A stretch of DNA of 64,000 nucleotides from a virus, in IMG/VR virus record IMGVR_UViG_3300005471_000011, positions 1 to 64,000 of that record. One strand, 5' to 3'. A program made the position numbers and the translations under genes. The notes below the pieces were generated by a model. It was given only the letters and a program-made list of their open reading frames with translations, was not told the origin of the DNA and made no database searches. Positions within the stretch are counted from its first letter, which is position 1. Each line of letters opens with the position of its first letter. Positions 1-64,000 of the stretch are shown here, in pieces.

Positions 1-84
1 TTCCGCGTCAGCTAAAACCGAAAACTCGCGGTCAGTTGCTTCAACTTCTCGACCGACTCGACATCACCCCGGAAGGAAAACCAG

Positions 85-300
85 ATGGCCAAGCGTAAGA
101 CGAAAGTGGAGGCGGTAGCAGCGTGGGCGTTTGAAATAGACAATCCAACGGAGGATCGCAAGGAACTGTGCTATTGGGCACTTCCGAACAAGATCGACTT
201 ACTACGTGAATCTCTGCCGTCGCCAGAAGCTAAGCCGGTTAAGGTTCGCATCATCCGTGATTCCGATTACCGCCGCCTCCTTCGGAGCAAACGCAAATGA
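85..300 (+). CDS. hypothetical protein
   Basis: ORF with a purine-rich RBS; ATGA overlap with the next gene. Confidence 0.6.
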   Translation: MAKRKTKVEAVAAWAFEIDNPTEDRKELCYWALPNKIDLLRESLPSPEAKPVKVRIIRDSDYRRLLRSKRK

Positions 301-713
301 GCAAGCTGCTGACGCGGGAAGAATTGGAGGCGTTTCGAGATGTGGAACCATCGGGACCAAACAGCGACCTTGACGCCATAATCGCCACAGCCAGGCACTA
401 CATGGCCGAGGCCCAGCGGCTCAAGCCAGCAGCCGACGCATGGAACCTGCTGTTTACTTCGCTCGAAGCCCTGACGGAATGCAAGCACGATCCAAAGGCA
501 CCGCGGGACGCGACGATTGATTCCTACATCGAAGTCTATCGGCGGTTGAAAGCGGAAAACCAGCGTCTCGCGGCGGTGGTGGAGAGGGTGAGATTACTGC
601 TCCCGTTTTGGCGAGAGAGCGCGAATGGAATGGAGTTTATTGGACAGTCGCAGTCCTCGCGAACGACGTTGGCCCGAGTCGAGCAACTGCAAGTCGCCCT
701 GGAAACGGAGTAA
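297..713 (+). CDS. hypothetical protein
   Basis: Translationally coupled ORF. Confidence 0.6.
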   Translation: MSKLLTREELEAFRDVEPSGPNSDLDAIIATARHYMAEAQRLKPAADAWNLLFTSLEALTECKHDPKAPRDATIDSYIEVYRRLKAENQRLAAVVERVRLLLPFWRESANGMEFIGQSQSSRTTLARVEQLQVALETE

Positions 714-716
714 GCG

Positions 717-887
717 ATGACAAAGACGTCAATTGAAACGCGAATCGTCAAAGCGATTATCGACGATCTCACTGACCGTCGCGGACTACGGCAAGCGTTC
801 GAGGAATGCGATGAGGAAGTGCAAAAAGAGATTTTCGCGGCATGGAAGAAGACCGTGCGGACGGAATTAAAGAAACCAACGGAGTAA
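717..887 (+). CDS. small hypothetical protein (MTKTSIETRIVKAIIDDLTDRRGLRQ...)
   Basis: 56-aa ORF read manually, filling the gap between neighbours. Confidence 0.55.
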   Translation: MTKTSIETRIVKAIIDDLTDRRGLRQAFEECDEEVQKEIFAAWKKTVRTELKKPTE

Positions 888-988
888 CCGATGGACGCGA
901 AGGAACGCCAATCCCATCTTGCATCCTGCTGCGCTTCGCACGTACACTGACGCCAGTATTTTACACCCGCCACAAAGGAGCCTTGAAA

Positions 989-1423
989 ATGTTGCTTTAC
1001 TTGGGTTTGAGCGTCCTCGTCGTTGCGATCCTGGTCGCGATCAGCTTCCTGTTCATGCTCCGCTGCGGCGTAGCTTGCGCCGCGTCCATGACTTACCTGG
1101 ATTTGCTCAAGGCGCTGTTGTCTCTTGGACCCAAGCTGCCGGCGATCTTGGCCTGGCTCCAGTCGGGGTTTGAGCTGTTCAAGGGGCTGCTGCCATCGGC
1201 AGATACCGGCGAACTGGCGATCACCGAGCTATCCGAGGAAGAGAAGGGTGCCGAGCGGCAGGTCGCGGACATCGTCGCCGGGCCTTCCGGCGCATTCGAT
1301 GGTTCTCGCTTGCGAGCGCTGTTCACGTTTTTGCAGGCCAGCGGTCTGGGGCCGATCCTGATTTCCTTGCTGACCAAGCTGGCAACCGGCGGCATGCTCC
1401 AGGAAAACGACGCCTCTTGCTAA
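989..1423 (+). CDS. membrane protein
   Basis: AAGGAG RBS before ATG 989; N-terminal hydrophobic helix. Confidence 0.65.
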   Translation: MLLYLGLSVLVVAILVAISFLFMLRCGVACAASMTYLDLLKALLSLGPKLPAILAWLQSGFELFKGLLPSADTGELAITELSEEEKGAERQVADIVAGPSGAFDGSRLRALFTFLQASGLGPILISLLTKLATGGMLQENDASC

Positions 1424-1463
1424 GGCGACTCGCGAAAGATCGCAACCACGAAAGGATTTCGCC

Positions 1464-2219
1464 ATGCCTGACTCACTAGAAATGAACACCGACAAGCTCG
1501 ACGACGAACTTGACAAATCAGTGACCGAAGGCGGGCTGATTTTCTGCGGTCAGAACGCGGCAAAGTTCGCGATCAACGGGACACGGTACGCTTGGCCAAA
1601 GAACCTTGGCGCGCCGCTGAAGTGGGCGATAGACTTCTCTCGTCTTGGAACCCTCGGCGGCGCGGACTGCAAGGAAGCGGCGACGGCTTGGTTCAGTGAA
1701 ATCTCTGCTGCGTGCGGTTTGGATTTCACGTACACGTCAAACCCCAAGACGGCGAACCTGCTCTACGTCTCGAAGCGACTGGACGGCCCGAGCGGGGTAC
1801 TCGCTCAAATGGATTTGCCGGTTGGCAATGTCAGCCTTGACAGCCAAATGGTCTGCCAGATGGATGACGGCGAGAACTGGCTGCTATCCGAATCGCAGGT
1901 CCAGGGCGGGATCGACTTCTTCCGCGTTGGATTGCACGAGACGTTGCACGGCGTTGGATTCGGCCATGAGCCCGTGAGCATCAAAGACCCCAGCATCGAG
2001 GCACCGATCTACAACTGGGCGATTCGGCACTTGCAGGTCATCGACAAGAAGGAGTTGGTGATCCGGTACGGCGAGCGAGTTGTCGTTCCATCGGACCCGG
2101 TCATTCCTGCGCCGGTTCCGGGATCGACGCCGATCATTTTGGAGAGCACCCAGATTTTGACGCAGGGTGCAAAGAAGTGGCAAGCCAAGACGACGACGAC
2201 ACTGACTCGCGTTGTTTGA
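1464..2219 (+). CDS. matrixin-family (M10-like) zinc metalloprotease
   Basis: HETLHGVGFGH matches HExxHxxGxxH; also GVLA, DDGENW and L..ID...L...YG motifs. Confidence 0.85.
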   Translation: MPDSLEMNTDKLDDELDKSVTEGGLIFCGQNAAKFAINGTRYAWPKNLGAPLKWAIDFSRLGTLGGADCKEAATAWFSEISAACGLDFTYTSNPKTANLLYVSKRLDGPSGVLAQMDLPVGNVSLDSQMVCQMDDGENWLLSESQVQGGIDFFRVGLHETLHGVGFGHEPVSIKDPSIEAPIYNWAIRHLQVIDKKELVIRYGERVVVPSDPVIPAPVPGSTPIILESTQILTQGAKKWQAKTTTTLTRVV

Positions 2220-2224
2220 AATAC

Positions 2225-2460
2225 CCACCATGAGAGATACCCAGGGCGGCGCTTCGGCGCTGCGGGATTCCTGACGGCGAACGCCGGAAGCCGTCAGCGG
2301 GCAACTGGGGGGACGCAGCCCCAGCCAAAACGAAAACCGGGTTTGGGAGGCACGCGACAACCGATCAGTATTGCTGGCTCCTACTAAGAACAGGCAATGC
2401 TGCTGGATGCCAAATGGCCGCGGAAGCGTGACAGCACTGCTCAGCGGAGAGACGCGGAGC
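2225..2460 (+). ncRNA. putative structured non-coding RNA (multiple hairpins) upstream of the tRNA-like elements
   Basis: Stems GCGGCGC-TTCG-GCGCTGC, CTGACGGC/GCCGTCAG, CTGGGG/CCCCAG and CAGTATTGC/GCAATGCTG; no credible ORF. Confidence 0.5.
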
Positions 2461-2463
2461 TTA

Positions 2464-2603
2464 AGTCGGGGTAGCTCAGGTGGAAGAGCGCCGCCTGTCG
2501 CAGTCGTGGTCGCGGGTTCAAATCCCGCCAGCCTTCGGGCTGTAGCTCAGCCTGGCCAGAGCGCGACAAGCGGAGGTCGCTGGTTCAAATCCAGCCCCCG
2601 GCT
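2464..2603 (+). ncRNA. double-elbow tRNA-like RNA (two D-arms, two T-arms, swapped acceptor strands, no free anticodon loop)
   Basis: Two TAGCTCAG..GAGC D-arms and two TTCAAAT T-loops; 2465-2471 pairs with 2596-2602; CAGCC-TTCG-GGCTG hairpin at 2529-2542. Confidence 0.75.
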
Positions 2604-2706
2604 CTGACTGGCGGTTTTGAAACGTGCGGAAGTAGGGGAGTCGGGAGCGGTAATGCAGCCATCCGCCGAAACCTATATCGAATCTCCCGCCAGCTTTATA
2701 AAATCC

Positions 2707-2790
2707 GGCGCGGTAGCTCAATTGGCAAGAGCACTCGCCTAGTTGACGAAAACGAGAGGTTGCGGTGTTCGAGTCCCGCCCGCGCCACTA
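2707..2790 (+). tRNA. tRNA-like element with an aberrant enlarged anticodon arm (identity unassignable)
   Basis: GGCGCGG/CCGCGCC acceptor stem, canonical D-arm, TTCGAGT T-loop; 4-bp anticodon stem with a 15-nt loop; ends ACTA. Confidence 0.65.
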
Positions 2791-2802
2791 GGAGCCTCAA
2801 AT

Positions 2803-3570
2803 ATGTCGCGACTGCTGATCGTCGCTTTTGCCTTGCTCTACCAGCCAGCAATGGGAGCGGAGCTAAAGCTGGAGGGAAACGCCACGGAGCACAAGCTGGT
2901 CCACGTGACCAGCGACAAGTCTGGGACGTTTGTGGTGATCGGACCAGACCTGCTGACGATGAAGGTCCAGGCGTCGCTGGGTGATTTCAAGATGGGCAGC
3001 ACCAGCTTGAATCTGCGGGAGGCGCTGATCCTGGATGGCGGCAAGAGCGTCGCGTTCACGGGACCGCCGGGTGCCTACGTCGTGCTCCAGGTCGTCCAGG
3101 GCGAGGAGCAGCCGATCCACTTGGTTGTGACCGTCATGCCTTCCGGGGCTGCTACGCCGCCGCCAACGGTGTTCACGCCGCCTCCGCCACCGGTTCCAGA
3201 ATCGCCGCGACCGCCTGCAGCACCAACACCGCTCCAGCTACCAGCAGGCGTTTACGGCTTAGCGAAGTTCGCATTCGACCAAGCGCAGAACGTGCCGATA
3301 GCGGCTAGGAGCAAAGCGGCAGCGCTCGGCGCGAACTTCTACCAAGTTTCCAAGAGCGGCGACCTGGGCAAGTACCCAGACGGGCAGTCCGCGGTCAACG
3401 CGCTGAACTCGCTCAACGAGAAAGTGACGCCCGGCGACGGCCCGTGGTCATCGTTCTTTGACGCGATAAACGTCAGGCTCAAAAGGCTTCACGAAGAAAA
3501 CCAGTTCACCCTTGGTGATTACTTTATCGCCTGGGGCGAAATCGCTGTGGGATTGCAGGCGGTGAAATGA
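2803..3570 (+). CDS. secreted proline-rich protein
   Basis: GGAG RBS, signal-peptide-like N-terminus, Pro-rich linker. Confidence 0.7.
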   Translation: MSRLLIVAFALLYQPAMGAELKLEGNATEHKLVHVTSDKSGTFVVIGPDLLTMKVQASLGDFKMGSTSLNLREALILDGGKSVAFTGPPGAYVVLQVVQGEEQPIHLVVTVMPSGAATPPPTVFTPPPPPVPESPRPPAAPTPLQLPAGVYGLAKFAFDQAQNVPIAARSKAAALGANFYQVSKSGDLGKYPDGQSAVNALNSLNEKVTPGDGPWSSFFDAINVRLKRLHEENQFTLGDYFIAWGEIAVGLQAVK

Positions 3571-3678
3571 TGCCAGCAATAATCCTAGCAGTGGAAGCAT
3601 GCGTCGCGATCATCGTGCTGATCCAAATGGCGTTATCCGACCCGTACCTTGAGAAGCACCACAGCGGGAGGGATTGAC

Positions 3679-4005
3679 TTGAACCCCGTTGCCATCAAGT
3701 GCAAGTCGTCCATCGTTATCCGCTGCCGAGCGTGCGGGACGCACTTCATTGACCATGCACGCTGGAAGTGGAACGGCGACGTGAACAAGCCGACGCTCAC
3801 GCCATCGGTCAAAGAAACGTGCAATGATCCTGGGCATCCGAGCTACCAGCCGCAGGCGAAGTCGAGCTGCTGCCACTTCAACTTGAAGGCAGGAATCATC
3901 ACCTACCACGGCGACTGCTCGCACGGCCTGCGCGGTGACATGCCGCTGGAGCCATTCACGGACGAGCAGATCGCACACTACAATCAGCCGGGATATCAAG
4001 AATGA
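3679..4005 (+). CDS. DUF6527-like Cys/His metal-binding protein
   Basis: CxxC..H, WxWNGD..KPTLTPSV, CHF...G.I.Y..DCSH pattern. Confidence 0.7.
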   Translation: MNPVAIKCKSSIVIRCRACGTHFIDHARWKWNGDVNKPTLTPSVKETCNDPGHPSYQPQAKSSCCHFNLKAGIITYHGDCSHGLRGDMPLEPFTDEQIAHYNQPGYQE

Positions 4006-4277
4006 CAAATTGCGAGGCTGAAAAGCTGCTGGCATTGACCGTTGAAGGCGACGCGATCCGCCGCCTGCTATCCGGCAATGATTCCCAGTGCTTTACGACT
4101 GAGCAATACGGAGAAGCCATCGATGCGGCGATTGCTGTATTTGCCGGCGCTACACGTGAAGAACTCGGTTTAGCGAAACCGGCAGCGGAGGTTCGCCGCC
4201 GTCAGCTCTTGGCATTTTCACCGATCACCGAAGTCAGTCCCGACGTTTGGACCCTGAAGTCCTTGGTTAATCCATGA
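4002..4277 (+). CDS. hypothetical protein
   Basis: Coupled ORF (ATGA overlap). Confidence 0.55.
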   Translation: MTNCEAEKLLALTVEGDAIRRLLSGNDSQCFTTEQYGEAIDAAIAVFAGATREELGLAKPAAEVRRRQLLAFSPITEVSPDVWTLKSLVNP

Positions 4278-4290
4278 ACGGAGTGAGCCG

Positions 4291-6081
4291 ATGCAAACCA
4301 AAAGCGTTGTACGCCAAGTCGCTGAAGTATGGCTGATCGTCGCGGCGTTCATCGGGCTGATGATGCTGCTCGTGGGCGTCAAGCGAGCCCGAGGGGAGGA
4401 TGCCCAGGTGATCGGATTCTCGGCGAGCTGGTGCCCGAATTGTAAGAGTCCCAAGCAGCAGCAGGCGTGGGACACGCTGAAAACAAAAGCCGGCGCAGTG
4501 GTGTATGACATCGACCTCTATCCCGCCGAGGCAGCCAAGTGGCGAGTCTCGGCGGTGCCAACTACGCTCGTGGTGAGCGGGGGCCAAGAGCGGCAGCGGT
4601 TTAATGGCTTCGCACAAAGCGGAGATGTTCTTTCCGTCGTCCATCAGCTTGCCGCGCCGGCACGGGCGGTCCCGCCGGAGCGCAGCGCGCAGCAGGCGCA
4701 CATGCGTCTTGGCTCAAATTTATCCAAGGGATCGCTGCTACTGAGCCTGGGTGCGTCCAAAGCTATCGGGCCACCCGTGCGTCTAATCACAGAATCCGCC
4801 GAATCAGAAATCCGCGCCATGCTGCCGACGACGGACAACGACGCTATCAACGAGCTGCTGGCTGCGCCGGACTTGCTGTTCTACAACGAGCAGGTGATGC
4901 CGCAAGCTTACCAATTCCAAAACTCGTTTCACGATCCGCACCACAACATCGCGGACCCGCGCGAGAACGACAAATTCGGCAACGGCAACCTGGAGTTCCC
5001 GTGGCGCGTTCCCGGCGGCACCGAGAACGTCAAGGGACTGCAAGCGTATCGCTTCGTCCGCTTCCCGCAGAAGGACGACGGCAGCTATTGGCCGATGGTC
5101 ATGTTCGACGCACGCTATCCCGGCGTCCAGACTGGCGAGGCGCGCGGCGCGATTTCTGAGCATCAGTGGATGTACCCGCGCGGCACGGTGTTCGGGGAGC
5201 TACTGTGCATGGAGCACGGCGAGCTGCTTTATCCGTTCGAGTTGCGGCTGCGGTTCCGCGAGTCAACCTACTGGGAAGTGGACGCTTACCGACCGTTTCC
5301 CACGGCTGCCAAGCTGTCCGCGCGGATTAAGGAATTGCGGCCCGAATGGACGGCGGCACCGAAGCTGGCGAGCCTTGTCGAACACCTTGACGGCAGCCAG
5401 CAGATCGTCAATACGCGGTTCAGCGACAGCAACCCTACTCGCAGGGCCTTCTCCACGGTGGGCGGCATCGACGAGCTGCCGCCGATCAACGATGACGAAT
5501 TGGTTGCCGAACTACTGACGCGCGGCAAGTGGCAGAGCGCCGCCGGGGAGAGTTGGAAGACTGTGCGCGGCGTCGAGGCTCACGCGCCGACGGTCGCCAA
5601 GGGCGCAGGATTTCACGTCGTGCCGGAGCAGTATGGGGCGCATGCGTTTGGCGTGGATAGCGTCTCTTGCATGCACTGCCATGAGCACACGGGGATCGCC
5701 GTCCGAAACTTCGCCGCCAATCGTGGTTGGTACGGGCGAATCCGTGGAAGCGACGGGATTATCAGCTTCCACCCGATTGATCCAACGGCGATCTCGGCGA
5801 CCAAAGAGGCTACGCAGTACACGCTGGCAAACTTCGTGTCCAGCTATAAAGAGCGAGGCATGACCTTGACGGAGATTTTGGACCGCCAAGGGAGGTTGGA
5901 TGCCTTCACGTTGACGGTTCCTGGTCAGCGGGCGCAGCGTGTAGAGGCACCGCGAGCTGACGACAATTTGCCAGTGCGCTACCGGCCAGACTTCATTGCG
6001 GCTGGCATCGTGCTGGACTACGATCCCGCCAAGTGCCCCGAGGATCGCTACCAGAGGATCACCATGTTGGGGGTGCGATGA
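4291..6081 (+). CDS. exported thioredoxin-domain protein with a C-terminal c-type heme-binding motif
   Basis: N-terminal TM/signal, FSASWCPNC and VPT thioredoxin motifs, SCMHCHE (CxxCH). Confidence 0.75.
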   Translation: MQTKSVVRQVAEVWLIVAAFIGLMMLLVGVKRARGEDAQVIGFSASWCPNCKSPKQQQAWDTLKTKAGAVVYDIDLYPAEAAKWRVSAVPTTLVVSGGQERQRFNGFAQSGDVLSVVHQLAAPARAVPPERSAQQAHMRLGSNLSKGSLLLSLGASKAIGPPVRLITESAESEIRAMLPTTDNDAINELLAAPDLLFYNEQVMPQAYQFQNSFHDPHHNIADPRENDKFGNGNLEFPWRVPGGTENVKGLQAYRFVRFPQKDDGSYWPMVMFDARYPGVQTGEARGAISEHQWMYPRGTVFGELLCMEHGELLYPFELRLRFRESTYWEVDAYRPFPTAAKLSARIKELRPEWTAAPKLASLVEHLDGSQQIVNTRFSDSNPTRRAFSTVGGIDELPPINDDELVAELLTRGKWQSAAGESWKTVRGVEAHAPTVAKGAGFHVVPEQYGAHAFGVDSVSCMHCHEHTGIAVRNFAANRGWYGRIRGSDGIISFHPIDPTAISATKEATQYTLANFVSSYKERGMTLTEILDRQGRLDAFTLTVPGQRAQRVEAPRADDNLPVRYRPDFIAAGIVLDYDPAKCPEDRYQRITMLGVR

Positions 6082-6458
6082 ACCTACGCCGCTGGATTAG
6101 CGGGCCGCCAAATGCGCCCGGCCTGTGGATCGTCCAATGCAGTACTGGCGATTATGCAGTCTGGAGCGTCAAGATCAGCCTCCCGCCAGCGCCGCCGGAG
6201 CCGAACGACATCGTCAGCGGCGAGCTGACAGTCAAGATCGGTGACAGCGCCGAACAGACCATCGCCACAACCAAAGAACAAACCGAAGTCACTGGGCTGG
6301 AAGGTGCGCAAGGGGATCGCGTGCTCGCTTCCTTTGCCTACATCGACGATGCCGATAATCCTTCCGAGCATCCGTCAACCGTGGATGTCGTGCTGTCTGA
6401 CACGGTCCCGCCCGCCGATCCAGGGACGCTGGGATTGACGGTGACCGGGGAAACCTAG
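6078..6458 (+). CDS. hypothetical beta-rich protein
   Basis: ATGA-coupled ORF ending DTVPPADPG. Confidence 0.6.
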   Translation: MNLRRWISGPPNAPGLWIVQCSTGDYAVWSVKISLPPAPPEPNDIVSGELTVKIGDSAEQTIATTKEQTEVTGLEGAQGDRVLASFAYIDDADNPSEHPSTVDVVLSDTVPPADPGTLGLTVTGET

Positions 6459-6553
6459 TCTTGACCGCCGCACACGTGCCACGGTAGATTTTCGGGCGTA
6501 AGGCTTGCACAGTTTAGTTACCGAAACCCGTTTCCACTTTGGAGGGAATTGAC

Positions 6554-7081
6554 ATGAAGAATCTTCTCAGTATCGCCATCGTGCTCGGCATGAGCGCGGC
6601 GACGTTCGCGATGGAGCCGCTTTTGCTTGGTGTGCCCAGCTACGTTTCGGCCGAAGCCAATGACGCCAGCAACTACCTGATCGCCCTGGCACCGCTCCAA
6701 GCACCGATCCAAAAGCAGCAGCTACAAGCACCCGTGCAAAAGTTGCAGCAAGTCCAAAAGTTGCAGCAGGTGCAAAAGCTCAGCTTGAAGGGTCACAGTT
6801 GCGCCATCTTCCCGGCACGACGGGAGCGGCTGCAGGAGATTCGCGCCACGCGCCAGCAGATTCGCGTCGATGAAGGCGTGCGGTTTCCGCTGCTGCGGCT
6901 CCGCGCCGATGACAGCGACCAGCCCGCTATTGAAGATGCGCAATTCGTGTCGCTCGTAACGCGCGAAGTCCAGGAGCGCACGGTCCAAGAGAACCCCAAC
7001 GGCAGCCAGTGCGGCTCCGATGGGCAATGCAACAGCGGTCAATGCACTGGCGGCGGGCGCGGCTTTTTCCATCGCCGGTAA
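6554..7081 (+). CDS. secreted protein with Q/K repeats and a Cys/Gly-rich tail
   Basis: Signal peptide, QAP(I/V)QK and LQQVQK repeats, three C-terminal Cys. Confidence 0.7.
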   Translation: MKNLLSIAIVLGMSAATFAMEPLLLGVPSYVSAEANDASNYLIALAPLQAPIQKQQLQAPVQKLQQVQKLQQVQKLSLKGHSCAIFPARRERLQEIRATRQQIRVDEGVRFPLLRLRADDSDQPAIEDAQFVSLVTREVQERTVQENPNGSQCGSDGQCNSGQCTGGGRGFFHRR

Positions 7082-7120
7082 ATCAGCTTTCTCGCGTTGC
7101 TTCGGTTTGCTTCAGCCTGG

Positions 7121-7156
7121 AGCGGCCGGCAGATTTCACGCTGCCGGCCGCTTTTT
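7121..7156 (+). terminator. Rho-independent terminator
   Basis: AGCGGCCGGCAG/CTGCCGGCCGCT stem followed by a T-run. Confidence 0.75.
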
Positions 7157-7169
7157 CGTAGGGTGCCAC

Positions 7170-7406
7170 ATGAAAGTCCCCGAGTGGTTTTGGTCGGGAA
7201 TTGTGATTGTCGCTCTTGTGGGCGCGGTCGGATTTACGGCAGAATGGACGCGCGAGGAGCTTACCGAGCAGCGGCACATCAACCAAGCCCAGGCCGATGC
7301 GCTCGCGAGCTTGCTCGTTGAAGTGGACCACTTGAAAGAGGACGTCAAGCGATTGGACGATCAGGGGCTAATGACATGGCGGAGACCGACCAGACAGTGT
7401 CCTTGA
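7170..7406 (+). CDS. small membrane-anchored coiled-coil protein
   Basis: N-terminal TM followed by a heptad pattern. Confidence 0.6.
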   Translation: MKVPEWFWSGIVIVALVGAVGFTAEWTREELTEQRHINQAQADALASLLVEVDHLKEDVKRLDDQGLMTWRRPTRQCP

Positions 7407-7843
7407 AAGAGCACCTGCTCGCGCTGTTGAATGAGCGGCAGTTGCGAACAGATTCGCGATTCGATGCCATCAACCGCATGCTGGACAGCGCCGAGGAGAG
7501 CGTTAAGAGCGAGCTGGCCGCCGCCAACCTGGCGACTCAGACCTCGATGGAGTCCTCTGAGAAGGCGGTGCTCAAAGCGGAAACTGCTGCGGAAAAAAGA
7601 TTTGAAGCCGTAAACGAATTTCGCGCGCAGCTTGCCGATCAACAGGCTACTCTTGCCCGCAAGGCCGAAGTCGAGATCAGGTTCTCCGCATTGGAGGACA
7701 AGCTCAACCGCTCCATCGCGCAGCAGCAGCTCGCCGCCGGCCGGGAAAGCGGCATCGGTTCAGCCTGGAGCGTGGTCATCGTCGTTGCAACGCTGGTCAT
7801 CGCCACGGCGGCTATCGTGGTAACGGTGTTGCTTAAAGGCTAG
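7376..7843 (+). CDS. coiled-coil protein with a C-terminal TM (holin/XhlA-like topology)
   Basis: Long coiled coil plus a single C-terminal hydrophobic helix. Confidence 0.6.
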   Translation: MAETDQTVSLKEHLLALLNERQLRTDSRFDAINRMLDSAEESVKSELAAANLATQTSMESSEKAVLKAETAAEKRFEAVNEFRAQLADQQATLARKAEVEIRFSALEDKLNRSIAQQQLAAGRESGIGSAWSVVIVVATLVIATAAIVVTVLLKG

Positions 7844-7845
7844 CA

Positions 7846-7874
7846 TTGACAAGCCGGTTGGTTTCCTGTAAAAT
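7846..7874 (+). promoter_or_regulatory. sigma70-type promoter
   Basis: TTGACA-N17-TAAAAT. Confidence 0.8.
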
Positions 7875-7937
7875 GCTGGCGTCCAAGGAATGGCGCAACC
7901 AGCGGCGGAGCCGCGGAGCACAAACAGGGGAACCAAA

Positions 7938-9458
7938 ATGGCTAAGACTTCCAAGGCGCAAGTTGCGCCGACAGCGAAAACGCTGATTCTTCAATTCAAG
8001 GCTGCCAAGCGCGTAGGAACACCAATCCTTGCGATTCAGACGCCGGATCAATTCGCGACGGTCAATCGCATCTCGGAGGCGATCAATGACACGCCGTTCG
8101 TGCTGTGGGACGTCATCCGGGGATTCACGGCGCTCAATGAACCAGGCAAGGCGGTGATCAGCCGCATCTGTCCCAATGGCGGCATTGACGCAGCCGGGCA
8201 CATCATGCTGGCGGCAGAGCATGCTGCGAATGCGCCGGGCGGCACGGTGTTCTTCTGCCTCAATGCGCAGCGGCACATCGATGAGGCACGCGGGGCGCAG
8301 GCGATTTCTAACCTGCGGGACCAGTTCAAGAAATCACCGGCGCGTATGCTGGTGTTGGTGGGTCCGCAGTTGCAGATGCCGGCGGAGCTACAGTCTGACG
8401 TGGTGACGTTCGACGAACCGCTGCCGGGCCAGGACGAGCTGGCGGATATCGTCAAGGCGATCTATCAAGCCAGCGACCAGGACGCCGCACCGGAGGTCGT
8501 TCTGCGGGCGGTGGAGGCCACGCAAGGCTTGCCGGCGTTCGCGGCCGAGCAGGTCACGGCGATGAGCATGACCAAGGACGGGTTGGACATCGACTCACTG
8601 TGGGAGAGGAAGCGCAAGCAGATCGAGCAGACGCCAGGACTTTCCGTGTCGCGGGAGGGAATCAAGTTCGCGGACCTGGGCGGGTTAGACACGATCAAAG
8701 ACTACCTGAAGTCGCTGATTGCTGGGCAGTCGCGTCCCAACGCCTGCATCTGGATCGATGAGATCGAGAAGCTGTTGGCCGGTAGTTCAGGCGACACCAG
8801 CGGCGTCACCCAGGACCAACTCGGCACGCTGCTGTCATACATGCAGGACAATCGCTGCACTGGGGTCTTGCTGGTTGGCGTTCCGGGTTCGGGGAAGTCG
8901 GCCGTCGCCAAGGCCACGGGCAACGAGGCGGGCATCCCGACGGTGAGGCTCGACCTGGGGGCGTGCAAAAATTCGCTGGTCGGCCAGAGTGAGCAGCAGC
9001 TCCGCAGCGCGCTGAAGGTGATCACGTCGATCAGCAACGGCACGACGCTATGGGTGGCGACCTGCAACAGCTTGGCGGCGCTGCCGCCGGAGCTACGCCG
9101 GAGGTTCAGGGCGGGGCTTTTCTATTTTGATCTGCCGCTGCCAGAGGAGCGAGCTGCGATCTGGAAGGTACACCGCAAGCGGCATGAGATCCAAGCAGGC
9201 GACAAGCAGCCAAACGACGACGGATGGACCGGCGCCGAAGTGGAGCAGTGCTGCGAGTTGGCTTGGAGGCTGCGCCGCCCATTAATGGAAGCAGCCAAGT
9301 TTGTCGTGCCGATCAGCCAGTCAGCGCCGGACCGGATCGAGCAGCTTCGCCAGCAGGCCGACGGGCGGTGGTTGAGCGCTTCCATGCCGGGGGTTTACCG
9401 TCGCAATCAGGAACCGGCGGTCGCAAGATCGCGATGGAGGACTAATGAACGCCAGTAA
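7938..9458 (+). CDS. Ycf46-like AAA+ ATPase with permuted Walker B/Walker A order
   Basis: FADLGGL..IK, IWIDEIEK, GVPGSGKS, VATCN, LPPELRRRF, WTGAEVEQ. Confidence 0.85.
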   Translation: MAKTSKAQVAPTAKTLILQFKAAKRVGTPILAIQTPDQFATVNRISEAINDTPFVLWDVIRGFTALNEPGKAVISRICPNGGIDAAGHIMLAAEHAANAPGGTVFFCLNAQRHIDEARGAQAISNLRDQFKKSPARMLVLVGPQLQMPAELQSDVVTFDEPLPGQDELADIVKAIYQASDQDAAPEVVLRAVEATQGLPAFAAEQVTAMSMTKDGLDIDSLWERKRKQIEQTPGLSVSREGIKFADLGGLDTIKDYLKSLIAGQSRPNACIWIDEIEKLLAGSSGDTSGVTQDQLGTLLSYMQDNRCTGVLLVGVPGSGKSAVAKATGNEAGIPTVRLDLGACKNSLVGQSEQQLRSALKVITSISNGTTLWVATCNSLAALPPELRRRFRAGLFYFDLPLPEERAAIWKVHRKRHEIQAGDKQPNDDGWTGAEVEQCCELAWRLRRPLMEAAKFVVPISQSAPDRIEQLRQQADGRWLSASMPGVYRRNQEPAVARSRWRTNERQ

Positions 9459-9778
9459 GCAAATCGCCCGGCTGCTCAACCGCATCGAAGTCCTGGAGAG
9501 GCGCAACGCATTGCTTCGCGCCGAGGTCGAGCGGCAGGCACACGGCGAGCAATTGCCGTGGACGAAGTTTGAGGTAGCCAACTTTGGCATCTTCGGCGAC
9601 GGGCAAGTCATCCGCCATCAGGACTGTACGGTGTACGTCAACTCACGGTATCAAGTCAGCGTGTTCGATATGGGCGACAACACGATGGCGCACCTATCCA
9701 GCGGATCAAGAGAAGCCAATCGACTTGGAGAACATTTCAGCGGAGCGACTGGCAGCCTTCGCGGGCCTGGAGGATTAA
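9445..9778 (+). pseudogene. frameshifted conserved phage protein (junction near 9695)
   Basis: The N-terminal frame reads VYVNSRYQV..HLS; the second frame (YPADQE...) ends at TAA 9778 abutting the next ATG. Confidence 0.55.
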
Positions 9779-10297
9779 ATGGCAACGCTGTTTTTAATCG
9801 AGCGACCAAAGCACAACAGTCCAGCGATCCGCGACGCGGCCATTGATACGATCTTGCCCGAGGTCCTGTCATGGCTCCAGAAAGACGGCATCGCGGAAGA
9901 TAGGCCCGAAGAAGTACGCGTCGATCTAGCCAACGCCTTGCATGGGCTGTCTGACGGCTATGAAGCGGCAAGATCGCTGGATCGCGACGGTTGGAGCCCC
10001 GACGCGCGATTGGTGGAGATATTAGACGGGTTTTCTTATGTAGAACATGCCGCGCATCGTAAGGCAGTCAAAGCTTGGGTCGTGGAGAGTGGCGAGTTTC
10101 TTAAACCCCAGTTTGAGGTAGGGCAGCAGGTGTCTTTCAAGCGTAACTTTGGCCGGGAAACCGTCACAGGAAAGATAGTATCTATCGATATGGAGAGCGC
10201 CACTTATACTGTTGAAAAGCCAGGCGATGGTATCACTAAAAACGGCTGCACGACGATTGGTTCAGTCATAAACTGGGAGGACGCGGAGGCAGCATAA
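9779..10297 (+). CDS. hypothetical protein with an SH3/KOW-like C-terminus
   Basis: GGAGG RBS; FEVGQQV..TGKIV..YTV. Confidence 0.65.
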   Translation: MATLFLIERPKHNSPAIRDAAIDTILPEVLSWLQKDGIAEDRPEEVRVDLANALHGLSDGYEAARSLDRDGWSPDARLVEILDGFSYVEHAAHRKAVKAWVVESGEFLKPQFEVGQQVSFKRNFGRETVTGKIVSIDMESATYTVEKPGDGITKNGCTTIGSVINWEDAEAA

Positions 10298-10404
10298 CCC
10301 GAACAGTTCTTGGGATCGGAGGTACGCGCCGGTCCCAGGTTCCCCAGGTCCGGTCAGCCGGGACTCGGCTGGCCGGGCCGCTCTTACAAAGTGAACGGTA
10401 AATC

Positions 10405-10683
10405 ATGGGCGCACTTTGCGAACGTCGCACAGTCGGTGGCATCATAGAGGTTTGCTGCCATTACGTTTCATGGTGGTTCGACCTCGATGACGTGATGCTC
10501 ACTGATGAACTACGAAAGAGATTGGAGGCAGAGGCGGAAGAACGAGCGAAAGCGATGATTATTGAAGGCTTCCATAGCGGCGACCTGTGCCACTTCTACT
10601 GTGAAGAGAAACCGCGCACGATTACCGGACGTTTTGCTAAAGGCGAATACGAATTGTTCGGCTGGTGGAGCATTAAGAGTTAA
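10405..10683 (+). CDS. hypothetical protein
   Basis: ORF coupled to the next gene. Confidence 0.6.
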   Translation: MGALCERRTVGGIIEVCCHYVSWWFDLDDVMLTDELRKRLEAEAEERAKAMIIEGFHSGDLCHFYCEEKPRTITGRFAKGEYELFGWWSIKS

Positions 10684-10991
10684 TGGACACTGACAAGCTG
10701 CCAGCACAACCGACGGTCGTCATAGGCAAGGGCAAGCTACTGCCTCCTCCCGATGGCTGCTGCCGGATATGTGCCAGGGCGCACGCGCCGGAGATGCCGC
10801 ACGACGCGCAGAGCGTGTTCTACCAGATGCGTTTCAAGATGCGCTACAAGCGGGAAGGCACTTGGCTTGACGCGATTTCACATTGTGCTGAGTATGTCCA
10901 GTTTCCTTGGAAGCGCGCCTTGCAGCGCGGCGGGCACTGGACGGAGCCGCCGGCTGGCGTGGAGCCAATCGCGGAAAGGATCGACGGGTGA
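10683..10991 (+). CDS. hypothetical protein (CxxC..H)
   Basis: Coupled ORF. Confidence 0.6.
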   Translation: MDTDKLPAQPTVVIGKGKLLPPPDGCCRICARAHAPEMPHDAQSVFYQMRFKMRYKREGTWLDAISHCAEYVQFPWKRALQRGGHWTEPPAGVEPIAERIDG

Positions 10992-10994
10992 GAA

Positions 10995-11519
10995 ATGCCA
11001 GAGTGCGAAAACTGCTGTCGGAAATTTGGAACGATAGTGGGCGGTCTTTGTTTCGAGTGCGCAAATGACAGGAAGGCTTCTACGGGCAATGTTCCACCAT
11101 CATCGCCAATAGTACCGCAAAGCCTGCCTCTGGTCGTCGCATGGTCATTGCACACGCTGGGAGGCAAGCCGGTGCTCAAGCTGGAATGCCGGGGCGGGCG
11201 GTATTACAAGACCGGCGAAGTGCTCAGCGAAGAGGACCTGGAGTGGTTGATCGACGGCAACGAACCTAAAAAACGAAAGTTCCGCGGCGCGGTGCGTTCC
11301 TGCCTGACCGACTGGCGGGACGGAAAGCACGTTTACGTCATGGAGATCGCGATTGAATACCACGCGATGATCGCGTCCGGGGAGTACAAGCCCAGGATGG
11401 TTTACAAGAGCCAGCCGAATGAGAACCTCAGACGCGACACCCAGGCAAGGCCGGCGGCAGCCAAAACGATCCCGCCGCAGCCGCAGAAGATCAGGCACAT
11501 TCACCTCAGTGATGAGTGA
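10995..11519 (+). CDS. hypothetical protein with an N-terminal Zn ribbon
   Basis: CENC..CFEC. Confidence 0.55.
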   Translation: MPECENCCRKFGTIVGGLCFECANDRKASTGNVPPSSPIVPQSLPLVVAWSLHTLGGKPVLKLECRGGRYYKTGEVLSEEDLEWLIDGNEPKKRKFRGAVRSCLTDWRDGKHVYVMEIAIEYHAMIASGEYKPRMVYKSQPNENLRRDTQARPAAAKTIPPQPQKIRHIHLSDE

Positions 11520-11538
11520 AGCATGAAAACGGTAGCGA

Positions 11539-11673
11539 TTGAAAATCCGCTGTACGACCTGTGGAAGTCGTTCGGTTTGGTTCGCGACCGTCGGCGGTGT
11601 CGTCCGCGTGGTCTGTAAGAAGTGCGGCAAGTGGATCGGCAATAAATCCCCGCCAGAGAAGCAATCTAAATGA
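11539..11673 (+). CDS. small zinc-ribbon protein
   Basis: CTTC..CKKC; stop overlaps the next ATG; start uncertain. Confidence 0.45.
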   Translation: MKIRCTTCGSRSVWFATVGGVVRVVCKKCGKWIGNKSPPEKQSK

Positions 11674-12595
11674 CCGCCAGCGGCTTGATCCTGTACGAAG
11701 GCCACAGCTTAATCGACGGCGAGTCAATCGTCTGCATTGCCACGGGCCTGAAGCAGCGCAGCTTGAACGCCAAGACCGGCCCGATGGTCCAGACTTGGAT
11801 TCTGCGCGACGACGTCTCACCGGAGGCCGCAGTTGCAACTGGCGAAGATCGATCAATCTGCGGTGACTGCAAATTGCGCGGCGTAATCCAAAGGCTCCAC
11901 AACCAAGAGCAGGTAAATCGCTTCCGGGGTTGTTACGTCTTCGTGCAGCAGGCCCCCCAAGCCGTCTGGGAAGCGTACAAGCGCGGCCTGCACGCGCCGG
12001 CGGCCACAGGCGATCTTGCAGGCCAATACGTCCGCGGCAGCTCGAATGCGCCGGCCATACAGGCTACACGCACCAATGGCGGGAGCGACGCGCCCAAGAG
12101 TACCGCAGCATGTTAATGGCCAGCGTGGAAAGCACGAAGGACGCAGCGGTTGCCCGCGCGATGGGTTGGCGCACCTTCCGCGTGGCGGTAACGGGTGAAG
12201 TCCCGGCCGCGGGCGAGTTTCATTGCCCAGCCACCGCAGAGCAAGGTCATCGCGAGACGTGCCAGACCTGCGGTGCCTGCGACGGTGCCGGGGACAATCC
12301 CGGTCGCGCCAACGTAATCATTTGGCCGCACGGTCCACCAGCGGCTGTCAAATCGTTCTATCGCACAGTGCGAGGCGATTCGAATGTGATTGTTCATCGC
12401 GAGCAGGCAAACGCTACCGACAGAGTGCTACTGGATGCGCTAGGGATGTCGGGGACCACCTCTGCGGCGGTGTTGGCGGACGCGACTGGTCGCAACCTGC
12501 AATCCGTGGCGACGCGGCTGTGGCACCTTCGGCAAATGGGGCTCGTGCGCAGAGTCGCGCGTGGGCAGTATGAATTGGCAAAGGAGCAAGCATGA
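11670..12595 (+). pseudogene. conserved Cys-rich phage enzyme-like protein with a C-terminal wHTH, split by a frameshift near 12035
   Basis: N-part (YEG.S.IDG, N.KTG.MVQTWILR, SICGDC) in the 11670 frame; C-part (TGYTHQW, MASVES, GWRTFRV, C..CGAC) in the 11930 frame. Confidence 0.7.
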
Positions 12596-13464
12596 CAAAA
12601 ACGCTGGGCGTGATTGGCGGGGGAGTTCTGGGACGCGCGGTAGCTCGCGGATTTCTGGAGCACCTTGAGGTCAAGGTATTCGACACGATCAAGGAGCGAG
12701 CGACGCATTCGCTAGAGGAAGCAGCGACGTGCGACATCGTGATGATCTGCCTGCCGACACCAGCCAAGCTGGACGGGCGCTGCGACACAAAAGCCATCGA
12801 CGACTTCCTGGACGTGGCGTTCACGCATGAATGGTGGCGACCGGATAGCTGCTACGTCATTCGATCTACTACACCAGTCGGGTACACCCAAGATCAAGCT
12901 CACAGCACCGACTTTGAGCGACCGCTGCTCCATAGTCCGGAGTCGCTGACTGCACGATGTGCCTTGACCGATTTCCAGATTCCGGCGAGGAACATCATCG
13001 GCATGCCTGGAAAGGGACACTGGATGCCGGCGAGCCCAGTAATCTACGAGGCATTCAAGCGGCTGAAGTCTGTTTATGAAAATCGTTTTCCTGGCGTCCC
13101 GGTGCTCGACATGGATGCGCGAGAATCCGAACTGGTAAAGTTGGCGTGCAATTCATTTTTCGCCGCCAAGGTCACGCTGTTCAACCTGTTCGCCGAGATG
13201 GCCAAGGCTAAAGACCTGGACTGGGAGACCGTGCGCGCCGGAATCTTGAGCGACGGCAGAATTGCGCATGCTCACACGGCGGTTCCGGGACCGTCTGGGG
13301 AGCGAGGCTACGCCGGAAGCTGCTTGGATAAGGACTTGGCGGACTTGTATCGCTGCTGCGAGGACGCCGCCGTGGATGCGGAAATCCTGCGGCAAGTCCT
13401 GGAGAGAAACAAGCTCACGCGGTCAGAAGCCGGCCTGAAAACCGCCGAAATTTCGCTATTTTAG
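12592..13464 (+). CDS. ugd: UDP-glucose/GDP-mannose dehydrogenase family protein lacking the C-terminal domain
   Basis: GxGxxG, ICLPTP, IRSTTPVG, SELVKLACNSF, GYAGSCLDKD. Confidence 0.8.
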   Translation: MTKTLGVIGGGVLGRAVARGFLEHLEVKVFDTIKERATHSLEEAATCDIVMICLPTPAKLDGRCDTKAIDDFLDVAFTHEWWRPDSCYVIRSTTPVGYTQDQAHSTDFERPLLHSPESLTARCALTDFQIPARNIIGMPGKGHWMPASPVIYEAFKRLKSVYENRFPGVPVLDMDARESELVKLACNSFFAAKVTLFNLFAEMAKAKDLDWETVRAGILSDGRIAHAHTAVPGPSGERGYAGSCLDKDLADLYRCCEDAAVDAEILRQVLERNKLTRSEAGLKTAEISLF

Positions 13465-13469
13465 CGCTA

Positions 13470-13498
13470 TTGACAAAGAACCTGGCAATCTGTAAAAT
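13470..13498 (+). promoter_or_regulatory. sigma70-type promoter, possibly leaderless (ATG 13505)
   Basis: TTGACA-N17-TAAAAT-N6-ATG. Confidence 0.8.
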
Positions 13499-13582
13499 AA
13501 TCGCATGCGACAAGCGAATACCCTACAGACGCACGCAACCGACCGCTGGCGGGGACCAGCGGAGAGCCACAAGGGGAACCAA

Positions 13583-13777
13583 ATGAGCCAACGCGAAATG
13601 AACCAGATTCTGATCGACGAGATCAACGACTACCTGCGGCTTTGCGACGCCGACTTAGCCGGCTATGGCTTGCGGCGGGAATCTCTAGAATACCGGCTCG
13701 AAGTGCTGCTTCAGGAGCAGGGCACCCATGCCGGCTACCTGCGGGGTGAGATTGCTGCCTTGGCATTGGTACGCTAG
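13583..13777 (+). CDS. hypothetical protein (alternative start 13505)
   Basis: AAGGGGAACC before ATG. Confidence 0.55.
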   Translation: MSQREMNQILIDEINDYLRLCDADLAGYGLRRESLEYRLEVLLQEQGTHAGYLRGEIAALALVR

Positions 13778-13884
13778 GCACGAACCTGACGGCTGCCGCC
13801 GGAACAGACGGCAGCCAGACGGCCCGCGCCTCAGCGGAAACCGACTGTCAGCGGATTACTGGCGGAGAGCACAAGGGAACCATC

Positions 13885-14220
13885 ATGCAAGCCACAGCCA
13901 AGCGGCACGTATCGGATTTTTTCCCAATCCAGCCAGATGAAACGATCTGCGAGTTCCTGGAGCGGGTGGTCAGCGTCCGGCTTTCCAAGTACGAGTACAG
14001 CCGGTCGGGTTACGAGATCGACATCGCCAACACGCATGTCATTACCGACATTGCTGGCTACCGCTGGGACGACCAGTGTGCCGAGCAGCCGGAGCCGGCA
14101 GACGGGGCGGAGTTTCGGTTCTCGAAGTTCATCGGCGGACCGTTTTGCAGCAACTTCAGCATGCTCGCTCGCGCCTACCGCGAGGACGACGAAGTGGTAT
14201 TTGAGGTGGAGTTGGTGTAG
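13885..14220 (+). CDS. hypothetical protein
   Basis: Preceded by the conserved leader motif. Confidence 0.6.
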   Translation: MQATAKRHVSDFFPIQPDETICEFLERVVSVRLSKYEYSRSGYEIDIANTHVITDIAGYRWDDQCAEQPEPADGAEFRFSKFIGGPFCSNFSMLARAYREDDEVVFEVELV

Positions 14221-14343
14221 CCGACCCATGTCTCAGGGCAAGGAGGCCCTTATGATTACCGCAGCAGAATGGATTCTGGCCCTGACATTATCTCAGGTCG
14301 CGGCGGCACCGCTGGCCTGGGAACTTTGGAAAACGAGCAAGCG

Positions 14344-14634
14344 ATGGCGGAAGTAAAGCAAGAGACGCGACTGGAGCAAATCCATCGCTGCGTGGCATGG
14401 ATCGAGCGGAACCAATGCGCCGATGCGGTAGGCCAGATTGCGCCGTGCGACGTAACGCAGCCGATGATTTGGCTGGACAAAGTCGAGCACCTTAGACGTT
14501 TCTTTCCCGGCGCAGACGCAAAAGTCACGACGCGCAGCGGCACTAGCTACTATGAGGTGCTCGCGGAAGGCATCCGCTTCTTCGCCGTGGAGCACCATTG
14601 GGAAGGCGAAAAACAAGAGACCATGAAGCTTTAA
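14344..14634 (+). CDS. hypothetical protein
   Basis: ORF in operon. Confidence 0.55.
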   Translation: MAEVKQETRLEQIHRCVAWIERNQCADAVGQIAPCDVTQPMIWLDKVEHLRRFFPGADAKVTTRSGTSYYEVLAEGIRFFAVEHHWEGEKQETMKL

Positions 14635-14650
14635 CAAAGGACCACCCCGT

Positions 14651-15712
14651 ATGACGCTCGCCGCCGATGACCAAGCCGTATTCCCGAATTCAGAGGAAGC
14701 TGTTTTCGCTGAACAGCCCGATGGAACTATTGGGCCAGTGGAAGCATCGCCTGAACCGCAGCCCGTCACGCCCCAGGCAATCGCTGTCCAATTGCGCAAG
14801 GACATGAGCGCCGTGCGGCTGCACCGCGGCAAGTGGGGCATCAGCAAGAAGCTGGACCGGGACCAGACCGATCGCGCAGCCTTGGCGTTCAACGCGGACG
14901 GCAAGGCGCTGTCCGCGTCCAAGAAGATCGTCAACAGCAAGGACGACTGCCTGCGCAAGGTCAACGGCACGCTTGCCGAGGCGGTCCACTATTGGAAGTC
15001 GGTCACGATCCCCTACCCCGAAGATGGCGTGCGGCTGATCCGGCGGGAGCGGATCGACAAGTTCAACGAGACGATGACCGGCCTGCGCCAGCAGCTCCGC
15101 GCGGAGGCGCAGGAACTGGAGGCCAAGTACCAAGAGTTGGTCGAGGAGGCCAAGGGACGGCTGGGCGAGCTTTACAACGAGAACGACTACCCAGCCAGCG
15201 TCAAGGCGCTCTATCGGCTGGAGTGGGACTTCCCATCGGTCGAACCGCCCCCTCATCTGCTCGAAGTGGCACCGCAGGTTTACGCGCAGGAGATGGCCCG
15301 CATCCAGGCCCGCTTCGAGCTGGCGGTATCGCTGACTGAGGATGCCTTCGCGGACCAGTTCGCCAAGCTGCTGGAGAAGCTGACGCGGCAGTTATCGTTC
15401 GGCGAGCCGGAGATGGACCCAGCGACCGGCCAGATGGTGCGCAAGCCAAAGGCGTTCTACGAGTCCTCCATCGAAGGGTTGCAGGAATTCTTCGACCGCT
15501 TCAAGGCGCTGAACGTGGGAGGTTCCGAGGAGCTGGAGGCGTTAATCGCGGAAGCCAAGGCGGTTGTCGGGACGACGGACGCTAAGACGATCCGCAAGGA
15601 CGTGGCGACGCGCGGCGCCATCGAGCACGGGCTGGCCGACGTGGCGAACAAGCTCAACCAGATGATGCAGGTGCGGCCGATCCGGCAGATGAATCTTCTG
15701 GACGAAGAATAG
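14651..15712 (+). CDS. DUF3150-like helical protein
   Basis: LSASKK, YWKS.TIPYPEDGVRLIRR, LGELYN..DYP, FFDRFK.LNV motifs typical of the Ycf46/DUF1257-associated family. Confidence 0.65.
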   Translation: MTLAADDQAVFPNSEEAVFAEQPDGTIGPVEASPEPQPVTPQAIAVQLRKDMSAVRLHRGKWGISKKLDRDQTDRAALAFNADGKALSASKKIVNSKDDCLRKVNGTLAEAVHYWKSVTIPYPEDGVRLIRRERIDKFNETMTGLRQQLRAEAQELEAKYQELVEEAKGRLGELYNENDYPASVKALYRLEWDFPSVEPPPHLLEVAPQVYAQEMARIQARFELAVSLTEDAFADQFAKLLEKLTRQLSFGEPEMDPATGQMVRKPKAFYESSIEGLQEFFDRFKALNVGGSEELEALIAEAKAVVGTTDAKTIRKDVATRGAIEHGLADVANKLNQMMQVRPIRQMNLLDEE

Positions 15713-15721
15713 GTGCCACGA

Positions 15722-15946
15722 ATGGATGTCACGGACATGCTGCGAAATCTGTGCGCGTTCATCGGCGCGTATTTCATGCTTTGTGGGATCGCCAAGCTGC
15801 ACGTCGCCATCCGGGAGCGGCTCATTATCGCCAGGAAGTTGCGGGAGCTGGAAGCTGCCAGGGACCGGGCGATAATCCAGGAGCGATTGGCGGTCAAAAG
15901 AAAGAGGCGACTCTCGGTGCAATTCACGCGATACAAGGACAACTAA
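15722..15946 (+). CDS. small membrane protein
   Basis: N-terminal TM. Confidence 0.5.
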   Translation: MDVTDMLRNLCAFIGAYFMLCGIAKLHVAIRERLIIARKLRELEAARDRAIIQERLAVKRKRRLSVQFTRYKDN

Positions 15947-15947
15947 C

Positions 15948-16100
15948 ATGACAAGCGACGACCAGGAAACCACGCAAGAGCTAGAGCGGCAGTGGGTACG
16001 CCGGGAATCGGAGCTGGACTGGCTTTACTTCGCCGTGGCGGCTGTGTGCGGCGGGATTGTGTTGTTGGTTATCATCGCCTGTTTGTACAAGGGTAACTAG
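15948..16100 (+). CDS. small membrane protein
   Basis: AAGGA RBS; C-terminal TM (read manually). Confidence 0.5.
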   Translation: MTSDDQETTQELERQWVRRESELDWLYFAVAAVCGGIVLLVIIACLYKGN

Positions 16101-16102
16101 CG

Positions 16103-16318
16103 ATGCAACCACTGACAATTCGCTTCCTCGAAGCCTACAAGGATCAACTTTCCCCGGACGTGCGGGCCAAGCAGGCGGTCATCGGTCCGGCGGGGACAGT
16201 GGAAGAGATCATCGAGGCGCTTGCTCGGCAGATCGAATCCTCGCCGACGGCGGCTGACATCGCTGCCAACCGCGCAGAGGTGGAGCGGTTCGTCGCGGGA
16301 GTCCTGGGGTTGGCGTAG
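16103..16318 (+). CDS. hypothetical protein
   Basis: ORF in operon. Confidence 0.55.
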   Translation: MQPLTIRFLEAYKDQLSPDVRAKQAVIGPAGTVEEIIEALARQIESSPTAADIAANRAEVERFVAGVLGLA

Positions 16319-16347
16319 TTGACGCAACGCCGTTCATCCTGTAAAAT
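16319..16347 (+). promoter_or_regulatory. sigma70-type promoter
   Basis: TTGACG-N17-TAAAAT. Confidence 0.7.
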
Positions 16348-16477
16348 GCTGGCTACGATTTATCCCAAATTGCATTGCGACCTTCCGCTCTTCAGTCAAT
16401 TGAGTACGCCGCACGTTCCCGCAATCGCTCACCTCGTACTCTGGCCAATCGGGGACTGGCTTCCATTGTTCTTCCAT
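16334..16477 (-). pseudogene. remnant of a NUMOD4 (HNH homing endonuclease) gene
   Basis: Translates as MEEQWKPVPDWPEYEVSDCGNVRR..., a NUMOD4 signature; no HNH core. Confidence 0.65.
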
Positions 16478-16563
16478 CAAATCGCCTCACTTCCATTTCG
16501 AAGCACTGTGCGAATAATAAAAGCTGGCGAGCATTGGACGCAACGAGAAGCAAGGGGTGAATT

Positions 16564-16998
16564 GTGAGCCATATATCTGAAATTTCGTTGGAGTTCAAGG
16601 ATTTGGATTGTATCGACGCTGCGTGTAAAGAGCTTGGTCTTGAATTAGTTCGCGGCAAAACGAGTTACAAATGGTGGGGAAAATGGATGAAAGATTCGCC
16701 GCTGCCTCCGGGCGTCAAGGAAGAAGACCTGGGCAAGTGCGACCACGCCATCAGGATTCCGGGCAACTCCAAAGCCTACGAGATCGGCGTCTGCAAGCTG
16801 GCTAACGGCAACTACTCGCTGCGCTGGGACTTCTGGCAGGGCGGCTACGGCATGCAGGACAAGGTCGGCGCGAACGCTGGCAAGCTGAGCCAGCTTTATG
16901 GAGTGCATGTTGCGGCAAAGGCGGCTCGCAAGCAAGGCTATTCAGTCCAGAGAAGGCAATTGCAGGACGGAAGAATTCAATTGATGTGCAGTCGATAA
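16564..16998 (+). CDS. DUF1257 (Ycf35-like) protein
   Basis: MSHI..I..EFKDL..I..AC.ELG; C-terminal ARKQGY.V...DG.I.L. Confidence 0.75.
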   Translation: MSHISEISLEFKDLDCIDAACKELGLELVRGKTSYKWWGKWMKDSPLPPGVKEEDLGKCDHAIRIPGNSKAYEIGVCKLANGNYSLRWDFWQGGYGMQDKVGANAGKLSQLYGVHVAAKAARKQGYSVQRRQLQDGRIQLMCSR

Positions 16999-17076
16999 TT
17001 CCGGCAGGTCGCGTCTTGGCTCGCAATCGACCGGTCCGGAGTGTCAGGGCAGGCAACTGAGAAGAGGCAAATACAA

Positions 17077-17271
17077 ATGGCAGCGATCATCATCACAATC
17101 GCGGATGGCGGCGCGACCGAGATTAAAGTCCAGGGCTGCGCCGGCCCGAGTTGCCAGAGCTTGACCGAGTCCATTGAGAAGGCGCTAGGAGTTAAGACCG
17201 CTGACGCCAAGACGCATGAGTACCACGCGGCAGTCACTCAGGGCCAGCGGGCTCAGGCTGGCGCGAAATGA
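17077..17271 (+). CDS. DUF2997 family protein
   Basis: I.ITI..GG...IKVQG..GPSC..LT..IEKALG. Confidence 0.75.
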   Translation: MAAIIITIADGGATEIKVQGCAGPSCQSLTESIEKALGVKTADAKTHEYHAAVTQGQRAQAGAK

Positions 17272-17404
17272 CCACAGCGATTCGGATGATGGTGATCGTT
17301 GGATTGTTGGTTGGATGCGCTGGAATTGTGCGGGGGATTCCGTCGCCGTGGTGCTACGTCGCGTGCCTCCTGCTGGGCGCAATGATTTATCCGATTGGTG
17401 ACAA

Positions 17405-17752
17405 ATGCTCATGACGATAAGCGAAGGCGGGCGCATCGAGCAGATCGCCGGGCACGGGCCGGACCTGAGCGGCGAAGGCCAGCAGCAGTTGCGGCGCGCG
17501 AGCTGGGTCGAGCCGTGCTCGCTGCCGCTGCGGCTGGCGTTCCACCTACTGCGGCGCTGGGAATGGTTGGCGACCTACATGACCGACGGCGATCCACACG
17601 AGGATTTTATTTCAGCCTGGACACGGTCCTGGCGCTGCCATTGGCGGGTGCGGATCATCGGCGGTCCGGTGCTCGCAGGCACGTGGCGCGACCGAGCAGA
17701 AGCCATCGCGGCGGAGGTCGCTTGGCTGGAGCGAGAAAGGTTCGGCGCATGA
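17405..17752 (+). CDS. conserved hypothetical protein of the DUF1257/DUF2997 cluster
   Basis: RRAS.VEP ... GGPVL....R.EAIAAEVAWL. Confidence 0.65.
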   Translation: MLMTISEGGRIEQIAGHGPDLSGEGQQQLRRASWVEPCSLPLRLAFHLLRRWEWLATYMTDGDPHEDFISAWTRSWRCHWRVRIIGGPVLAGTWRDRAEAIAAEVAWLERERFGA

Positions 17753-17922
17753 CCGATCTGGAGCGAATAGCGGATTGCCTGCGCAAGCAGAGGGATATTT
17801 TCGGTGACGAACTTGTAGAGACACCACATCCGGCGACGGTGGAAGCAGTTTGCGAGGCCATTGAAGAGCTTTGCAGCCAACTGCGAGCGAACCAAGAAGA
17901 TTCATACGGGAGCGATCTGTGA
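17749..17922 (+). CDS. hypothetical protein
   Basis: Coupled ORF. Confidence 0.5.
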   Translation: MTDLERIADCLRKQRDIFGDELVETPHPATVEAVCEAIEELCSQLRANQEDSYGSDL

Positions 17923-18131
17923 TCCATTTTCAGGCAGGTGACCGCGTCAAGCTGGCCAGCATGAAAGACCCGTCGCCGATCCCGGTTGGGACTTGCGGCA
18001 CGGTGCTCTCCAGCAATGCGATTGGCAATCCGCCAGACGACCCAGTCCAGTATTCCATCAAGTGGGATGCGCCGCACGACCGGCGCAGCCTGATGGCGGT
18101 CTGCCCGCCGGACGTGCTGGAGAAAGCATGA
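17919..18131 (+). CDS. DUF4314-like SH3-fold protein
   Basis: GDRVKL..M.DP.PIPVGT.GTV...IKWD. Confidence 0.65.
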   Translation: MIHFQAGDRVKLASMKDPSPIPVGTCGTVLSSNAIGNPPDDPVQYSIKWDAPHDRRSLMAVCPPDVLEKA

Positions 18132-18370
18132 TGCTGCCGAGAACGTCCACCCCAGCGACCAGGACTATTGAAACGCAGGTCAACGAAATCGTAGTGTCGT
18201 TCACTGAGGAACAGGTGCGGCAGGCGATCATGCGGCAATGGGGCAGCCATCCGGTCGGGCCGGAAGAATACACGATCCCGCAAAACGCTCGGCTGGTGGT
18301 TCGCGTCACCGAAGATGCTAATGGGATCAAAAACCATTTCGCATTGACCTGGGATGAGCCGATCAAATGA
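18128..18370 (+). CDS. hypothetical protein
   Basis: Coupled ORF. Confidence 0.5.
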   Translation: MMLPRTSTPATRTIETQVNEIVVSFTEEQVRQAIMRQWGSHPVGPEEYTIPQNARLVVRVTEDANGIKNHFALTWDEPIK

Positions 18371-18598
18371 ACCCGCCCGTCAACAAGCAGATGTGCAAGA
18401 CCTGCCCATTCCGCGAAGGCGGGATCACCGATCTGCCACAGCACCGGCAAGGATGCGTTGACCAAGCGGATCGGACCAGCGGGACTCTGCCGTGGCGCCA
18501 GGGACTTGCAGCTCCGGTATTTCGCCATGATCGGATTCATTGAATCAGATACCGATGAAGCGTGGCAGAAGAAGTGCCGCGAAATGGGGTTAGCATGA
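18367..18598 (+). pseudogene. Cys/His metal-binding protein split by a frameshift near 18432
   Basis: MCKTCPFR in one frame, ICHSTG..LCRGAR in another; both ends ATGA-coupled; span 232 nt. Confidence 0.6.
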
Positions 18599-18846
18599 GG
18601 CCAGCACTGTTCGAGATCGACGAAAACGAGAGCAGCGAGAAGCAGATCGTCATCCGCGACGCGGGGGACCACGCGATTTGCTCGACCGTCACCAACGACG
18701 CCGAGCGTGTGGTCGCCAAGCTCTATGGCATGGGCCGCTTGCTGCCCGGCCAGAAGTTGTTGTACTACGACAGCGAAGGAGAGTTGACCCAGTTACTTTG
18801 GTTCAGAGAGGGATATTTCGGCGGCTATGCGTCACCGGAAGCATGA
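18595..18846 (+). CDS. hypothetical phage protein
   Basis: TVTNDAE.VV..L...YYDSEG. Confidence 0.6.
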   Translation: MRPALFEIDENESSEKQIVIRDAGDHAICSTVTNDAERVVAKLYGMGRLLPGQKLLYYDSEGELTQLLWFREGYFGGYASPEA

Positions 18847-18855
18847 GGAGCGCCA

Positions 18856-19095
18856 ATGCCAAAATGGATGAAGCCCCAAGAGGAGATGCCGGATGTGGAA
18901 GCCGGCGACAGAATCCTGGTGATTGTCCGTGAGCGGGAGGAGGTTGAATCTCCTCTCGAAAACAAACTGCTCATCCTTGAAGCAACCGAAGACGGATGGT
19001 TCTCCCCAGACCCGGATTACGCCGGCTATTCAGTGACCGATGGCATCCTGTGGTCAGCGGAAAAAGACGTGTGCCAGATAGCGAACATCGTGTGA
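18856..19095 (+). CDS. hypothetical protein
   Basis: GAGGAG RBS. Confidence 0.55.
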   Translation: MPKWMKPQEEMPDVEAGDRILVIVREREEVESPLENKLLILEATEDGWFSPDPDYAGYSVTDGILWSAEKDVCQIANIV

Positions 19096-19200
19096 ACAAC
19101 TCGCATTGCCTGCCTTGTAGGTCGGCAGTCCCGGCGAAGCTACCTGCCTTGCCGAGCCGGGTTTTTGAATCAAGCTTTTTAATCAACGCGGGGAGCCTCC

Positions 19201-19548
19201 ATGCCACAGTCCAAGCTACGAAACGGCCGCACGAAAATCCTGCTCTACAAAGCGGAGATGGGCCAGCTACACGCCTCGCGAGGCATCGCAGATTTCATCG
19301 CCCGCAATGCCGGGCAAGGAACTGCGCTGCAAAGCAAGGCAGCGGCGACGGTCGAGTGGATGGACGGGCTACTGAAGGCGCTGGAGCCGGAACCTGAAAG
19401 GCCGCTGCTGGAGCCGCTGGAAACACCGCCAGCGCCGCCGCCGGCAGCAGAACCGCAAGTGGAGCCAGTGACGCCAGCCAAGAAGGGACGCAAGCCGAAA
19501 AACGGCGACTCTGGCAGTGGCACGGGAAATGCTAACAGCTCCGGGTGA
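19201..19548 (+). CDS. hypothetical protein
   Basis: GGAG RBS. Confidence 0.6.
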   Translation: MPQSKLRNGRTKILLYKAEMGQLHASRGIADFIARNAGQGTALQSKAAATVEWMDGLLKALEPEPERPLLEPLETPPAPPPAAEPQVEPVTPAKKGRKPKNGDSGSGTGNANSSG

Positions 19549-19659
19549 ACCACGCGGCTGCTGATCTGCTCATTGCGATGGAGCAATGCCGCGAGGGATC
19601 GTGGCGGGCCAATCCCGGAAGGCCCCTTTGAATCAGATGGGAACAGAGGAGCCTCAGTT

Positions 19660-19962
19660 ATGATCTGCGAACGCTACGAAAGCATCGACGCCGCCGTCCA
19701 GGGTGCCTTGGATCGGCTCAAGCACGGCGGCAACGGGCCAGACCACGTGCTGATGGACGCCACGGGGTCCATCCGTCCCACCGGGTTCATGGACAAGGGC
19801 TGGACTGAGTGCGCCTGCGTTCTGGTGGGCAACAACGGCTGGCTGCTGGGCTGCCGGCGCGCCTTGTACGACTCTGCCAAGGAACTGTGGCCGGGCAAGT
19901 GGGTGGCGGTGATCTGCTACGCCAACACGCCGCACCGGGTGGTGATCAAGCTGGCGCGATGA
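19660..19962 (+). CDS. hypothetical protein
   Basis: GAGGAG RBS. Confidence 0.55.
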   Translation: MICERYESIDAAVQGALDRLKHGGNGPDHVLMDATGSIRPTGFMDKGWTECACVLVGNNGWLLGCRRALYDSAKELWPGKWVAVICYANTPHRVVIKLAR

Positions 19963-19993
19963 CAAATTGGCAGCGGGTTTGTAAGATATCGGC

Positions 19994-20788
19994 ATGGGAG
20001 CCACAACGAAGAAGAAAAGCAGCCGGTCAATTCTGCGGCGCGACAACCGCATTCTCAAAGCGTTCTCGTCTGGCATGACGACCCGCCAGATCGAGGAGCG
20101 GGAGGGCATCAGCCGCCAGCGAATCCATGCCATCCTAAAGCGGTTCTCCGGCCGCGCCAGCCCGTTTAAGAAGTTCGCCCGCGACCTACGAGCTAAGCAG
20201 GCAAGGGAGGCCCGCAAGGCTGCGCAGGCTTCCCAGCAGGCATGCCGCGAAGCTTTAGGCATTCCGCTTGCCAAGGTCGCGGAAGAACTAGGCGCCAATG
20301 CACGCTGTCTGCTGTTCCTCGTCCAGGACGGGCGAGTGCCATTCATCAACCGCTTCGGCTCGCGGTGGTACATGGACCAGCGCTCGGTGGACTTCCTCCA
20401 GGAATGGCCGATGAACGTGGGTGGGAAGACCGGCAGCGCGTTAGCGGCGGAGATGCGACGTGCCGCAGCAGAGCTAGACCCAGCATGTGCCGAGCGCCAG
20501 CGAGGAGCGAAGCCAGCCAAGCGTCCCAGGCGACCCAAGCGACTCGCGCAGATTTGGGACCGCACGGTGGGATCGGACGTGGGTCGCACGCTTCAGTTCT
20601 TCGCACATCTCGGCAAAAGCCAGATGTTCAAATTCTCCACGCGCATGCTGGCGGTCGTGTCCCGCATGGAGCTGCGCCGCGCCGTCCAGATCATGCGGCT
20701 GCTGGAGGAGCACAAGGTGCTAAGTCGCCACGGCGGCGGGTTCATCAGCTACGACCGACCTGTTGACGAGAAGTCATTGAGCGTGTAA
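19994..20788 (+). CDS. basic multi-HTH DNA-binding protein
   Basis: GMTTRQI...GISRQRIHAIL HTH plus a second HTH-like segment; preceded by ATGACA-N17-TAAGAT-N6-ATG. Confidence 0.65.
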   Translation: MGATTKKKSSRSILRRDNRILKAFSSGMTTRQIEEREGISRQRIHAILKRFSGRASPFKKFARDLRAKQAREARKAAQASQQACREALGIPLAKVAEELGANARCLLFLVQDGRVPFINRFGSRWYMDQRSVDFLQEWPMNVGGKTGSALAAEMRRAAAELDPACAERQRGAKPAKRPRRPKRLAQIWDRTVGSDVGRTLQFFAHLGKSQMFKFSTRMLAVVSRMELRRAVQIMRLLEEHKVLSRHGGGFISYDRPVDEKSLSV

Positions 20789-20791
20789 AAT
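20763..20791 (+). promoter_or_regulatory. sigma70-type promoter, leaderless candidate (ATG 20798)
   Basis: TTGACG-N17-TAAAAT-N6-ATG. Confidence 0.7.
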
Positions 20792-20797
20792 ACCGGC

Positions 20798-21064
20798 ATG
20801 CTTACTTGCGGAATCTGCAATACGGGAATCGGCGACTGCACTTGCCCTGGTCGCGATGACCAACTAAGGGCCGTTGCGTACAACCCTGAAAGCCATGTCG
20901 CTTTCAAATGGTGCCGCAAGTGCGATAAGCACTACGCTCGTTGCCGCTGCGATCCACCGGAATTCTACGTCATTCTGGCTGGCAAGGATCAGACGACTCA
21001 TTTCATGCAAGGCGTCACCACCCTCGGCGGCAATCGCATTGCCCCAGACCTGGAGAAACGATGA
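20798..21064 (+). CDS. Cys-rich hypothetical protein
   Basis: Multiple CxxC/CxC motifs. Confidence 0.6.
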   Translation: MLTCGICNTGIGDCTCPGRDDQLRAVAYNPESHVAFKWCRKCDKHYARCRCDPPEFYVILAGKDQTTHFMQGVTTLGGNRIAPDLEKR

Positions 21065-21906
21065 ACAACGCAGATCGTCCGCACCGCAGCCCTTCCCAGA
21101 TCGGTTCTTATCTCCGCTGCGGTGAAGCTTGGCGTCGCATCTACCTGGAGCACGAGCGACCGCCGCCGTTTATCTCCATGCTGACCGGGACCGGCATGCA
21201 CAAGGGAGCGCAGGTCAACTTCGAGCAGAAGATCGAATCACACGTGGACCTGCCAGTGCCGCAGATCGTGGACGCAGCGGTTGCTGGATTCGACGCAGCC
21301 GTGGCAAAGGACGGCGTCACGCTGACGGACAAGGAGAAGCCGGCCGGGCAGGAAATGGCAGTCGGCGCAGCGCGCGACAACGTCGCCAAGCTGGCGGCAG
21401 CGTTCGCGATCATGCAAGCACCAGACTACCAACCGATAGCCGTTGAGCAGCGAGTACGAATCCCCGTGCCGCGGTCCACGCATGACCTGCTGGGCGTGAT
21501 GGACTTCGTCGGGACCGTCCGTGGCGTCACTGGCCAACGGGTGCGCGATTGGAAGACCGGCAAGCGAAAAAAGAGCGCGGTGGACGCGGCTGAATCCACG
21601 CAGTTGACGTTCTACGCTGCGGCGCATCAGGTCCACTACGGTGCGCCGCCGGCTGACGTAGGCTTGGACGTGCTGATCATCAAGTCTAAAGGCATCGAGC
21701 GCCAGGAGCTTGTCGAGCAGCGAGACGAGAAAGACTTTCAGGCGCTGGCCGCGACGTTGAACACGATGGAGCGCGGCATCAAAGCTGGCATTTTCCTGCC
21801 GGCGGTGCCGGACGCCTATTGGTGCCGGTCATGTGTGTTCCGACCGACGTGCCCCTATGTCAACAACGCCCGCGTCGAGGCGGCAAAAGCGGCGGAGGAA
21901 GAGTGA
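21061..21906 (+). CDS. PD-(D/E)XK (RecB/Cas4-like) exonuclease
   Basis: SPSQI..YLRC, G.MD, DWKTG, QL.FY, WC..C.FRPTC. Confidence 0.85.
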   Translation: MNNADRPHRSPSQIGSYLRCGEAWRRIYLEHERPPPFISMLTGTGMHKGAQVNFEQKIESHVDLPVPQIVDAAVAGFDAAVAKDGVTLTDKEKPAGQEMAVGAARDNVAKLAAAFAIMQAPDYQPIAVEQRVRIPVPRSTHDLLGVMDFVGTVRGVTGQRVRDWKTGKRKKSAVDAAESTQLTFYAAAHQVHYGAPPADVGLDVLIIKSKGIERQELVEQRDEKDFQALAATLNTMERGIKAGIFLPAVPDAYWCRSCVFRPTCPYVNNARVEAAKAAEEE

Positions 21907-22172
21907 GCGATCCCAAGGGCACCGCCGCGATCCCCGACTTCCAGACATGGATGGCCGAGACCTTCCAGCGGGTGGAGTCCGGTCAGTACATCGACGTATC
22001 GCGCAAGTACAGGCTGGTGATCAACCCAATCCGTTATCAGGTATCGCTGGACGCGGACCAAGCGCGCGAGCTGGCGTGGCAGTTGCGCAAAGCGTTCTGC
22101 CCGTGCTGCGGCGGCACGGGGTTCAACGAGCAAACCAATTCAAATTGCGAAGCGTGTTTCATGCCTTTCTGA
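21903..22172 (+). CDS. hypothetical protein with a CxxCxGxG zinc finger
   Basis: CPCCGGTG..CEAC. Confidence 0.55.
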   Translation: MSDPKGTAAIPDFQTWMAETFQRVESGQYIDVSRKYRLVINPIRYQVSLDADQARELAWQLRKAFCPCCGGTGFNEQTNSNCEACFMPF

Positions 22173-22526
22173 AGGGATCGAACGATGCGGCGTTACAAAG
22201 ACGGCTGCGGTCACGTTTACGAAATCCCGGACGAGTACGTGGAAGCCTTTGAGCGGCGCAGACGACCTCTGCTGATCGCAGCAATCGCACTCAAGCTGAT
22301 CTTCCTGGCGGCGCTCTTGGCAATCGCCTGGAGCCGCCAATGACCGTTGAGCGATTGATCGAGTTTTTGAAGGATTGTGACCCGCAAGCAATTGTCAAAG
22401 TCCTTGGAGACGACGGCGGACATTTACCGCTCGCTGGCTTTGAGATTATGCCGGACGGATCGCTAGAGCTGTGGCCCGACGACGATGATGAAGATGAAGA
22501 GTAGCCAATTTTTAAGGAGCCTCCCA

Positions 22527-23654
22527 ATGACCCAGACAGCGCAACGACCGCAGAACCAAATGCGAACCAGCCAGCCAGCGGCCAAGCCGGAATCGCCTCC
22601 CGATACGGAAGAGTCGCTTTTCCAAAAACTGCTCCAGCAGAAGCACACCTACACGCCATTCGGCGAGAGCGAGGAGATGACGCTGACGCCGTGGCACGTC
22701 CAGCAGTTCCTTGCGGTCCCGACAAAGCAAGGGCATCTGCCAACGGTTCAGGATTGCGTGAAGTTCTGCATCATGTGTCGTCAGCGACAGCTCAACCCGT
22801 GGGCTGGCGACTGCTACATGATCGGCTACGACACTGAGGACGGTCCCAAGTTCAGCGTGGTCACGGCGATCCAGGCGTTGCTTTCGCGCGCGGAGTTGAA
22901 TGCAGCCTTCGACGGCATGGAGAGCGGCGTGGTTGTCCAGCGCGCGGAAGTTCTGGATGGAGGCAAGGCGACCCAGGTGATCGAGGAGCGGCAGGGCGAC
23001 TTGACTCTTACGGGGGAAACGTTGCTTGGCGGCTGGTCTCGCGTGTATCGCAAAGACCGCAAGATCACGTTTTACCAGCGGCTCAAGCTTGGCACCTACG
23101 ACAAGGGCAATAAGCAATGGAGAAAGGACGGCGCCGGAATGATCTGCAAATGCGCTGAGGCTGGCGCGCTGCGACAGGCTTTCCCCAGCGTCATCGGCGG
23201 GCTGTATCTACGAGACGAGATCGAGGCATTCGCAACGCCATCGGCACCCAAGCCAGCGAACACTGAAGGCGACGTCAACCTGGACGTGCTGACCGGGCAT
23301 GCTCCGATCATCACGCCAGCGCCGGCAGTCGGCGAGGCGAATGGCACCGCGCCGGTCCACGACGGCACGGCCGGCGAGGACCATCCCGACGACGTGTCCC
23401 AGGAGGAGCAAGCCACCGGCGAAGCCGAGTCCAGCCAGCTCCCCAGCGAGGAAGACCTCCTTGGCTGGCTCCACGACGTGGACACCGCGCAGACCAACGG
23501 CGCGCTGGACAAGCTGGCGAATGATCCCGGCCTGAATGCTTTATCGCCCAACGTGCGGGACAAGATTCTCAGGTCCATCGGGGAGCGTCGGTCGCAGCTC
23601 AAGGCCAAGAACGGCGGCGGCAAGCAACCAGCGCTGCCAGGGGCGCAGCAATGA
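22527..23654 (+). CDS. bet: RecT/Red-beta single-strand annealing protein
   Basis: QLNPW.GDCY.I.Y, FDGMESGV, L.GGW.RVYRKDR, M..KCAE..ALRQAFP. Confidence 0.85.
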   Translation: MTQTAQRPQNQMRTSQPAAKPESPPDTEESLFQKLLQQKHTYTPFGESEEMTLTPWHVQQFLAVPTKQGHLPTVQDCVKFCIMCRQRQLNPWAGDCYMIGYDTEDGPKFSVVTAIQALLSRAELNAAFDGMESGVVVQRAEVLDGGKATQVIEERQGDLTLTGETLLGGWSRVYRKDRKITFYQRLKLGTYDKGNKQWRKDGAGMICKCAEAGALRQAFPSVIGGLYLRDEIEAFATPSAPKPANTEGDVNLDVLTGHAPIITPAPAVGEANGTAPVHDGTAGEDHPDDVSQEEQATGEAESSQLPSEEDLLGWLHDVDTAQTNGALDKLANDPGLNALSPNVRDKILRSIGERRSQLKAKNGGGKQPALPGAQQ

Positions 23655-24184
23655 CGAACGAACAGCTCGATCAGCATCTCGGCAGGAAGCTTGTGCGCCT
23701 GGATTATAATTTCAGCGTCAGCCCCGCCGTCGCGGTGATCATCGAATCTGGTCAGGACGAGCACGAACTAGCTAAGTCGCTGACTGAAAAGATCGAGGTT
23801 GCGCTACAGGAGTTGACGCTGTTCCACGAGTTCTCGTGCAAGCGCAGCGAGACCTTTGGCTGCGTCTCTGTGCTGAGTAGCGCGGTGATCGTTCCGCACG
23901 CCGAGCGGACTGCCGCCGCGCTAAAATCTTGGGATGACCTGGCCAATGCGCTGGCACCGGGATTCGAGCGGCAGCGGTCGGAGCTTGCAGCCAAGCACGC
24001 CAGCGATCCCAACAATGGGACGCTAGGTTGGTGGCGCGTCGAGGGCCTGCGTCATTCGGCTCTTGTGCGGGCCAGCAGCGCCGCCGAGGCGATCAGCAAG
24101 GCGTCCTGTGCGGTCGATCCATCCTGGGAATCGCCGGGCGCCGAGTTCATCGGCACCGAACTTCCAGACGTGGTGTCCTGCTAA
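23651..24184 (+). CDS. hypothetical protein
   Basis: Coupled ORF. Confidence 0.5.
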   Translation: MTNEQLDQHLGRKLVRLDYNFSVSPAVAVIIESGQDEHELAKSLTEKIEVALQELTLFHEFSCKRSETFGCVSVLSSAVIVPHAERTAAALKSWDDLANALAPGFERQRSELAAKHASDPNNGTLGWWRVEGLRHSALVRASSAAEAISKASCAVDPSWESPGAEFIGTELPDVVSC

Positions 24185-24261
24185 AACTCGAAATCCAGAA
24201 AACGCCATAACTCTACACGGCGTTTCGCTTTGCGCTATACAGAAACTACAATTTCGCTCTA

Positions 24262-24290
24262 TTGACAGAAGCATCTGCAATCTGTAAAAT
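24262..24290 (+). promoter_or_regulatory. sigma70-type promoter, leaderless candidate (ATG 24297)
   Basis: TTGACA-N17-TAAAAT-N6-ATG; near-duplicate of the 13470 promoter. Confidence 0.8.
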
Positions 24291-24296
24291 AATGGC

Positions 24297-24491
24297 ATGA
24301 CGCGAGCGAATACCAAGCAGGGAAACGAACCACGAACCACAGAGCCAGCAATGAAAGTCAGGATCATAGGAAACGAACAGATCGGATACCGCTTAGTACG
24401 GGCCGACAATAGTCGGGTGGTCGGATTCGACCGCCTATACAGCGGTGTGACGCAAATCGCGTATAGCAATGGCTGGAAAATCATTCGGTAA
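24297..24491 (+). CDS. hypothetical protein
   Basis: ORF immediately after the promoter. Confidence 0.5.
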   Translation: MTRANTKQGNEPRTTEPAMKVRIIGNEQIGYRLVRADNSRVVGFDRLYSGVTQIAYSNGWKIIR

Positions 24492-24551
24492 ATGCGGCAC
24501 GGTCCGCAAGCCGCCCACGGGCATCCAGTGGGAGAGCACAAAGGGAACCGG

Positions 24552-24866
24552 ATGAACATTATTTATCTTTCAACTGACCGAAGGCACGCTGAAGCATGGA
24601 ACAATGGAAACCGCTGCCGCACATCATCCATCGAAGTCAATGGACTGGCAAAGGCAGTCGCGGACTGTGTGGAATACCTGCAATCGTGGAGCGGGAGAGA
24701 TGTAAAGATTGGGCGAGATGTAAAGATTGGGCGAGATGTCGAGCAGGCACTAGCCGCCATTTATCCCGGATGCGATCCAGATAAGCGATGCGTGCACGGG
24801 GAAAAGTGGGGCGGTGGAACCTGTAAGCATTGCGACAGCTACAACAATCGGCTGGGCAACCAATGA
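24552..24866 (+). CDS. hypothetical protein with GRDVKI repeats
   Basis: Conserved leader motif before the ATG. Confidence 0.5.
   Translation: MNIIYLSTDRRHAEAWNNGNRCRTSSIEVNGLAKAVADCVEYLQSWSGRDVKIGRDVKIGRDVEQALAAIYPGCDPDKRCVHGEKWGGGTCKHCDSYNNRLGNQ
24693..24739 (+). repeat. 18-bp tandem repeat (~2.5 copies, GGGCGAGATGTAAAGATT)
   Basis: Direct inspection. Confidence 0.8.
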
Positions 24867-25147
24867 AACCAATCTGCGTCAAGTGCCAGCGGTTCTACCG
24901 CATTGAGCGGAACGGAACCCCGTTCGTCGAAAACATGCCAACCAGCCCGGCGGTGCCAGCCGGGACTGAGCGGCCCGATTTATGGACAGCGTACAAATTG
25001 TGGCTCGGCGACCTCTGGAAGTGTGAAGGTTGCGGATCGCAGATCATCGTCGGCACTGGAGCCGATCCAGTAGCAGAGCATTTCGAGCCGGACTTCGCAT
25101 TCATGCGAAATCTGCACGGCGCGGAGATCCAAGTCAACGATTGCTAA
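24863..25147 (+). CDS. zinc-ribbon protein
   Basis: CVKC..CEGC. Confidence 0.6.
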   Translation: MKPICVKCQRFYRIERNGTPFVENMPTSPAVPAGTERPDLWTAYKLWLGDLWKCEGCGSQIIVGTGADPVAEHFEPDFAFMRNLHGAEIQVNDC

Positions 25148-25204
25148 ATCGGCGCTGCCGGCGGCCGTTCTCAGCCGGCAAGAGTTTCATGGGGAGCCTC
25201 AAGC

Positions 25205-26605
25205 ATGAAGAAAACCAAGACGGCACCGAAGCCGCAGAAGAAGCCGGACAAGACAGCCAAGCCGCTGGTGTTCAAAGCCGGGGACGCGGTGGAGTTCCGC
25301 TTCACGGAGGGCGCGCCGCGCCCGGAAGGGGACGCGGTGGTCCTCAAGGCGGACGCGGTGAGCAAGGGCCGCATGATGTACCTGCTCGAAGTCAAGCAGG
25401 TGCTGGTCGGCAAGCCAGACTCGCTGCGCAACCCAGATGGGGAGTTGTGGGCGCAGGACGGCGAGCTGTTCAAGCTGGGAACGCGGGCCAAGGTTCCGCC
25501 GGTCGTGCCGCTGGCAGACGTGCGGAAAGAAACCGCAGCGGCGGTCAAGGAGAAGCCGCTGGCCAAGGGGATGCCGGCAGGCTTCAAGGAAGCCAAGGCG
25601 AGCACGGGCGGCGCCTTGCTGTTGTTTCGCGCCGGGCACGTCCTGGAGGCGTTCAACGGCGACGCGGCTATTCTGGTCTCGGTGCTCAAGGCGGACCTCC
25701 AGCAGCGCGATGAGGTAGGGTTCGCCGAGATCAACGCGGATGACCTGGAGGCGGCGCTGGCCAAGTTGGTCAAAGCTGGTCACCGTGTTGCGATCCTGGA
25801 GCAGGTCGAAGGCAAGGAAGCAAACGTCGTCGCGGAGCCTTCCAAGGAAGGCAGCCGGGAGAATCCGATCCCGGCAGGCAAAGCGGCGACGGCGGCTGCC
25901 TGCGTCATCCTCCACGAGGAAACCAAGGGGCGATGCGACCTGATCATGCTGGCGGGCAAGTATCATAACGGCCACCGCAAGCAGATCATGGTCAAGCTGC
26001 TGGGACGGGAGCCAAAGCACGACGAGTACGGCGTCCATGACCTACGGCGGGCGTTCGCCCAGGCAATGAAGCTCGACTGCCCCAGCGAGGAAGCGGAACT
26101 CGAGCGCATCGCGGAGCGGTGCATCGAGATCGTCGCGGAGATCGACAAGCACGAGCAAGCCTTGGCGGAAACCGGCGCGCCGGTCATTGCCAAGCAAGTC
26201 CAGCGGGAAGAAGCTGCGGAACCAGCCGAAGAAAATCAGGCCAGCGCCGGCGCGGCCAATCCAACCACCCCAGAAGCAGAGGAAGATTTCATGGCGAAGG
26301 CATCCAAGAAAGCGTTGAAGAAGACCGGCAAGGAACCGAAGGTTGAAAAGGCGAACGGCAAGCCGAAGGCGGATCGTGGGTTGTCCCTGCTCGACGCAGC
26401 CCACAAGATCTTGCAGGGGCGGACCAAGCCAATGACGACCAAGGAGCTGGTCGCCACGGCGCGTGAGCGGAATCTCTGGACGAGCCCAGCGGGCAAGACG
26501 CCCGAGGCGACGCTCAGCGCGGCGATCAACACAGAGATCAGCAAGAAGGGTAAGGACAGCCGGTTCGAGAAGCCGGAACCCGGAAAGTTTCTGGCAGCGA
26601 AGTAG
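25205..26605 (+). CDS. multidomain protein with a MutS domain I-like region and a C-terminal HARE-HTH
   Basis: LLLFRAG...EAF..DA...L...L.KLVKAGHRVAILEQ; LSLLDAA.KIL...PM..KEL...GKTPEATLSAAI..EI...SRF. Confidence 0.75.
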   Translation: MKKTKTAPKPQKKPDKTAKPLVFKAGDAVEFRFTEGAPRPEGDAVVLKADAVSKGRMMYLLEVKQVLVGKPDSLRNPDGELWAQDGELFKLGTRAKVPPVVPLADVRKETAAAVKEKPLAKGMPAGFKEAKASTGGALLLFRAGHVLEAFNGDAAILVSVLKADLQQRDEVGFAEINADDLEAALAKLVKAGHRVAILEQVEGKEANVVAEPSKEGSRENPIPAGKAATAAACVILHEETKGRCDLIMLAGKYHNGHRKQIMVKLLGREPKHDEYGVHDLRRAFAQAMKLDCPSEEAELERIAERCIEIVAEIDKHEQALAETGAPVIAKQVQREEAAEPAEENQASAGAANPTTPEAEEDFMAKASKKALKKTGKEPKVEKANGKPKADRGLSLLDAAHKILQGRTKPMTTKELVATARERNLWTSPAGKTPEATLSAAINTEISKKGKDSRFEKPEPGKFLAAK

Positions 26606-26621
26606 CTCGCTAGATTGCGGC

Positions 26622-27263
26622 TCAAGCCTCCGGCTGGCACAATGCCTCCGGAGGCTTGTTGATTGCGCGGAGCATTCGCGGGCTCTTCTCTGCTTTTCTG
26701 TGGCACACAAAGCAGAGTGTGATCAAATTATTCAGAGCATTCGCCCGACGCCAGTTGCCTCGGAATCTTCCATTAGGCTTGCGATGGTGGACGTGAATGT
26801 CTCGTTTTCCTTGCACTCGCTTTCTTCCGCAAAGCCTGCATGTATAGTGATCTCTGATCAGCGCCTTGCTTCTTTGTCGTCTCCAATTCGGACCGTAATC
26901 TTGTCTTCGACCGCCTCCTGTCGTGAATGCTGGATTGTTCGATCCGATGATAAATCTCGCACGGCACTTCAGGTTGCAGTAAAATCGGCGTTGCCTTTTT
27001 GCCTTCGACGGATACACTCGCAATTCCGCGTGACAGAACGTGCATTGGACTTGCACCTTTTTAGCGCCGGCTCGCTTGGCTACGCTGTGACATTTTTGAG
27101 AGCAATAAATGTTCTTAGTAAAACGGGACCGCTTTCGCACAACATCCTTGCCGCAAATACTGCACGAACGCCTCTCGAATGAAAGCCTACCTGCGGCTGC
27201 ACATCGCTTGGAACAAAACGTCGCGGCAAACTTAGCGAGCCTCCATTTGTGAATTATGAACAA
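26622..27263 (-). CDS. HNH endonuclease with zinc-finger repeats (start uncertain)
   Basis: FCS..C repeats, RDHYTCRLCG, IHVHHRKP, NALNNLITLC..CH. Confidence 0.8.
   Translation of the reverse strand: MFIIHKWRLAKFAATFCSKRCAAAGRLSFERRSCSICGKDVVRKRSRFTKNIYCSQKCHSVAKRAGAKKVQVQCTFCHAELRVYPSKAKRQRRFYCNLKCRARFIIGSNNPAFTTGGGRRQDYGPNWRRQRSKALIRDHYTCRLCGRKRVQGKRDIHVHHRKPNGRFRGNWRRANALNNLITLCFVCHRKAEKSPRMLRAINKPPEALCQPEA
26623..26660 (+). terminator. putative terminator hairpin
   Basis: CAAGCCTCCGG/CCGGAGGCTTG. Confidence 0.55.
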
Positions 27264-28602
27264 TCCACCGCAATGCGAGCCCCCGCTGAAGCTTGTATGG
27301 ATGTCGCCATCGGACTTGGCCGAGAATCCACAAAACTGGAGGACTCATCCGGAATCGCAGGCGGGAGCGTTGTCGGAGGTGATCGGAGATGTTGGGTGGG
27401 CTGGCGTGTGCTTGGTGAATTCCAGGACAAACCGTCTCATCGACGGTCACTTACGAAAGAAGATCGCGCTCGCCCGTGGGGACGAGCGAATCCCTGTCTT
27501 GATCGGGGATTGGAGCGAAGAGCAGGAGAAGCGAATACTCTTAACTTTGGACCCAATCGGGTCTATGGCGACAGCGTCCAAAGAGCAGCTCGACGCATTG
27601 TTGCGAGAGGTGTCGGCGAGCGGCCAGGACACAGCTCGCATGCTGCAGGGGATCGCGAAGGCGAACAAGATCGACTGGGCGGCCATCGCTACAGCTAACC
27701 CAGCGATCACAGCAGGGTTTCCAAGCGGCCAAGTTATTGAGGATGAAGTGCCGGAGCCTCCGGCGATCCCAGTGGTTCAGACTGGAGAGCTATGGCTGCT
27801 CGGTGAGCACAGGCTTCTCTGTGGAGACGCAACGAATCCAGAGGACGTTCAGCGAATCTTAAATGGCAGCAAGGTCTCCTGCGTCTTCACCGACCCACCC
27901 TATGGGGTCTCTGTGGCGGCGAAGAACCGTCTGCTAAACACCGTCCAGCCTTCTGGACGGTGTTTAGCAGACGTCGTGGACGACGATCTATCTCCCGAAG
28001 ATTTGGAGGCGCGGTTACTCCCTGCGTTTGTCAATATCCGAGAGCTTGCGATGGCTGACGACTGCACGGTTTTCCTGACGGCTCCCCAGGGAGGGGAGTT
28101 GGGTATGATGATGATGATGATGCAAAAGGCGGGCCTGAAGGTTCGTCACGTTTTGATTTGGGTCAAGAATCAGCCGACGTTCTCGATGGGGCGGTTGGAC
28201 TACGACTACCAGCACGAGCCGATCTTGCTGACATGGCTCGCGCGTCACAAGCGACCAATGGCGGGCCAGCACCGGACGAGCATCTGGCCAATCAACAAAC
28301 CAAGAGCATCTCCAGACCATCCGACGATGAAGCCTGTTGCTCTTTACGCCAACGCCTATTTGAACAACAGCGACCAAGGCGATTGCGTTTTTGATCCCTA
28401 TTGCGGGAGTGGAACCGCATTCGCCGCAGCGGAGCAGGTAGGGCGGAAATGCAGGGGAATCGAGGTCGAGCCAAAATACTGTGATGTGACACTCCAGAGG
28501 TGGCAGTCGCTAACTGGCAAGCAGGCAATCCGCGAGGATGGGATCGCCTACGACACCCTCCGAGCAGAAGCCAACTTGACGCAGCCAGCGCCAATCAGCT
28601 AA
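27256..28602 (+). CDS. ParB-like N-domain fused to an N4/N6 DNA methyltransferase
   Basis: NPQNWRTH, LIDGHLR; TDPPY, HPTMKP, DPYCGSGT. Confidence 0.9.
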   Translation: MNNPPQCEPPLKLVWMSPSDLAENPQNWRTHPESQAGALSEVIGDVGWAGVCLVNSRTNRLIDGHLRKKIALARGDERIPVLIGDWSEEQEKRILLTLDPIGSMATASKEQLDALLREVSASGQDTARMLQGIAKANKIDWAAIATANPAITAGFPSGQVIEDEVPEPPAIPVVQTGELWLLGEHRLLCGDATNPEDVQRILNGSKVSCVFTDPPYGVSVAAKNRLLNTVQPSGRCLADVVDDDLSPEDLEARLLPAFVNIRELAMADDCTVFLTAPQGGELGMMMMMMQKAGLKVRHVLIWVKNQPTFSMGRLDYDYQHEPILLTWLARHKRPMAGQHRTSIWPINKPRASPDHPTMKPVALYANAYLNNSDQGDCVFDPYCGSGTAFAAAEQVGRKCRGIEVEPKYCDVTLQRWQSLTGKQAIREDGIAYDTLRAEANLTQPAPIS

Positions 28603-28638
28603 TTTATCTCTTCGTCCCGCTAAGCCTCAAAGCCTCGA

Positions 28639-29433
28639 ATGACCGGCCTCATGGGTTGGCAAAGGAACCGCAAGAAGCAGCGCCATCACCGGCGCGGCGG
28701 CAAGTCGGTTCATTCAGACCAAGAGCCACGATCTTATTCACGCAACGGCCGGGGTGGCGGGCGTCGCAAGTACCAGCATGCCGAGCGCGTGGCAAGGGAA
28801 ATCGACGAGAAAGTTCCCGCCCCAGGTGGTGACCGGGTCATAGTCCCGACGGCCGCCGGGCCAGAAATACCGCCCGTGGTTGCACAGGAGCCGCAAACGG
28901 GCGTTGCAGCCGACAATTCGGCTATCGGGGCAGGGGGCGACCCGCCAATGCCGAACACGGCACTTCTGGAGTCCCAAAGCCAAGTGGTGCCGGACACGCG
29001 ATTGCTTAGGCGTGCCGTGCGGGACAAGCGGTTCAAGACCCCCAAGGAGCTAACGGAGGGCGTGCTTCGCAAGTTGGGGCACCAGGCGTTGGGGCTACCG
29101 TGGCGGAACCCGGTGACCGGCGAGGAGGAAAAAAGCGGCCAGTACACGCCGGCGCAATTGAAGGCGGCGGCAGACACGCTGATCGGCGTGGAGCGGATGA
29201 ACCAACATGACGAGCACCATGACGACCGGCAGGAATACGACGCCAAGCGGCTGGAGTATTACGACCGCGCGCTTGCCTTGCGTGCCAAGATGCCGATCCC
29301 GCTGATGGGTGCTCACATGCACCGGGACGCAGACGGGTCCACGGATGTTTCGGTCATGGTTTACGTTCCGGACAACGGGCGCGACCCGGACGGCATCGAG
29401 CCGGTTGACATGCCACCGGAGCTGCTGGAGTGA
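28639..29433 (+). CDS. putative terminase small subunit
   Basis: Directly upstream of TerL; C-terminal VYVPDNGRD. Confidence 0.55.
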   Translation: MTGLMGWQRNRKKQRHHRRGGKSVHSDQEPRSYSRNGRGGGRRKYQHAERVAREIDEKVPAPGGDRVIVPTAAGPEIPPVVAQEPQTGVAADNSAIGAGGDPPMPNTALLESQSQVVPDTRLLRRAVRDKRFKTPKELTEGVLRKLGHQALGLPWRNPVTGEEEKSGQYTPAQLKAAADTLIGVERMNQHDEHHDDRQEYDAKRLEYYDRALALRAKMPIPLMGAHMHRDADGSTDVSVMVYVPDNGRDPDGIEPVDMPPELLE

Positions 29434-31049
29434 ACGAGCCAGCCAAAATAATCGGACCCCAGAAGGGACCGCAGACGGTTTTCTTATCGAGCAACGCCGA
29501 TATTGCTGTGTACGGCGGTGCTGCTGGCGGCGGAAAGACTTTTGCTCTGCTGATGCAGCCGTTGCGGCACATCAAGAATCCCGGCTTCGGAGCCGTGATC
29601 TTTCGGCGCACGAACCCGCAGATCGTCGCCGAGGGAGGAATGTGGGACCAGTCCCACCAGCTCTACAGCTACATCAAGGACGCCAAGCCTTACTACGGGC
29701 AGTCCCGGCAGTGGGTGTTCCGCAGCGGAGCGAAGATCACCTTCGCGCACATGGAGCACGAGAAGAACAAGCAAGACTGGGACAGCTCACAGATTCCGCT
29801 GATCGAGTTCGACGAGCTGACCAGCTTCTCGGAGAGCATGTTCGTTTACATGCTGACACGCAATCGCTCGACGTGCGGCATCAAGCCATACATGCGGGCG
29901 GCGTGCAATCCGGACGCGGAATCGTGGGTCGCCAAATGGGTGGAATGGTGGATCGACCAGGACACCGGTTATCCGATCCTGGAGAGGTCGGGGATCATCC
30001 GGTGGTTCGTGCGCGACGGCGACACGATGCTTTGGTTCGCCGACAAGGCACAGGCGGTTCATTGGCTGCTGGCAAACCGAGAGTTCAAAGGCGCCAAGAC
30101 GCCGCAGGAGCAAGCGGAGGCAATTCCAAAGTCGTTCACGTTCGTTCCCGCCAACCTAGACGACAACAAGATCCTGGACACGATCAATCCAGAGTATCGC
30201 GCCAACCTTTTGGCGATGACCCAGGTGGAAAGGGAGCGGTTGCTCAAGGGCAACTGGAAAATCCGCCCATCCGCTGGCCTGAAGTTCCCGCGCGACAAGT
30301 GGGTGACGACGATCCAAGGCAACCCAATCATCGCGGTGCCGCCGGGGCTTCGCTTCTTGCGGTTCTGGGATAAGGCATACACCGAGGGTGGTTCCGGGGC
30401 GCGAACGGCAGGGGTGCTGATGGGAGAATTGTCCATCCACCAAGCGCGCGCCCAAGGCTTGCCGCAGTTCTGGATCGTTCACGGAGAGGCGGGAAGGTGG
30501 GGCGACGCGGAGCGCGAATCCAACATGCGCATGCGGGCGGACATGGACCAGAAGATGTACGGCAACGTCATCATCGGGATCGAGCAGGAAGGCGGCGCCG
30601 GCAAGCAGGCAGCCAGAGCATCGGTCGTCAACCTTGCCGGCCATTCGGTCTATTCAGAACATCCGACGTCAAAAAAGCATCTCCGCTGGACGCCGCTCGC
30701 CAGCCAGCAGCAGATCGGAAACGTGGCAATCGTCACCGACGGGTGGGACTGGGCGCAATTCGTCCGGGAGCTGGATGCGCTCGCTGGCGACGAGGACCTC
30801 GACAAAAACAAGCTGCGAGACTATGCCGACGCCGCCGCCGGCGCTTTCAAGGGATTGACCAATACAACAGGAATGGTGCTTGGCGAATTGATGTGCAGCG
30901 GCGACCCGGAAGAAGAAGCCGAATCCAGGCGGCCATTCACTCCAAAAGAGATCGAGGAGCTACCCGATGACCTGCGAGAGCTGATCGAAGAAACCAACGC
31001 CGTGGTCAAGGAGCGAGGCGAGCACCGCTGGAACCAGGACGACTGGTGA
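29430..31049 (+). CDS. terL: terminase large subunit
   Basis: YGGAAGGGKT, FDELT, CNPD, RFWDKA nuclease start. Confidence 0.92.
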   Translation: MNEPAKIIGPQKGPQTVFLSSNADIAVYGGAAGGGKTFALLMQPLRHIKNPGFGAVIFRRTNPQIVAEGGMWDQSHQLYSYIKDAKPYYGQSRQWVFRSGAKITFAHMEHEKNKQDWDSSQIPLIEFDELTSFSESMFVYMLTRNRSTCGIKPYMRAACNPDAESWVAKWVEWWIDQDTGYPILERSGIIRWFVRDGDTMLWFADKAQAVHWLLANREFKGAKTPQEQAEAIPKSFTFVPANLDDNKILDTINPEYRANLLAMTQVERERLLKGNWKIRPSAGLKFPRDKWVTTIQGNPIIAVPPGLRFLRFWDKAYTEGGSGARTAGVLMGELSIHQARAQGLPQFWIVHGEAGRWGDAERESNMRMRADMDQKMYGNVIIGIEQEGGAGKQAARASVVNLAGHSVYSEHPTSKKHLRWTPLASQQQIGNVAIVTDGWDWAQFVRELDALAGDEDLDKNKLRDYADAAAGAFKGLTNTTGMVLGELMCSGDPEEEAESRRPFTPKEIEELPDDLRELIEETNAVVKERGEHRWNQDDW

Positions 31050-31077
31050 TTGCGGCGGCACTGCCAAGCTGTAAAAT
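31050..31077 (+). promoter_or_regulatory. putative promoter
   Basis: TTGCGG-N16-TAAAAT followed by GCTGGC, as at 7869 and 16342. Confidence 0.5.
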
Positions 31078-31100
31078 GCTGGCTCAAAGGAGCCTCACCC

Positions 31101-31649
31101 ATGTCAGAGATTGACCCGAATGCTGTTGGATCGTCCGAACCGCCACAAGCCACCGGCAAGCCTGCCGACGTCAAAGGCAGAACCGTCGGCATCAAGAAGT
31201 GCGATTCCTGCGACGGCGCGCACGAGGGCGTGGCGATGCAAGCCTTCGTCCGCCAGAACTCGCCGTTCACCCATTGGTTCACGTGCCCGGTTACGGGTGA
31301 TGCAGTGCCGGTTTCATTGGTCGGATTGACCAGCGGCGACGCGATCAATCTGGAAAGCCGCGTGCTCCAGCGGTTCGTCGAGGCACAGATCTCCGGGCGC
31401 TACGTCGTGCTGGTATCCTTCGTTAATGCTGAAGGCAAGCTGATGTTCAACTGCATCAATAACCATCTTCCGCACGGGGATTACTTCGGTGAGCCGGGGC
31501 GTAAGGGGTTGTTCGACCTAATCCGCGACGCTTTCGAGAACATCGTTGGTCCGCAGCAACCCAAGGAAATGAAGCAGGCGTCTCCGGTGCCGGTCAGCGC
31601 GGGCGTCATTCCAGGTCTGGAGCCGAACATCAACCATCTTCCAGGCTAA
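31101..31649 (+). CDS. hypothetical protein
   Basis: AAAGGAG RBS. Confidence 0.6.
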   Translation: MSEIDPNAVGSSEPPQATGKPADVKGRTVGIKKCDSCDGAHEGVAMQAFVRQNSPFTHWFTCPVTGDAVPVSLVGLTSGDAINLESRVLQRFVEAQISGRYVVLVSFVNAEGKLMFNCINNHLPHGDYFGEPGRKGLFDLIRDAFENIVGPQQPKEMKQASPVPVSAGVIPGLEPNINHLPG

Positions 31650-31651
31650 CA

Positions 31652-31924
31652 ATGCGAGCAGCATGGAAGGCGGCATTTCACTCCGTGATCCGGTTCATGG
31701 CATGGCTACTGCGACGCGCCGCCGATGAATCGCTGGTAATACAATTGGCGGACCTGCGCCAAGAGCTGGCCAGCGAGAAGTCCAAGCGAACCATCGTAGA
31801 ATACGAGGTCGAGCTGCTCCACGGCAAGCTGCGGCGCATCCAGGAGCACGACAAAACCGACGCGGAAATCTCTGTCATCCGGCGCGGGTTAGTGCGCCGC
31901 GAAGAGGAAGCGAGGCCCGAATGA
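31652..31924 (+). CDS. coiled-coil hypothetical protein
   Basis: ORF in operon. Confidence 0.55.
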   Translation: MRAAWKAAFHSVIRFMAWLLRRAADESLVIQLADLRQELASEKSKRTIVEYEVELLHGKLRRIQEHDKTDAEISVIRRGLVRREEEARPE

Positions 31925-32045
31925 TCACCGCAATCCTGATTGCCCAGGTGCTGGGATTCGTCATCGGCTGCGGGCTTGCGCTGGCGGCTTTCTTCTATAT
32001 CGCCTATAAACTCTCCAGGTGAGCTAATCTCCCTGGAGAGCAGTC

Positions 32046-34604
32046 ATGGGATTCGCCGAATGCAAACAGCGCCGTGATGGCGAACTGATGGTTGTTGAGC
32101 GCCGCGCCTATTCCAGCGGATCACCCGGCGGGCTGTCTGAAATGATCAGCGGCACTGGGGGCGCGATCAACCTCGCGCAAGGCTACCGCCAGCAGGCGAA
32201 ATCCCGCGAGGCGATGCGCCACTTCAAGGGCTGGGTCTGGTCCGCGACCACCTTGATTGCCAAGCGCTGCGCCGGGCAGCCGTGGATGGCGGGGCACTAT
32301 GAAGAGTCACCACCCGACGCCGGCAAGCGTCCCGGCAGGCTGGGAATCAAGCGGTATATGCGGTATGACAAGGGGCTGATTCCCAGGCTCCAGCGCAAGG
32401 CACCCCAGCACGCGGAAGTCGAGCCGGACCAGAACCATCGCGTGCTGTGGGACTTGGATCGTCCCAATCCACAGCAGGGCAAGTTCGAGCTAGTCTATTT
32501 CTCGGTGCTCAACCTGCTGCTGACCGGGGAGTGGTTCTGGGTTGGCGGCATCAAAGAAGCGGACGACGATACCGACGCGGAAGACGACCGCCAGGTTGGT
32601 GAAATGGAAGTATGGGCGGTCCCATCCGCGTGGATGTCGCGCGATGAGGAGACGGGCGGCTGGAAGATGCAGACGGGCATTGGCGCCGAGGAGATCAAGC
32701 TGCCCAAGGAGAACGTGGCGCGCGGCTACTTCCCGGACCCCAGCGATCCCAAGGGCTGCGGCTCGCCGCTGGCATCTTGCATTCAGGCAGTGCGGATCGA
32801 CGAGTACATCCTTTCCAGCCAGGAACAGAGCTTTGCACGCGGCATCGACCCCAAGATTGCGCTGGTCGTCGGTTCCCAGCCAGGACCGGACGGTGGCAAG
32901 GGCACGCGCCCCAGGCTGGTAGGCGCCCAGCGCCGGCAGATGATCCGCGCCATTCGGCAAGTGTGGTCCCAAACGGTCAATGCGGGCGACCCGGCAATTT
33001 TGGATGGATTGATCGAGGACATCAAGAAGCTCCAGTTCGCGCCCAACGAAATGGATTGGCAAAACTCCGGCAAGATCATCAAGGACCGGATCATGCAGAC
33101 GTTCGGCGTCAATCCGATCACGCTGGGGGAAGTCACGCCTGCCAACAAAGCGCAAGCGGTCGTTGCCGAAACAAACCTTTGCACCAACGCATTGAATCCG
33201 ATCATCGAGAACCTGTCCTGCGCAGCTTCGGAGTTCTTCACGCCGTTCTATGACGATGGCAGCAAGCTGGCAGTCTGGCTGGAGAAAGCCATTCCCAAGG
33301 ACGATGAGCGGGAGGACAGACAATGGTCAGACGCACGCAAGAACGGCGACGTCACTGGAGAAGAAGTCCGCCAGCGTTTGGGATTGGAGGCAAAAGAGGA
33401 AGCGGAACGCAGCGTGCTACTGAGCAATCCCCAGGCGATGACGACGGTCGCCAATATCGCTGCGCAGGTCAGCGGCGGAACGCTGGAGCGGGAGGCGGCG
33501 GTAGCGATCATCGCCGAGTTCTTGCAGATCGCGCCGGAAGTCGCCGAGAAGATGATCCCGGAGCAGGGCGAGCCACCGGCAGCACAACCAGAGGCAAAGC
33601 CGCTTGGCGGCAGTGACGGGAAAAACTCGGCCGCAATGCGTTCGCCTTGGTCGATACGTGCGGTGAGCTTAAAGTCTTTCCGTGGCAAGATTGCCAGGGA
33701 GTTCGTCAAGTCCGCGCACGCGGCACAAGCAGATCGCCTAGAGCGTTCGATGGCGGCACCCATCGCCAAGTGGGTCAGCGACTCGGTCGATCACGCGATG
33801 GCCGGGATATTCGGTGCGCAATGGCTGCCCAGGCCAACCGAGGCCAAGGCGCAGGCAGACGCGCTGCTGGCGGCGCATTTCAGCGTGGACCGATGGACGG
33901 GCGAGCTGGCGAAGCTGCTGGGCAAGCCGTCCTCTCGCGCGTTCGTCGAGGGAGCCATCGCCGAGCACCGCATGGCACAGGCAGCGCTGCGGCGCAGGAA
34001 CCGCGACAAGGCAACCGCTGGCGAGTTCGCGTCCGAAGTCACCGGGGAAGTCTGGTTCGACGTGGATATCCCGGAATGGATCATTTCAGCAGCGCGAGCG
34101 TTCTTGGATGCGGCGTTCAACCAACCCTATTGGCTAGAGGTGGCGCAGACGACGCTCAACGACATGGCGATAGCTCTCGGCAATGCCATTTTTGAGGGCA
34201 AGAGCATCCCGCAAATTCGAGACGCGCTGATCGAGCAGTTCGGCTCGGCATACGGCAAGGCGCGAGCGACTTTGATCGCACGGACGGAAGTCGGCGGAGC
34301 GCTGAATGCGGGTGCCATCGCTTCGATCAAGCACACCTACGAGGGAACGGACCTGAAGCCAACCAAGGTCTGGCAATCGGTGCTCGGGCCAACGACGCGG
34401 GAGGAGCACGCGGACGCGGACGGTCAGGAAGTTCCCGTCGATGACAAATTTACCGTTGGCGGTGAGCTATGCGACCATCCCGGTGATGTTAGCTTGTCAA
34501 TTGGAAATCGCGCGAATTGCCAATGTTTCTGCACAGCAGGGCTGGTAGGCGCAGAACTATCAGACGAGGATGCGCAGCGGATCGAGGAAAGCATCGAAGA
34601 ATGA
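32046..34604 (+). CDS. portal protein fused to a MuF/head-morphogenesis domain
   Basis: HK97-like portal motifs (L.RPNP, LLLTGE, G.SPL, I...FGVNP..LG); C-terminal RA..IARTE...A.N.G, K.WQS....TR.EH...DGQ, NCQC. Confidence 0.85.
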   Translation: MGFAECKQRRDGELMVVERRAYSSGSPGGLSEMISGTGGAINLAQGYRQQAKSREAMRHFKGWVWSATTLIAKRCAGQPWMAGHYEESPPDAGKRPGRLGIKRYMRYDKGLIPRLQRKAPQHAEVEPDQNHRVLWDLDRPNPQQGKFELVYFSVLNLLLTGEWFWVGGIKEADDDTDAEDDRQVGEMEVWAVPSAWMSRDEETGGWKMQTGIGAEEIKLPKENVARGYFPDPSDPKGCGSPLASCIQAVRIDEYILSSQEQSFARGIDPKIALVVGSQPGPDGGKGTRPRLVGAQRRQMIRAIRQVWSQTVNAGDPAILDGLIEDIKKLQFAPNEMDWQNSGKIIKDRIMQTFGVNPITLGEVTPANKAQAVVAETNLCTNALNPIIENLSCAASEFFTPFYDDGSKLAVWLEKAIPKDDEREDRQWSDARKNGDVTGEEVRQRLGLEAKEEAERSVLLSNPQAMTTVANIAAQVSGGTLEREAAVAIIAEFLQIAPEVAEKMIPEQGEPPAAQPEAKPLGGSDGKNSAAMRSPWSIRAVSLKSFRGKIAREFVKSAHAAQADRLERSMAAPIAKWVSDSVDHAMAGIFGAQWLPRPTEAKAQADALLAAHFSVDRWTGELAKLLGKPSSRAFVEGAIAEHRMAQAALRRRNRDKATAGEFASEVTGEVWFDVDIPEWIISAARAFLDAAFNQPYWLEVAQTTLNDMAIALGNAIFEGKSIPQIRDALIEQFGSAYGKARATLIARTEVGGALNAGAIASIKHTYEGTDLKPTKVWQSVLGPTTREEHADADGQEVPVDDKFTVGGELCDHPGDVSLSIGNRANCQCFCTAGLVGAELSDEDAQRIEESIEE

Positions 34605-34933
34605 TAGACGCACTAGTCGGTCATCTCGTCGGCGATTATCTGCTCCAAAATGACTGGATGGCGGCAGGCAAAAAGCGGTCGCACTTTATTTGCGCGGTTC
34701 ACGTCGGCATTTACACGGCGGCTGTTTGCATCATGGCACAGTGGCCGCTCTGGACCATCCCGGCAGTCTTCATCCCGCATTTCCTGATTGACCGCTGGCA
34801 ATTCGTGCCGTGGTACATGAAAACAATCAGGCAGCCGTTTATCGACAACAATCTTTGACCACGGAGCCATCGGCGGCTCCATGAAAACGTGTTTCACATT
34901 CTCTGCCTCTGGATCACTTGGAAGTTCACGTGA
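34601..34933 (+). pseudogene. DUF3307 membrane protein disrupted by a 45-bp inversion
   Basis: GHLVGDYLLQNDWMA..K, HFLID; re-inverting 34841-34885 restores ...APWSKIVVDNVFH... Confidence 0.75.
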
Positions 34934-35613
34934 AGCCCTTCGACATTGCCGCGATCATCAACGACGCCGAGTACATGCGCTACGTGCGCAACGTGCTGCG
35001 TCCGGCACGCATCGGCGGAATGCGGCGGCGAGCCATTCTCGCGGCGCTCTATCGCGCGTGGCAGGCATCCGGCTTGCCGTCAATCACCGGCGTCGAGGTC
35101 GGCGTCAAGCACGGCACCATGTCACACCAGGTTCTGGCGCACCTTCCATGCGTCTCCAAGCTGGTCATGGTGGACCCCTGGGAAGAATACCCACAGGACC
35201 ACAAGGACCGCGCCAAGTACAACTACGCCAGCCGGGACAACTCCGCATGGGAGCAGCTCTATCGCCGGGCTTCTAGTCACGTGGCGCAGTTCGGCGACCG
35301 CGCGGACATCTGGCGCATGACCAGCGTGGACGCGGCACGCAGATGCTTCGAGTCACAGGACCAGCATTTCTTCGTGTACCTAGATGCGCGGCACCAGTAC
35401 GACGACGTTCTGGAGGATTGTGAAGTCTGGTGGGATAACGTGCTTCCGGGCGGCTTGCTCTGCGGGGATGACTTTTACCCGGCAGGACATGATCGCCGCC
35501 CAAGCGCCATGCAAGTGAGCACGGCTATCGAGGAGTTTGCGCGGCGCAAGGGCCTGCCGGTGGTGCCTCTGCACCGCAACTTCTTCATTGCTAAACCGCT
35601 AGTTGACGGTTGA
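34930..35613 (+). CDS. class I SAM-dependent methyltransferase (Methyltransf_24-like)
   Basis: GVEVGV..G, VDPW, FVYLDARH.Y..V..D...WW..V.PGG.L.GDD. Confidence 0.85.
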   Translation: MKPFDIAAIINDAEYMRYVRNVLRPARIGGMRRRAILAALYRAWQASGLPSITGVEVGVKHGTMSHQVLAHLPCVSKLVMVDPWEEYPQDHKDRAKYNYASRDNSAWEQLYRRASSHVAQFGDRADIWRMTSVDAARRCFESQDQHFFVYLDARHQYDDVLEDCEVWWDNVLPGGLLCGDDFYPAGHDRRPSAMQVSTAIEEFARRKGLPVVPLHRNFFIAKPLVDG

Positions 35614-35631
35614 TAGCGGAGTCTGTAAAAT
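35603..35631 (+). promoter_or_regulatory. sigma70-type promoter
   Basis: TTGACG-N17-TAAAAT. Confidence 0.7.
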
Positions 35632-35719
35632 ACACGCGCTGCCAAGACCATTACCCGCGATGACCGTCGGGAGCGTGACAGCCGGCAGCAAGTAGGTTTT
35701 CGGGGGCTGTCAGCGCTGA

Positions 35720-35968
35720 ATCCTTGCACGCCAAGCCTGCCGAACGGTCACGCTACTTGCCGAGGCACCCAGGCTGAACGCGCAGTGCCGCGAGATCTTG
35801 GCGCGTCTCCAGCAGGGGCGGGCCAGCAACCGAGAGTTGGCGGCAATTGCGCTGAAATACACGGGCCGGATCAGTGACCTGCGCAAGCCGTCAGCGGGCG
35901 GTCACAAGATCGTAGTCGTGGAGCGAAATCGAGAGACCGGACTAACGTGGTATGAGCTGCAACCATGA
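35720..35968 (+). pseudogene. winged-helix protein frame lacking an obvious start codon
   Basis: PRLNAQCREILARL...SNRELAAIALKYTGRISDLRK...TWYEL; stop coupled to the kdsB ATG. Confidence 0.5.
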
Positions 35969-36747
35969 AAATTTTGGTAATTATCCCAGCCCGCCTGGAC
36001 AGCAAGCGGCTGCCGCGCAAGCTGCTGCTGAGTGAGACGGGCAAGCCGCTGATCCAGCATGTAATCGAAAGATGTTCGCAATCAGTGATCGGACGCACTC
36101 GTGACGACCTTGGCCGGTTCAACATCGTCGTCATGTCTCGCGATCCTGAGTTGCTGAGCATTGCCGGAGAATGCGGCGCGGCGGTATGGCTGTGCATTCG
36201 CGAGTATCTCAATGGAACAAGCCGGGCAACGGAGCTGTTTGAAGATTGCGCCGTCTGCCTGGGCTGGGACGTGGTATGCATCGTCCAAGCCGACTACCCA
36301 GAAATCCATCCCGAGCTAATCGACCAAGTCATCAGCGAGCTAGAGCGGCATCCCGAATGGGACTGCGCGACGGCGGCAGAAAAACTAAACATCGCGAATG
36401 CGGACGCGCTGCAATCGGCGGATCGTGTCAAGGTTCTACTGACCCCTGACGGGATGGCGGCGGACTTCACGCGGCACCCGCTTTACGACCTGCGTCTGCG
36501 ATTCAAGAACGGAAATTACGTCGTAGCAGGCCCGCACGTCGGCATCTACGCTTATCGCCGGGACGCATTGCTCCGCTACGCAGCCGCCGGCCCGTGCGAG
36601 CGAGAGGTTAGCGAGTCGCTGGAGCAACTGCGGGCGCTGCACCTGGGAATGCGAATGGGCGTGGTGCTGACTGGCCATGCACCGGCAGGCATCGACACCC
36701 GCGAGGACTATGAAGCGTTTGTCGCACGCTGGAAGGCAAAGCAATAA
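35965..36747 (+). CDS. kdsB: CMP-KDO synthetase-like cytidylyltransferase
   Basis: IIPARL.SKRLPRK.L, NGTSR, HVGIYAYR, ESLEQLRAL, GIDT.EDY. Confidence 0.88.
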   Translation: MKILVIIPARLDSKRLPRKLLLSETGKPLIQHVIERCSQSVIGRTRDDLGRFNIVVMSRDPELLSIAGECGAAVWLCIREYLNGTSRATELFEDCAVCLGWDVVCIVQADYPEIHPELIDQVISELERHPEWDCATAAEKLNIANADALQSADRVKVLLTPDGMAADFTRHPLYDLRLRFKNGNYVVAGPHVGIYAYRRDALLRYAAAGPCEREVSESLEQLRALHLGMRMGVVLTGHAPAGIDTREDYEAFVARWKAKQ

Positions 36748-37083
36748 ATGGTCACGCGCGATGACATGCTGGTAGCCTCAGACCTGCTCCAGGATCGCGG
36801 CTTTGACTCTGCGGCAATGCTGCTGCGCTGGCACGCGGAAGTGATGGAGCCTGGGCACGAATACCAGGACGATGCGTGGCGACAGGACTGGGAGCCGGAT
36901 TTGTCATCGTCGAGCGAGTCAAGCGAATCCAGCACCAGCGAGCTAAGCACCAGCACGAGTTCCACGCCGAGTTCTTCTAGCAGCACCAGCAGTCCGATAA
37001 GTTCATCTTCAGACCCGCCAATGCGCAGGCAGCGAATGCGAGCACGGCGGGCAACGGCTAGGCGAAGGATCGGGCGACGATAA
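36748..37083 (+). CDS. small protein with a Ser-rich core and an Arg-rich tail
   Basis: Abuts the kdsB stop; ~38-aa Ser/Thr tract. Confidence 0.6.
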   Translation: MVTRDDMLVASDLLQDRGFDSAAMLLRWHAEVMEPGHEYQDDAWRQDWEPDLSSSSESSESSTSELSTSTSSTPSSSSSTSSPISSSSDPPMRRQRMRARRATARRRIGRR

Positions 37084-37280
37084 TGGAAAGTCTGAAAGTA
37101 AAACGGGACCATGATGCAGCAGCGCAACGTTTGATAGACGATTTGTCACAGAGTCTTGTCTCTGCCGAACGGAAGATAAAAGAAACACTGGCACTGGCAC
37201 GCCGGCACAGCTCACCTGCGACGAATCCCGGTGCGCACGCGCTGGCGAACAAGATCATCCAAATCCTGGAGGAGCCGTGA
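37083..37280 (+). CDS. hypothetical protein
   Basis: Coupled ORF. Confidence 0.55.
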   Translation: MESLKVKRDHDAAAQRLIDDLSQSLVSAERKIKETLALARRHSSPATNPGAHALANKIIQILEEP

Positions 37281-37605
37281 CCAATAATCCTACGCAAATC
37301 AGCATGTCGCTCTTGCGGGCGCTAGGCATTCCAGGAGAGCGAATCCGCTCAGTAGATCTGCATTTTGATTTCTCCGGAACGCTGCCAGTAGCCACAGTGT
37401 AGAATATCTCCTTACAAAGCAGCAGGCAGATGCCGTCGGTGCGGTGGTAAAGAAATTCAAGTTGATCCCGATGGAGCAAACCGAACGATGCCAAATATGC
37501 GGGACTGACCCCGTTGCATTTATTGGCGGCATTGCTGCATTTTATGCCGAAGGCCACGTTGACCAGGATGATCCCGAATATCCCAAACCGCTAAATCACA
37601 AATGA
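37277..37605 (+). pseudogene. hypothetical protein split by a frameshift near 37398
   Basis: Both ends coupled to neighbours; span 329 nt; ...LPVATV / VEYLL... frames. Confidence 0.5.
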
Positions 37606-37979
37606 TGCTCTACAGCTCCAGCGAGATGCTTGGCCTCGTGGCCAAGGTGTACCTCCAGCAAGCGTCCTTAGTCATCGGCAAGGCAGCCAAAAAAGCCGGC
37701 AAGCCGGTGGGCCAGTTCATGGACGCCGCGCCCGAGGTGGCGAAGCGCGGGCTGAAGCTGACGCGCACGCTTCACAAGCGGTTCGAGCGAGGCGACTACC
37801 GGCACACCGAGGCGGAGCTGGCGATGCTTGAAGCCTACTGCGAGTGGCTGATCGACACGGCCCAGACGCTGGGCGGGCACCCGGTGCGGGAGTTCAAGAT
37901 CAACCGCGCCAGCATGATGCAGCACCGGCCGTTGGACCGGACCTATGCCGAGGTCATCGGCGCAGTGAGGCAACTGTGA
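37602..37979 (+). CDS. hypothetical protein
   Basis: ORF with typical codon usage. Confidence 0.6.
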   Translation: MMLYSSSEMLGLVAKVYLQQASLVIGKAAKKAGKPVGQFMDAAPEVAKRGLKLTRTLHKRFERGDYRHTEAELAMLEAYCEWLIDTAQTLGGHPVREFKINRASMMQHRPLDRTYAEVIGAVRQL

Positions 37980-37992
37980 AAGGGATATAAAG

Positions 37993-38685
37993 ATGGCAAT
38001 TGACATCACCGCTGTATCTAGGCTAAAGCATGCCGACTTGCACAATGCGGCAAAAAAGCTCGGCGGACAATCGGCGCTGGCTAAATTCCTCGGAGTTCAC
38101 GTTTGCGAGATTGGACAATGGTGCAATCTCAGAAAAACACCGCCAAAATCCTGGCCGCCTGAAAGGCTAAATGAAATCGAGCGTAAGCTGTTCGAATTGA
38201 CGAACAAAACTTTAGATCAGCTTTTCCCAAAAGAGCTTCAGGATGCGGAGGAATTCCTGAAGGCACGCAAGGTTATTGAGACGACGAGAACAGTTGAAGT
38301 GGCGGCTTTAATCCGATACGCCGAGAGAACCGCCGAGCGGCTTTCATTTAGCAACGATTCGCAAGCAGAAAAGCTTCACGATCTTGAAGTGCTGAAGGAA
38401 CGGATTCGGAAGTCCATGAAAACGCTTTCGGACCGTGAAAATAAAATACTTGAACTGCGATTTGGACTTAACGGCTGCGAGACGCATACGCTTGCAGAAG
38501 TGGGTAGCGTTCTAGGAATAACCGGAGCACGTGTTAGGCAAATAGAATCGAAGGCTATTCGCAAATTGCAACAGCCCAGCCGATCATTTGAATTAGTTGC
38601 GTTTGCCCCAGAACGAATTGGAGCTTTGCCGCCTTACCAGCAGCCAAGGGAAGTGTGGCCAAGTGAGTTAATAGCTGACGGATAG
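37993..38685 (+). CDS. HTH plus sigma70 region 4 domain transcription regulator
   Basis: GQSALAKFLGV; LSDRE.KILELRFGL....TLAEVG..LGITG.RVRQIE.KAIRKL. Confidence 0.85.
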   Translation: MAIDITAVSRLKHADLHNAAKKLGGQSALAKFLGVHVCEIGQWCNLRKTPPKSWPPERLNEIERKLFELTNKTLDQLFPKELQDAEEFLKARKVIETTRTVEVAALIRYAERTAERLSFSNDSQAEKLHDLEVLKERIRKSMKTLSDRENKILELRFGLNGCETHTLAEVGSVLGITGARVRQIESKAIRKLQQPSRSFELVAFAPERIGALPPYQQPREVWPSELIADG

Positions 38686-38719
38686 TCCGCAGCAGTGCCA
38701 TCTGTTACAACTTTCTCGC

Positions 38720-38959
38720 ATGGCACCGCAGATCACCGCTGGCCGGCAGATACCCGACACCGACGCCGACCGCTGCCAGCAAGAGCTGGACATCCTCAAG
38801 ACCCAGATAGCGCCGGCCATCCTGGCGGAGTTCACTTCCCGCGTCGTGGCGCGCTGCTATGGCAGCTTCCAAGCCAGTTTCAAGTTCACGGACGGGCAGG
38901 TGACGGGCTTTCAAATCTCCGGCCTAAGCGAGAAGAGGCTTGACCGGACGAGTGGATAA
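38720..38959 (+). CDS. hypothetical protein
   Basis: ORF. Confidence 0.5.
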   Translation: MAPQITAGRQIPDTDADRCQQELDILKTQIAPAILAEFTSRVVARCYGSFQASFKFTDGQVTGFQISGLSEKRLDRTSG

Positions 38960-39091
38960 AGTGTAAAACCCTCAAGAGTTAGGAACGCGCCCGAGTTATT
39001 CGGTGAGCAACCGGAAGCCGGGGCGTTGCCGCGATCAAGTAGTGCTGGACTTAGCCCCAGCGCGTACAGAGAGCGACGACGCCCCGGCTTT
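38940..39091 (+). promoter_or_regulatory. putative late promoter with a structured leader hairpin
   Basis: TTGACC-N18-TAAAAC; AGCCGGGGCGTTG/CGACGCCCCGGCT stem. Confidence 0.45.
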
Positions 39092-39111
39092 CGTCGTTTC
39101 AGGACCAATCC

Positions 39112-40119
39112 GTGGCAAAACAAATCACGTTCGCCCTGGGAACAGCGGGAAACCTGTCAGCGCGGACGTTGACGATCCGCGCCATGGTCAATGGGGACTA
39201 CACCGACCACCTGACCACCCAAGCGCTGGCGGGCACGGTCGAGGAAGCCACGGCGGTGATCCCGGACGACTTGAACTGTGAAGCGGTGCTGATCGACCGC
39301 CGCAGCGAGTTCACGATGGCACCGGTGGTGCTGCATTTCGTGACGTCTTCGCAGATTTACCGGGATGTTCAAAGCTCCGCCGCGCCGCGATCCATCAGCG
39401 CGGGCATGCTGCGGATCGTGGACGTGGAGGAGTTGAGCGAATCGTCGGCCAGCTCGCTATCGACAAGCACGCTGAGTTCGGTCAGCAGCAGCAGCACGAG
39501 CACTTTGAGCAGCAGCTCGACAAGTTCTGTCTCCAGTAGTTCGTCCAGCCTCAGTTCCGTTAGCTCTTCCAGCAGCACTCGCAGCTCACTCAGTTCCGTT
39601 AGTTCGTCTAGCTCTAGCCATTCGACGAGCAGCGTCTCAAGCCCCAGCTCGGCCAGCAGCAGCTCGACCTCTTCGGTGTCGAGCAGCAGCAGCAGCCGGT
39701 CCACGGCATCCAGCGTGTCCAGCAGTTCCACGAGCACGCTTACGAGTTCCAGCGTCAGCTCGTCCAGTACATCGACTGTGTCAAGCTCCAGCTCAAGCAC
39801 GACGCAGACGATCAGCAGCAAATCCACGCTGTCCAGCTCGACTCGCAGCAGCAGCTCGTCCGTTACCGCGTCGAGCTTGTCGAGTTCGAGCACTTCATCC
39901 GTGTCAAGCAGCAGCTCCTCGCGCAGCCGCTCCAGCGTCAGCACGGCATCGTCATCCTCAACAAGCAGCCCTTCCACCCTATCCTCGTCGTCGAGTTCTA
40001 CGTTCAGCACTGCCTCGTCCAGTTCGAGCAGCGCCTCGTCCAGTTCGAGCAGCGTTTCTTCGTCAAGTTCAAGTACATCGTCGCTCAGCTCATCTTCGAG
40101 CAGCGTCGGCGACCTGTAG
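39112..40119 (+). CDS. protein with a ~220-aa poly-Ser/Thr tail
   Basis: Globular N-domain followed by a Ser/Thr tract. Confidence 0.75.
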   Translation: MAKQITFALGTAGNLSARTLTIRAMVNGDYTDHLTTQALAGTVEEATAVIPDDLNCEAVLIDRRSEFTMAPVVLHFVTSSQIYRDVQSSAAPRSISAGMLRIVDVEELSESSASSLSTSTLSSVSSSSTSTLSSSSTSSVSSSSSSLSSVSSSSSTRSSLSSVSSSSSSHSTSSVSSPSSASSSSTSSVSSSSSSRSTASSVSSSSTSTLTSSSVSSSSTSTVSSSSSSTTQTISSKSTLSSSTRSSSSSVTASSLSSSSTSSVSSSSSSRSRSSVSTASSSSTSSPSTLSSSSSSTFSTASSSSSSASSSSSSVSSSSSSTSSLSSSSSSVGDL

Positions 40120-40134
40120 CAAAGGAACCTAAGT

Positions 40135-40788
40135 ATGCCGATCCGCATCAACCTTCCCGCCGCAGCCCGCATGATCCAGCAGAAGTCCCCTGCGGAGTTG
40201 ACCGGCGTTTACGTCGCCGTCGCAACCAAGTGCAAGGAGCTGAAGCTCACTCCGGGCCGTCGCGACACGGTGGCACCGCAGCCGTCCACCGGGGAAGGCA
40301 ACATCAACTTCCGAACTCTGATCCAGTTCGCTGAATCAGTGGAGCCTCATCCGGAGAATGAGCCGGAGGCGCCGAAGATTCTGGAGCAGGACAAGCTGCG
40401 TGACGGCGACAGCCAAGAGGTAATCGACGCGAAGGCATCGACCCAGCAGCGCAAGACGCAGGATCAGAGACGATTCGAAGCGGCGAAGGCAGAACGCAAC
40501 GAGAACCACCGGGCGTTGCGGGTTCTGCTGGGAGCTTTGACGGCGCGGTTCACTACGGCCGGCATTCCGCTGCCGGAGATCCCCAAGACAGCAGCGGAAA
40601 TTGCTGCGGCCGATAAAGTCGCGGCCGACAAGAAAGCCGCTGATGACAAGGCAGCGGCCGATAAAGTCGCCGCGGAGAATGCTTCATCCCAGGTGCCGGC
40701 GCAGCAAATGAAAGCGCCGGCAGCGCCGCCCAAGGTTGGAGCACCGCCACAACCACCGGCAGGGCGCAGGGGTCCTCCTGTTGGCTAA
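40135..40788 (+). CDS. hypothetical protein with AADK repeats
   Basis: AAAGGA RBS. Confidence 0.65.
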   Translation: MPIRINLPAAARMIQQKSPAELTGVYVAVATKCKELKLTPGRRDTVAPQPSTGEGNINFRTLIQFAESVEPHPENEPEAPKILEQDKLRDGDSQEVIDAKASTQQRKTQDQRRFEAAKAERNENHRALRVLLGALTARFTTAGIPLPEIPKTAAEIAAADKVAADKKAADDKAAADKVAAENASSQVPAQQMKAPAAPPKVGAPPQPPAGRRGPPVG

Positions 40789-40855
40789 CGCACATTTCAT
40801 GGATGAGACGGCAGCCGCGGCCGGAAAACGCGGCATATTTTGAGAGCCAAGAGTC

Positions 40856-43834
40856 ATGCCGATTCCAAAACCCAACGACGGCGAATCCGAGTCCGACTTC
40901 CACGCACGCTGCATGGAAGCTATCGGCGGAGAATACGAGCCGGACCAAGCCAACGCGATCTGCTTTTCGCAGTATCGCGGCGACAAGCGGTCCGTGATGC
41001 TCTCGATGGTCAAGGGTCGCACGTCGGGCGAGTTCGGCTACGGCATCACCACGGCGGATCGGTATGTGGAGCAGGTGATCAAATCCTGCGGCGTGGAAGC
41101 CTCGCTGTTCAACGGCCCGGCGGCGCAGGTCGCGGCGGCGATGAAGCACGCGGCTGGCATGCTGGCGTTCTGCGGCAAGGACCAGCGCCAGGACAAGATC
41201 GAAACCGGCATGGCGGCGATGCGCAAGTTGATCGGCATGGAGCCGCCGGTGCACTCCATGATGGCAATCGTCCACCGGCTAACGACGCCGCGAGAGGACC
41301 GGGACGGCGACACGCTCCAGACCAAGGGCGCACGTCCCGACCCCAAGATGCCGTTCCTGTGGCAGCATGTGTCCACGATCCCCATCGGCAAGCTGGCGCG
41401 GGTGCTAGAGCACACGGAAGAAGTGCTGAAGATGGCGACCGTGCTCCTGGACTTGAACTCGCTGACATCAGATGTCGGCAAGCTGTTTGAGGCAGAGGCG
41501 CTGCGGTTCAGTCACGGGTTCATCCCGACCAACTTTGAGGAGCGCAAGGGCGGTCCGATGGCACGGTTCAACGTGCTGGAGTTCGATGTGGTCGAGGAGT
41601 CCGCCGTCAGCGTGCCTTCCAATGTGGACGCGGAAGTGGAGCTGTTCAGCCGAGGCAAGCTCTCCAGCGATCTGGTCAAGTCCCACGCGAAGTCGCTGTT
41701 CGACGCGCGTATCAAATCCATGCCAGTAACCGACAAGGCCAAGGCGATTTTCGAGAAGGAATCCAGCGGCAAGGGATTCCCTCGCTGTGAGGTCTGCGGG
41801 CAGATCGCCAAGCTGGAGGGCACCAAGCGATGCAAGGCGTGCCGCAGCGGCAAAAAGGAAACCAGCAACCTCGTCCGCAAGATGTTCGACATCGCGACCC
41901 AGCGAGTCGAACCGACGACGATGGAATGCGACTGGGCGGCGCGGTACATCGGCTGCTCGGTCAAGGACCTGCACATCCATTCCACGTCGGCGCGCGGGAT
42001 TATGGTGGGCGGATTTCTCAAGGGGCTGGAACTGGCATGCCAGGAATTTCAGTGCAGCGACACCCGCAACATCAAAGGCGAATCGGAGTCGCCGCCGGTC
42101 TTTGAAACCAAAGAGATCGACAGCAGCACGCGGCAGAACTTCCTGGTGGAAGGCATCCGATTCTGGCACGGCGAAGGCTATAAGATCGTCACGCGCGTGG
42201 AGCCGTACTGGGATTCCCAGCAGCTCGTCGTTTACGCCGAAGAGGGCGAGCAGGCGCAGAAAATCATCGACGATGCCTGGGAATGGCTGGCCAAGAACAA
42301 CCCGCTCAAGGGGCAGGCGTTCGCGCTGACGGGAAGTTGGATCAGCAAGAGCGGCATTGGCTGGGACGACGTGTTCCTGGAAAAGAAGATCGAGGATTCC
42401 CTCAAACGCACGGTGCGGGTCATCAATGAAAAAGGCATTGACGCTGCCAACCGCGGCCTCATTCTTAGTGGCCCACCGGGTACGGGAAAAACTTTGTCCG
42501 CGCGGGTCATGCTCAACGAGACGAAGAACACCACGTTCATCTGGGTTAGCCCCAAGGACTTTTATCGCGGCGGCGGCTTCATGGAGGCGTTCTCGCTGGC
42601 GCGCCAGCTTGCCCCGACGGTGCTGATGTTCGAGGACATCGACAACTGGATTGACCGGTACTCGGTGGACCTGATCAAAGCGGAGATGGACGGGCTGCAA
42701 GAGTCCACGGGCGTTGTAACGATCCTGACGACCAACTTCCCGGACCAGTTGCCGGCGGCGCTGATCGACCGACCCGGTCGTTTCCATGACGTGCTGGAAA
42801 TCCACTTGCCGTCCAAGGACGTGCGGTTGCGGATGCTCCAGAAGTGGGCTGCGGATGCCACTCTGGACGCTTTGGCGGCGATGGCAGAGGAGACGGAGGG
42901 CTACAGCGGGGCGCACGTGTATGAGTTGTGCAGCTTCGCCAAGGTGCTCAAGGACGAAGACGGCAGCACGCTCGATGAAGCACTGACCAAGGCGTTTGCC
43001 AAGGTTAAGGATCAGCGCGAACTGATCAATCAGAACCAACTTGCCGGCAGCAGCTACCGTCCAAGCCGCCGGGATATCACTGACTTGGTCGCTAAAGGCT
43101 GGACGCGAGAAGAACGAATCACCGAAGGCGGAATTCAATACCGCCTCACAAAAGGAGTGGCGGCAATGGACACCAAGATCGGCGATGTGCTGCCCATGAT
43201 CGGCCCCATCCCACATGAAGGGGAAGCAGCGGCTGATTTCCAGTCGCGCTGCATCCTCGATCCAACAATGCTTGGCAACTACCCGACGGTGTCGGACCGG
43301 GAGAGCGCCTGCCGAATTTTGTTCTCTCGCGGCGACGGCATCTTCGCGGCAGCCAAGCCAACGACCAAGGAAGTCGGCACGTGCAAGGAATGCAGCAAGG
43401 AGATGGAACTCAATCCCCAAGGCTTGTGCGCCGAGTGCGCCAGGAAACGCGACGCCGCCGGCTACGACGAGAGCGGCCAACCGAAGTCGGCACCGGTTCA
43501 GATCAAGGCAGGGCGCGTGCTGTCCAAGCGAAACATCGAGCGGCTCAGCGAAGCGCTCAAGCGGCACCAGGAAGGCATCGAGCGGATCAAGGGCGTGCTG
43601 GACGACGCCAACCCGACCGAAGAAGTCGCACCAACGGAGCCAGGTGCCAATGCACCGCTCGCCGGACCAGATCACGTGATGACCCAGGCGGTGCTGCTGG
43701 TCGCCGAGGACCGCGCCGCGCGGGACAAACTGCGCAAGGCCATCGATGCGTTCGATTTGGCGGACGAAGAGGAGCAGAAATCATCGGATTACGAATCACT
43801 GTTCGAAGAGGCGTTAGTTGCGGAAACGGCTTGA
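40856..43834 (+). CDS. HK97-type prohead protease fused to an AAA+ ATPase
   Basis: DRDGD, PFLWQH..PIGK, FSHGF, EESAVSVPSN; GPPGTGKT, MFEDID, TTNFP, DRPGRF, GYSGAH. Confidence 0.85.
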   Translation: MPIPKPNDGESESDFHARCMEAIGGEYEPDQANAICFSQYRGDKRSVMLSMVKGRTSGEFGYGITTADRYVEQVIKSCGVEASLFNGPAAQVAAAMKHAAGMLAFCGKDQRQDKIETGMAAMRKLIGMEPPVHSMMAIVHRLTTPREDRDGDTLQTKGARPDPKMPFLWQHVSTIPIGKLARVLEHTEEVLKMATVLLDLNSLTSDVGKLFEAEALRFSHGFIPTNFEERKGGPMARFNVLEFDVVEESAVSVPSNVDAEVELFSRGKLSSDLVKSHAKSLFDARIKSMPVTDKAKAIFEKESSGKGFPRCEVCGQIAKLEGTKRCKACRSGKKETSNLVRKMFDIATQRVEPTTMECDWAARYIGCSVKDLHIHSTSARGIMVGGFLKGLELACQEFQCSDTRNIKGESESPPVFETKEIDSSTRQNFLVEGIRFWHGEGYKIVTRVEPYWDSQQLVVYAEEGEQAQKIIDDAWEWLAKNNPLKGQAFALTGSWISKSGIGWDDVFLEKKIEDSLKRTVRVINEKGIDAANRGLILSGPPGTGKTLSARVMLNETKNTTFIWVSPKDFYRGGGFMEAFSLARQLAPTVLMFEDIDNWIDRYSVDLIKAEMDGLQESTGVVTILTTNFPDQLPAALIDRPGRFHDVLEIHLPSKDVRLRMLQKWAADATLDALAAMAEETEGYSGAHVYELCSFAKVLKDEDGSTLDEALTKAFAKVKDQRELINQNQLAGSSYRPSRRDITDLVAKGWTREERITEGGIQYRLTKGVAAMDTKIGDVLPMIGPIPHEGEAAADFQSRCILDPTMLGNYPTVSDRESACRILFSRGDGIFAAAKPTTKEVGTCKECSKEMELNPQGLCAECARKRDAAGYDESGQPKSAPVQIKAGRVLSKRNIERLSEALKRHQEGIERIKGVLDDANPTEEVAPTEPGANAPLAGPDHVMTQAVLLVAEDRAARDKLRKAIDAFDLADEEEQKSSDYESLFEEALVAETA

Positions 43835-43900
43835 CGCCGCCCGCAGTGTTCCATAGACGGGCCGCTGCTGCGGCGATAGAACTGTAACCTTCCTAGGAGA

Positions 43901-45535
43901 ATGATCATGAAAGTCACGAGCCAATTGAAGGCGTGGCTCCAGAGCGAAAAAGGCGTCAAGCCGGACGCGACGGAGCAGGACTACCGACAGGCCGCCGCCA
44001 AGGCGCTGACGGATGACACCAACCCGCTGTCTGCGGAGAAGTTTGCGGAGCTGACGGCAGGGGAGGCAGTAAAGCCCGCCAACGCCATGCTGGCGATGAT
44101 GGAGAAGATGAACGCCCGGCTGGACGAGCAAGATGCTCGTTTCAAGAGCATAGAGACAGGTGGTCACCGCGCGGAAGCACCGATCGTTCCAGCCGGCTTG
44201 AAAGCGGCGATCATGGGCGGTGCCAGCGAGATCCCCGACGCCAGCGGTCAGCCGCGCATCAAGCGAGCGGCGGAGCGCTACAACAAGGCGCGCGGCGAGC
44301 TGCGATTCCCGGAGCCGGAGATCAAGAACGAGCGGTATGCCCTGCATCCCCGCAAGGGCCAGCTCGCCAGCTACGGCTCCGCCGGTCGCCATTGCGGCGA
44401 GTTTCAGGTCGGGCAACTTTCCGAGCTGGAGAAGGCTTGCTGCGGCTCATTCATCAAGTTCAGCATCCACAAGGCAGCCAACGGCTTTGGTCCGCCGGTG
44501 CCGCACAACCTGCGCATGAACGATCAAGACTGGGACTTGGTCCAGTACATGATCGAGGAGTGCGAGTGGGGCGGTGTGCTCCACGGGGAAGGCAGCGACT
44601 TCGAAGGCGCGGTCGGCTTGAACGGCAAGCAGCGCCTGATCAAGGGCGCGCAGTTCAACATGCAGAAGGCGCTGCTGGACGATAACACGTCCGGCGGTCT
44701 GGAAGCGGCGCCGATCTTCTTCGACGAGATGCTGATCACCACGCCGCTGCTTCACGGGGAATTGTTCCCGTCGGTGGAAGTTATCAACGTCACGCGCGGG
44801 CGGCGCATCGAGGGCGTCACGATGTCCAACGTGACCCTCGGCGCGGCGACGGAAGGTTCCACGATCACTCTGTTCAACACCGCAGCTTTCATTGCGGCGT
44901 TCGACACGACGATCTTCGTGTGCATGGGTGCCATCGAAATCGGTCTGGACTTCCTGTCCGACTCTCCGATTGACATTGCCGGCGCGGTGGCCAAGAGCTA
45001 CCAGGAGCGGCTGCTGTCCTGGCTGGACGAGCAGATCGCCATCGGCGACGGCACCACGGAGCCGGAAGGTTTGCTTAACAGCGGTGCCACGTCCGTCGGT
45101 TCCACCAACACGTCGGCAGGTCCTTGGACGATTGGCGATGAGTTGGCGCTGATGTTCGCCGTGGCCAAGCAGTATCAAACTGGCTTTGACCGCTCGCGTA
45201 TCCGCTACAGCGGCAACGAAGTGACGTACCGCCGGCTGCGGTCGATCCAGGTGACGACCTCGGATCAGCGACTCGTCCAGGGCATGGACGTGCGGTCGTA
45301 CATGATCCTGGACCAGCCTTACGCCGTGAACGGCAACTGGACCAACCGCCAGCTTGCCTACGCGAATCTGGCTCGTTACCGGATGTATCGCCGCCTTGGC
45401 ATGACCGTCCGCTGGGAAACCGCCGGCGCCACACTGGGTCGCAGCAACACCGGTTTGCTGATTGCCCGCTCGCGTTGGGGTGGGCAGTTGACGGACGCGC
45501 TGGCCGCTTCTCTTTGCACCGACGGCATGTCGTAA
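43901..45535 (+). CDS. major capsid protein (HK97 fold)
   Basis: Follows the protease; SGG...P, DFLSDS.IDI, D.QI..GDG..EPEGLL. Confidence 0.85.
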   Translation: MIMKVTSQLKAWLQSEKGVKPDATEQDYRQAAAKALTDDTNPLSAEKFAELTAGEAVKPANAMLAMMEKMNARLDEQDARFKSIETGGHRAEAPIVPAGLKAAIMGGASEIPDASGQPRIKRAAERYNKARGELRFPEPEIKNERYALHPRKGQLASYGSAGRHCGEFQVGQLSELEKACCGSFIKFSIHKAANGFGPPVPHNLRMNDQDWDLVQYMIEECEWGGVLHGEGSDFEGAVGLNGKQRLIKGAQFNMQKALLDDNTSGGLEAAPIFFDEMLITTPLLHGELFPSVEVINVTRGRRIEGVTMSNVTLGAATEGSTITLFNTAAFIAAFDTTIFVCMGAIEIGLDFLSDSPIDIAGAVAKSYQERLLSWLDEQIAIGDGTTEPEGLLNSGATSVGSTNTSAGPWTIGDELALMFAVAKQYQTGFDRSRIRYSGNEVTYRRLRSIQVTTSDQRLVQGMDVRSYMILDQPYAVNGNWTNRQLAYANLARYRMYRRLGMTVRWETAGATLGRSNTGLLIARSRWGGQLTDALAASLCTDGMS

Positions 45536-45619
45536 TGATGCCGTGACAAACCATCGAGCCTGTCAGCAGGAACGCTGGCAGGCCGATTTCCCGCGTGTTT
45601 CATTTCTTAGGAGCCTCAC

Positions 45620-46306
45620 ATGAGCAACGAAGGTCAAGGGTCGAGTCAGCCTCCGCCTGAGCAGAAGAACCAGCCGCAGCGCGCGCGCTGGCCGGATGTG
45701 CTCACGGTGGAGTTTGGCAACGATCACCAGACGGTCCAGGTGGTCATCAACAGCAAGCCCATCGACGGTCCCGTTCGTGGGTCGTTCAACAAGGGGCGCA
45801 TGGGCAGCCGCAAGCACCGCGCCAGCTCCTCCAACAACGCCTACGAGGAGGGAACGCTGCTGGGCATGCGCACGCTTTCCGACGCTACAAACCGAATCCC
45901 TGACATGCCAGGAATAAGGCTGGTACTGGACTGCCAGCGACGCACGGCGATCCTGTTTGATCCCTGCGAGCCGGGCGGGGACGGGGAAGCGGCGATGAAA
46001 GCCTACAACGTATTCGCGGAGTCCAAGCAGTTCCCAGGCTTCGACGTAGCGGCACCCGTTCGCCGCCGGGAATACAAGAAGCTGGAGGACGACCAGATGA
46101 AGTCCATCCTGGTCGAGCTTCGCAACAAGCTGGATGGCGGCATGCTGAGCGTCGTCAGCGGAGATCTTCCGAGCATGGAAGCCATCGACAAGATGGCGGG
46201 GCGAGAGATTTACGACCCGTGGAACACCGATGGTCCCAAGCCCAAGTACAAGGATGAGCTAGGCAAGTGGCGTGAAAGCCGCGAGCGACTGGCCTCGCAG
46301 TTCTAA
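45620..46306 (+). CDS. hypothetical protein
   Basis: AGGAG RBS. Confidence 0.65.
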   Translation: MSNEGQGSSQPPPEQKNQPQRARWPDVLTVEFGNDHQTVQVVINSKPIDGPVRGSFNKGRMGSRKHRASSSNNAYEEGTLLGMRTLSDATNRIPDMPGIRLVLDCQRRTAILFDPCEPGGDGEAAMKAYNVFAESKQFPGFDVAAPVRRREYKKLEDDQMKSILVELRNKLDGGMLSVVSGDLPSMEAIDKMAGREIYDPWNTDGPKPKYKDELGKWRESRERLASQF

Positions 46307-46360
46307 ATCATTTGAGCCAGCACGGCTGTGGGATGAGGCTCCTCCGGCCTTGCAGCGGGA

Positions 46361-46408
46361 CCGAGCAAGCCGGGCCAGTAACCCTGGACCCGGCTGCTCG
46401 GCTTTTTT
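46361..46408 (+). terminator. Rho-independent terminator
   Basis: CCGAGCA-AGCCGGG...CCCGGCTGCTCGG plus TTTTTT. Confidence 0.7.
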
Positions 46409-46420
46409 GGAGTGTAAACC

Positions 46421-46582
46421 ATGCCGGGGACGCAAGACAAGGCGCAGCGGCCGGCGGAGCAGGCAGGGAAGTGCCAGCATTGCTCCGGCACCGGGACGAC
46501 GAAGAAGGCAAACGGCGCAAAGGTCGCGTGCATGCACTGCCGAGGAACGGGCAGCGCGGCGCGCGGCTATGTGACCAAGTAA
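46421..46582 (+). CDS. small DnaJ-type zinc-finger protein
   Basis: CQHCSGTG and CMHCRGTG; GGAG RBS (read manually). Confidence 0.6.
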   Translation: MPGTQDKAQRPAEQAGKCQHCSGTGTTKKANGAKVACMHCRGTGSAARGYVTK

Positions 46583-46613
46583 AGTTCGGGGCATTCATGG
46601 ACGCAATCAGGCG

Positions 46614-46901
46614 ATGGACGGCGACCCGTTGCATTCTGAACAGCTAATGCGGCTGACCATCGCGGTTGAAAAACTCGCGAGCGAGGTCGCCAACCAGACC
46701 AGGGTGATTAATGATTCAACCCAAAAAATAGCCGAGATTGAGGAGCGGATTGCCGGCGAGAACGGCATATCAACCAGGTTGGCCGTTGGCGAGGATCGCT
46801 TGAAGCGGCTCAGCACGACGGTGTACGGGACGATTGCTGTGGTCGGGACGGAGTTCATTGGTTTCGTGTTCATTATCCTCGAAAGACTGCTCAAGCGATG
46901 A
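46614..46901 (+). CDS. coiled-coil protein with a C-terminal TM
   Basis: Hydrophobic C-terminus. Confidence 0.6.
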   Translation: MDGDPLHSEQLMRLTIAVEKLASEVANQTRVINDSTQKIAEIEERIAGENGISTRLAVGEDRLKRLSTTVYGTIAVVGTEFIGFVFIILERLLKR

Positions 46902-47401
46902 CGATGTCTGAAAGCATTAACACAGACTCCGTCGCTTCCGTCATCGAGGAACTGAAGGGAATCAGGGCAGCGCTGCGAGGCGAGCGCAAGATCGGCGCCC
47001 TGCCCATCATGCTTCAGGATGTGCTGTCGAGCGTGCCGCTGCTGATCGTCGATATGGATAGCGGCAAAATCCTGTACGCGACGGAAGAAGCGGATGATCT
47101 GTTCGGCTACATCCCAGGCGAGTTAGCCGGCAAAGACTTGCACGTTTTGATCCCCAAGGAACTCCGGGATCGGCATCGTGAACATCTTCAGAAATACCGC
47201 GAGTGGCCTCGCAAACGCCGGATGGGGATATTCGGGATGGATTTAATGGGACTGCACCGGGATGGCCATACGTTTCATTTGGCGATTGGGCTCGTGCCGC
47301 GCGTCGTGGATGAGCAACGCATCGTCATCGCAACGATCTTCGACGCGGATACTTCCGTGGAACCATCGCTGCATTACGACGCGGGAGGGTTGAAGCATTG
47401 A
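46898..47401 (+). CDS. stand-alone PAS-domain protein (FixL-like)
   Basis: GKIL.A...A..LFGY...EL.GK.L..LIP...R.RH..., GLHRDG.TF. Confidence 0.8.
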   Translation: MTMSESINTDSVASVIEELKGIRAALRGERKIGALPIMLQDVLSSVPLLIVDMDSGKILYATEEADDLFGYIPGELAGKDLHVLIPKELRDRHREHLQKYREWPRKRRMGIFGMDLMGLHRDGHTFHLAIGLVPRVVDEQRIVIATIFDADTSVEPSLHYDAGGLKH

Positions 47402-47595
47402 ACCCGCAGTCCAATCAATTTGTGGTGGCAGTGTTAATCGGGTTGGCGCTGGTCTCGCCTTGGTTCGGCGTCATAACAGTGTGGGTCTTGGTCAACGGGT
47501 TGTCGAAACGGTTCGATTATTTCCAGGGCTATTGGGAGAGCAGGCTGGCGAAGCGAGACAGCACAGTCAAGGATGCGCAGGTAGCTCAGAAGTGA
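47398..47595 (+). CDS. small membrane protein
   Basis: Long hydrophobic N-terminus. Confidence 0.5.
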   Translation: MNPQSNQFVVAVLIGLALVSPWFGVITVWVLVNGLSKRFDYFQGYWESRLAKRDSTVKDAQVAQK

Positions 47596-47631
47596 GATTG
47601 CCGATGCGCAGAGCGATGACAAGAGCGACTC

Positions 47632-50600
47632 ATGCGGACAAAGCGAAAACTCATCTTCGTGCCGGCGGCAGCGGAAGGGCCTAGTAATTTCCCGTCTGGA
47701 GCTATTGGCATTTTTCTCTTAGGCGGTGGCAGCGGCGACACGATTCCTAATCTCGTCTCTGGTATATCTGACCTGACGCTCGTCGGCTCGGAAGACCCGC
47801 CCGACGACGCTTCGAATCCGCCAGGCAATCACGATGCCATAAGATTCGATGGCAAGTTGACGCTCAACTCCGGCATCGGACCAACCTACACGCATACCTT
47901 CCCGCTCGACTACACGAAGGGCACCTACGCGGTCAGCGAGCCATTTCCCAATACGTTCGGGAGTGGCGGGACGTGGGGAGTTAGGTTCCGCTCAGCGCCG
48001 TGGGTGTTTTACGGAGAAGGAGAGTACCTCCCGATGGCAAGTGCCGGACAGATGGGCATTTGCACTTTCCGGCCTTACGACATGGCTACCGAGAGTGAGC
48101 TGTACCCCAACATCGAGGACGGCGCGCGGTATCTTAGATTCATCCGGTATGATCCTACCCCCGGCCAGCTCTTTATGGTTGCTGGAGAGGGCAACCCGGA
48201 ACTCGGCCCGAACTCAGACAGGATCGACGCGGTTGACGCCTATCCTGACTACGGCATGAGCGACATGGACGTTGACCATATCGCTATCGTCTCGTTCACG
48301 CCTGAGTACGTAAAGCTTTACGTTGACAATGTGCTGGTTGGCACGACTACTCGTCAGACAGAGAACTACGAAACTGACTATTTAACGATCCAGCTTGGCC
48401 TTCACAACCTGATTCATTCTTCGGAGCGATGCTACTTCGACGGCGAGTTGAACTGGCTTGCCGTCTATGACAGAACGCTGACGGGCGATGCGACAAACGA
48501 AGGGGAAAACCCGACCGGAGAAATCAACGCTCTGTATGAGGCGATGGCCGCTGAGCCGGGCACGTATCCGACTTACGAGTCCATCGTCCTCCCGCACGAC
48601 ACGATTCCCAATCTAGCCGTCTCGGCTGACACCAAGGCCATAAGCAGCGGGCCGTGGTCTAGTTCTGCTACTTGGGATAACGGGCTGCCGGCTGCTGGCG
48701 ACACTTGGGGAATCTGCGCTGGGATCGTCGTTGACTATGACATGGGCAACGACACGACTCGCTATCGGGCGGGCGGTATCGCTCCCACAGGACGGTTGAG
48801 GTTTCCGCGAGACGCAGACAGCCAACTCTGGATTCAGCACCTGATGGAGTATTGGGACGAGGATAGCGGCAAGCTCGGCTGGCTGGACATGGGCACGGAG
48901 ACGAATCCCATCCAAGCAGCATTCACCTGCGAGACCATTATTCTCAATGAACCGCTGGAAACAGGAACAGCAGCGTCTCCCGGTGTTGACCCCAAGCAGT
49001 ACGGCAACGGTTTGATTTCTCTTGGCAAGTGGACGGCGAAAGGTAAGGAACGCACGCGGCTGCTGCGACTGGGTGCCGAGCCGCAGGCGACGGATACGAC
49101 GCTCACTCTCTCGGCGACTCCGACCGGCTGGGAGGACGGCGACGATCTTCTCATACCCGACAGCCGCCAGCTTGATTCCAGCACCTATCTAGGAAACTAT
49201 GCCTCACATTGGGAGATTCGGCAGCAGGCCAGTCGCAGCGGGACGGTGGTGACGCTTGACTCCGCTTTGAGCTACGACCATCCAGGCGGTGAGTCCAACT
49301 ACAGCGTCGGGCAAGGGACCGGTGAGGCGGACTTTCTGCCGCACGTCGCGAATCTGACGAGCAACGTCATTGTGCGGTCGGAGGACGGGACCGGAACTCG
49401 TGGGCATATCTTCGTGACGCATCGGGCACATCTTGATATCTGCGACATCCGAATCTCGCAGATGGGCCGGACGGCTAATGGGCCGGCGTCCAGCGGCACA
49501 CAGGGATTAAACAACACGATCCTCGGCAAGACTGTAACTGGGGCGACGAACGCCAGCCCAATCGTCGTCACGGTCTCCGACGACTTCACCGAACTGCGGA
49601 ACCTGCTCCACAATGGTGATGAGGTCTATATCTCTGGCGTCGGTGGCAACACGGCAGCCAACGGCACGTTCACTATCGCCAACGTAACGCTGGGGCTGTT
49701 CGTATATACGTTCGAGCTTGTCGGAACGACTGGGAACGGCGCATACACCAGCGGTGGAACTGTCAACCACATCGGCACGAATCAGATCGGCCGGTATGCC
49801 TTCCACGCTCACCACTTGTATGGACCCGTGAACGGCGTCGGTGACTTCTCGACCGAGACCGCTGACTTGGTATTGGAGGCGACAACAGCCACTGGCGACT
49901 CTATCTTGGCGGCCACCGGATCAGCGGGACCTGACCCAATCGACCTGACAGGCGTCCAGCGTCAGGGAAGGATCGAGCGGGTAGTGATCGACGATCCGTT
50001 GCCGGCCCCGCCTTCGGCCACGCTGCCGGCGTCGAAGTGGGGCATGACAGTCCACGGTACGGGCTACCTGGAAATCAAGGACTGCGTTGTTTTGCACTAT
50101 GCCGGTTCTGGAGGTGCCATTGAGGATGGCAGCGAGAAGCACAATGCATTCATCCGCGTCGCCAACTTTAGCTGCATTGGAGACGTGAGCGCCCGCGAGA
50201 CGGACGGTCGCTCCGGCACCGGCATCTTTGGCATCGGCTTCAACAACTTCTTCATCGACTGCGTGTCCGCCGGCTGCGCTGGCAAGTACAGCGGCATCGT
50301 CTCTGGTTCGGGCTATCTGCTCTTTGTTCCCCCGTCTTCTACAGCCAACACGCGCCAGCCGCTGTATCCGGGTGCGGACGTCCACGACGGCACGGAGGGC
50401 GTGGATTACGAGTTGGTCAACATCTTGGAACAGCCAATCGCTGCGTTCTATCGCAATGAGGCATACGGTGCCATCGCCGCAGCTATTGACATCTGGCACC
50501 TCGGCAGCGGTGGGTACAGCACGGTGGACGTGACGCCTACCGTGCTGCTGGAGTGCGTGAGTTGGCACGCCTGGGAAGAGGGTCTAGCGTTCCTCTACCC

Positions 50601-51288
50601 GACCTCAAATCTCATCATCGACGGCTGCGTGTATCGGGGCGACACCACCGCGGGAGAACCAACGTATCGCGGACTGATGTGGGGCGACTACTGGAATGGC
50701 GGCGACTCCCACATTCGCAACTGCGACTTCCGTGGATGCATGGATGGGATTAGCGGGAACACCAACATTCACGGTACTCTGAGGATCGAGAACGTCAATC
50801 TGCTGGTGAAGCAACACGGCATTGCGATTGATACGCCGTCAACGCCGGGCACGGGCAGCGGCTCCGGGGACCAGGAAATCCGCATCGTCAACTGCCCGGA
50901 GGTGACGTTCTACGGCTCGGTGAGCCCGCGATATGAAATCGCGATGGTTTATTCGATTGCCGCTGGCAATACCAACCTGCGTGTGTTGCAGGCGGTGTAC
51001 ATCGAGGACTACCACCAAGTCACTGATGACAACTTCCGCTTGTATTACGAGGAGCAGCTCAGCACATACGTGATGCCGCAGTCCGTCGGCTCACCGACGT
51101 TCCTCACAGCTTGCCCAGAGGCTGATTTGACGAACGCGGAAGCCTACGTGGCCTACCACCAGGACGGCACCGCCAAGAGTCCGCCGGGCAGTTTAGGTGA
51201 CAGCGAAGGCTGTGCGATTGCGGGGGCGGTCGCTCCAGACGACTATACGACGCGAGCAGAGATTCTCGGTCTCATCGACGAAAGCTAG
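47632..51288 (+). CDS. large putative virion protein with LamG-like, G8 and parallel beta-helix domains (possible depolymerase)
   Basis: LYVDNV..G/FDGEL..LAVYDR.LT; SGPWSS.ATW..GLP.AGD; GW..GD.L.IPD; VANLT.NV.VRS; GRYAFH.HH. Confidence 0.7.
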   Translation: MRTKRKLIFVPAAAEGPSNFPSGAIGIFLLGGGSGDTIPNLVSGISDLTLVGSEDPPDDASNPPGNHDAIRFDGKLTLNSGIGPTYTHTFPLDYTKGTYAVSEPFPNTFGSGGTWGVRFRSAPWVFYGEGEYLPMASAGQMGICTFRPYDMATESELYPNIEDGARYLRFIRYDPTPGQLFMVAGEGNPELGPNSDRIDAVDAYPDYGMSDMDVDHIAIVSFTPEYVKLYVDNVLVGTTTRQTENYETDYLTIQLGLHNLIHSSERCYFDGELNWLAVYDRTLTGDATNEGENPTGEINALYEAMAAEPGTYPTYESIVLPHDTIPNLAVSADTKAISSGPWSSSATWDNGLPAAGDTWGICAGIVVDYDMGNDTTRYRAGGIAPTGRLRFPRDADSQLWIQHLMEYWDEDSGKLGWLDMGTETNPIQAAFTCETIILNEPLETGTAASPGVDPKQYGNGLISLGKWTAKGKERTRLLRLGAEPQATDTTLTLSATPTGWEDGDDLLIPDSRQLDSSTYLGNYASHWEIRQQASRSGTVVTLDSALSYDHPGGESNYSVGQGTGEADFLPHVANLTSNVIVRSEDGTGTRGHIFVTHRAHLDICDIRISQMGRTANGPASSGTQGLNNTILGKTVTGATNASPIVVTVSDDFTELRNLLHNGDEVYISGVGGNTAANGTFTIANVTLGLFVYTFELVGTTGNGAYTSGGTVNHIGTNQIGRYAFHAHHLYGPVNGVGDFSTETADLVLEATTATGDSILAATGSAGPDPIDLTGVQRQGRIERVVIDDPLPAPPSATLPASKWGMTVHGTGYLEIKDCVVLHYAGSGGAIEDGSEKHNAFIRVANFSCIGDVSARETDGRSGTGIFGIGFNNFFIDCVSAGCAGKYSGIVSGSGYLLFVPPSSTANTRQPLYPGADVHDGTEGVDYELVNILEQPIAAFYRNEAYGAIAAAIDIWHLGSGGYSTVDVTPTVLLECVSWHAWEEGLAFLYPTSNLIIDGCVYRGDTTAGEPTYRGLMWGDYWNGGDSHIRNCDFRGCMDGISGNTNIHGTLRIENVNLLVKQHGIAIDTPSTPGTGSGSGDQEIRIVNCPEVTFYGSVSPRYEIAMVYSIAAGNTNLRVLQAVYIEDYHQVTDDNFRLYYEEQLSTYVMPQSVGSPTFLTACPEADLTNAEAYVAYHQDGTAKSPPGSLGDSEGCAIAGAVAPDDYTTRAEILGLIDES

Positions 51289-51293
51289 AACCA

Positions 51294-52118
51294 ATGGCAT
51301 GGACCCAGCAAGTCGAGGACACTTTTACTGGTAGTTTTACCGACCAGATCGCCGGTCGGACCCCAGATACGCAGGGATCAGCTTGGGGGGCTGATCAAGG
51401 GACGGCTGCCGACTGGGTTATTGATGTAACACCCGACGCAATCGACATCGGGGCTTCCGGCGACACTTGGATACTGAACACGACAGCGCTGGCCGACAAG
51501 CAGGCGGCGGAAGTCGTGATGAAGGATGCGCAAGGGATCATCGGCGTCGGCGTGCGGCTGGACGCTTCCGGCAACGGCTACATGGCTCGTTGGGACAGCC
51601 GAGCAATCGCTCAGGATTTGCAGCTTTCCAAGATTTCTTCGGGGACGTTTTCCAGTCTAGGCAGTTACACGTCTGCAAATGGTGCTGATGGCGACGTGTT
51701 AAGAATTGAGGTTGATGGAACATCGTTGACCGTGCTAATCAACGGTTCTGTGGTAATAGGCCCGACGACGGATGCAACTTACAGTTCTGGCAACGCCGGA
51801 ATGTGGACGAATGCGGCAACGAACGGAAAGATCAACTCGTTTAAGGCTTTTGACGAGGCGGCTGATGAAAGCAGCTCCAGTGCGTCCTCGTCAAGCACTA
51901 GCAGCGTTTCGTCCAGTTCGACATCCTCCGCGAGCAGCTCCAGCACGAGTACGGTCAGTTCGTCATCGACGAGCAGCGAATCGTCCTCTTCGACATCTTC
52001 TGCATCCTCTAGTTCCACGTCTTCAGCGTCCAGCTCGTCAAGTTCTTCGAGCGCCGACGTTATCGCTTTTGTCCCCATCCTGAAACGGAGATACGTCCAT
52101 GAGAGTTTATACGCTTGA
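51294..52118 (+). CDS. beta-sandwich protein with a poly-Ser tail
   Basis: GD.LRIEV.GTSL.V.ING...TD.TYSSG.AG followed by a Ser tract. Confidence 0.7.
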   Translation: MAWTQQVEDTFTGSFTDQIAGRTPDTQGSAWGADQGTAADWVIDVTPDAIDIGASGDTWILNTTALADKQAAEVVMKDAQGIIGVGVRLDASGNGYMARWDSRAIAQDLQLSKISSGTFSSLGSYTSANGADGDVLRIEVDGTSLTVLINGSVVIGPTTDATYSSGNAGMWTNAATNGKINSFKAFDEAADESSSSASSSSTSSVSSSSTSSASSSSTSTVSSSSTSSESSSSTSSASSSSTSSASSSSSSSSADVIAFVPILKRRYVHESLYA

Positions 52119-52587
52119 GCATCAGATCGCGGCGCTGAACCCGGCGGCTGGCGACAGCCTGCTGATCATCGAGCTGCCCAGTGATCTCGTCGTCGCGATC
52201 TTTAAGGTCGGGGTTTACAATCTCGACAATGACGTGCACGAAATGATCGACGTGGGGCTGTTCCGCGTCAACAACAAGGGCAGCCTTGCGGGCGGTGGCT
52301 CAGCGCCAACGCCGCGCCTGCATGACGGCGGCGATGTAGCCAGCAGCGTGGTTGTCTATGAAGCAGGCAACACTGGCATGGCAACGGAGCCGACGAGCTG
52401 GTTTTCCAATCCATACGATCAGCAGGGCGTGTCGAATCTATCCGGCTACGAGCGGGAATGGCCGCGCGACGTGTCGAAATGCCCGATCCTCAGCCCCAGC
52501 CAATTGGCTGGCCTGCGCCTGATGACGGCAGTATCCACGGGATTCAAAGCCCAGTGCCTGATTGAGTTCGCCGAGATCGGAGGCTAG
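52099..52587 (+). CDS. putative virion protein
   Basis: Context; beta-rich. Confidence 0.6.
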   Translation: MRVYTLEHQIAALNPAAGDSLLIIELPSDLVVAIFKVGVYNLDNDVHEMIDVGLFRVNNKGSLAGGGSAPTPRLHDGGDVASSVVVYEAGNTGMATEPTSWFSNPYDQQGVSNLSGYEREWPRDVSKCPILSPSQLAGLRLMTAVSTGFKAQCLIEFAEIGG

Positions 52588-52611
52588 TACGAATGACATG
52601 GAGGCGCAGCA

Positions 52612-52929
52612 ATGGTCACGTGGAAAATCTATTACGGGGACGCGAGCACGTTTTCCAATGAGGACGGGCCGCCTGAATCTGCGCCATGCGGCCGAGTCAT
52701 CTGCGTAGCGTTCTACGACGAGGACAATCGCCGCAAACTCTGCCATCAAGCGGACTTCTACATCTGGGACAAAGGCCGCTGGTTCTCCGCCAGCGATTCC
52801 GGTTTCTGGCAGTACATGGGCGAGCCAGGTTTCAAGGTCGTGAAGTTCGGCCGTGAGATCGGCGACTTGGAATACCGGCGGATCATGTCGGCAGCAATGA
52901 ACGACCTGCCGCTGGAGAACGCCGACTAA
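52612..52929 (+). CDS. hypothetical protein
   Basis: GGAGG RBS. Confidence 0.65.
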   Translation: MVTWKIYYGDASTFSNEDGPPESAPCGRVICVAFYDEDNRRKLCHQADFYIWDKGRWFSASDSGFWQYMGEPGFKVVKFGREIGDLEYRRIMSAAMNDLPLENAD

Positions 52930-55421
52930 TGACATGCCCGGCCGCATTCAACCAGAAAGCTTTTCGCGGCCGAAACGACGACGGCAACGAGACGACTGCC
53001 ACCTGGAAGGCGAACCAGAACACCAACTGGACGCAACTCGTTGACGTCAATTTCCGGGTGCGGTTTGAGATCCAGGAGACGGCCGCTTGCGCGGGGGCCA
53101 ACAAGGTTTGGCGCCTGCAATACAACCGCAATTCCGCTGGCTGGGTTGACGTCAGCGGTTCCAGCAACGTCGTGCGCGCATCCGCGTCCGCGAATTTAGC
53201 GGACGGTGCAAACCTGACCGACCAGCTCACGGTTGGGACCGGGACGTTCATCGGCGCGACTGGCTTCGACGAAGTGGACGGCAATGCCGGCGGTGCCTCG
53301 ATGGACGTGGCCGCGTCCGGCCATTCGGAGTGCGAGTTTTCCGTACAACTGCGCTCGGCCGATGTGTCGGACGGCGACGCGATTCAGCTTCGCGTCAGCG
53401 ACGCCGGGACGGCAATCGCCGCATACGATGCGACGCCTAGCATGACCGCAGACGTGCAAAGCGCCAGCTCTGCAAGCTCGGTCAGCAGTTCCAGCACCAG
53501 CAGCATTTCATCGTCCTCGACGAGTTCTGCGTCATCATCGTCAACGAGTTCCGCAAGCTCAGTCAGCAGCTCTAGTACCTCGTCGGCAAGCTCCAGCAGC
53601 ACGTCGTCAGCCTCAAGTGTTTCCAGTTCATCAACCTCCAGCGCCAGTTCTGTTTCGTCGGAATCATCTTCCAGTACGAGCAGCGAATCTTCGTCGAGCA
53701 CAAGCACGGCCAGCTCACTGTCTTCATCATCAACTTCGTCGGCCAGCTCGGTATCAAGCAGCAGTTCTAGTACCTCGCAGAGCGCCGGCGGTACCAGCTA
53801 TCGTTACGTCATCACGCGGCGGACGACGCGGTTCCTGTACGAGGAATATCCGCTGCCAAGAACAGCCGCGGATCGCCTGGCACCACAGGAGGAAGAAAGC
53901 AGCAATAGTTCTAGCTCGACCTCCAGCGCAAGTTCTTCGTCAACGTCTAGCGCTTCGTCCTCAAGCACGAGCACGGAATCATCGAGCGTCAGCAGCTCCT
54001 CGACATCCACGGCTTCAAGCAGCTCAACCTCGTCGGCGTCGTCGAGCAGCACGAGCACCGCTTCCTCGCTGAGTAGCGAATCCAGCGTCAGTTCGGTTTC
54101 GAGTTCCTCTACTAGCAGCGAGTCATCAAGCAGTACGTCCTCGGCAAGTAGTATTTCGTCATCGAGCACCAGTAGCGCCAGTTCTGTTTCCAGCAGCTCA
54201 ACATCCTCACCGACAAGCGAATCCAGCGCTAGTTCGGTGTCCAGCTCCAGCGTCAGTAGCTCATCCACCTCCAGCGAATCATCTTCCAGTACATCGTCGA
54301 TCAGCTCTAGCTCCACAAGCACTGCCTCCACAAGTTCTTCTGGCGTTGGCCCAACCATCGTTTATGTGGTGATCCGGCGAACCATGCGGTTTGCTAAGCC
54401 GGAAGATGATCGCTCGGACGCCGTCATCGTCGAAACGACTGTTGTCGAAGATGAGGAGTCGAGTTCATCCACAGCCAGCAGCGTTTCTTCGTCGAGCACA
54501 AGTTCCGCCAGCTCCAGCTCGACATCCACTGTTTCTTCATCCTCGACCAGCTCGGCAAGTTCGGTCAGTTCGGTCAGTAGTAGCTCCACTTCATCCGCTT
54601 CTTCAAGCAGCACGTCGAGCGTCTCAATCGCCAGTTCGCTGAGTTCGGTTTCCAGCTTATCGACATCAAGCATCTCGTCGTCTAGCACCAGTACCGCGAG
54701 TAGCAGCGTTTCATCCTCTAGCACTAGCAGTGCGAGCAGCAGCTCGACATCCAGCGCATCCTCAAGCAGCACGTCAACGCAAAGCAGCTCAGTATCGAGT
54801 TCTTCTACGTCGAGCATTTCAAGCAGCTCTACGTCGTCGATCAGCTCTAGCTCAACGTCAACCGAAAGCAGTTCCCAGTCGGTGGACGAGTCAACGTCCA
54901 GCACGCGATCTTCGTCCAGCACGTCGAGCATTTCGAGTTCATCGACCTCCTCCGCATCGTCGATCAGCTCCGTCAGCAGCAGCTCGACCTCCAGCGTTAG
55001 CTCGGCATCCTCCGCCAGCTCGTCTAGCACGAGCACCGCGTCGAGTTTGTCCAGCTCCTCAACGTCCTCGGTCAGCAGCGTTAGTTCTGTTTCAAGTTCA
55101 AGCACCTCAAGCGTCAGCAGCGCATCGACGCTCAGCTCCTCTTCGACGAGTTCAATCTCCAGCCTGTCCTCGGCCAGCTCGCAAAGTTCCTCCAGCACCA
55201 GCTCGGCAAGCAGTTCCTCGACAAGCAGCATCTCCTCATCGAGCACGAGTAGCCTGTCTTCTCAAAGCAGTTCCAGCCTTTCCACGAGTTCCAGCTCCAG
55301 CGGTTTGGGATTGTTTCCGGCCTGCGCAGGTGCTACAAGGGTTGGGATTGCTCACGCGGGAGCACGACGGGTAGGACCATACACTGCGGGGGCGCAGCGC
55401 AAGTCGGAGGAACGCGAATGA
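52929..55421 (+). CDS. large Ser/Thr-rich protein with three poly-Ser blocks
   Basis: N-domain (FRGRNDDG.E..ATW, FRVRF) followed by Ser tracts separated by short basic/acidic linkers. Confidence 0.75.
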   Translation: MTCPAAFNQKAFRGRNDDGNETTATWKANQNTNWTQLVDVNFRVRFEIQETAACAGANKVWRLQYNRNSAGWVDVSGSSNVVRASASANLADGANLTDQLTVGTGTFIGATGFDEVDGNAGGASMDVAASGHSECEFSVQLRSADVSDGDAIQLRVSDAGTAIAAYDATPSMTADVQSASSASSVSSSSTSSISSSSTSSASSSSTSSASSVSSSSTSSASSSSTSSASSVSSSSTSSASSVSSESSSSTSSESSSSTSTASSLSSSSTSSASSVSSSSSSTSQSAGGTSYRYVITRRTTRFLYEEYPLPRTAADRLAPQEEESSNSSSSTSSASSSSTSSASSSSTSTESSSVSSSSTSTASSSSTSSASSSSTSTASSLSSESSVSSVSSSSTSSESSSSTSSASSISSSSTSSASSVSSSSTSSPTSESSASSVSSSSVSSSSTSSESSSSTSSISSSSTSTASTSSSGVGPTIVYVVIRRTMRFAKPEDDRSDAVIVETTVVEDEESSSSTASSVSSSSTSSASSSSTSTVSSSSTSSASSVSSVSSSSTSSASSSSTSSVSIASSLSSVSSLSTSSISSSSTSTASSSVSSSSTSSASSSSTSSASSSSTSTQSSSVSSSSTSSISSSSTSSISSSSTSTESSSQSVDESTSSTRSSSSTSSISSSSTSSASSISSVSSSSTSSVSSASSASSSSTSTASSLSSSSTSSVSSVSSVSSSSTSSVSSASTLSSSSTSSISSLSSASSQSSSSTSSASSSSTSSISSSSTSSLSSQSSSSLSTSSSSSGLGLFPACAGATRVGIAHAGARRVGPYTAGAQRKSEERE

Positions 55422-55798
55422 CGGTTGCCAACAATGCGGGGCTGACGTTCTACGCCGAGCGCAACCGCAAGTGCGTGTTCGAGGTGCCAATCGGGGAAGC
55501 GGACCTTGACGACGCTTTGATCGCCAGCGACGACAATGTTCGCGTCAAGATCGGGCGCAATGGGCAGGCACCGCTTCTAGAAATCCAAAGCGCCAGCGCA
55601 ACGGACAACGGGAGCATCTGCACGGCCGCCAACCCAACTATTGTCACCATCGCGGCCGGGGACATGACTTTCGCCGCCGGCATCTACGATATGGAGGTTC
55701 TGATCATCGACAAGTCGGAAGCCAACGCGCCGAAGAAGGCGGAGACCGGCGTGTTTGTCTTGCGTGAATCTTTCGGCGGAGATGTTGGGCTAACGTAA
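55418..55798 (+). CDS. putative virion protein
   Basis: Coupled; beta-rich with GIYD.EV. Confidence 0.6.
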   Translation: MTVANNAGLTFYAERNRKCVFEVPIGEADLDDALIASDDNVRVKIGRNGQAPLLEIQSASATDNGSICTAANPTIVTIAAGDMTFAAGIYDMEVLIIDKSEANAPKKAETGVFVLRESFGGDVGLT

Positions 55799-55809
55799 AT
55801 GGTGCCACT

Positions 55810-56634
55810 ATGATTGTCCTTGAGGCTGAACTTCGCGGGGCGCTGGGATTGCTGCCGAACATCACCGACGTGCAGCGGGTGCGGTGCACGCTGGCGCTGC
55901 TGGGCGGGCACGCTGCCGTGCGGACCTATATCCACTACGACCCCGAGCAAAAGGCAGGTATTGCTGAGTTCTACCCCAGGAACGAGCTGAGCGCCGTAGA
56001 AAGCCTTGACGGCACGTGGGACGTGTCCGGCGGCAAGGCTGTCTTTGAAGGCGACACGCTGCTCGGAAGGTATTTGCAACTTCAGCGGCTTCCGGTTCGT
56101 GCAGTCACTGATCTTCGCGTTGACCTGGACGCACGCAGCGGGCAAGGAGCAGGGGATTTTGCATCCGATACCATCTGGACCGTCGGCGAGGACTACTGGG
56201 TGGAGTGGGACCAGGCGAATGTGTGCTTATCGGGGCAGTTGATCAGCGACCGCGGTTGGCCAGCATCCATCGGTAAGGTCCGCGTCGTCTATCGCGCGGG
56301 CTATAGTCCAATCGAGTTCAATGGTCCGGCGGCGGAAAGCGACACCGATGGCGAGGATGTCATCACGACGCAAGGGATTGACGCCAGCGCGCTGAAGTAC
56401 GGCTGCCTGATGGCTTGCGTCGCCAAGTTCCATACCCTTAGCTCGTGGGCGGTCAACTCGATCACCGGATCGCTCACCACCGGTCCGCTCCAGAGCGAAC
56501 GCATGGGCGACTACAACTATACGCTCGCCAATCCCCAGGCTTCGTCGCTAGTCGCCGGCATGGCAAATACGCTGCCGAACGAGATCAAAGAATACCTTGA
56601 GCCCTTCGTCAATTATGGGATTCTCGTTGGATGA
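55810..56634 (+). CDS. head-tail adaptor/connector
   Basis: LQL.RLPV..VT, VRV.YRAGY, LQSERMGDYNYT. Confidence 0.75.
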   Translation: MIVLEAELRGALGLLPNITDVQRVRCTLALLGGHAAVRTYIHYDPEQKAGIAEFYPRNELSAVESLDGTWDVSGGKAVFEGDTLLGRYLQLQRLPVRAVTDLRVDLDARSGQGAGDFASDTIWTVGEDYWVEWDQANVCLSGQLISDRGWPASIGKVRVVYRAGYSPIEFNGPAAESDTDGEDVITTQGIDASALKYGCLMACVAKFHTLSSWAVNSITGSLTTGPLQSERMGDYNYTLANPQASSLVAGMANTLPNEIKEYLEPFVNYGILVG

Positions 56635-56825
56635 GCTTGCCGACAAACCTGTACTGCGAATGCGGACGCATCGCACTTTACGCGCGGAACGTACAAGGCA
56701 AGGCACGAGCGCAAAGCGTCTGCCGGGAGTGCCACGAGCAGGAAGTCCGCAACAGCATTCGCGAGCCTGGTTTTATTGAGTCTCGCGCCGAGCGCATCAT
56801 CCGCAAGCCGATTGGGTCTGTATGA
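56631..56825 (+). CDS. small zinc-finger protein
   Basis: CECG..CREC. Confidence 0.5.
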   Translation: MSLPTNLYCECGRIALYARNVQGKARAQSVCRECHEQEVRNSIREPGFIESRAERIIRKPIGSV

Positions 56826-57283
56826 TCTACAAACTGACGGAACAAGTCTGGTGGGGCAACTGGGAATCGCCAGTGGAGGCCGGGCGGGATGTTCGCTGCA
56901 TCATCAATGTTGCACATAGCTTCAGCCGCCGCCGAGGACGGAATGCCTATTGGGCGCGCCAAGAGCAGGTCCCGTGGGAGACGATTACCTTTCGATTTGC
57001 CAAGAAGGACCGGATGGATGTGACGCCTGAATACCTGGCAGCAATAGCGTCCGCCGTTGATTCAGCAGTGCTTCTCGGCAAGCTGCCAATCTTGACGCAT
57101 TGCCAGATGGGCGGGCATCGCGGGCCAACCACTGCCTTGTTCGTCGCGTGGCATTTGGCGGGCAGAACGCGATCCGCCTTCAATGAGCTGCACGCCAAGG
57201 CGCTGAAGTTGTTCCCGCGTCTCGCCAACGGCAGCAATTTTTACAAGTCAACGCTGGCTTTCTGCGAAGTGAACAGCCGATGA
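56822..57283 (+). CDS. dual-specificity/tyrosine phosphatase-family protein
   Basis: IINVA; ILTHCQMGGHRG matches HCX5R. Confidence 0.75.
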   Translation: MIYKLTEQVWWGNWESPVEAGRDVRCIINVAHSFSRRRGRNAYWARQEQVPWETITFRFAKKDRMDVTPEYLAAIASAVDSAVLLGKLPILTHCQMGGHRGPTTALFVAWHLAGRTRSAFNELHAKALKLFPRLANGSNFYKSTLAFCEVNSR

Positions 57284-57633
57284 GCCTGCTCGACAACTTT
57301 CCGCACACGATTGACTTAGCCAGGGCGACGTACAGCGTTGGCGGCTACGGTGGCGACAAGCATACGCTGACGAGCTTCATTACGGGAGAAGCCGCGTGGG
57401 TTCAGGTCGCTTCGCAAAAAGAAATCGCGGAGTTCGCAAAGAAAGACCAGGACGTCAGCCACAAGATTTACCTTCGCCGCGATCCAGGACTTCAGCTTGA
57501 CGACGATATCTTGGTCCACGGCGGACCCTACGACGGCAAGCACCTAAAGGCGAAGAGCTGGGCGGACGCGACGGCTGGCCTTGGGTACGCATGGAAGTTG
57601 TTCGCATCCCTCAACCGCGAGTCGCAAGCATGA
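57280..57633 (+). CDS. putative head-closure protein
   Basis: Position in the neck module; beta-rich. Confidence 0.6.
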   Translation: MSLLDNFPHTIDLARATYSVGGYGGDKHTLTSFITGEAAWVQVASQKEIAEFAKKDQDVSHKIYLRRDPGLQLDDDILVHGGPYDGKHLKAKSWADATAGLGYAWKLFASLNRESQA

Positions 57634-57971
57634 ACGTCGTTGGATTCGCCTCGCTGGATGATTTCATCGGCGAGCTGCGCCGCGAGAAAAACAACATCGC
57701 CGACCGCATCGTGCGCTGGCACGAGAACCGCAGCCCGGAGCAGGAAGAACAGCTAACATTTCACTTGGAAGTCTGGGCGACAGCCATCGCCAAGTGCGAG
57801 GACAATGACTACCTGCTGGAGTTCGAAGCGGCGGCGGGACGGGACAGCGAGATCGACGGGGACCGCTCCAGCGAAGCCAGCCAGCGGGCGGCGACGGCAC
57901 GCGCCAAGCTAGCGGAAGCGTGCGACGACCTGGGGCTGCAACTGCGTCCCGGCAAGATTGAGGTCTGCTAG
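57630..57971 (+). CDS. hypothetical protein
   Basis: Coupled ORF. Confidence 0.55.
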   Translation: MNVVGFASLDDFIGELRREKNNIADRIVRWHENRSPEQEEQLTFHLEVWATAIAKCEDNDYLLEFEAAAGRDSEIDGDRSSEASQRAATARAKLAEACDDLGLQLRPGKIEVC

Positions 57972-58451
57972 ATGGCGAAGCTGCCAAATTCGCGCATGCC
58001 GCTGGAAGCGTTCAACGCCCGCACGCTCAAAAATTGGAACCTCAAGCGGATCAAGTTCGACGTTCGGCTCAACCTGAACATCGACCGGCTGGTTGCCAAT
58101 ACCAAGCTGACGGTCGCGCAGAGGATCAAGATTGCAGGCCAGCTACTGCGCGACGGCGTTGTGGTAAATTTGTCCCGCCCAGTCCGCAAGTACCGCAGCA
58201 AGCGCACCGGCAAGATGGTGGTCGATCCCAAGAGCCGCAGCGTGCGCGGGGAATTCCCGCGTGCCGATACGACGCGGCTTCTCAAGGACATCTACCATCT
58301 CTTCCGGTCGGAGGAGCTTGCCAGCTACGTAGGCACGCGCCTGCTATACGGGAAGATTCTGGAAACGAGAATGGATCGTTCGTTCCTGCGCCGCACACTG
58401 AATGAGCTGCGCGGAAAATTGCTGATGATCGTCCGGGGAAGCAAGCTATAA
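57972..58451 (+). CDS. HK97 gp10-like neck protein
   Basis: GEFP..DT..L, VGT.L.YG.ILE, R.FLR. Confidence 0.65.
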   Translation: MAKLPNSRMPLEAFNARTLKNWNLKRIKFDVRLNLNIDRLVANTKLTVAQRIKIAGQLLRDGVVVNLSRPVRKYRSKRTGKMVVDPKSRSVRGEFPRADTTRLLKDIYHLFRSEELASYVGTRLLYGKILETRMDRSFLRRTLNELRGKLLMIVRGSKL

Positions 58452-58458
58452 TCCGGCC

Positions 58459-58977
58459 ATGACAATTAACCCCCGCGGCAGTTGGTCCATCCATAAGGCA
58501 ATCGAAGAGCGCTGGGTGGACAAGGGCTTGGACACAGCATTCCGCGCCGAGTGGCCCACCCCGGCTACCACGCAGTATCTCAGCCTGAACGATTCAGAGG
58601 CGCGCCCCGGCAAGCCGATCCATCCGACGCCGTATTGCGTCTATGAGGTTGGCGAGCCAATCATCCTGAGCCACAGCACGGGCGCGGCAGATGACGACGT
58701 TCCGGTGGATACCCATCGCAAGTACATCGACGTTCCTGTGCAGTTCACGATCTACGCCATACAGAAGGGTGCTTTAAACGGCAAAGAGATGGCTGTCCAG
58801 TTCGCCAAGCTTGTCGCCCGGCAATTCGACAGGGCTTTATATACGCTTGAGGAGGACGAGCAGATCGACGTGATGATCGATCCCGACTTCGGCACCAGGC
58901 AGGATGACCAGACCTGGTCCTGGACGCTCCAGTACCGCATCAGAATCGAAGGCAAGTATCTGATCGCCTTGTCTTGA
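58459..58977 (+). CDS. putative tail terminator/completion protein
   Basis: PYCVY, VQFTIY; position. Confidence 0.6.
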   Translation: MTINPRGSWSIHKAIEERWVDKGLDTAFRAEWPTPATTQYLSLNDSEARPGKPIHPTPYCVYEVGEPIILSHSTGAADDDVPVDTHRKYIDVPVQFTIYAIQKGALNGKEMAVQFAKLVARQFDRALYTLEEDEQIDVMIDPDFGTRQDDQTWSWTLQYRIRIEGKYLIALS

Positions 58978-59105
58978 GCGTTACGGCTTGACCCGCCGGA
59001 GAGGCGGGTGCTACAACTACGCTCTGCATTCGGACCCGGCGCGAGCATTCCGCTCGCAACGCCTCGCCGCTGGTTCGCACCTTCCTTGGGAAGCGGTGCG
59101 CGGCG

Positions 59106-59873
59106 ATGAACCGAAGCGCGAGCGGCAAGATTCGGCTAACGCTGGAATCCACGCTGGTCAACTTGCTTGACAGCCAAGTCCCGGCGACCTGCTCCGTCGG
59201 CGCGGACTTCTCGGCCACGCTGAACAACGGCATCGAAGCTGACCAGTTTAACCGCGCCTGGGCAAGCGGGGACCGGGCGCTTTCTTCCGGCGCAAGCGAG
59301 ACGCTCGACCTTTACCAAATGACCGGCATGGACATCGGTGCCGGAGCGGGCAATGACGGCTTGGGGTTGGCGTGCCTTTTTGAAGAGATCGTCGCCATTG
59401 TGATCAATGTTTCGGCAGGGACCGGGGCGCTGGAAATCGAGCCCGGTGGCGCAAGTGGGTTGACGGCACTGGGGATATTGACGGCGGCGCTGGGCGGCGC
59501 GTTGAGCTTGAACGACTCACTGGTGCGGATTGCCAGATCGGCCGGCGGGATCGACCTATCCTCGACCAAGAAAAATGTCAAGTTCACTGCCAACGGTGGG
59601 CCGGTCACATACTCCGTGACGATCTTCGGACGCCATGACGACGAGGAAAGCTCATCTTCCAGCAGCAGCTCCACCAGTTCGCTGTCTTCTTCGAGCACGT
59701 CGTCCGTAAGCAGCGAGTCGTCCAGTAGCACCGCAAGCTCCAGCACAACTTCAACTTTGAGCAGCGTCAGCAGCTCTAGCACGTCGAGCGTTTCTTCGTC
59801 GAGCACTTCATCCGCGAGCAGTTCGTCTTCATCCACTAGCACAGCGAGCAGCAGCTCGTCCAGCAGTTCCTAG
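59106..59873 (+). CDS. putative virion protein with a poly-Ser tail
   Basis: Gly-rich beta domain, then DDEE and a Ser tract to the stop codon. Confidence 0.7.
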   Translation: MNRSASGKIRLTLESTLVNLLDSQVPATCSVGADFSATLNNGIEADQFNRAWASGDRALSSGASETLDLYQMTGMDIGAGAGNDGLGLACLFEEIVAIVINVSAGTGALEIEPGGASGLTALGILTAALGGALSLNDSLVRIARSAGGIDLSSTKKNVKFTANGGPVTYSVTIFGRHDDEESSSSSSSSTSSLSSSSTSSVSSESSSSTASSSTTSTLSSVSSSSTSSVSSSSTSSASSSSSSTSTASSSSSSSS

Positions 59874-59888
59874 TAAGGAAACACCACG

Positions 59889-60323
59889 ATGAGCGGTCAA
59901 TCTGCAATCAACGGCAAGTACGGCAAAGCCGTCATCGATGGGACGCTTGTTACGCGCCTGACCAATTGGCGTATCAATCCCATCGCAACGACCAGCGTGT
60001 GGGCGGACAGCGAGAGCGCTGGCTACGCCAACAGCTTGACGGCGCGCAAGCACGCCACGGGCACCATCGGCGGCAAGTTCGACACCAACAAGAAGCCGTA
60101 CACGATCTTCGACGTCGGCGATAACGTCATCTTGGCGCTGTTCAATGAGCTTTCCAGCACGCTCTACTGGCTGTTCCTTTCCGCGAACATCACTTCCTTC
60201 GAAATGGAAACCGACATCGACGGTTTGACCGTGGTTGGATGGACGGCCAACTGGGAAGCGGACGGCATTTTCTACAGCCCGTCGCAAAACAAGCCCATCG
60301 CGGTGACACTGCCATCGTCTTAG
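59889..60323 (+). CDS. putative tail tube protein
   Basis: AINGKYGK..I, W.I, GTI.G.FD; upstream of chaperone and TMP. Confidence 0.7.
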   Translation: MSGQSAINGKYGKAVIDGTLVTRLTNWRINPIATTSVWADSESAGYANSLTARKHATGTIGGKFDTNKKPYTIFDVGDNVILALFNELSSTLYWLFLSANITSFEMETDIDGLTVVGWTANWEADGIFYSPSQNKPIAVTLPSS

Positions 60324-60353
60324 TGAATCGAGCAAGACCGGAGGAGCCTACCT

Positions 60354-60863
60354 TTGGAATCGAACGGAAAGAGCCTCAGCGCCGGCTGCCGCAAGCGGCG
60401 CAACATGCCCATGCAGGACGGGACGCATGTGGAGCTTTACGCTCTGCTGCTGACCGATTTAGCGTTTCTTCAGGAAGAAGCGGCGCACGCCAGGCGCAGG
60501 GAGCTGATCGAAACCTACGTGCGGAATATCGACCTGCTGCCGGATACAATGTCGCCGGAGCAAAAGCTGGAAATCATCAAGGACGCTTTCAGGCGTGCGG
60601 AGGATATTCGCGCCGACACCATCGGCATTGCTGGCGGTGATCAGTGGGCGGACAACACGATGCGAGGGTTGCTCACGCAAATCTGGGTCAGCCTGCGACC
60701 GGGCATACCTGGATTGACGTTTGACCAGACCGCCGAGATGTGGTCCCAGCGCAGCCGCGAAGAGGTCCAGGCAACCGCCGCAGCGGTCCAGGAGATAAGC
60801 AAGCCAACCCTGGGAAACGCATTGCCCCCGGCGGAGATGGCTCCGGCGGGGGCGGGCCGATAG
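60354..60863 (+). CDS. tail assembly chaperone (G)
   Basis: Between tube and TMP; contains a slippery site. Confidence 0.65.
   Translation: MESNGKSLSAGCRKRRNMPMQDGTHVELYALLLTDLAFLQEEAAHARRRELIETYVRNIDLLPDTMSPEQKLEIIKDAFRRAEDIRADTIGIAGGDQWADNTMRGLLTQIWVSLRPGIPGLTFDQTAEMWSQRSREEVQATAAAVQEISKPTLGNALPPAEMAPAGAGR
60812..60818 (+). other. programmed -1 ribosomal frameshift site G GGA AAC
   Basis: X XXY YYZ heptamer in frame; the -1 frame is open to 61162. Confidence 0.8.
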
Positions 60864-61162
60864 CCTGGGCCAGAATCTTTCGCACGATCTACGTCGAGTC
60901 AATGGGCCGCGTGCTGCCAAACGACCTGGAGCAGCTCACGCTGGACCAATTCTTGATAACATGGCTGAGCAATGAGGAGCTTGGCGCGGGCAAGACGAGC
61001 TTCACACCGGAGGAAGCAGCGGAGAAAGGACTGGACGTGGAAGTGGGCGGCAAGACCGGGGTGCAAATCGCGCTAGAGAAAGCCGCCAAGAAGCGGCGCG
61101 CCGAGGCTCGCGCAGCGCGGATCGCCAAGCGTGCGGCGCGCAAGGAGGTCGCCAATGGCTGA
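60812..61162 (+). CDS. tail assembly chaperone frameshift extension (GT)
   Basis: -1 frame contains P.DL..LTLDQ. Confidence 0.7.
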   Translation, partial: GKRIAPGGDGSGGGGPIAWARIFRTIYVESMGRVLPNDLEQLTLDQFLITWLSNEELGAGKTSFTPEEAAEKGLDVEVGGKTGVQIALEKAAKKRRAEARAARIAKRAARKEVANG

Positions 61163-62429
61163 CATGCTGGGCGAAGCCTACGTTGTCATCCGCGCCAGCA
61201 TGGACAAGGTGCGCGGCGACTCCGCCAAAGCAGGCGATGAGATCAAGCGCAGCCTGCTACAATCGCTGACAGGTTTTGATCTGCCGGAAGGCATTTCCCC
61301 GAAGATGATTGCCGGGGTTGGCGCTGCTGCGCTGGCAGCGGCCGGTGCCTATGGGGTGTTTCGGACGGCCCAAGCCGAGTGGAACGAGAACATCAAGGAA
61401 GGCACAAAGCTATCCGAGGAGTTCAGTAAAGCTGAGGCGCGGCGGCGGGCGGCGCTGGAGGTCAACAGCCGAGTCGGGTTCAACGTCAGCGAGCTGCGAG
61501 AACAGGCCAAGGTCATCGACGACGCAGTTGCCGGTTCCAAAGCGAAGATCACGGAAGCCCAAACTCAACTGTTGGCTTTCCGAAACATTCAAGGCGACAA
61601 CTTCAAACGGGCCACGAAGGACGCGGTGGATTTGGCGGCGGCGATTGGCTCGGACTTGCCATCGGCGGCGCATCTCTTGGGGCGTTCGCTGAGCGATCCG
61701 GAGCGCGGCATGATGCATCTACGCCGGGCAGGCGTGCTGCTGACGGATACTCAACAGAAGCTCGTGCGGCAGTTCGCCGCCGCCGGCCAATCGGCCAAGG
61801 CGCAGGAAGTCTTGCTAGGCGCCCTAGAAAACCAATACGGCGGATTCGCTGAGAAAGCCGTGCGACCATTAGACCGCCTGAAAAGCGAGCTGGAAGACGT
61901 GCGGAGAAAGATCGGCGACATCATGCAGGAGCGAAAGCCGCTGCTGCTGCAAGTAGAGATTGCTTTCGCGCATGGACAATTGGGGTTGGAGGACGAAGTC
62001 CAGAACCTTCTCACGCCGTTGTCGAAGGCGCTGAACACGACCAGCGACAAGCTGATCAATGGACTAATCGAAAACTCAGCTCGGACATGGGTGATGCTCC
62101 AATCTATGTTTTTTGGTCCGGCTGGCCCAGCAATGATTCTACTTGGAAGGCTGCAACGTGCTCGTCAAAAGCAGTTCGCAGATGCGATGCCGGGCAAGGA
62201 TGGTCATGGCGGTTTGGCACCAGAACCTCCAGAGCGGGAGACGCCGCAGGGAGTCTTCACCGCCATCCAATTATCTAACAAGCTCGACGAAATATACCGC
62301 GGCGACAACCAGCGGAAACTTCTGGATCTGACGGCTGAGGGCAACCAGATCGCCAAGGACGGGTTCAGCACTTTGGCCGAACGACTGAAGCCGCAGAACG
62401 ATACCATCCCCGTCGCGAGGCCCCGATGA
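61155..62429 (+). CDS. tape measure protein (short, ~424 aa)
   Basis: LGEAYV.I.A, F.RA...A.DLAA..G.DL..AA..LGR.L.DP..G...LRRAGV. Confidence 0.8.
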   Translation: MADMLGEAYVVIRASMDKVRGDSAKAGDEIKRSLLQSLTGFDLPEGISPKMIAGVGAAALAAAGAYGVFRTAQAEWNENIKEGTKLSEEFSKAEARRRAALEVNSRVGFNVSELREQAKVIDDAVAGSKAKITEAQTQLLAFRNIQGDNFKRATKDAVDLAAAIGSDLPSAAHLLGRSLSDPERGMMHLRRAGVLLTDTQQKLVRQFAAAGQSAKAQEVLLGALENQYGGFAEKAVRPLDRLKSELEDVRRKIGDIMQERKPLLLQVEIAFAHGQLGLEDEVQNLLTPLSKALNTTSDKLINGLIENSARTWVMLQSMFFGPAGPAMILLGRLQRARQKQFADAMPGKDGHGGLAPEPPERETPQGVFTAIQLSNKLDEIYRGDNQRKLLDLTAEGNQIAKDGFSTLAERLKPQNDTIPVARPR

Positions 62430-63451
62430 CCGCAACCTCGGAGCTAACTCGTTCGCGCTTCTCGACGCCAAGGGGGATCAAGTACGCGCTGACCAAGGGG
62501 CCGGACTTCCAGCGCGAAGCGCACGGCAAGACAACGGCCGAAGCTACCTATCGGGTTTACGGGCGGCAGGTATTGGACTTTATCGACGAGATGTTGCCGC
62601 TGCCTTTCATCCGGGACGGCAAGATCATCCAGCCACAGATAACAAGGATAAGAAATACCGTCAGCCAGGCCGGCGGCGGATATCTGTCAGCGGCGCGAAT
62701 CAGTTCCGTCGCGATGGCGGAGCCGGATGGCATCGGGATTATCGATCCATTCAAGCTAGATACGAATGCGGACAGTTTGACAAACGGCCATCAGACCTAC
62801 AGCCGCTATGCGCTGGTGACGATCCAGTACGAGAGCAACATTGACGCGGCGTGGAGCGGCGACCGCACCAACAAGGATGACCCGGTTCGGTTCCTGGACA
62901 TGACAGTTGGTGCGAATTTTGAGTTCTATTCCATCAAGTCGAACAGCAACTTACTCGGAGCCTCTCCTGAATTATCCGTGTCCGCCGGTGCGGCAGTCGC
63001 AACTCCGATCAAAGACCTGACCGCTCCAGTCGTCTATTTACGTCCGCTGGTCGAACACACTGGCCATTGGGCCTGGGCCGTGAACCCAAACTTCGGAAAA
63101 ATATGGGAGCAACTTGGCTCGGTCAATTCGAAGAAGCTGAGCTACATCAAGGATGCCGAGCCGGAGACGGTGATGTTCATGGGGATCGCTGGCAGGCAGG
63201 AATACCGCCATGCCGGGAACTCACGGACGCTTCGCACGTGGGCGCTTGATTTTAGGTTTCTTCAGCGGCAGATTCGCGCACCGGCAATCGTCAACGGACT
63301 GGAGTCAACGGTGCTCTGCGGTTGGAATCACACCTACGATGCCAGCACGCAAAGCTTCATCCGGCTGTATCGAAGGCCAAGTCCAAACGCTTCTCGCGTT
63401 CCTCTGTATCGGCTTTCCGACTTCTCTGACCTCTATGAGACTGGGCCATAA
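62426..63451 (+). CDS. putative distal tail/baseplate protein
   Basis: Directly after the TMP; GSVN, GWNH motifs. Confidence 0.55.
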   Translation: MTATSELTRSRFSTPRGIKYALTKGPDFQREAHGKTTAEATYRVYGRQVLDFIDEMLPLPFIRDGKIIQPQITRIRNTVSQAGGGYLSAARISSVAMAEPDGIGIIDPFKLDTNADSLTNGHQTYSRYALVTIQYESNIDAAWSGDRTNKDDPVRFLDMTVGANFEFYSIKSNSNLLGASPELSVSAGAAVATPIKDLTAPVVYLRPLVEHTGHWAWAVNPNFGKIWEQLGSVNSKKLSYIKDAEPETVMFMGIAGRQEYRHAGNSRTLRTWALDFRFLQRQIRAPAIVNGLESTVLCGWNHTYDASTQSFIRLYRRPSPNASRVPLYRLSDFSDLYETGP

Positions 63452-64000
63452 TGCTTCGCGCAGACTTCCGCGACACACCGATGATCCCGACCGGGGGACT
63501 GCTCAATGAGATGAGCGGTGGCGTCAACGCTGTCCAACCCGCTGGGCTATCGAGCTTCAATCAGGGGATATTTGGAAAGCACGTCGGGACGCCAGAAACG
63601 ATCATCGGTACGGCGGTGATCACGGATGACAGCAACCTCTGCCAGATTCCTGCAGGCCAGACGGAGACAGATGCCCCATGCGGGCGCGAAGGAAAGTACG
63701 CGGCGGTCTTTCGCTACCACGACGGCAACCGCTGGCAGAACCGCGAGACGGTGCTGCGGATCGACGCGGGAGGCTACCACAATGGTACGCCTGGGCAAGG
63801 CAACATCCCCATCTACGGCGTCGGCGACGTCGTCCCGGCGTTCTACGATCAGCAGAGGCTGTGGTGCATCCCCATCCAGTCGCCGCCCGACAGGGATTGC
63901 GTGGCGGCGTTCCGCGGGCAGACAAATCAAGGCGTGCCGCGCGGCCAAGCGGGGGACTGCCTATCTCCGGATGCTGCGGAGGTTCATTGCCAGCAGTTCC
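63451..64000 (+). CDS. putative tail protein, truncated by the window end
   Basis: Open frame from ATG 63451 to the end. Confidence 0.55.
   Translation, partial: MLRADFRDTPMIPTGGLLNEMSGGVNAVQPAGLSSFNQGIFGKHVGTPETIIGTAVITDDSNLCQIPAGQTETDAPCGREGKYAAVFRYHDGNRWQNRETVLRIDAGGYHNGTPGQGNIPIYGVGDVVPAFYDQQRLWCIPIQSPPDRDCVAAFRGQTNQGVPRGQAGDCLSPDAAEVHCQQF

Follow-up and report, generated by a model that had tools for sequence, protein, structure and literature searches.

A phage family of two-tier AAA ATPases in which the Walker B unit is placed ahead of Walker A

The window, a 64,000-nucleotide stretch of viral DNA (positions 1 to 64,000 of the IMG/VR record IMGVR_UViG_3300005471_000011), carries on its plus strand a gene for an AAA ATPase with a permuted order of motifs and, further downstream, three genes which recur next to this ATPase in related loci. 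The longest open reading frame of the ATPase gene begins at 7890. Translation probably starts from the ATG at 7938, with an AGGGGA Shine-Dalgarno sequence 7 nt on its 5' side; the resulting 506-aa form is the version in public collections. Directly 5' of the gene lies a predicted sigma-70-like promoter. Residue numbers follow the 522-aa form throughout; the choice between the two starts has no bearing on the permutation. No RNA data set containing the gene was listed among the public sequencing runs searched. The features of the locus are as follows.

7846..7874, plus strand: sigma-70-like promoter (TTGACA, 17-nt spacer, TAAAAT; 11/12 matches; a consensus match only)
7890..9458, plus strand: longest open reading frame of the ATPase gene (P0001), 522 aa from the alternative start at 7890
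7938..9458, plus strand: gene for the permuted AAA ATPase as read from the ATG at 7938 (506 aa)
7968..8624, plus strand: N-terminal degenerate AAA-like (D1-like) domain, residues 27-245, devoid of Walker motifs; the AlphaFold2 (AF2) model aligns from residue 27 on p97/Cdc48 D1-D2
8679..8684, plus strand: GG motif of the N-loop, G264 and G265, preceding helix alpha0; 99% of sequences have G265
8736..8858, plus strand: relocated unit 283-323, with beta3' (285-289) and Walker B, pore loop 2 (GDTSG) and alpha3' (306-320)
8757..8762, plus strand: Walker B catalytic pair D290-E291 (among 265 homologues, 98% have the D and 100% the E)
8859..9035, plus strand: block of beta1, P-loop, alpha1, beta2, pore loop 1 and alpha2 (324-382), now 3' of the Walker B unit
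8877..8900, plus strand: Walker A or P-loop, GVPGSGKS, 330-337 (K336 100%, S337 93% conserved)
8967..8984, plus strand: pore loop 1, K360 to G365, with an L-V-G motif
9045..9068, plus strand: beta4 with sensor 1, N393 (100% conserved)
9099..9104, plus strand: arginine fingers R404 and R405 in LPPELRRRF (94% and 100% conserved)
9141..9407, plus strand: helical lid domain, 418-506, with the TGAE motif (447-450)
14651..15712, plus strand: partner X, 353 aa, helical, weakly DUF3150-like
16564..16998, plus strand: DUF1257 (Ycf35-like) partner (PF06868, E = 1.6e-6, 28.7 bits, over the cut-off)
17041..17271, plus strand: DUF2997 partner (PF11211, E = 7e-11, 42.3 bits)

Read from its N-terminus, the catalytic part of the ATPase presents the GG motif, Walker B (D290/E291), pore loop 2, a helix, Walker A (K336), pore loop 1, sensor 1 (N393) and the arginine fingers (R404/R405), and it thereby departs from the classical AAA linear order of Walker A, pore loop 1, Walker B and sensor 1. 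The motif string runs from FADLGGL (260-266) through CIWIDEIEK (286-294; DNA 8745-8771), GDTSGV and LGTLLSYMQD to GVLLVGVPGSGKS (325-337), LVGQSE, LWVATCN (with N393 at 9066-9068) and LPPELRRRF; a previous sequence-only reading had listed its motifs in this succession, and all of them do occur in that order in the frame 7890-9458. The Walker B pair at 290-291 stands 45 residues ahead of the Walker A lysine, in a 41-residue strand-helix unit (283-323) which precedes beta1, its canonical place being between alpha2 and beta4; in the permuted protein beta4 begins only 3 residues after alpha2. The catalytic set of a classical AAA protein is complete and 94-100% conserved, comprising K336, D290/E291, N393, R404/R405, no sensor 2 Arg and the TGAE lid motif, which is typical of classical AAA. 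Two adjacent blocks, one of 59 and the other of 41 residues, have changed places, and about 10 residues of the segment before beta1 have been lost along with this. The rearrangement had been described from the sequence as a non-circular permutation of the core; formally it is a circular permutation of the sub-segment beta1-alpha3.

Block-wise alignment to phage relatives of canonical order placed residues 283-323 behind 324-382 (in JP1, 406-440 and 345-402, respectively), with z = 9-12 against shuffles, and once the block was moved back in silico the alignment with these relatives became collinear. In a phmmer search against VAT/p97 chains in the PDB, query residues 324-377 matched chain positions 44-97 and query residues 382-433 matched 142-194, leaving the Walker B-alpha3 segment of the chain (98-141) with no query partner at its usual place. 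The match to PF00004 is above the cut-off (60.5 bits, cut-off 21.2) but broken into two separate stretches, the better of which covers only profile positions 1-53. The ATPase also matches phrog_8638 (E = 1.4e-51), and the ESM Atlas returned neighbouring AAA clusters only, mostly viral or from Acidobacteriota, and no structure for this protein. An identity with the anti-phage ATPase IetA/IteA (PADLOC, NCBIfam) was rejected, the scores of 19-25 bits against a cut-off of 510 reflecting generic AAA similarity.

The AlphaFold2 model of the ATPase is a two-tier AAA protein predicted with high confidence (pLDDT 93.4, pTM 0.87, with 95-98 across residues 280-330), which speaks against the concern that a protein with this order would not fold. 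Its C-terminal module has exactly five core strands, 285-289 among them, and a control model of a canonical relative contains the same secondary-structure elements in the usual order. The whole model aligned with p97/Cdc48 D1-D2 (7lmz_C; Z 19.6, rmsd 5.1, 408 residues aligned), and the canonical model too aligns with p97 D1-D2 over its whole length, so that both are two-tier. On p97 D2 (3cf0_A) the permuted protein gave Z 16.9 and rmsd 2.6 over 204 residues, as opposed to Z 24.0 and rmsd 2.9 over 261 residues for the canonical one; the 48-57 fewer residues aligned on p97 D2 match the moved unit together with the lost segment before beta1. The C-terminal module likewise aligned with Vps4 (Z 17.0, rmsd 3.0, 212 residues).

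The sheet order of the ASCE fold is 5-1-4-3-2, and where the relocated strand sits in it was approached through covariation (mean-field DCA on 344 permuted sequences). Of the 46 top couplings of the block, 30 link it to beta2, alpha2, beta4 or pore loop 1, where 21% would be expected (p = 1e-10), among them A285-S382, I292-A390, 286-389, 287/289-388, 288-353 and seven alpha3'-alpha2 pairs. Eight of the top 150 pairs join pore loop 1 to alpha3', and L263 and L266 of the GG motif co-vary with G335 and A338 of the P-loop. The AF2 model and the DCA share one covariation signal and are thus not mutually independent. Taken together, these predictions give indirect support to the view that the moved unit has most probably kept its canonical place, between beta2/alpha2 and beta4. 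We think it unlikely that it has instead left the beta3 position, either in a new sheet order or swapped into the neighbouring protomer, with a new active-site geometry as a result. W288 does couple with A340 and with Y412 (beta5), which fits poorly with simple neighbours of a beta3 strand, and a monomer model is compatible with domain swapping; yet the concentration of couplings described above includes beta3'-beta4 and beta3'-beta2 pairs, the alpha3'-beta1 link, of about 3 residues and rigid in its spacing, could not span the distance to another protomer, K336 and N393 are invariant together with the catalytic D and E, and the remainder of the domain superposes on p97 D2 at 2.6 A. The proposal that a beta-alpha unit was moved upstream in frame with its motifs intact is supported by the block-wise and move-back alignments, the shared secondary-structure inventory, the covariation and the conservation across the family.

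This conservation was assessed on 265 aligned database homologues, a set which includes the best 150 of 1239 representatives of 50%-identity clusters (all 150 with E < 1e-111, the 1239 with E < 1e-30). Although these sequences are only 40-60% identical, D290 is conserved at 98% and E291, K336, N393 and R405 at 100%, which is the signature of selection on catalysis. The spacings between anchor residues are rigid across the set; that from S367 to N393 is 24-28 residues in all 265, so no relic beta3 is left between alpha2 and beta4. The same figures bear on the idea of a pseudo-ATPase, a scaffold without catalytic activity, whose upstream DEIEK is a relic and not a working Walker B. Its profile scores are indeed low (25.8 bits against the CDC48 model, compared with 130.3 for a canonical relative), and in many members A or S replaces the last glycine of the P-loop (GxxGxAKS). 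However, the low scores arise because collinearity is broken, and with five catalytic residues conserved at 98-100% between such divergent sequences we consider a dead enzyme very improbable.

By column profile the block precedes Walker A in every one of the 265 homologues, and simple motif patterns already detected the permuted order in about 115 of the first 120. Of 160 related loci, 158 show it, made up of 80/80 from IMG/VR and, by motif pattern, 78/80 from genomes and MAGs (a set retrieved with a 20-sequence alignment), the other two keeping the block with a variant motif; many independent homologues thus share the order. The family ranges over soil and freshwater phages, integrated elements and genomes of Acidobacteriota, Planctomycetota and Armatimonadota, and gp103 of the cultured Tunturiibacter phage Tunturi_3 has the permuted order as well. 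An assembly or sequencing artefact, which might be feared in a metagenomic virus record whose only public run found to contain the contig may be the contig's own source, is hence ruled out for practical purposes, since the order recurs in hundreds of sequences that were assembled independently and in a phage that was isolated and sequenced in full, the contig that a second assembler built from a public run (probably that of the source sample) shows neither differences nor joints across 7600-9800, and the reading frame is unbroken.

The nearest relatives of canonical order are phage AAA proteins, namely Rhizobium phage RHph_I4 EVC24_084, vB_RleS_L338C, Agrobacterium phage JP1_048, Pseudomonas phage SM1_026 and Aeromonas phage HJ05_65. 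They share with the window ATPase the two-tier architecture, the GG motif, the LVGQSE pore loop, a DE[IV][DE]K...GDSG pore loop 2, sensor 1 and PPEL-RR, and they come from phages of about 80-110 kb in which the gene has the same genomic setting, lying 5' of DUF1257 and DUF2997; in JP1, RHph_I4 and SM1 it is downstream of a lysis cassette. Identity to the window ATPase is 22-26% over 55-93% of the length, or 30% over the C-terminal 37% only for the SM1 group. They differ in having Walker B after Walker A with 54 residues from K to E, about 10 extra residues before beta1, and RRGR/RKGR where the permuted ATPase has RRRF. Walker A precedes Walker B in phages RHph_I4, JP1, SM1, HJ05 and Javan368 and in 117 of 120 RHph_I4-like database proteins. 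In a maximum-likelihood tree, whose canonical sample is dominated by one subfamily, a single change suffices and the permuted and canonical proteins are split on one branch (SH-aLRT 100). This topology supports the view that the permutation arose once, within a lineage of canonical-order phage ATPases. Neither an intermediate with two Walker B units nor a relic second Walker B was present among the 265 permuted and about 118 canonical proteins, the latter having a GG-to-K distance of always 40 and a K-to-E distance of always 54. As the two-Walker-B intermediate was not seen, the route of the rearrangement is conjecture; it was probably a duplication-deletion or a block swap of the beta1-alpha3 segment, and the rearranged form is now fixed throughout a very large family that comprises soil and freshwater phages as well as integrated elements.

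Among other known systems, Ycf46 of cyanobacteria and plastids is similar in being a classical-clade AAA protein with an N-terminal non-catalytic domain; its motif order is canonical, and it is a cellular or organellar and not a phage gene. The best structural matches to the AF2 model are the type II AAA proteins p97/VCP, Cdc48, Rix7 and NVL, along with Vps4/spastin. These proteins have 15-24% sequence identity with the window ATPase, about 50 fewer residues align sequentially with it than with a canonical phage relative, and its D1-like tier is without nucleotide motifs. A precedent for altered motif order is given by the circularly permuted P-loop GTPases YlqF/YawG/YjeQ, which keep their fold and activity; these are TRAFAC GTPases, members of another superfamily, and in them the whole domain is circularly permuted (G4-G5-G1-G2-G3), whereas in the window ATPase two internal blocks are swapped.

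Of the related loci, 116 extend for 8 kb or more beyond the ATPase gene on its downstream side; 114 of these encode X, 98 DUF1257 and 88 DUF2997, always on the same strand. The DUF3150-like protein of the module is typically of about 320 aa. The resemblance of X to DUF3150 (PF11348) is borderline, with 13.3 bits and E = 0.053 in the window and 23.0 bits and E = 5.5e-5 in the L071 member, both below the cut-off of 24.9. X matched no PHROG family and no homologue of solved structure (best PDB E = 0.06); the annotation of the Tunturi_3 member reads HNH endonuclease, although Pfam gave no HNH match. No X gene was detected beside the canonical phage AAA genes within the 4-5 kb flanks examined. In cyanobacteria DUF1257 (Ycf35) and DUF2997 are linked to each other, beside fed7 (PMC4284462), and the poorly understood Ycf46 is reported to interact with KaiC and to be tied to stress and CO2 responses (bioRxiv 10.1101/2025.07.21.665879).

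We propose, with a probability of roughly 80%, that the gene encodes a functional classical-clade Ycf46-like two-tier AAA ATPase in which a 41-residue unit of beta3, pore loop 2 and alpha3 was moved before beta1 in a single event and kept its slot in the fold, and which acts as a remodeller or unfoldase with the partners of its module. A degenerate N-terminal AAA-like domain would be followed by an active C-terminal domain, in which the ATP site (K336, D290/E291, N393 and R404/R405 in trans) and both pore loops would be placed as they are in an ordinary AAA ring. The rewiring would be confined to three connections of the chain: alpha0 to beta3' would shift by two strands, and alpha3' to beta1 and alpha2 to beta4 by one neighbouring strand each. 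We infer ATPase activity, ring formation, the exact sheet order and the biological role; the protein is probably an ATP-driven hexameric protein remodeller or unfoldase working with DUF1257, DUF2997 and the DUF3150-like protein.

AAA+ motors are among the best-studied molecular machines, and to our knowledge the order of Walker A, Walker B and sensor 1 in them is taken to be invariant, every annotation profile being built on it. Profile models detect the permuted proteins as fragments only, and the family is therefore under-annotated. No published description of an AAA arrangement with Walker B before Walker A was found in the literature searched (full text, a limited library). We put at even odds that the family is the first natural case of a non-terminal segment swapped family-wide in the AAA+/ASCE catalytic core, one that would connect the Walker B strand, the helix for inter-subunit signalling and pore loop 2 directly with beta1 and with the N-terminal linker in a still active enzyme, and would alter the coupling of the ATP site to the pore loops and the D1-like tier, possibly in co-evolution with X, which was seen here only beside the permuted form. 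A large, selected family with two core blocks swapped indicates that the ASCE fold tolerates three rewired connections round its catalytic strand, and it offers a natural experiment on folding order, on allosteric coupling between ATP site and pore loops, and on the evolution of topology. The permuted ATPase also marks a widespread four-gene module in phages and bacterial genomes, to which the cultured phage Tunturi_3 gives experimental access.

The AAA ATPase of the window is encoded by an ORF at 7890-9458 on the plus strand (522 aa, the form used for residue numbering here), although the ATG at 7938 is more likely to be the start codon than 7890, because it has an AGGGGA Shine-Dalgarno sequence 7 nt 5' and the protein is stored as a 506-aa form in public collections. 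The motifs of the ATPase follow one another in this order:

residues 264-265, GG motif
residues 286-294, Walker B, C-I-W-I-D-E-I-E-K
residues 301-305, G-D-T-S-G
next, helix with terminal Y-M-Q-D
residues 330-337, Walker A, G-V-P-G-S-G-K-S
next, pore loop L-V-G-Q-S-E
ending at residue 393, sensor 1, V-A-T-C-N
after sensor 1, L-P-P-E-L-R-R-R-F

This order, with Walker B before Walker A, was already given by the sequence-only reading and is borne out by the ORF. In a phmmer search of the PDB residues 324-377 align to VAT 44-97 and residues 382-433 to VAT 142-194, which leaves the Walker B-alpha3 segment of VAT partnerless at its usual place. Four consecutive blocks of the protein, each aligned alone to phage relatives of canonical order (Walker A then Walker B), fall in phage JP1 at positions 309-325, 406-440, 345-402, and 451-491; as 406-440 comes before 345-402, blocks 2 and 3 are exchanged. 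The moved block (residues 283-323) scores z = 9-12 against shuffles when compared with canonical relatives, and putting it behind residue 382 in silico gives a collinear alignment with phages RHph_I4, JP1, and SM1, the sole difference being that the permuted ATPase lacks about 10 residues ahead of beta1. This is a real block swap, and both chance and artefact are rejected.

The same order is widespread among homologues. The block precedes Walker A in 265/265 aligned database homologues, including the 150 top-scoring cluster representatives (50% identity; all E < 1e-111) out of 1239 with E < 1e-30 and 7220 with E < 1e-3, in 78 of 80 loci from species-representative genomes and MAGs as judged by motif pattern, in 80/80 IMG/VR loci, and in the gp103 protein of Tunturi_3, a cultured phage of Tunturiibacter. 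The other two genome loci keep the block with the Walker B variants D-E-G-E-K and E-E-I-E-K. One public run, a rhizosphere metagenome that is probably the source sample of the record, contains the window stretch, and its contig from a different assembler is identical over 7600-9800 without a joint; given its possible origin this tests the assembly and is no independent occurrence. An assembly artefact is ruled out by this contig together with the independent loci. Three cluster representatives of 861-896 aa (P0133, P0184, and P0257), about 370 residues above the family norm, match the query in two stretches and could be fusions or read-through forms.

Family members share just 40-60% identity with the window protein, and E291, K336, N393, and R405 are each conserved in 100%, G265 in 99%, D290 in 98%, R404 in 94%, and S337 in 93%. 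The distance from GG to E291 is 26 residues in 255/265 sequences and that from K336 to S367 is 31 in 261 of 265, while S367 and N393 are 24-28 residues apart in all 265; with such rigid spacing, alpha2 and beta4 have no space between them for a relic strand. Such conservation and spacing are the pattern expected for a working ATP site. The permutation is genuine, old, under selection, and widespread.

An AlphaFold2 model built on a 142-sequence alignment (mean pLDDT 93.4, pTM 0.87; pLDDT 95-98 over residues 280-330) predicts the following C-terminal module:

267-277, alpha0
285-289, strand
292-299 and 306-320, helices
324-330, beta1, then alpha1
351-354, beta2
364-382, alpha2
386-392, beta4
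410-413, beta5, then the lid

A canonical RHph_I4 control model (pLDDT 88.9) has an equal inventory of elements in the usual order. The entire permuted model matches p97/Cdc48 D1-D2 (7lmz_C; Z 19.6, rmsd 5.1, 408 aligned), indicating a two-tier AAA with a D1-like tier devoid of motifs. Against p97 D2 (3cf0_A) the C-terminal module gives Z 16.9, rmsd 2.6 A, and 204 aligned residues, versus Z 24.0, rmsd 2.9 A, and 261 for the canonical control; over three shared targets the permuted module aligns 48-57 fewer residues, roughly the loss expected from a sequential aligner if nothing but the moved unit and the missing pre-beta1 segment were out of order. Block placement was tested from sequence only, by mean-field DCA with an alignment of 344 permuted sequences (effective number, 278). 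Of the 150 strongest module pairs, 46 join the block to the rest of the module, and in 30 of these the partner residue belongs to beta2, pore loop 1, alpha2, or beta4 (expected 21%; binomial p = 1e-10). They include A285-S382, adjacent residues in the canonical chain, beta3'-beta4 pairs (I292-A390, 286-389, 287-388, 289-388), a beta3'-beta2 pair (288-353), seven alpha3'-alpha2 pairs, and eight alpha3'-pore-loop-1 pairs; no such alpha2 couplings come from beta1 or alpha1. As for the adenine-side N-loop of ordinary AAA, the coupling partners of the GG/alpha0 segment are the P-loop and alpha1. Canonical placement does not explain the pairs W288-A340 and W288-Y412. Most likely, then, the moved unit occupies its canonical place in the fold. 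New connections would be limited to alpha0 to beta3', a shift by two strands, and to alpha3' to beta1 and alpha2 to beta4 (3 residues each), both shifts by one neighbouring strand; on geometric grounds such small shifts would account for tolerance of the swap. Alignments, in silico re-ordering, conservation, models, and covariation all support the earlier interpretation of a Walker B unit moved upstream with its motifs intact.

Relatives of the same architecture and canonical order are found in phages RHph_I4/L338C, JP1, SM1, and HJ05 and in the satellite Javan368, and 117/120 RHph_I4-like database proteins are canonical. In a maximum-likelihood tree combining 63 permuted sequences, re-ordered to the canonical arrangement, with 58 canonical ones, mostly of one subfamily, a single branch (SH-aLRT 100) splits the two forms, so that one change suffices. 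To our knowledge all other AAA+ proteins have the canonical order, and the permuted form is therefore derived. The textbook route to a sub-segment permutation is segment duplication followed by two deletions; here a beta1-alpha3 duplication may have been the first step. Anchor spacings revealed no intermediates among permuted and canonical proteins.

By residues and predicted fold the protein is a classical-clade AAA, and linear motif order is the one defining feature that it fails, for which reason we regard it as a novel variant rather than an ordinary member. It is poorly seen by profile tools: the Pfam AAA profile matches in two separate pieces, and with the NCBIfam CDC48 model it scores 25.8 bits, versus 130.3 for the canonical relative. 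No published description of an AAA with Walker B before Walker A was found in the literature searched. The nearest precedent known to us is the circularly permuted GTPases, which differ in superfamily and in kind of permutation.

The IMG/VR record, whose first 64 kb form the window, totals 104,107 bp (estimated 83% complete), and in the window, of about 60% G+C, every long ORF lies on the plus strand. The surroundings of the ATPase gene comprise:

7376-7843, spanin-like ORF directly upstream (phrog_3268, E = 3e-4)
7846-7874, predicted sigma-70-like promoter before the gene (TTGACA, 17-nt spacer, TAAAAT; 11/12 consensus positions)
14651-15712, plus, X, a helical partner protein of 353 aa, downstream
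16564-16998, plus, DUF1257, downstream
17041-17271, plus, DUF2997, downstream

Lysis genes followed by the AAA ATPase are common to the window and phages JP1, RHph_I4, and SM1, and expression as a separate unit would be in keeping with the promoter-like site. Iterated profiles were run over 160 related loci; among the 116 with at least 8 kb downstream, X was present in 114, DUF1257 in 98, DUF2997 in 88, and all three in 87, always on the ATPase strand. The most frequent order is ATPase-DUF1257-DUF2997-X (56 loci); the window's arrangement, ATPase-X-DUF1257-DUF2997, occurs in 21. Canonical-order phages have DUF1257 and DUF2997, and X was not detected within 4-5 kb flanks of their ATPases. X (9621-10649 in related locus L001) is only borderline DUF3150-like; the homologue in Tunturi_3 carries the annotation HNH endonuclease, yet Pfam finds no HNH domain in the window protein. 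In cyanobacteria DUF1257 and DUF2997 adjoin each other (PMC4284462), and for the cyanobacterial relative Ycf46 only KaiC, CO2-response, and stress links are reported (bioRxiv 10.1101/2025.07.21.665879). Our best guess is that the permuted ATPase would be a hexameric ATP-driven remodeller acting on, or with, small partner proteins.

Permuted members are also found on megabase-sized contigs from Acidobacteriota, including Bryobacterales, and single Acidobacteriota MAGs carry three to five module copies, some on 2-3.6 Mb contigs (MFD05580.bin.1.127, loci L059, L070, and L071; DASTOOL.2.5kb_066, L036, L039, and L054; Bryobacter Bin_54_2, L024, L032, L056, and L063). For one MAG copy, a Gp3-like recombination directionality factor is encoded 5 kb away. 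Integrated elements are thus a further home of the module; the multiple copies may represent several prophages or integrated elements of another kind. The ATPase, X, and DUF1257 genes of a Planctomycetaceae MAG overlap stop-to-start, with a 90-aa ORF (no Pfam match) 7 nt further on; just upstream of this compact four-gene run, the start of the permuted ATPase gene is overlapped by a 494-aa ORF (L010, 8517-10001) whose N-terminal P-loop is weakly SMC/RecF-like (AAA_23/AAA_27, E about 3e-3). Elsewhere in the window, 4291-6081 encodes a 596-aa protein whose N-terminal part is a thioredoxin domain (PF00085, E = 2.3e-9) and which has no match in PHROG, and 12592-13464 is a phage-borne UDP-glucose/GDP-mannose dehydrogenase-like gene (PF00984, PF03721; phrog_9148).

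Follow-up and report, generated by a model that had tools for sequence, protein, structure and literature searches.

An uncultured phage with a 104-kb genome bears long serine runs on seven proteins whose genes lie among those for the particle, and it also has a conserved set of sugar-activating and sugar-transferring enzymes; from this combination, we judge it probable that the phage gives its own particle a sugar coat. We consider it moderately likely that the serine/threonine tracts are portable tails that accept O-linked glycans, perhaps with Kdo as the first sugar. The window, that is the whole stretch of DNA first annotated, comprises positions 1-64,000 of this genome, for which CheckV estimates a completeness of 83% (about 17% missing). 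A search of 50,697 GenBank phage records returned no matches and no cultured member, and our literature search found no paper on this kind of phage system.

Five tract genes lie in the window and two more just beyond it, the latter overlooked in the initial annotation:

36748..37083, + strand: small protein of 111 aa; tract at aa 51-90 (bases 36898-37017), Arg-rich C-terminus
39112..40119, + strand: carrier family 2; 107-aa N-domain and 227-aa Ser/Thr tail (aa 108-334, bases 39433-40113)
51294..52118, + strand: third tract gene; 190-aa N-domain, 68-aa tract (aa 190-257, bases 51861-52064), short hydrophobic-basic C-terminal segment
52929..55421, + strand: three-block gene of 830 aa; 176-aa N-domain, blocks at aa 177-290, 321-474 and 509-794 (bases 53457-53798, 53889-54350 and 54453-55310)
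59106..59873, + strand: carrier family 1; 177-aa jelly-roll N-domain ending GRHDDEE, 78-aa Ser tail (aa 178-255, bases 59637-59873)
genome 66029-67741 (L001:2029-3741), beyond the window: carrier family 1 paralogue; N-domain, 186-aa tract and 204-aa C-domain, in that order
genome 67745-68449 (L001:3745-4449), beyond the window: carrier family 1 paralogue; 57-aa Ser tail

The five poly-Ser/Thr ORFs first described in the window were all recovered on the + strand at these coordinates, with the tracts present in their translations. Two structural genes in the window are:

43901..45535, + strand: major capsid protein of HK97 type, without a Ser tract
61131..62429, + strand: tape measure protein (phrog_27166, 5e-20), which fixes the tail module

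Over all seven genes, tract residues total 826 S, 141 T, 59 A, 56 V, 31 E, 29 L and 15 I. All six Ser codons are present (AGC 281, TCG 160, TCC 130, AGT 103, TCA 87, TCT 65) in proportions close to those elsewhere in the genome (entropy 2.41 of 2.58 bits), and Tandem Repeats Finder picked up no more than three very small arrays within the tracts, in line with the earlier statement that they are mixed-codon sequences and not products of DNA slippage. The SSSSTSS(A/V/I) unit proposed at that time is likewise evident at the protein level, with 61 copies of SSSSTSS per 1209 tract residues and Thr recurring at lag 8 at 2.8 times the expectation; successive 8-mers share 62% identity as protein versus 36% as DNA. 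Because the codons are mixed in a genome-typical manner, DNA tandem repeats are almost absent and the 8-residue rhythm exists at the protein level only, we conclude on sequence grounds that the tracts are kept by selection as protein.

The tracts are attached to unrelated N-terminal domains, as had been noted, and behave as a portable module. The acidic junctions after which they usually begin (VEELSES, AADES, QEEES, EDEES, DDEES) are as originally reported and are also conserved in relatives. Among viral-contig homologues of the carrier family 1 domain, the Ser tail is retained in 50 of 52, from loci of 35-66% GC. These tails start directly after GR[HSN]D-x-[DEN]-[ET], are 31-241 aa long and consist of 67-90% Ser, except for two (225 and 241 aa) that extend beyond the Ser run; database homologues of the domain (n = 119) are mostly 200-313 aa. 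In relatives, Ser-tailed homologues of carrier family 2 are flanked by the portal and protease-AAA genes, and the protein of 51294-52118 had no homologue among the fetched relatives. The modelled N-domain of carrier family 1 (pLDDT 75) is a jelly roll; its best matches (Z up to 8.0) are Ena, GOLD and small virus coat proteins, and known tail tube or decoration proteins are absent from the matches listed. The 59106-59873 gene occupies the tube slot, with a tail-terminator-like gene on one side and the tape measure gene on the other, and gene position suggests that the carriers are virion proteins.

Such runs could also remain unmodified and act as polyserine linkers or entropic bristles, hydrophilic and flexible spacers that keep domains at a distance from the particle or particles from one another, with the sugar cassette serving another purpose. 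A linker role would suffice for 66029-67741, where a tract joins two folded domains, and for 52929-55421, where three tracts join short conserved segments (the two inter-block segments have the motif Y.VI.RRT.RF in common). Polyserine linkers are described for enzymes of Saccharophagus degradans and Teredinibacter turnerae (PMC2386152, PMC2699552), and these are mixed-codon Ser runs joining domains, like the phage tracts; however, they connect catalytic and binding modules of secreted enzymes, whereas the phage tracts are mostly C-terminal and travel with transferase genes. We regard a linker or bristle role as unlikely, since most tails are terminal with nothing to link and the conserved acidic junction resembles a defined start site.

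The sugar-related genes, and an HNH gene inserted among them, are as follows:

12592..13464, + strand: UDP-glucose/GDP-mannose dehydrogenase-like (ugd-like), 290 aa; N and central Pfam domains matched
34918..35613, + strand: Methyltransf_24 methyltransferase, a cassette member in relatives
35965..36747, + strand: KdsB-like cytidylyltransferase (PF02348, 1.5e-30, above cut-off)
genome 68446-69489 (L001:4446-5489), beyond the window: Maf-like / GT42-like transferase of 347 aa, assigned by fold and motifs
genome 73787-74641, beyond the window: DxD protein
genome 74638-75180, - strand, beyond the window: inserted HNH gene
genome 75496-76407, beyond the window: GT8-like gene
genome 76404-77264, beyond the window: GT2-like gene (the DxD protein through this gene together span L001:9787-13264)
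genome 91865-92623, beyond the window: second Methyltransf_24 copy

The initial annotation saw no transferase because the transferases lie beyond the window; the search of the remaining genome that it proposed yielded the Maf-like, GT8-like and GT2-like genes. In relatives, the contiguous order is Maf-like, DxD protein, GT8-like, Methyltransf_24, KdsB, GT2-like, one instance being a complete 82.7-kb genome with exactly two Ser-tailed proteins. The Methyltransf_24 and KdsB-like genes of the window, already suspected of belonging to the system, are tied to it by their membership of this conserved cassette, and the KdsB-like gene does abut a tract gene, with its stop at 36747 and the tract gene start at 36748. 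The ugd-like gene, put forward alongside them, matches two of its family's Pfam domains but not the C-terminal one; it lies outside the conserved cassette and has a homologue in just one related locus, which gives no support to a role in the system.

The product of 35965-36747 is a probable CMP-Kdo synthetase and is likely to supply the activated sugar donor. Its five best NCBIfam matches are all KdsB (2e-51), yet they fall below the curated cut-offs (174 bits vs a cut-off of 193; TIGR00466, 125 vs 155), with PseF scoring 36 bits (6e-9); because of these scores, the sugar may not be Kdo. The GT8-like protein scores just under the PF01501 cut-off (4.5e-5, 23.6 bits vs 24.3), its family profile matches glycogenin (1.6e-5) in the DxD region only, and DAD and H.HG are invariant among 18 homologues. 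The GT2-like profile matches chondroitin synthase 3, TarP and TarS at 6e-4 to 7e-3, and its PF00535 score (14.8 bits) is under the cut-off.

The last Ser-tail gene and the transferase gene share an ATGA, in which the stop codon of the former and the start codon of the latter overlap. The AF2 model of the transferase (pLDDT 92) places a Rossmann-like catalytic domain, of Maf / GT42 type, at the centre of the protein, and its N-terminus is a single long basic helix. The best solved structure match is the Maf glycosyltransferase 5mu5_A (Z 13.1, 198 residues, rmsd 3.8, chain residues 254-517), followed by MptE (Z 9.8) and GT29 and GT42 sialyltransferases (Z 8.4-8.6); the top Foldseek matches are CstII and CstI. 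With the family profile (38 homologues), CstII and CstI of Campylobacter jejuni (CAZy GT42) were the only PDB sequences found, both motif regions being aligned, and CstII was the best (E 0.008, identity about 14%). The colinear motif pairs between profile and CstII are GGPSL / GNGPSL and LG..vYL.GvDF..YAF / LGYKEIYLSGIDFYQNGSSYAF. We take these two regions (G-x-G-P-S-L; G-[IV]-D-F...Y-A-F) to be the CMP-binding regions of CstII, whose catalytic base is presumably His188. Across the transferase family, G83, P84, S85, G234, D236 and Y245 are invariant, and H223 and H126 nearly so. The common fold does not fix the acceptor: sialyltransferases that share it use glycans as acceptors.

Maf enzymes move Kdo from CMP-Kdo onto Ser/Thr of flagellin (PMC11339370; bioRxiv 10.1101/2020.06.03.131540). 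According to PMC11339370, they use CMP-activated ulosonic acids, Kdo among them, and modify a surface filament protein on Ser/Thr. The A. caviae Maf reportedly prefers Ser/Thr with apolar flanks (PMC11339370), which resembles the phage SSSSTSS(A/V/I/L) unit. Compared with the flagellin O-glycosyltransferases of Magnetospirillum magneticum (5mu5) and Clostridium botulinum, which are about 630 aa, the phage protein is much shorter; the three-domain Maf architecture (about 600 aa) is absent, only the central domain of 5mu5 aligning and the N- and C-terminal accessory domains being missing. The phage protein has no Pfam match at E <= 0.05, PF01973 included, and a six-frame genome search with PF01973 at E <= 10 was also empty. 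Maf acceptors are folded flagellin domains and Maf genes lie in the flagellar locus, whereas the putative phage acceptors are poly-Ser tails and the transferase gene is in the structural module.

Co-occurrence of poly-Ser genes with sugar genes, another test that had been called for, was found across viral loci. With a tract defined as an ORF with at least 16 S/T in 20 residues, 26 of 48 Maf-like loci have a tract ORF within 10 kb, as against none of 120 random viral loci (1.03 Mb; Fisher p = 7e-17). In nine loci and in this genome, the tract ORF is found upstream of the transferase at a distance of no more than 1.6 kb. Among the nine carriers fetched from these loci, only a single pair is homologous, and one carrier matches the carrier family of this genome. 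Three records of at least 35 kb combine a Ser-tailed homologue with a flank free of Maf-like genes, and all three carry such a gene farther off. As carriers and cassette are both lineage-wide, much of this co-occurrence could be shared descent. A linker role leaves the tight, repeated Maf-like adjacency across several unrelated carrier families unaccounted for.

The cassette might instead have another target, for example phage DNA or, as in serotype conversion, the lipopolysaccharide or capsule of the host envelope, and merely share a lineage with the tails. Phage glycosyltransferases often target DNA or host surface glycans (PMC12619734), Kdo is an envelope sugar, and GT42 relatives act on lipooligosaccharide (9c08); CstII itself acts on lipooligosaccharide glycans, whereas the putative acceptors here are protein tails. 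Against this, the transferase gene lies inside structural modules (at the tail end, or as adaptor-Maf-portal) and repeatedly directly behind tract genes of unrelated families, and the protein-O-glycosylating Maf beats the glycan sialyltransferases as a structural match (Z 13.1 vs 8.5). We consider such a target quite improbable.

Under the favoured reading of the tracts as acceptor tails, they would be disordered tails or linkers fused to proteins of the head, neck and tail modules, and would be O-glycosylated in the host cytoplasm during assembly by the phage-encoded enzymes. The KdsB-like enzyme would turn a 2-keto-3-deoxy sugar acid supplied by the host (Kdo being the likeliest) into a CMP-sugar, and the small Maf-like / GT42-like transferase would place this activated sugar on the serine hydroxyls of the tails. 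The glycan could then be extended by the GT8-like, GT2-like and third DxD enzymes and capped by the Methyltransf_24 and FkbM-type methyltransferases, giving an acidic mucin-like brush on the particle, which might serve the shielding or adhesion put forward in the initial annotation.

The initial annotation had read the tracts as an acceptor tag for glycosylation or phosphorylation; its portable module and its tie to sugar enzymes hold, the latter by gene linkage, and the phosphorylation branch has no support. That branch pointed to one gene in particular:

56822..57283, + strand: CX5R protein of 153 aa with the motif HCQMGGHRG, among neck genes

Tails that are phosphorylated or phospho-glycosylated, with this protein as regulator, would fit its motif and position, and poly-Ser is a possible kinase substrate. 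Yet the kinase search that had been suggested gave no Pkinase match in the genome, no kinase turned up among the roughly 80 ORFs scanned against Pfam, and the CX5R protein, whose motif is present as described, has no Pfam match and showed no link to the system. We judge phosphorylation very improbable.

In the serine-rich repeat adhesins of Gram-positive bacteria (GspB, Fap1, SraP, PsrP), long Ser-rich regions acquire many O-glycans while still in the cytoplasm and, once displayed, form a mucin-like fibre. The phage tracts resemble them in their very long Ser-rich regions. The adhesins use GtfA/GtfB, an accessory Sec system and dipeptide-type repeats, none of which was seen in the phage; for the GtfA/GtfB and accessory Sec families this refers to the same Pfam scan, which covered roughly 80 ORFs, small ones excepted, from the estimated 83% of the genome available.

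Virion glycosylation is already known from mycobacteriophages, and the version with poly-Ser tails and a Maf-like cassette is undescribed in the literature we found. In the mycobacteriophages Che8, Corndog and Myrna, capsid and tail tube subunits carry glycans at their C-termini (Freeman et al. 2023, via PMC12619734). Phage-encoded glycosyltransferases and C-terminal glycans on structural proteins, proposed there to act as a shield, would be points of likeness to the present phage, whose host is probably Gram-negative. The enzyme families here differ (Maf-like, GT8-like, GT2-like, KdsB and methyltransferases), and long poly-Ser tails of 31-290 residues would be the acceptors, with the capsid protein bearing none.

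The source record is a single linear IMG/VR virus of 104,107 bp (GC 59%; completeness 83% by the CheckV estimate), of which the window covers the first 64 kb, and the tract region corresponds to the structural gene part of a tailed phage, with the following landmarks:

29430-31049, terminase
32046-34604, portal-MuF fusion
40856-43834, 992-aa fusion of a prohead protease with a full AAA ATPase
43901-45535, HK97-type capsid protein
55810-56634, head-tail adaptor
58459-58977, tail terminator (weak match)
61131-62429, tape measure protein (phrog_27166, 5e-20)

The protease-AAA fusion (40856-43834) is kept in relatives, where it also adjoins the capsid gene.

The five window genes with Ser/Thr tracts are present as the initial annotation described, and two further carriers were found beyond the window (genome 66029-67741 and 67745-68449), both paralogues of 59106-59873. 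Of the approximately 1200 tract residues, 826 are Ser and 141 are Thr, and about every eighth position is taken by Ala, Val, Ile, Leu or Glu. All six Ser codons occur, each with the share it has in the rest of the genome; from one 8-residue unit to the next, identity is 62% in protein versus 36% in DNA, Thr is 2.8 times commoner at lag 8 than expected, and Tandem Repeats Finder detected almost no arrays. Because of this mixed, genome-typical codon use, the 8-residue likeness seen in protein only and the near absence of tandem repeats, DNA slippage was ruled out as the origin of the tracts, in agreement with the view originally taken of them. The pattern argues for maintenance of the tracts by selection at the protein level.

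In the protein encoded by 52929-55421, the spacers at 53799-53888 and 54351-54452 (residues 291-320 and 475-508) have a common hydrophobic-basic motif, Y.VI.RRT.RF, and the C-terminus of 51294-52118 has a comparable segment, VPILKRRYV, after its tract. Such segments could be strands anchoring the protein to the particle, with the Ser blocks looping out.

The 177-aa N-domain of 59106-59873 (carrier family 1) was used to fetch 52 viral-contig homologues, with a six-sequence subset as the scan query since the full 15-sequence alignment was too divergent. In 50 of the 52, from loci with a GC content of 35-66%, the frame passes from a conserved GR[HSN]D across an acidic junction into a tail 31-241 residues long. 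The Ser content of these tails is 67-90% except in two, the longest at 225 and 241 aa, which extend beyond the run; of the other two homologues, one is tail-less and one is ended by the contig edge. Database homologues of the domain (n=119) are mostly 200-313 aa, equal to domain plus tail, and a small tail-less subfamily terminates exactly at GRSA. Tail-less homologues (locus L098:9272-9838 and proteins P0231, P0234 and P0235) stop exactly at the junction, with GRSA or GV. The Ser tail of the second carrier family (39112-40119) is kept in relatives too, located between the portal and protease genes. Across these homologues the Ser tail behaves as a conserved module. The N-domain of 59106-59873 was modelled as a jelly roll (pLDDT 75), with structural matches that peak at just Z 8.0, to Ena pilins, GOLD domains and small virus coat proteins. 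Tail-tube proteins were absent from the structural matches listed for this model, and the carrier domains had no match in PHROGs. The gene occupies the slot expected for a major tail protein; the location of its product in the particle is putative.

A (WSN)n pattern applied to 22 records was of little use for the tails, picking up coiled-coil DNA in the wrong frame and Lys/Glu-rich DNA and passing over tails with interruptions, but it did uncover a poly-Thr variant. In a complete 95-kb relative (G014), poly-Thr tracts (TTTTSTTTT, with Pro) replace poly-Ser in a 970-aa ORF upstream of the Maf-like gene (L025:1539-4448), and this looks like a Thr version of the poly-Ser design.

The Maf-like gene of the present genome (68446-69489, 347 aa) begins with an ATG that overlaps the stop codon of the preceding Ser-tail paralogue (67745-68449) as ATGA. 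Searched alone, its product had no match in Pfam, NCBIfam or PDB sequences; 297 homologues were found, and an AlphaFold model built with 38 of them reached a pLDDT of 92. The best match among solved structures was the Maf flagellin glycosyltransferase 5mu5 (Z 13.1 over 198 residues), followed by MptE (Z 9.8) and the GT29 and GT42 sialyltransferases (Z 8.4-8.6). Foldseek ranked CstII and CstI at the top, and CstII was also the best hit of the family profile against PDB sequences. Two motif regions are colinear with CstII, GGPSL (GNGPSL) and LG..YL.GVDF...YAF, which we take to be its CMP-binding regions. Because of this Maf/GT42 fold match and the CstII motifs, we predict the protein to be a small transferase of the CMP-ulosonic-acid type. 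A PF01973 search of the genome gave no match, and the protein lies outside that family by sequence; whereas Maf enzymes have flanking domains, the phage transferase is without them.

Counts support the association of tracts with sugar genes implied by the initial annotation, though common ancestry could account for much of it. With a tract ORF defined by at least 16 Ser/Thr within 20 residues, 26 of the 48 loci fetched with the transferase carried one, versus 0 of 120 random viral loci (1.03 Mb; p = 7e-17). At nine loci as well as in this genome, the transferase has a tract gene within the 1.6 kb upstream of it. Among those nine fetched carriers there is one homologous pair only, and one carrier matches this genome's family. 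Because the carriers are mostly non-homologous, the tag appears to have arisen on different proteins more than once, always beside this enzyme. Three records of at least 35 kb have a Ser-tailed homologue with no transferase in its flank, and all three carry the transferase farther off. The three records of tail-less homologues P0231, P0234 and P0235 have no Maf-like gene, at a completeness of only 14-68%, so that the pairing of missing tail with missing transferase is no more than suggestive. We consider it unlikely that the tracts are unmodified linkers. Overall, about a hundred fetched metagenomic viral loci show the system, and its two best-studied proteins have more than 100 database homologues each.

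At many loci in relatives, the Maf-like gene is followed in one run by genes for a DxD protein, a GT8-like enzyme, Methyltransf_24, a KdsB-like enzyme and a GT2-like enzyme. The same order occurs in a complete genome of 82,655 bp that has terminal repeats and encodes exactly two Ser-tailed proteins. In the present genome the cassette genes are dispersed (genome coordinates; L001 and L002 are stretches past the window, and the last three entries are genes noted in addition):

34918-36747, Methyltransf_24 and KdsB-like genes, last base directly before the first Ser-tract gene
68446-69489, Maf-like gene
73787-77264, other cassette genes
73787-74641, DxD protein, family without PDB or Pfam match
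74638-75180 (L001:10638-11180), - strand, HNH endonuclease inserted within the cassette
82964-83899 (L001:18964-19899), FkbM-type methyltransferase
88002-88847 (L002:4002-4847), radical SAM protein
91865-92623 (L002:7865-8623), second Methyltransf_24

We find it rather improbable that the cassette acts on a target other than the tails. In profile searches the GT8-like enzyme matched glycogenin (1.6e-5), with DAD and H.HG invariant, and the GT2-like enzyme matched chondroitin synthase, TarP and TarS (6e-4 to 7e-3). Profile comparison of the DxD and GT8-like families gave a weak E of 0.015, and an Atlas look-alike of the DxD protein, GT6 (score 0.94), is a lead only. The DxD protein and the GT8-like enzyme fall within a single long ORF in three metagenome-assembled-genome contigs (L102:5668-8118, L106:937-3198 and L107:2375-3892; limits by simple frame extension), which suggests that they act together. 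Homologues of the FkbM and second Methyltransf_24 genes adjoin the cassette in some relatives; the ugd-like gene, earlier a candidate partner, lies outside the conserved cassette. No KdsA or NeuB match was found in the genome, and therefore the sugar itself would be host-supplied, the phage encoding only its activation.

Our search of the remaining genome for glycosyltransferases and kinases added the Maf-like, GT8-like and GT2-like genes and returned no Pkinase match. The CX5R motif protein likewise matched no family, and phosphorylation of the tails, which the initial annotation had offered beside glycosylation, is very improbable. Most economically, the Ser tails would be acceptors that are primed with a Kdo-type sugar and then extended and methylated into an acidic brush, a reading we rate as moderately likely.

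To our knowledge, phage particle glycosylation has been proven experimentally in mycobacteriophages only, and Ser-O-Kdo has to date come only from promiscuous Maf enzymes in E. coli, which makes Kdo. Phage virion glycosylation is already a known kind of system, to which the present enzymes and poly-Ser acceptors would be an addition. Maf from Clostridium botulinum and Geobacillus kaustophilus accepts CMP-Kdo and forms Ser/Thr-O-Kdo on flagellin, and Aeromonas Maf favours Ser/Thr with apolar flanking residues (PMC11339370; bioRxiv 10.1101/2020.06.03.131540). In mycobacteriophages, the capsid and tail tube subunits bear glycans at their C-termini (Freeman 2023, cited in PMC12619734). The system described here has different enzymes and a different acceptor design. 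Our literature search turned up nothing published on phage poly-Ser tails or Maf-like cassettes.

Relatives of the transferase occur in 10 contigs of metagenome-assembled genomes, five of them binned as Planctomycetaceae or Planctomycetota, which is only a hint that Planctomycetota are among the hosts. The capsid protein, the Maf-like transferase and the carrier domain were all without relatives in the 50,697 GenBank phage records. It is conceivable, though we hold it with some doubt, that a large uncultured lineage of tailed phages, probably with Planctomycetota among its hosts, makes a self-encoded mucin-like coat. In this bolder reading the poly-serine tail would be a movable acceptor module that can be grafted to particle proteins of any sort; a Maf-type enzyme of minimal size would prime it with Kdo from a CMP-Kdo pool made by the phage, and two or three more transferases with methyltransferases would complete the glycan. 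Such a route of protein glycosylation would not have been described before, and Ser-O-Kdo would be its natural linkage. Should the tails prove to be glycosylated, the system would supply a natural case of Ser-O-Kdo and, for glyco-engineering, a compact transferase of ~350 aa together with a simple portable acceptor tag. It would then also bring a new element into the adhesion of environmental phages to surfaces, hosts and grazers, or their avoidance of them.

Several neighbouring genes were also recorded. A 1218-aa protein (47632-51288) with weak beta-helix, G8 and laminin-G-like matches directly precedes two Ser-tract genes and could act as a fibre or in binding or cleaving polysaccharide; no homologue was found among the fetched relatives. 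A sigma-70-family factor (region 4, 1.9e-15) is encoded at 37993-38685, between the KdsB/Ser-tract genes and the head genes. Two more genes were noted past the cassette, one for an N6-methylase of 918 aa that has Eco57I-type methylase and HsdR-N domains (genome 78098-80854, - strand; L001:14098-16854) and the other for a DDE transposase (genome 81021-82028, + strand; L001:17021-18028).

What the first reader, a model, noticed from the sequence alone, without database searches (positions are those of the whole stretch)
40856..43834. Prohead protease fused to a complete AAA+ ATPase with Zn ribbons and a repeated small domain
Seen: a 992-aa ORF in the protease position containing an HK97-type protease (PFLWQH, EESAVSVPSN), a CxxC..CxxC motif, a full AAA module (GPPGTGKT ~42470, FEDID, DRPGRF) and a second Zn ribbon. 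A P.P..GE...DF..RC module occurs at the N-terminus and again after the ATPase. Known: HK97 proteases are ATP-independent. Inference: either ATP-assisted capsid maturation, or an ATPase cargo packaged into the head through the protease.
Basis: partly seen in the sequence, partly recalled or inferred. Interest (0 to 1): 0.72.

Follow-up and report, generated by a model that had tools for sequence, protein, structure and literature searches.

The report
Capsid protease carrying Bcs1-like ring ATPase
An uncultured soil phage makes its capsid-trimming protease as one 992-residue protein that also holds a complete ATP-driven ring chaperone of the rare Bcs1/YjoB type, a fusion shared by hundreds of metagenomic phage lineages but no cultured phage, which hints at an energy-using accessory step in head assembly.

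Summary
ORF 40856-43834 (+) is one uninterrupted 992-codon gene in the head module of a 104-kb IMG/VR phage record, directly upstream of an HK97-fold capsid gene. It holds an S78 (HK97 gp4-type) protease with the catalytic His and Ser, a complete classical AAA+ module, a repeated mini-domain, and one conserved and one lineage-specific Cys4 knuckle.

New here: the ATPase and the 190-residue domain before it form one unit of the Bcs1/YjoB type. YjoB and Bcs1 are the top fold matches, and the rare 'ED' Walker B is kept in 207 of 207 family members. The unit sits as a cassette between the protease and a conserved C-terminal tail.

The mid domain marks 243-387 clusters (50% identity) among 1.84 billion proteins. 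Nearly all are protease fusions next to the capsid gene, and some are permuted or fused to it. Close siblings (67-81% identical) lack the cassette, and the protease tree needs at least 5 gains or losses, so it is an accessory.

Best reading (inferred): a tethered ring chaperone acting on folded head proteins during procapsid assembly or clearing. Packaged cargo remains a live rival.

I found no paper describing the fusion. This scan found the same fusion at least eight times before on other DNA.

The parts
40856..40990 (+). N-terminal mini-domain, copy 1 (aa 1-45; P.P..GE...F..RC, a helical hairpin with C19 and C36)
   Evidence: Modelled as two helices at pLDDT 79-92. Homologous to copy 2 (E 4e-6). 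No Pfam or PHROG family. Atlas leads point to N-termini of phage S78, XkdF and DUF2213 head proteins and to 63-72 aa phage proteins (lead only). Present in only some homologues.
40991..41257 (+). Conserved N-terminal extension of the protease (aa 46-134; FGYGITTAD.YV ... K.A...L)
   Evidence: Conserved across 23 homologues and modelled as alpha/beta at pLDDT 67-93. No family match.
41258..41710 (+). S78 / HK97 gp4-type prohead serine protease domain (aa 135-285; His171 in LWQH, Ser219 in FSHGF, EES.VSVPSN)
   Evidence: Pfam PF04586 scores 16.6-20.3 bits against a cut-off of 21, and relatives score above it. phrog_617 matches at E 1e-9 and phrog_80 'head maturation protease' at E 7e-7. S219 falls in the invariant column of HK97 gp4 S114. 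In that alignment LWQH lies one column off gp4's FFNH. H171 and S219 are invariant in 23 homologues.
41711..41872 (+). Variable, disordered linker (aa 286-339) with a lineage-specific CxxC-x11-CxxC knuckle (C311-C329, nt 41786-41842)
   Evidence: pLDDT 45-53. The four Cys are kept in 1-4 of 23 homologues. Homologues have 45-250 aa here, some with a DUF3721 insert.
41873..42430 (+). N-domain of the ATPase unit ('mid' domain, aa 340-525), the family's signature domain
   Evidence: pLDDT 92-98. It always precedes the AAA domain. No Pfam or PHROG hit. With the AAA domain it aligns to YjoB chain residues 9-404. Alone it matches Bcs1 only weakly, at Foldseek E 2e-3 to 9e-3 and prob 0.90-0.97. Its profile finds 243-387 clusters in 1.84 billion proteins.
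42431..43048 (+). Classical-clade AAA+ ATPase domain (aa 526-731): Walker A GPPGTGKT 539-546, Walker B 'ED' E593-D594, sensor-1 N627, SRH arginines R639 and R642, lid YSGAH 683-687
   Evidence: PF00004 at E 4.8e-17. PDB profile matches to the Cdc48/p97 AAA domains reach domain E 1e-24 to 1e-26. VIA Z is about 20-21 to proteasomal, FtsH and p97 AAA domains. K545, E593, D594, N627, R639 and R642 are conserved in 207 of 207 family members.
43049..43204 (+). Post-ATPase segment (aa 732-783): conserved QL.GS.YRP motif (728-736), a small beta-hairpin (749-766), then a disordered linker
   Evidence: Q728 and Y734 are kept in at least 90% of 23 homologues, yet the segment has pLDDT below 50 at 732-739 and 767-780. 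Its role is unknown.
43205..43345 (+). Mini-domain, copy 2 (aa 784-830; PIPHEGEAAADFQSRC..., C799 and C819)
   Evidence: Internal repeat of aa 1-45. Helical at pLDDT 78-92 over aa 781-820, falling to 64 over aa 821-830. Also present in the ATPase-less siblings P0024 and P0030.
43382..43438 (+). Conserved Cys4 zinc-ribbon-like knuckle (C843, C846, C858, C861)
   Evidence: The Cys are kept in 15-19 of 23 homologues. pLDDT is about 85. Weak Pfam DZR_2 hit at E 0.02. Metal binding is inferred from the pattern only.
43493..43834 (+). C-terminal tail (aa 880-992; KAGRVLS..N motif at 884-890, then long acidic helices) and the stop codon
   Evidence: K884 is kept in at least 90% of homologues. Tail-HMM hits occur in many fusion proteins and in ATPase-less Pirellulales prophage proteases. 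Helices 891-991. A capsid-targeting or scaffold-like role is inferred by analogy with the HK97 gp4 tail (my own knowledge) and was not tested.
43901..45535 (+). Major capsid protein gene (544 aa) with about 290 aa of N-terminal extension, 66 nt downstream
   Evidence: Pfam Phage_capsid PF05065 at aa 292-535, E 6.1e-15. In 59 of 69 related loci with enough sequence, an MCP-like ORF starts within 1 kb downstream of the fusion gene. In 2 more it lies in the same ORF.

Best explanation
SHOWN: This is one real gene for an HK97 gp4-type (S78) prohead serine protease. A complete ring-ATPase unit of the Bcs1/YjoB type has been inserted into it as a cassette. The unit is a 190-residue N-domain plus a classical AAA+ domain with the rare 'ED' Walker B. 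It sits between the catalytic domain and a conserved C-terminal tail. The fusion gene lies directly upstream of the capsid gene in most of the related loci that could be checked. All ATP-site residues are kept. The cassette has been gained or lost several times, so it is an accessory and not a core part of maturation.

INFERRED mechanism:
1. The C-terminal tail brings the protein to the inner face of the assembling procapsid, as the tail of HK97 gp4 does.
2. The ATPase unit assembles into a 6- or 7-membered ring. Its N-domains close a chamber, as in YjoB and Bcs1.
3. The ring carries 6-7 flexibly tethered protease domains and 6-7 tails.
4. It binds folded head proteins and uses ATP to hold, remodel or release them. 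The most likely clients are the long N-terminal scaffold-like domain of the capsid protein, or the protease itself.
5. This makes assembly or proteolytic clearing of a large (about 100-145 kb genome) head more efficient.
6. The linkers on both sides are disordered and variable. They are plausible sites where the protease frees the unit.
For: Gene and context:
- The ORF is intact, and independent contigs are identical.
- TerL and portal lie upstream, and the PF05065 capsid gene lies 66 nt downstream.

Protease:
- Ser219 falls in the column of HK97 gp4 Ser114, and LWQH lies one column off gp4's FFNH.
- His171 and Ser219 are invariant.
- There are S78 and PHROG protease hits.

Bcs1/YjoB type:
- Foldseek's top PDB hits for the whole model are YjoB (E 3e-17, about 420 columns), then Bcs1 heptamers.
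- VIA gives Z 21.5 with 345 residues aligned, model 334-719 against YjoB 9-404.
- YjoB and Bcs1 are the classical AAA proteins that 'exceptionally' carry ED instead of DE in Walker B, and both are active (PMC9565160). This family has E-D in 207 of 207 members.
- The Walker A Lys, sensor-1 Asn and both SRH Arg are also invariant.
- Two members carry an intein within the ATPase unit.

Link to head assembly:
- 154 IMG/VR relatives were found.
- The mid+AAA unit lies inside ORFs of 444 to 2035 aa that usually begin with an S78 domain.
- An MCP gene follows within 1 kb in 59 of 69 loci, or lies in the same ORF as AAA-protease-MCP.
- The protease tree and the ATPase tree are mostly congruent.

Accessory status:
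- P0024 against P0010 is 74% and 81% identical, and P0030 against P0003 is 77% and 67% identical. Both pairs differ by a clean absence of about 420-440 aa.
- The tree needs at least 5 gains or losses.

A chaperone or translocase role for stand-alone phage BCS1 orthologues in head assembly was already proposed (PMC7824862).
Against: - No experiment or expression data exist. No cultured phage carries the fusion.
- Localisation inside the procapsid rests on analogy and on the permuted AAA-protease-MCP fusions. The complex prediction meant to test tail-MCP binding could not be run.
- The N-domain alone gives only weak Bcs1 matches and no clear hit in an exhaustive structural search, where the best Z was 7.5 to unrelated folds. 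Pfam BCS1_N does not match.
- By sequence, the nearest solved AAA domains are those of Cdc48/p97, not Bcs1.
- A folded 45-kDa ring subunit inside a closed shell would have to be digested or stay in the virion.
- Repeated loss shows that heads mature without it.
Confidence: 0.42

Rival explanations
1. Packaged cargo. The protease and tail serve as the loading vehicle. The Bcs1-like ATPase is cut out at the two disordered linkers, stays in the mature head and is ejected into the host. There it acts as a chaperone or remodeller, for example in takeover or counter-defence.
For: - The cassette is dispensable and lies between flexible, variable linkers.
- Fusions of the unit to the interior-facing N-terminus of the capsid protein exist.
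- Processed internal or ejected proteins loaded through targeting sequences are known in T4, and SPN3US is described this way in an abstract listed. The T4 case is my own knowledge.
- Earlier scan notes reached the same 'optional passenger' idea.
Against: - The passenger is always this one ATPase family and mostly co-evolves with the protease. Cargo would be expected to vary.
- A ring ATPase would have to unfold to pass through the tail and then refold.
- No virion proteome exists.
- Stand-alone phage relatives are not obviously virion genes.
Confidence: 0.25
2. Assembly hub. ATP-dependent ring formation serves mainly to oligomerise the protein. This raises the avidity of 6-7 tails for the capsid interior and brings protease domains together for activation, or it templates capsomers. 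Hydrolysis acts as a release switch and not as work on a client.
For: - In YjoB the N-domains form a very stable interlocked hexamer (PMC9565160).
- Domain order can be permuted and the linkers are long. This suits tethering better than a fixed protease chamber.
- The residue after pore-loop F569 is variable.
Against: - The hydrolysis residues are invariant in 207 of 207 members (ED, sensor-1, Arg fingers). That is more than oligomerisation alone needs.
- ATPase-less siblings assemble without such a hub.
Confidence: 0.15
3. A Lon/FtsH-like processive ATP-dependent protease. The AAA ring unfolds substrates and threads them into the attached S78 protease sites.
For: - An AAA domain and a protease sit in one chain, as in Lon and FtsH.
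- A minority of members have the Lon/FtsH order, AAA then protease.
- A hydrophobic pore-loop residue, F569, is kept in 84% of members.
Against: - In this protein and most relatives the protease is N-terminal and joined by a 45-250 aa disordered linker.
- The ATPase is of the Bcs1/YjoB kind, which handles folded proteins in a chamber.
- The second pore-loop residue is not conserved.
- S78 proteases work without ATP in HK97 (my own knowledge) and in the ATPase-less siblings, by inference.
Confidence: 0.08
4. Artefact. Two genes are joined by a sequencing error, a chimeric assembly or a missed stop.
For: The Logan unitigs of the source run break at 42579-42608, inside the ATPase.
Against: - The two unitigs overlap by 30 nt and are identical to the window. 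The break coincides with short contigs of other sequences that share this stretch.
- Dozens of independent contigs encode the same collinear protein.
- The family shows strong purifying selection across the whole length.
Confidence: 0.01

Closest known systems
HK97 gp4-type prohead maturation protease (MEROPS S78, Pfam PF04586)
   Same: The catalytic Ser aligns with gp4 Ser114 and the His motif is equivalent. The gene lies directly upstream of an HK97-fold capsid gene. A C-terminal tail follows the catalytic domain.
   Different: gp4 is 225 aa and needs no ATP. This protein is 992 aa. It has a 400-aa ATPase unit, two mini-domains and Cys4 knuckles between the catalytic domain and the tail. P0001 itself scores just under the Pfam cut-off.
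Bacillus subtilis YjoB and mitochondrial Bcs1 (classical-clade AAA+ with a specific N-domain and an internal chamber)
   Same: The N-domain plus single AAA layout is shared. They are the best fold matches over both domains. The ED Walker B, sensor-1 Asn and SRH arginines are shared.
   Different: There is no transmembrane anchor (unlike Bcs1), and the unit is not a free-standing protein. The N-domain has no sequence match to BCS1_N and only a weak structural match alone. The oligomeric state and the client are unknown.
Stand-alone BCS1-like AAA+ ATPases of jumbo phages, N4-like phages and giant viruses
   Same: They share the unit type. BFVD's best matches are 380-500 aa viral AAA proteins, several of them named BCS1. 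Stand-alone proteins of about 450 aa cover 79-85% of the unit at 29-32% identity. Iyer et al. proposed that phage BCS1 orthologues move folded proteins during head assembly (PMC7824862).
   Different: They are separate genes. In Erwinia phage Frozen and Stenotrophomonas phage ANB28 they are not next to a protease or capsid gene. The fusion to the prohead protease is not mentioned in that paper.
Lon and FtsH AAA+ proteases
   Same: An AAA+ ring and a protease sit in one polypeptide.
   Different: The protease family differs (S78, against S16 or M41). The domain order is reversed in most members. The join is a long flexible linker, not a fixed chamber. The ATPase subtype differs.
Protease-scaffold and protease-capsid fusion genes of tailed phages (lambda C/Nu3 type, Stx-phage phrog_617 type)
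   Same: Head-assembly functions are concatenated in one reading frame next to the capsid gene. phrog_617 matches the protease part. Some relatives add the capsid protein to the same ORF.
   Different: None of those known fusions includes an ATPase. The details of lambda C/Nu3 come from my own knowledge.

Membership tests
HK97 gp4-type prohead protease (S78, PF04586) | Match to the family profile above the curated cut-off | tested here: inconclusive
   P0001 scores 16.6 bits as a whole and 20.3 bits for the isolated domain, against a cut-off of 21. Family members pass: L072 31.6, L080 33.7, L023 24.6 and L027 24.8 bits. Several homologues carry a precomputed PF04586 hit. PHROG protease families match at E 1e-9 and 7e-7.
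HK97 gp4-type prohead protease (S78, PF04586) | Catalytic His and Ser in the conserved motifs | tested here: met
   S219 (FSHGF) falls in the invariant column of HK97 gp4 S114. H171 (LWQH) matches the gp4 FFNH motif, which MAFFT offsets by one column. Both are invariant in 23 homologues and kept in at least 90% of 57. That H65 and S114 are the catalytic residues of gp4 is my own knowledge.
HK97 gp4-type prohead protease (S78, PF04586) | Gene placed in the head module directly before the major capsid gene | tested here: met
   TerL and portal lie upstream, and the PF05065 capsid gene lies 66 nt downstream. The same order holds in 59 of 69 related loci and in HK97 itself.
HK97 gp4-type prohead protease (S78, PF04586) | Assemblin-like protease fold | tested here: inconclusive
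   The domain is modelled with high confidence, but the ATPase filled every fold-search list and no separate model of the domain was made. No solved relative was found by sequence.
HK97 gp4-type prohead protease (S78, PF04586) | C-terminal tail that targets the protease to the procapsid interior | not testable with these tools
   A conserved tail exists.
Bcs1/YjoB-type classical AAA+ ATPases | Classical-clade AAA domain (PF00004, sensor-1 Asn, second region of homology with two Arg) | tested here: met
   PF00004 scores 63.1 bits against a cut-off of 21.2. N627, R639 and R642 are kept in 207 of 207 members. VIA Z is about 20-21 to proteasomal, FtsH and p97 AAA domains.
Bcs1/YjoB-type classical AAA+ ATPases | Walker B reads ED instead of DE | tested here: met
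   E593-D594 is kept in 207 of 207 family members. The ED signature of YjoB and Bcs1 is stated in PMC9565160.
Bcs1/YjoB-type classical AAA+ ATPases | A specific alpha/beta N-domain directly before the AAA domain, homologous to the Bcs1 or YjoB N-domain | tested here: inconclusive
   For: YjoB and Bcs1 are the top matches over both domains. The YjoB alignment covers 345 residues, including the N-domain. Bcs1 chains recur at E 2e-3 to 9e-3 and prob 0.90-0.97 for the domain alone. Atlas leads point to BCS1_N clusters at 0.82-0.83. Against: no Pfam BCS1_N hit, and the exhaustive VIA search of the domain alone gave no clear match, best Z 7.5 to unrelated folds.
Bcs1/YjoB-type classical AAA+ ATPases | Hexameric or heptameric ring with an internal chamber; ATPase activity | not testable with these tools
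Activity is inferred only from conservation of the site.
Bcs1 proper (mitochondrial translocase) | N-terminal transmembrane anchor | tested here: not met
   The segment before the N-domain (aa 286-339) is hydrophilic and disordered. In this respect the unit resembles soluble YjoB.
Lon/FtsH-type AAA+ proteases | AAA ring followed by an S16 or M41 protease domain that forms a fixed degradation chamber | tested here: not met
   The protease is S78-type and lies N-terminal to the ATPase, joined by a disordered linker of variable length. The order is permuted in a minority of members.

The most novel reading that the evidence does not exclude
Head assembly in a large, uncultured group of tailed phages includes an ATP-driven step carried out inside or at the procapsid. 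A Bcs1-like ring delivered by the maturation protease would hold or move folded proteins, such as scaffold domains, the protease or internal proteins, much as Bcs1 moves a folded subunit. It would be the first ATP-using machine in capsid maturation other than the terminase.
Probability: 0.3. Interest if true: 0.85.

Novelty: new variant of a known kind. Interest (0 to 1): 0.64.

Why it matters
Capsid maturation proteases of tailed phages and herpesviruses are textbook ATP-independent enzymes. The only ATP-driven machine known in head morphogenesis is the packaging terminase.

Here a specific ring ATPase with a fully conserved ATP site is tied to the protease and capsid genes. It is of a kind known to handle folded proteins in a chamber. 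The link holds in 243-387 protein clusters and 154 IMG/VR contigs.

If the unit works in the procapsid, it adds an energy-dependent chaperone or translocation step to a well-studied assembly pathway. If it is cargo, it is a new way of loading an enzyme into a virion.

Natural sibling pairs with and without the cassette make the question directly testable with cloned head modules.

Tried and rejected
I could not read the contigs of the ATPase-less siblings P0024 and P0030 or of the possibly stand-alone form P0145. P0145 also has no IMG/VR relative.
- No RNA holder was listed for the stretch, and only contigs, not raw reads, could be laid.

**Searches that found nothing useful**
- Exhaustive structural search of the mid domain alone gave no clear fold match. 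The best Z was 7.5 to unrelated small alpha/beta proteins, and YjoB and Bcs1 were not in the top 50.
- Foldseek on the same model gave nothing at E <= 1e-3.
- Pfam and PHROGs gave nothing for the mini-domains, the N-terminal extension or the mid domain, and only chance-level hits (E 0.04-0.14) for the tail.
- A PDB sequence search with the protease half found nothing.
- Literature searches for a protease-AAA fusion found no description.

**Readings considered and dropped**
- Stand-alone or protease-less forms. P0098 looked like one, but it is a truncated gene call of a 1023-aa protease fusion. Most short hits come from 1-4 kb contigs.
- An internal translation start at M786 before mini-domain copy 2. 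That Met is not conserved.
- A shared KAGRVLS-type signal on other proteins of the window. The motif occurs only once.

**Left unresolved**
- Frequent cassette exchange between proteases. The two trees are mostly congruent, with only 4 strongly supported conflicts. FastTree was used for this check, so it is a coarse test.


Full report
**Observation**

The window is bases 1-64000 of a linear IMG/VR virus record of 104,107 bases, estimated 83% complete. The larger ORFs in this region all lie on the + strand.

ORF 40856-43834 is read without a stop into 992 residues. Upstream lie a large terminase (29430-31049, phrog_979 at E 8e-128) and a portal fused to a head-morphogenesis domain (32046-34604). 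Sixty-six bases downstream lies a 544-residue protein whose residues 292-535 match Pfam Phage_capsid at E 6e-15. The ORF is therefore in the protease position of an HK97-like head module.

Logan contigs of the probable source run (a rhizosphere metagenome) match the stretch with no substitution or indel. So do short contigs of a run from a second study.

**Domain anatomy**

An AlphaFold model built on 57 homologues has mean pLDDT 82.5. With the alignment of 23 close homologues it gives this order:

| Residues | Part | Notes |
|---|---|---|
| 1-45 | Helical mini-domain, copy 1 | Present in only some homologues |
| 46-134 | Conserved extension | No family match |
| 135-285 | S78 protease | See below |
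| 286-339 | Disordered linker | Holds a CxxC-x11-CxxC knuckle; its Cys are kept in only 1-4 of 23 homologues |
| 340-525 | 'Mid' domain | Very confidently modelled alpha/beta domain |
| 526-731 | AAA+ domain | See below |
| 728-736 | QL.GS.YRP motif | Conserved, but in a low-confidence segment |
| 749-766 | Beta-hairpin | |
| 784-830 | Mini-domain, copy 2 | BLASTP E 4e-6 against copy 1 |
| 843-861 | Cys4 knuckle | Cys kept in 15-19 of 23 homologues |
| 880-992 | Helical, acidic tail | Opens with a near-invariant KAGRVLS motif |

**The protease**

Pfam Peptidase_S78 scores just under its cut-off for this protein (16.6-20.3 bits against 21). It scores above the cut-off for more distant members of the same family. 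PHROG families annotated as head maturation protease, or as protease-capsid fusion, match at E 7e-7 and 1e-9.

In an alignment with HK97 gp4, Ser219 falls in the invariant column of gp4 Ser114. The LWQH histidine corresponds to the gp4 FFNH histidine, which MAFFT offsets by one column. Both residues are invariant in the 23 close homologues. I did not obtain a separate fold match for this domain.

**The ATPase unit**

PF00004 matches at E 5e-17. A family profile matches each of the two AAA domains of Cdc48/p97 at domain E 1e-24 to 1e-26.

When the whole model is searched against the PDB, the top matches are not generic AAA domains. They are B. subtilis YjoB (E 3e-17 over about 420 columns) followed by Bcs1 heptamers. 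A second aligner gives YjoB Z 21.5 with 345 residues aligned, model 334-719 against chain 9-404. That alignment covers the mid domain as well as the AAA domain.

The YjoB paper states that YjoB and Bcs1 are exceptional among classical AAA proteins in carrying ED instead of DE in Walker B, and that both are nevertheless active. It also states that both form rings (hexamer, heptamer) whose N-domains close an internal chamber used for folded clients (PMC9565160).

Of the 70 other AAA proteins retrieved alongside, 48-49 read DE. Pore-loop residue F569 is kept in 84%, but the next residue is variable. Two members carry an intein within the ATPase unit.

The mid domain alone gives only weak support for homology with the Bcs1 N-domain:
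- Bcs1 chains recur at E 2e-3 to 9e-3 with prob 0.90-0.97.
- Protein-atlas leads point to BCS1_N clusters and to the N-terminal parts of 440-570 aa phage and bacterial AAA proteins.
- An exhaustive structural search gave no clear match, and Pfam BCS1_N does not hit.

I therefore call the unit 'Bcs1/YjoB-type' on three grounds: the ED signature, the domain layout, and the joint fold match. Homology of the N-domain stays inconclusive.

**Distribution and context**

*Absence from cultured phages*
- No record among 50,697 phage records covers more than about a fifth of the protein.
- BFVD holds only stand-alone viral BCS1-like proteins of 380-500 aa.

*Spread in metagenomes*
- About 55 clusters share the mid+AAA unit at E below 1e-70.
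- IMG/VR holds 154 relatives.
- A profile of the mid domain finds 387 clusters at E <= 1e-3, and 243 at E <= 1e-30, among 1.84 billion representatives.

*Architecture*
- In the fetched loci the unit lies inside ORFs of 444 to 2035 residues.
- An S78 domain was detected in 102 of the best 150 representatives by a narrow family HMM.
- Pfam detected it in further members that the HMM missed.
- One apparent protease-less form proved to be a truncated gene call.
- A few members have the permuted order mid-AAA-protease-capsid protein in a single ORF.
- In 59 of 69 loci with enough downstream sequence, a capsid-protein ORF starts within 1 kb on the same strand.

*Possible hosts and relatives*
- MAG contigs with relatives are labelled Pirellulales, Melioribacteraceae and Cloacimonadota.
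- Stand-alone proteins of about 450 aa cover 79-85% of the unit at 29-32% identity.
- In Erwinia phage Frozen and Stenotrophomonas phage ANB28, the matching stand-alone ATPase genes are not next to protease or capsid genes.

**The cassette is dispensable**

P0024 (576 aa) is 74% identical to P0010 (946 aa) over the protease half and 81% over the tail half. It lacks residues 300-719 of P0010, with a short unrelated helical linker in their place. P0030 against P0003 shows the same pattern, at 77% and 67% identity.

In a maximum-likelihood tree of 66 protease domains, the 12 ATPase-less forms fall in at least five places. Well-supported branches force at least 5 changes. Two of the ATPase-less forms sit inside the window's own well-supported clade, as sisters of ATPase-bearing proteins. 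ATPase-less forms are under-sampled, because the search query carried the ATPase.

Trees of the protease and of the mid+AAA unit share most strong splits, with only four strongly supported conflicts. This was a coarse FastTree test. The simplest history is an old fusion inherited with the protease and lost repeatedly.

**How it most likely works**

*Shown:* the fusion, its intact catalytic sites, its constant place beside the capsid gene, its Bcs1/YjoB-type signature, and its dispensability.

*Inferred:* the tail brings the protein into the procapsid, as the tail of HK97 gp4 does (my own knowledge). The interior-facing AAA-protease-capsid fusions support an internal location. The unit forms a 6- or 7-membered ring with a chamber. 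The ring carries tethered proteases and tails. It uses ATP to hold, remodel or release folded head proteins, most plausibly the unusually long (about 290 aa) N-terminal domain of the capsid protein. I put this reading at about 0.4.

*Rivals:*
- Cargo (about 0.25). It fits the dispensability and the flexible linkers. It fits less well with the constancy of the passenger and its co-evolution with the protease.
- A pure oligomerisation hub (about 0.15). It does not explain why the hydrolysis residues are invariant.
- A Lon/FtsH-like threading protease (about 0.08). It fits poorly with the domain order, the linkers and the ATPase subtype.
- An artefact. It is excluded.

**Comparison with what is known, and novelty**

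Both parts belong to known families. Iyer and colleagues noted stand-alone BCS1 orthologues in jumbo phages and proposed that they move folded proteins during head assembly (PMC7824862). That paper does not mention a protease fusion. Three full-text searches found no description of one.

I class it as a new variant of a known kind: a prohead protease with an inserted Bcs1/YjoB-type ATPase.

This scan has met the same fusion at least eight times in other genomes, with the same reading. I reached the Bcs1/YjoB reading, before consulting those notes. I tested the 'optional cassette' claim independently.

Noticed in passing
window 43901-45535: The major capsid protein has about 290 residues before its HK97-fold part. 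These include a conserved helical domain of about 55 aa at the very N-terminus, a variable linker, and a conserved region at about aa 120-290. No separate scaffold gene is evident between protease and capsid gene, so this may be a very long delta or scaffold domain.
   Followed up: partly
L096-L113 (e.g. L096 10993-12321 and 12322-13380): One sub-lineage of fusion-bearing phages has two tandem capsid-protein paralogues, about 440 aa and about 350 aa, downstream of the protease-ATPase gene.
   Followed up: no
L025 2699-6001, L053 1010-4306, L057 9920-13198, L060 4226-7357: Four loci carry single ORFs of 1043-1100 aa with the permuted order mid-AAA-protease. In L025 and L060 my MCP profile also finds the capsid protein in the same ORF. 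Similar proteins P0045 and P0049 carry precomputed PF05065. Whether every capsid subunit is made this way, or a shorter product also exists, is unknown.
   Followed up: partly
P0015 (1229 aa) and P0072 (1399 aa): An intein (PF14890) lies within the ATPase unit of two family members.
   Followed up: no
window 43037-43063 (aa 728-736): A QL.GS.YRP motif is conserved even in distant members, yet it lies just after the AAA lid in a segment of low model confidence. It could be a cleavage site or an inter-subunit contact. It is unexplained.
   Followed up: no
window 34918-35613 and 37993-38685: The head module is interrupted between portal and protease by non-structural genes. One is a DNA methyltransferase-like gene and one is a sigma-factor-like gene. 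Two ORFs with no PHROG family (39112-40119, 40135-40788) follow them; the second has only chance-level Pfam hits (E 0.016-0.84) and the first was not scanned against Pfam.
   Followed up: no
window 32046-34604: The portal ORF (852 aa) carries a C-terminal domain that matches 'head morphogenesis' and minor-head-protein families (phrog_2468 at E 6e-33). This is a portal fused to a head-morphogenesis protein.
   Followed up: no
L006, L008, L009 (Pirellulales MAG contigs): ATPase-less long proteases (697-1088 aa) of Pirellulales MAG contigs, possibly prophages, match the C-terminal tail HMM; in L006 and L008 it matches twice, in L009 once.
   Followed up: no
L066 2-1165 and 1188-2522: In one IMG/VR contig the fusion gene is split within the mid domain into two adjacent ORFs, by a frameshift or a sequencing error. 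P0211 corresponds to the second piece.
   Followed up: no
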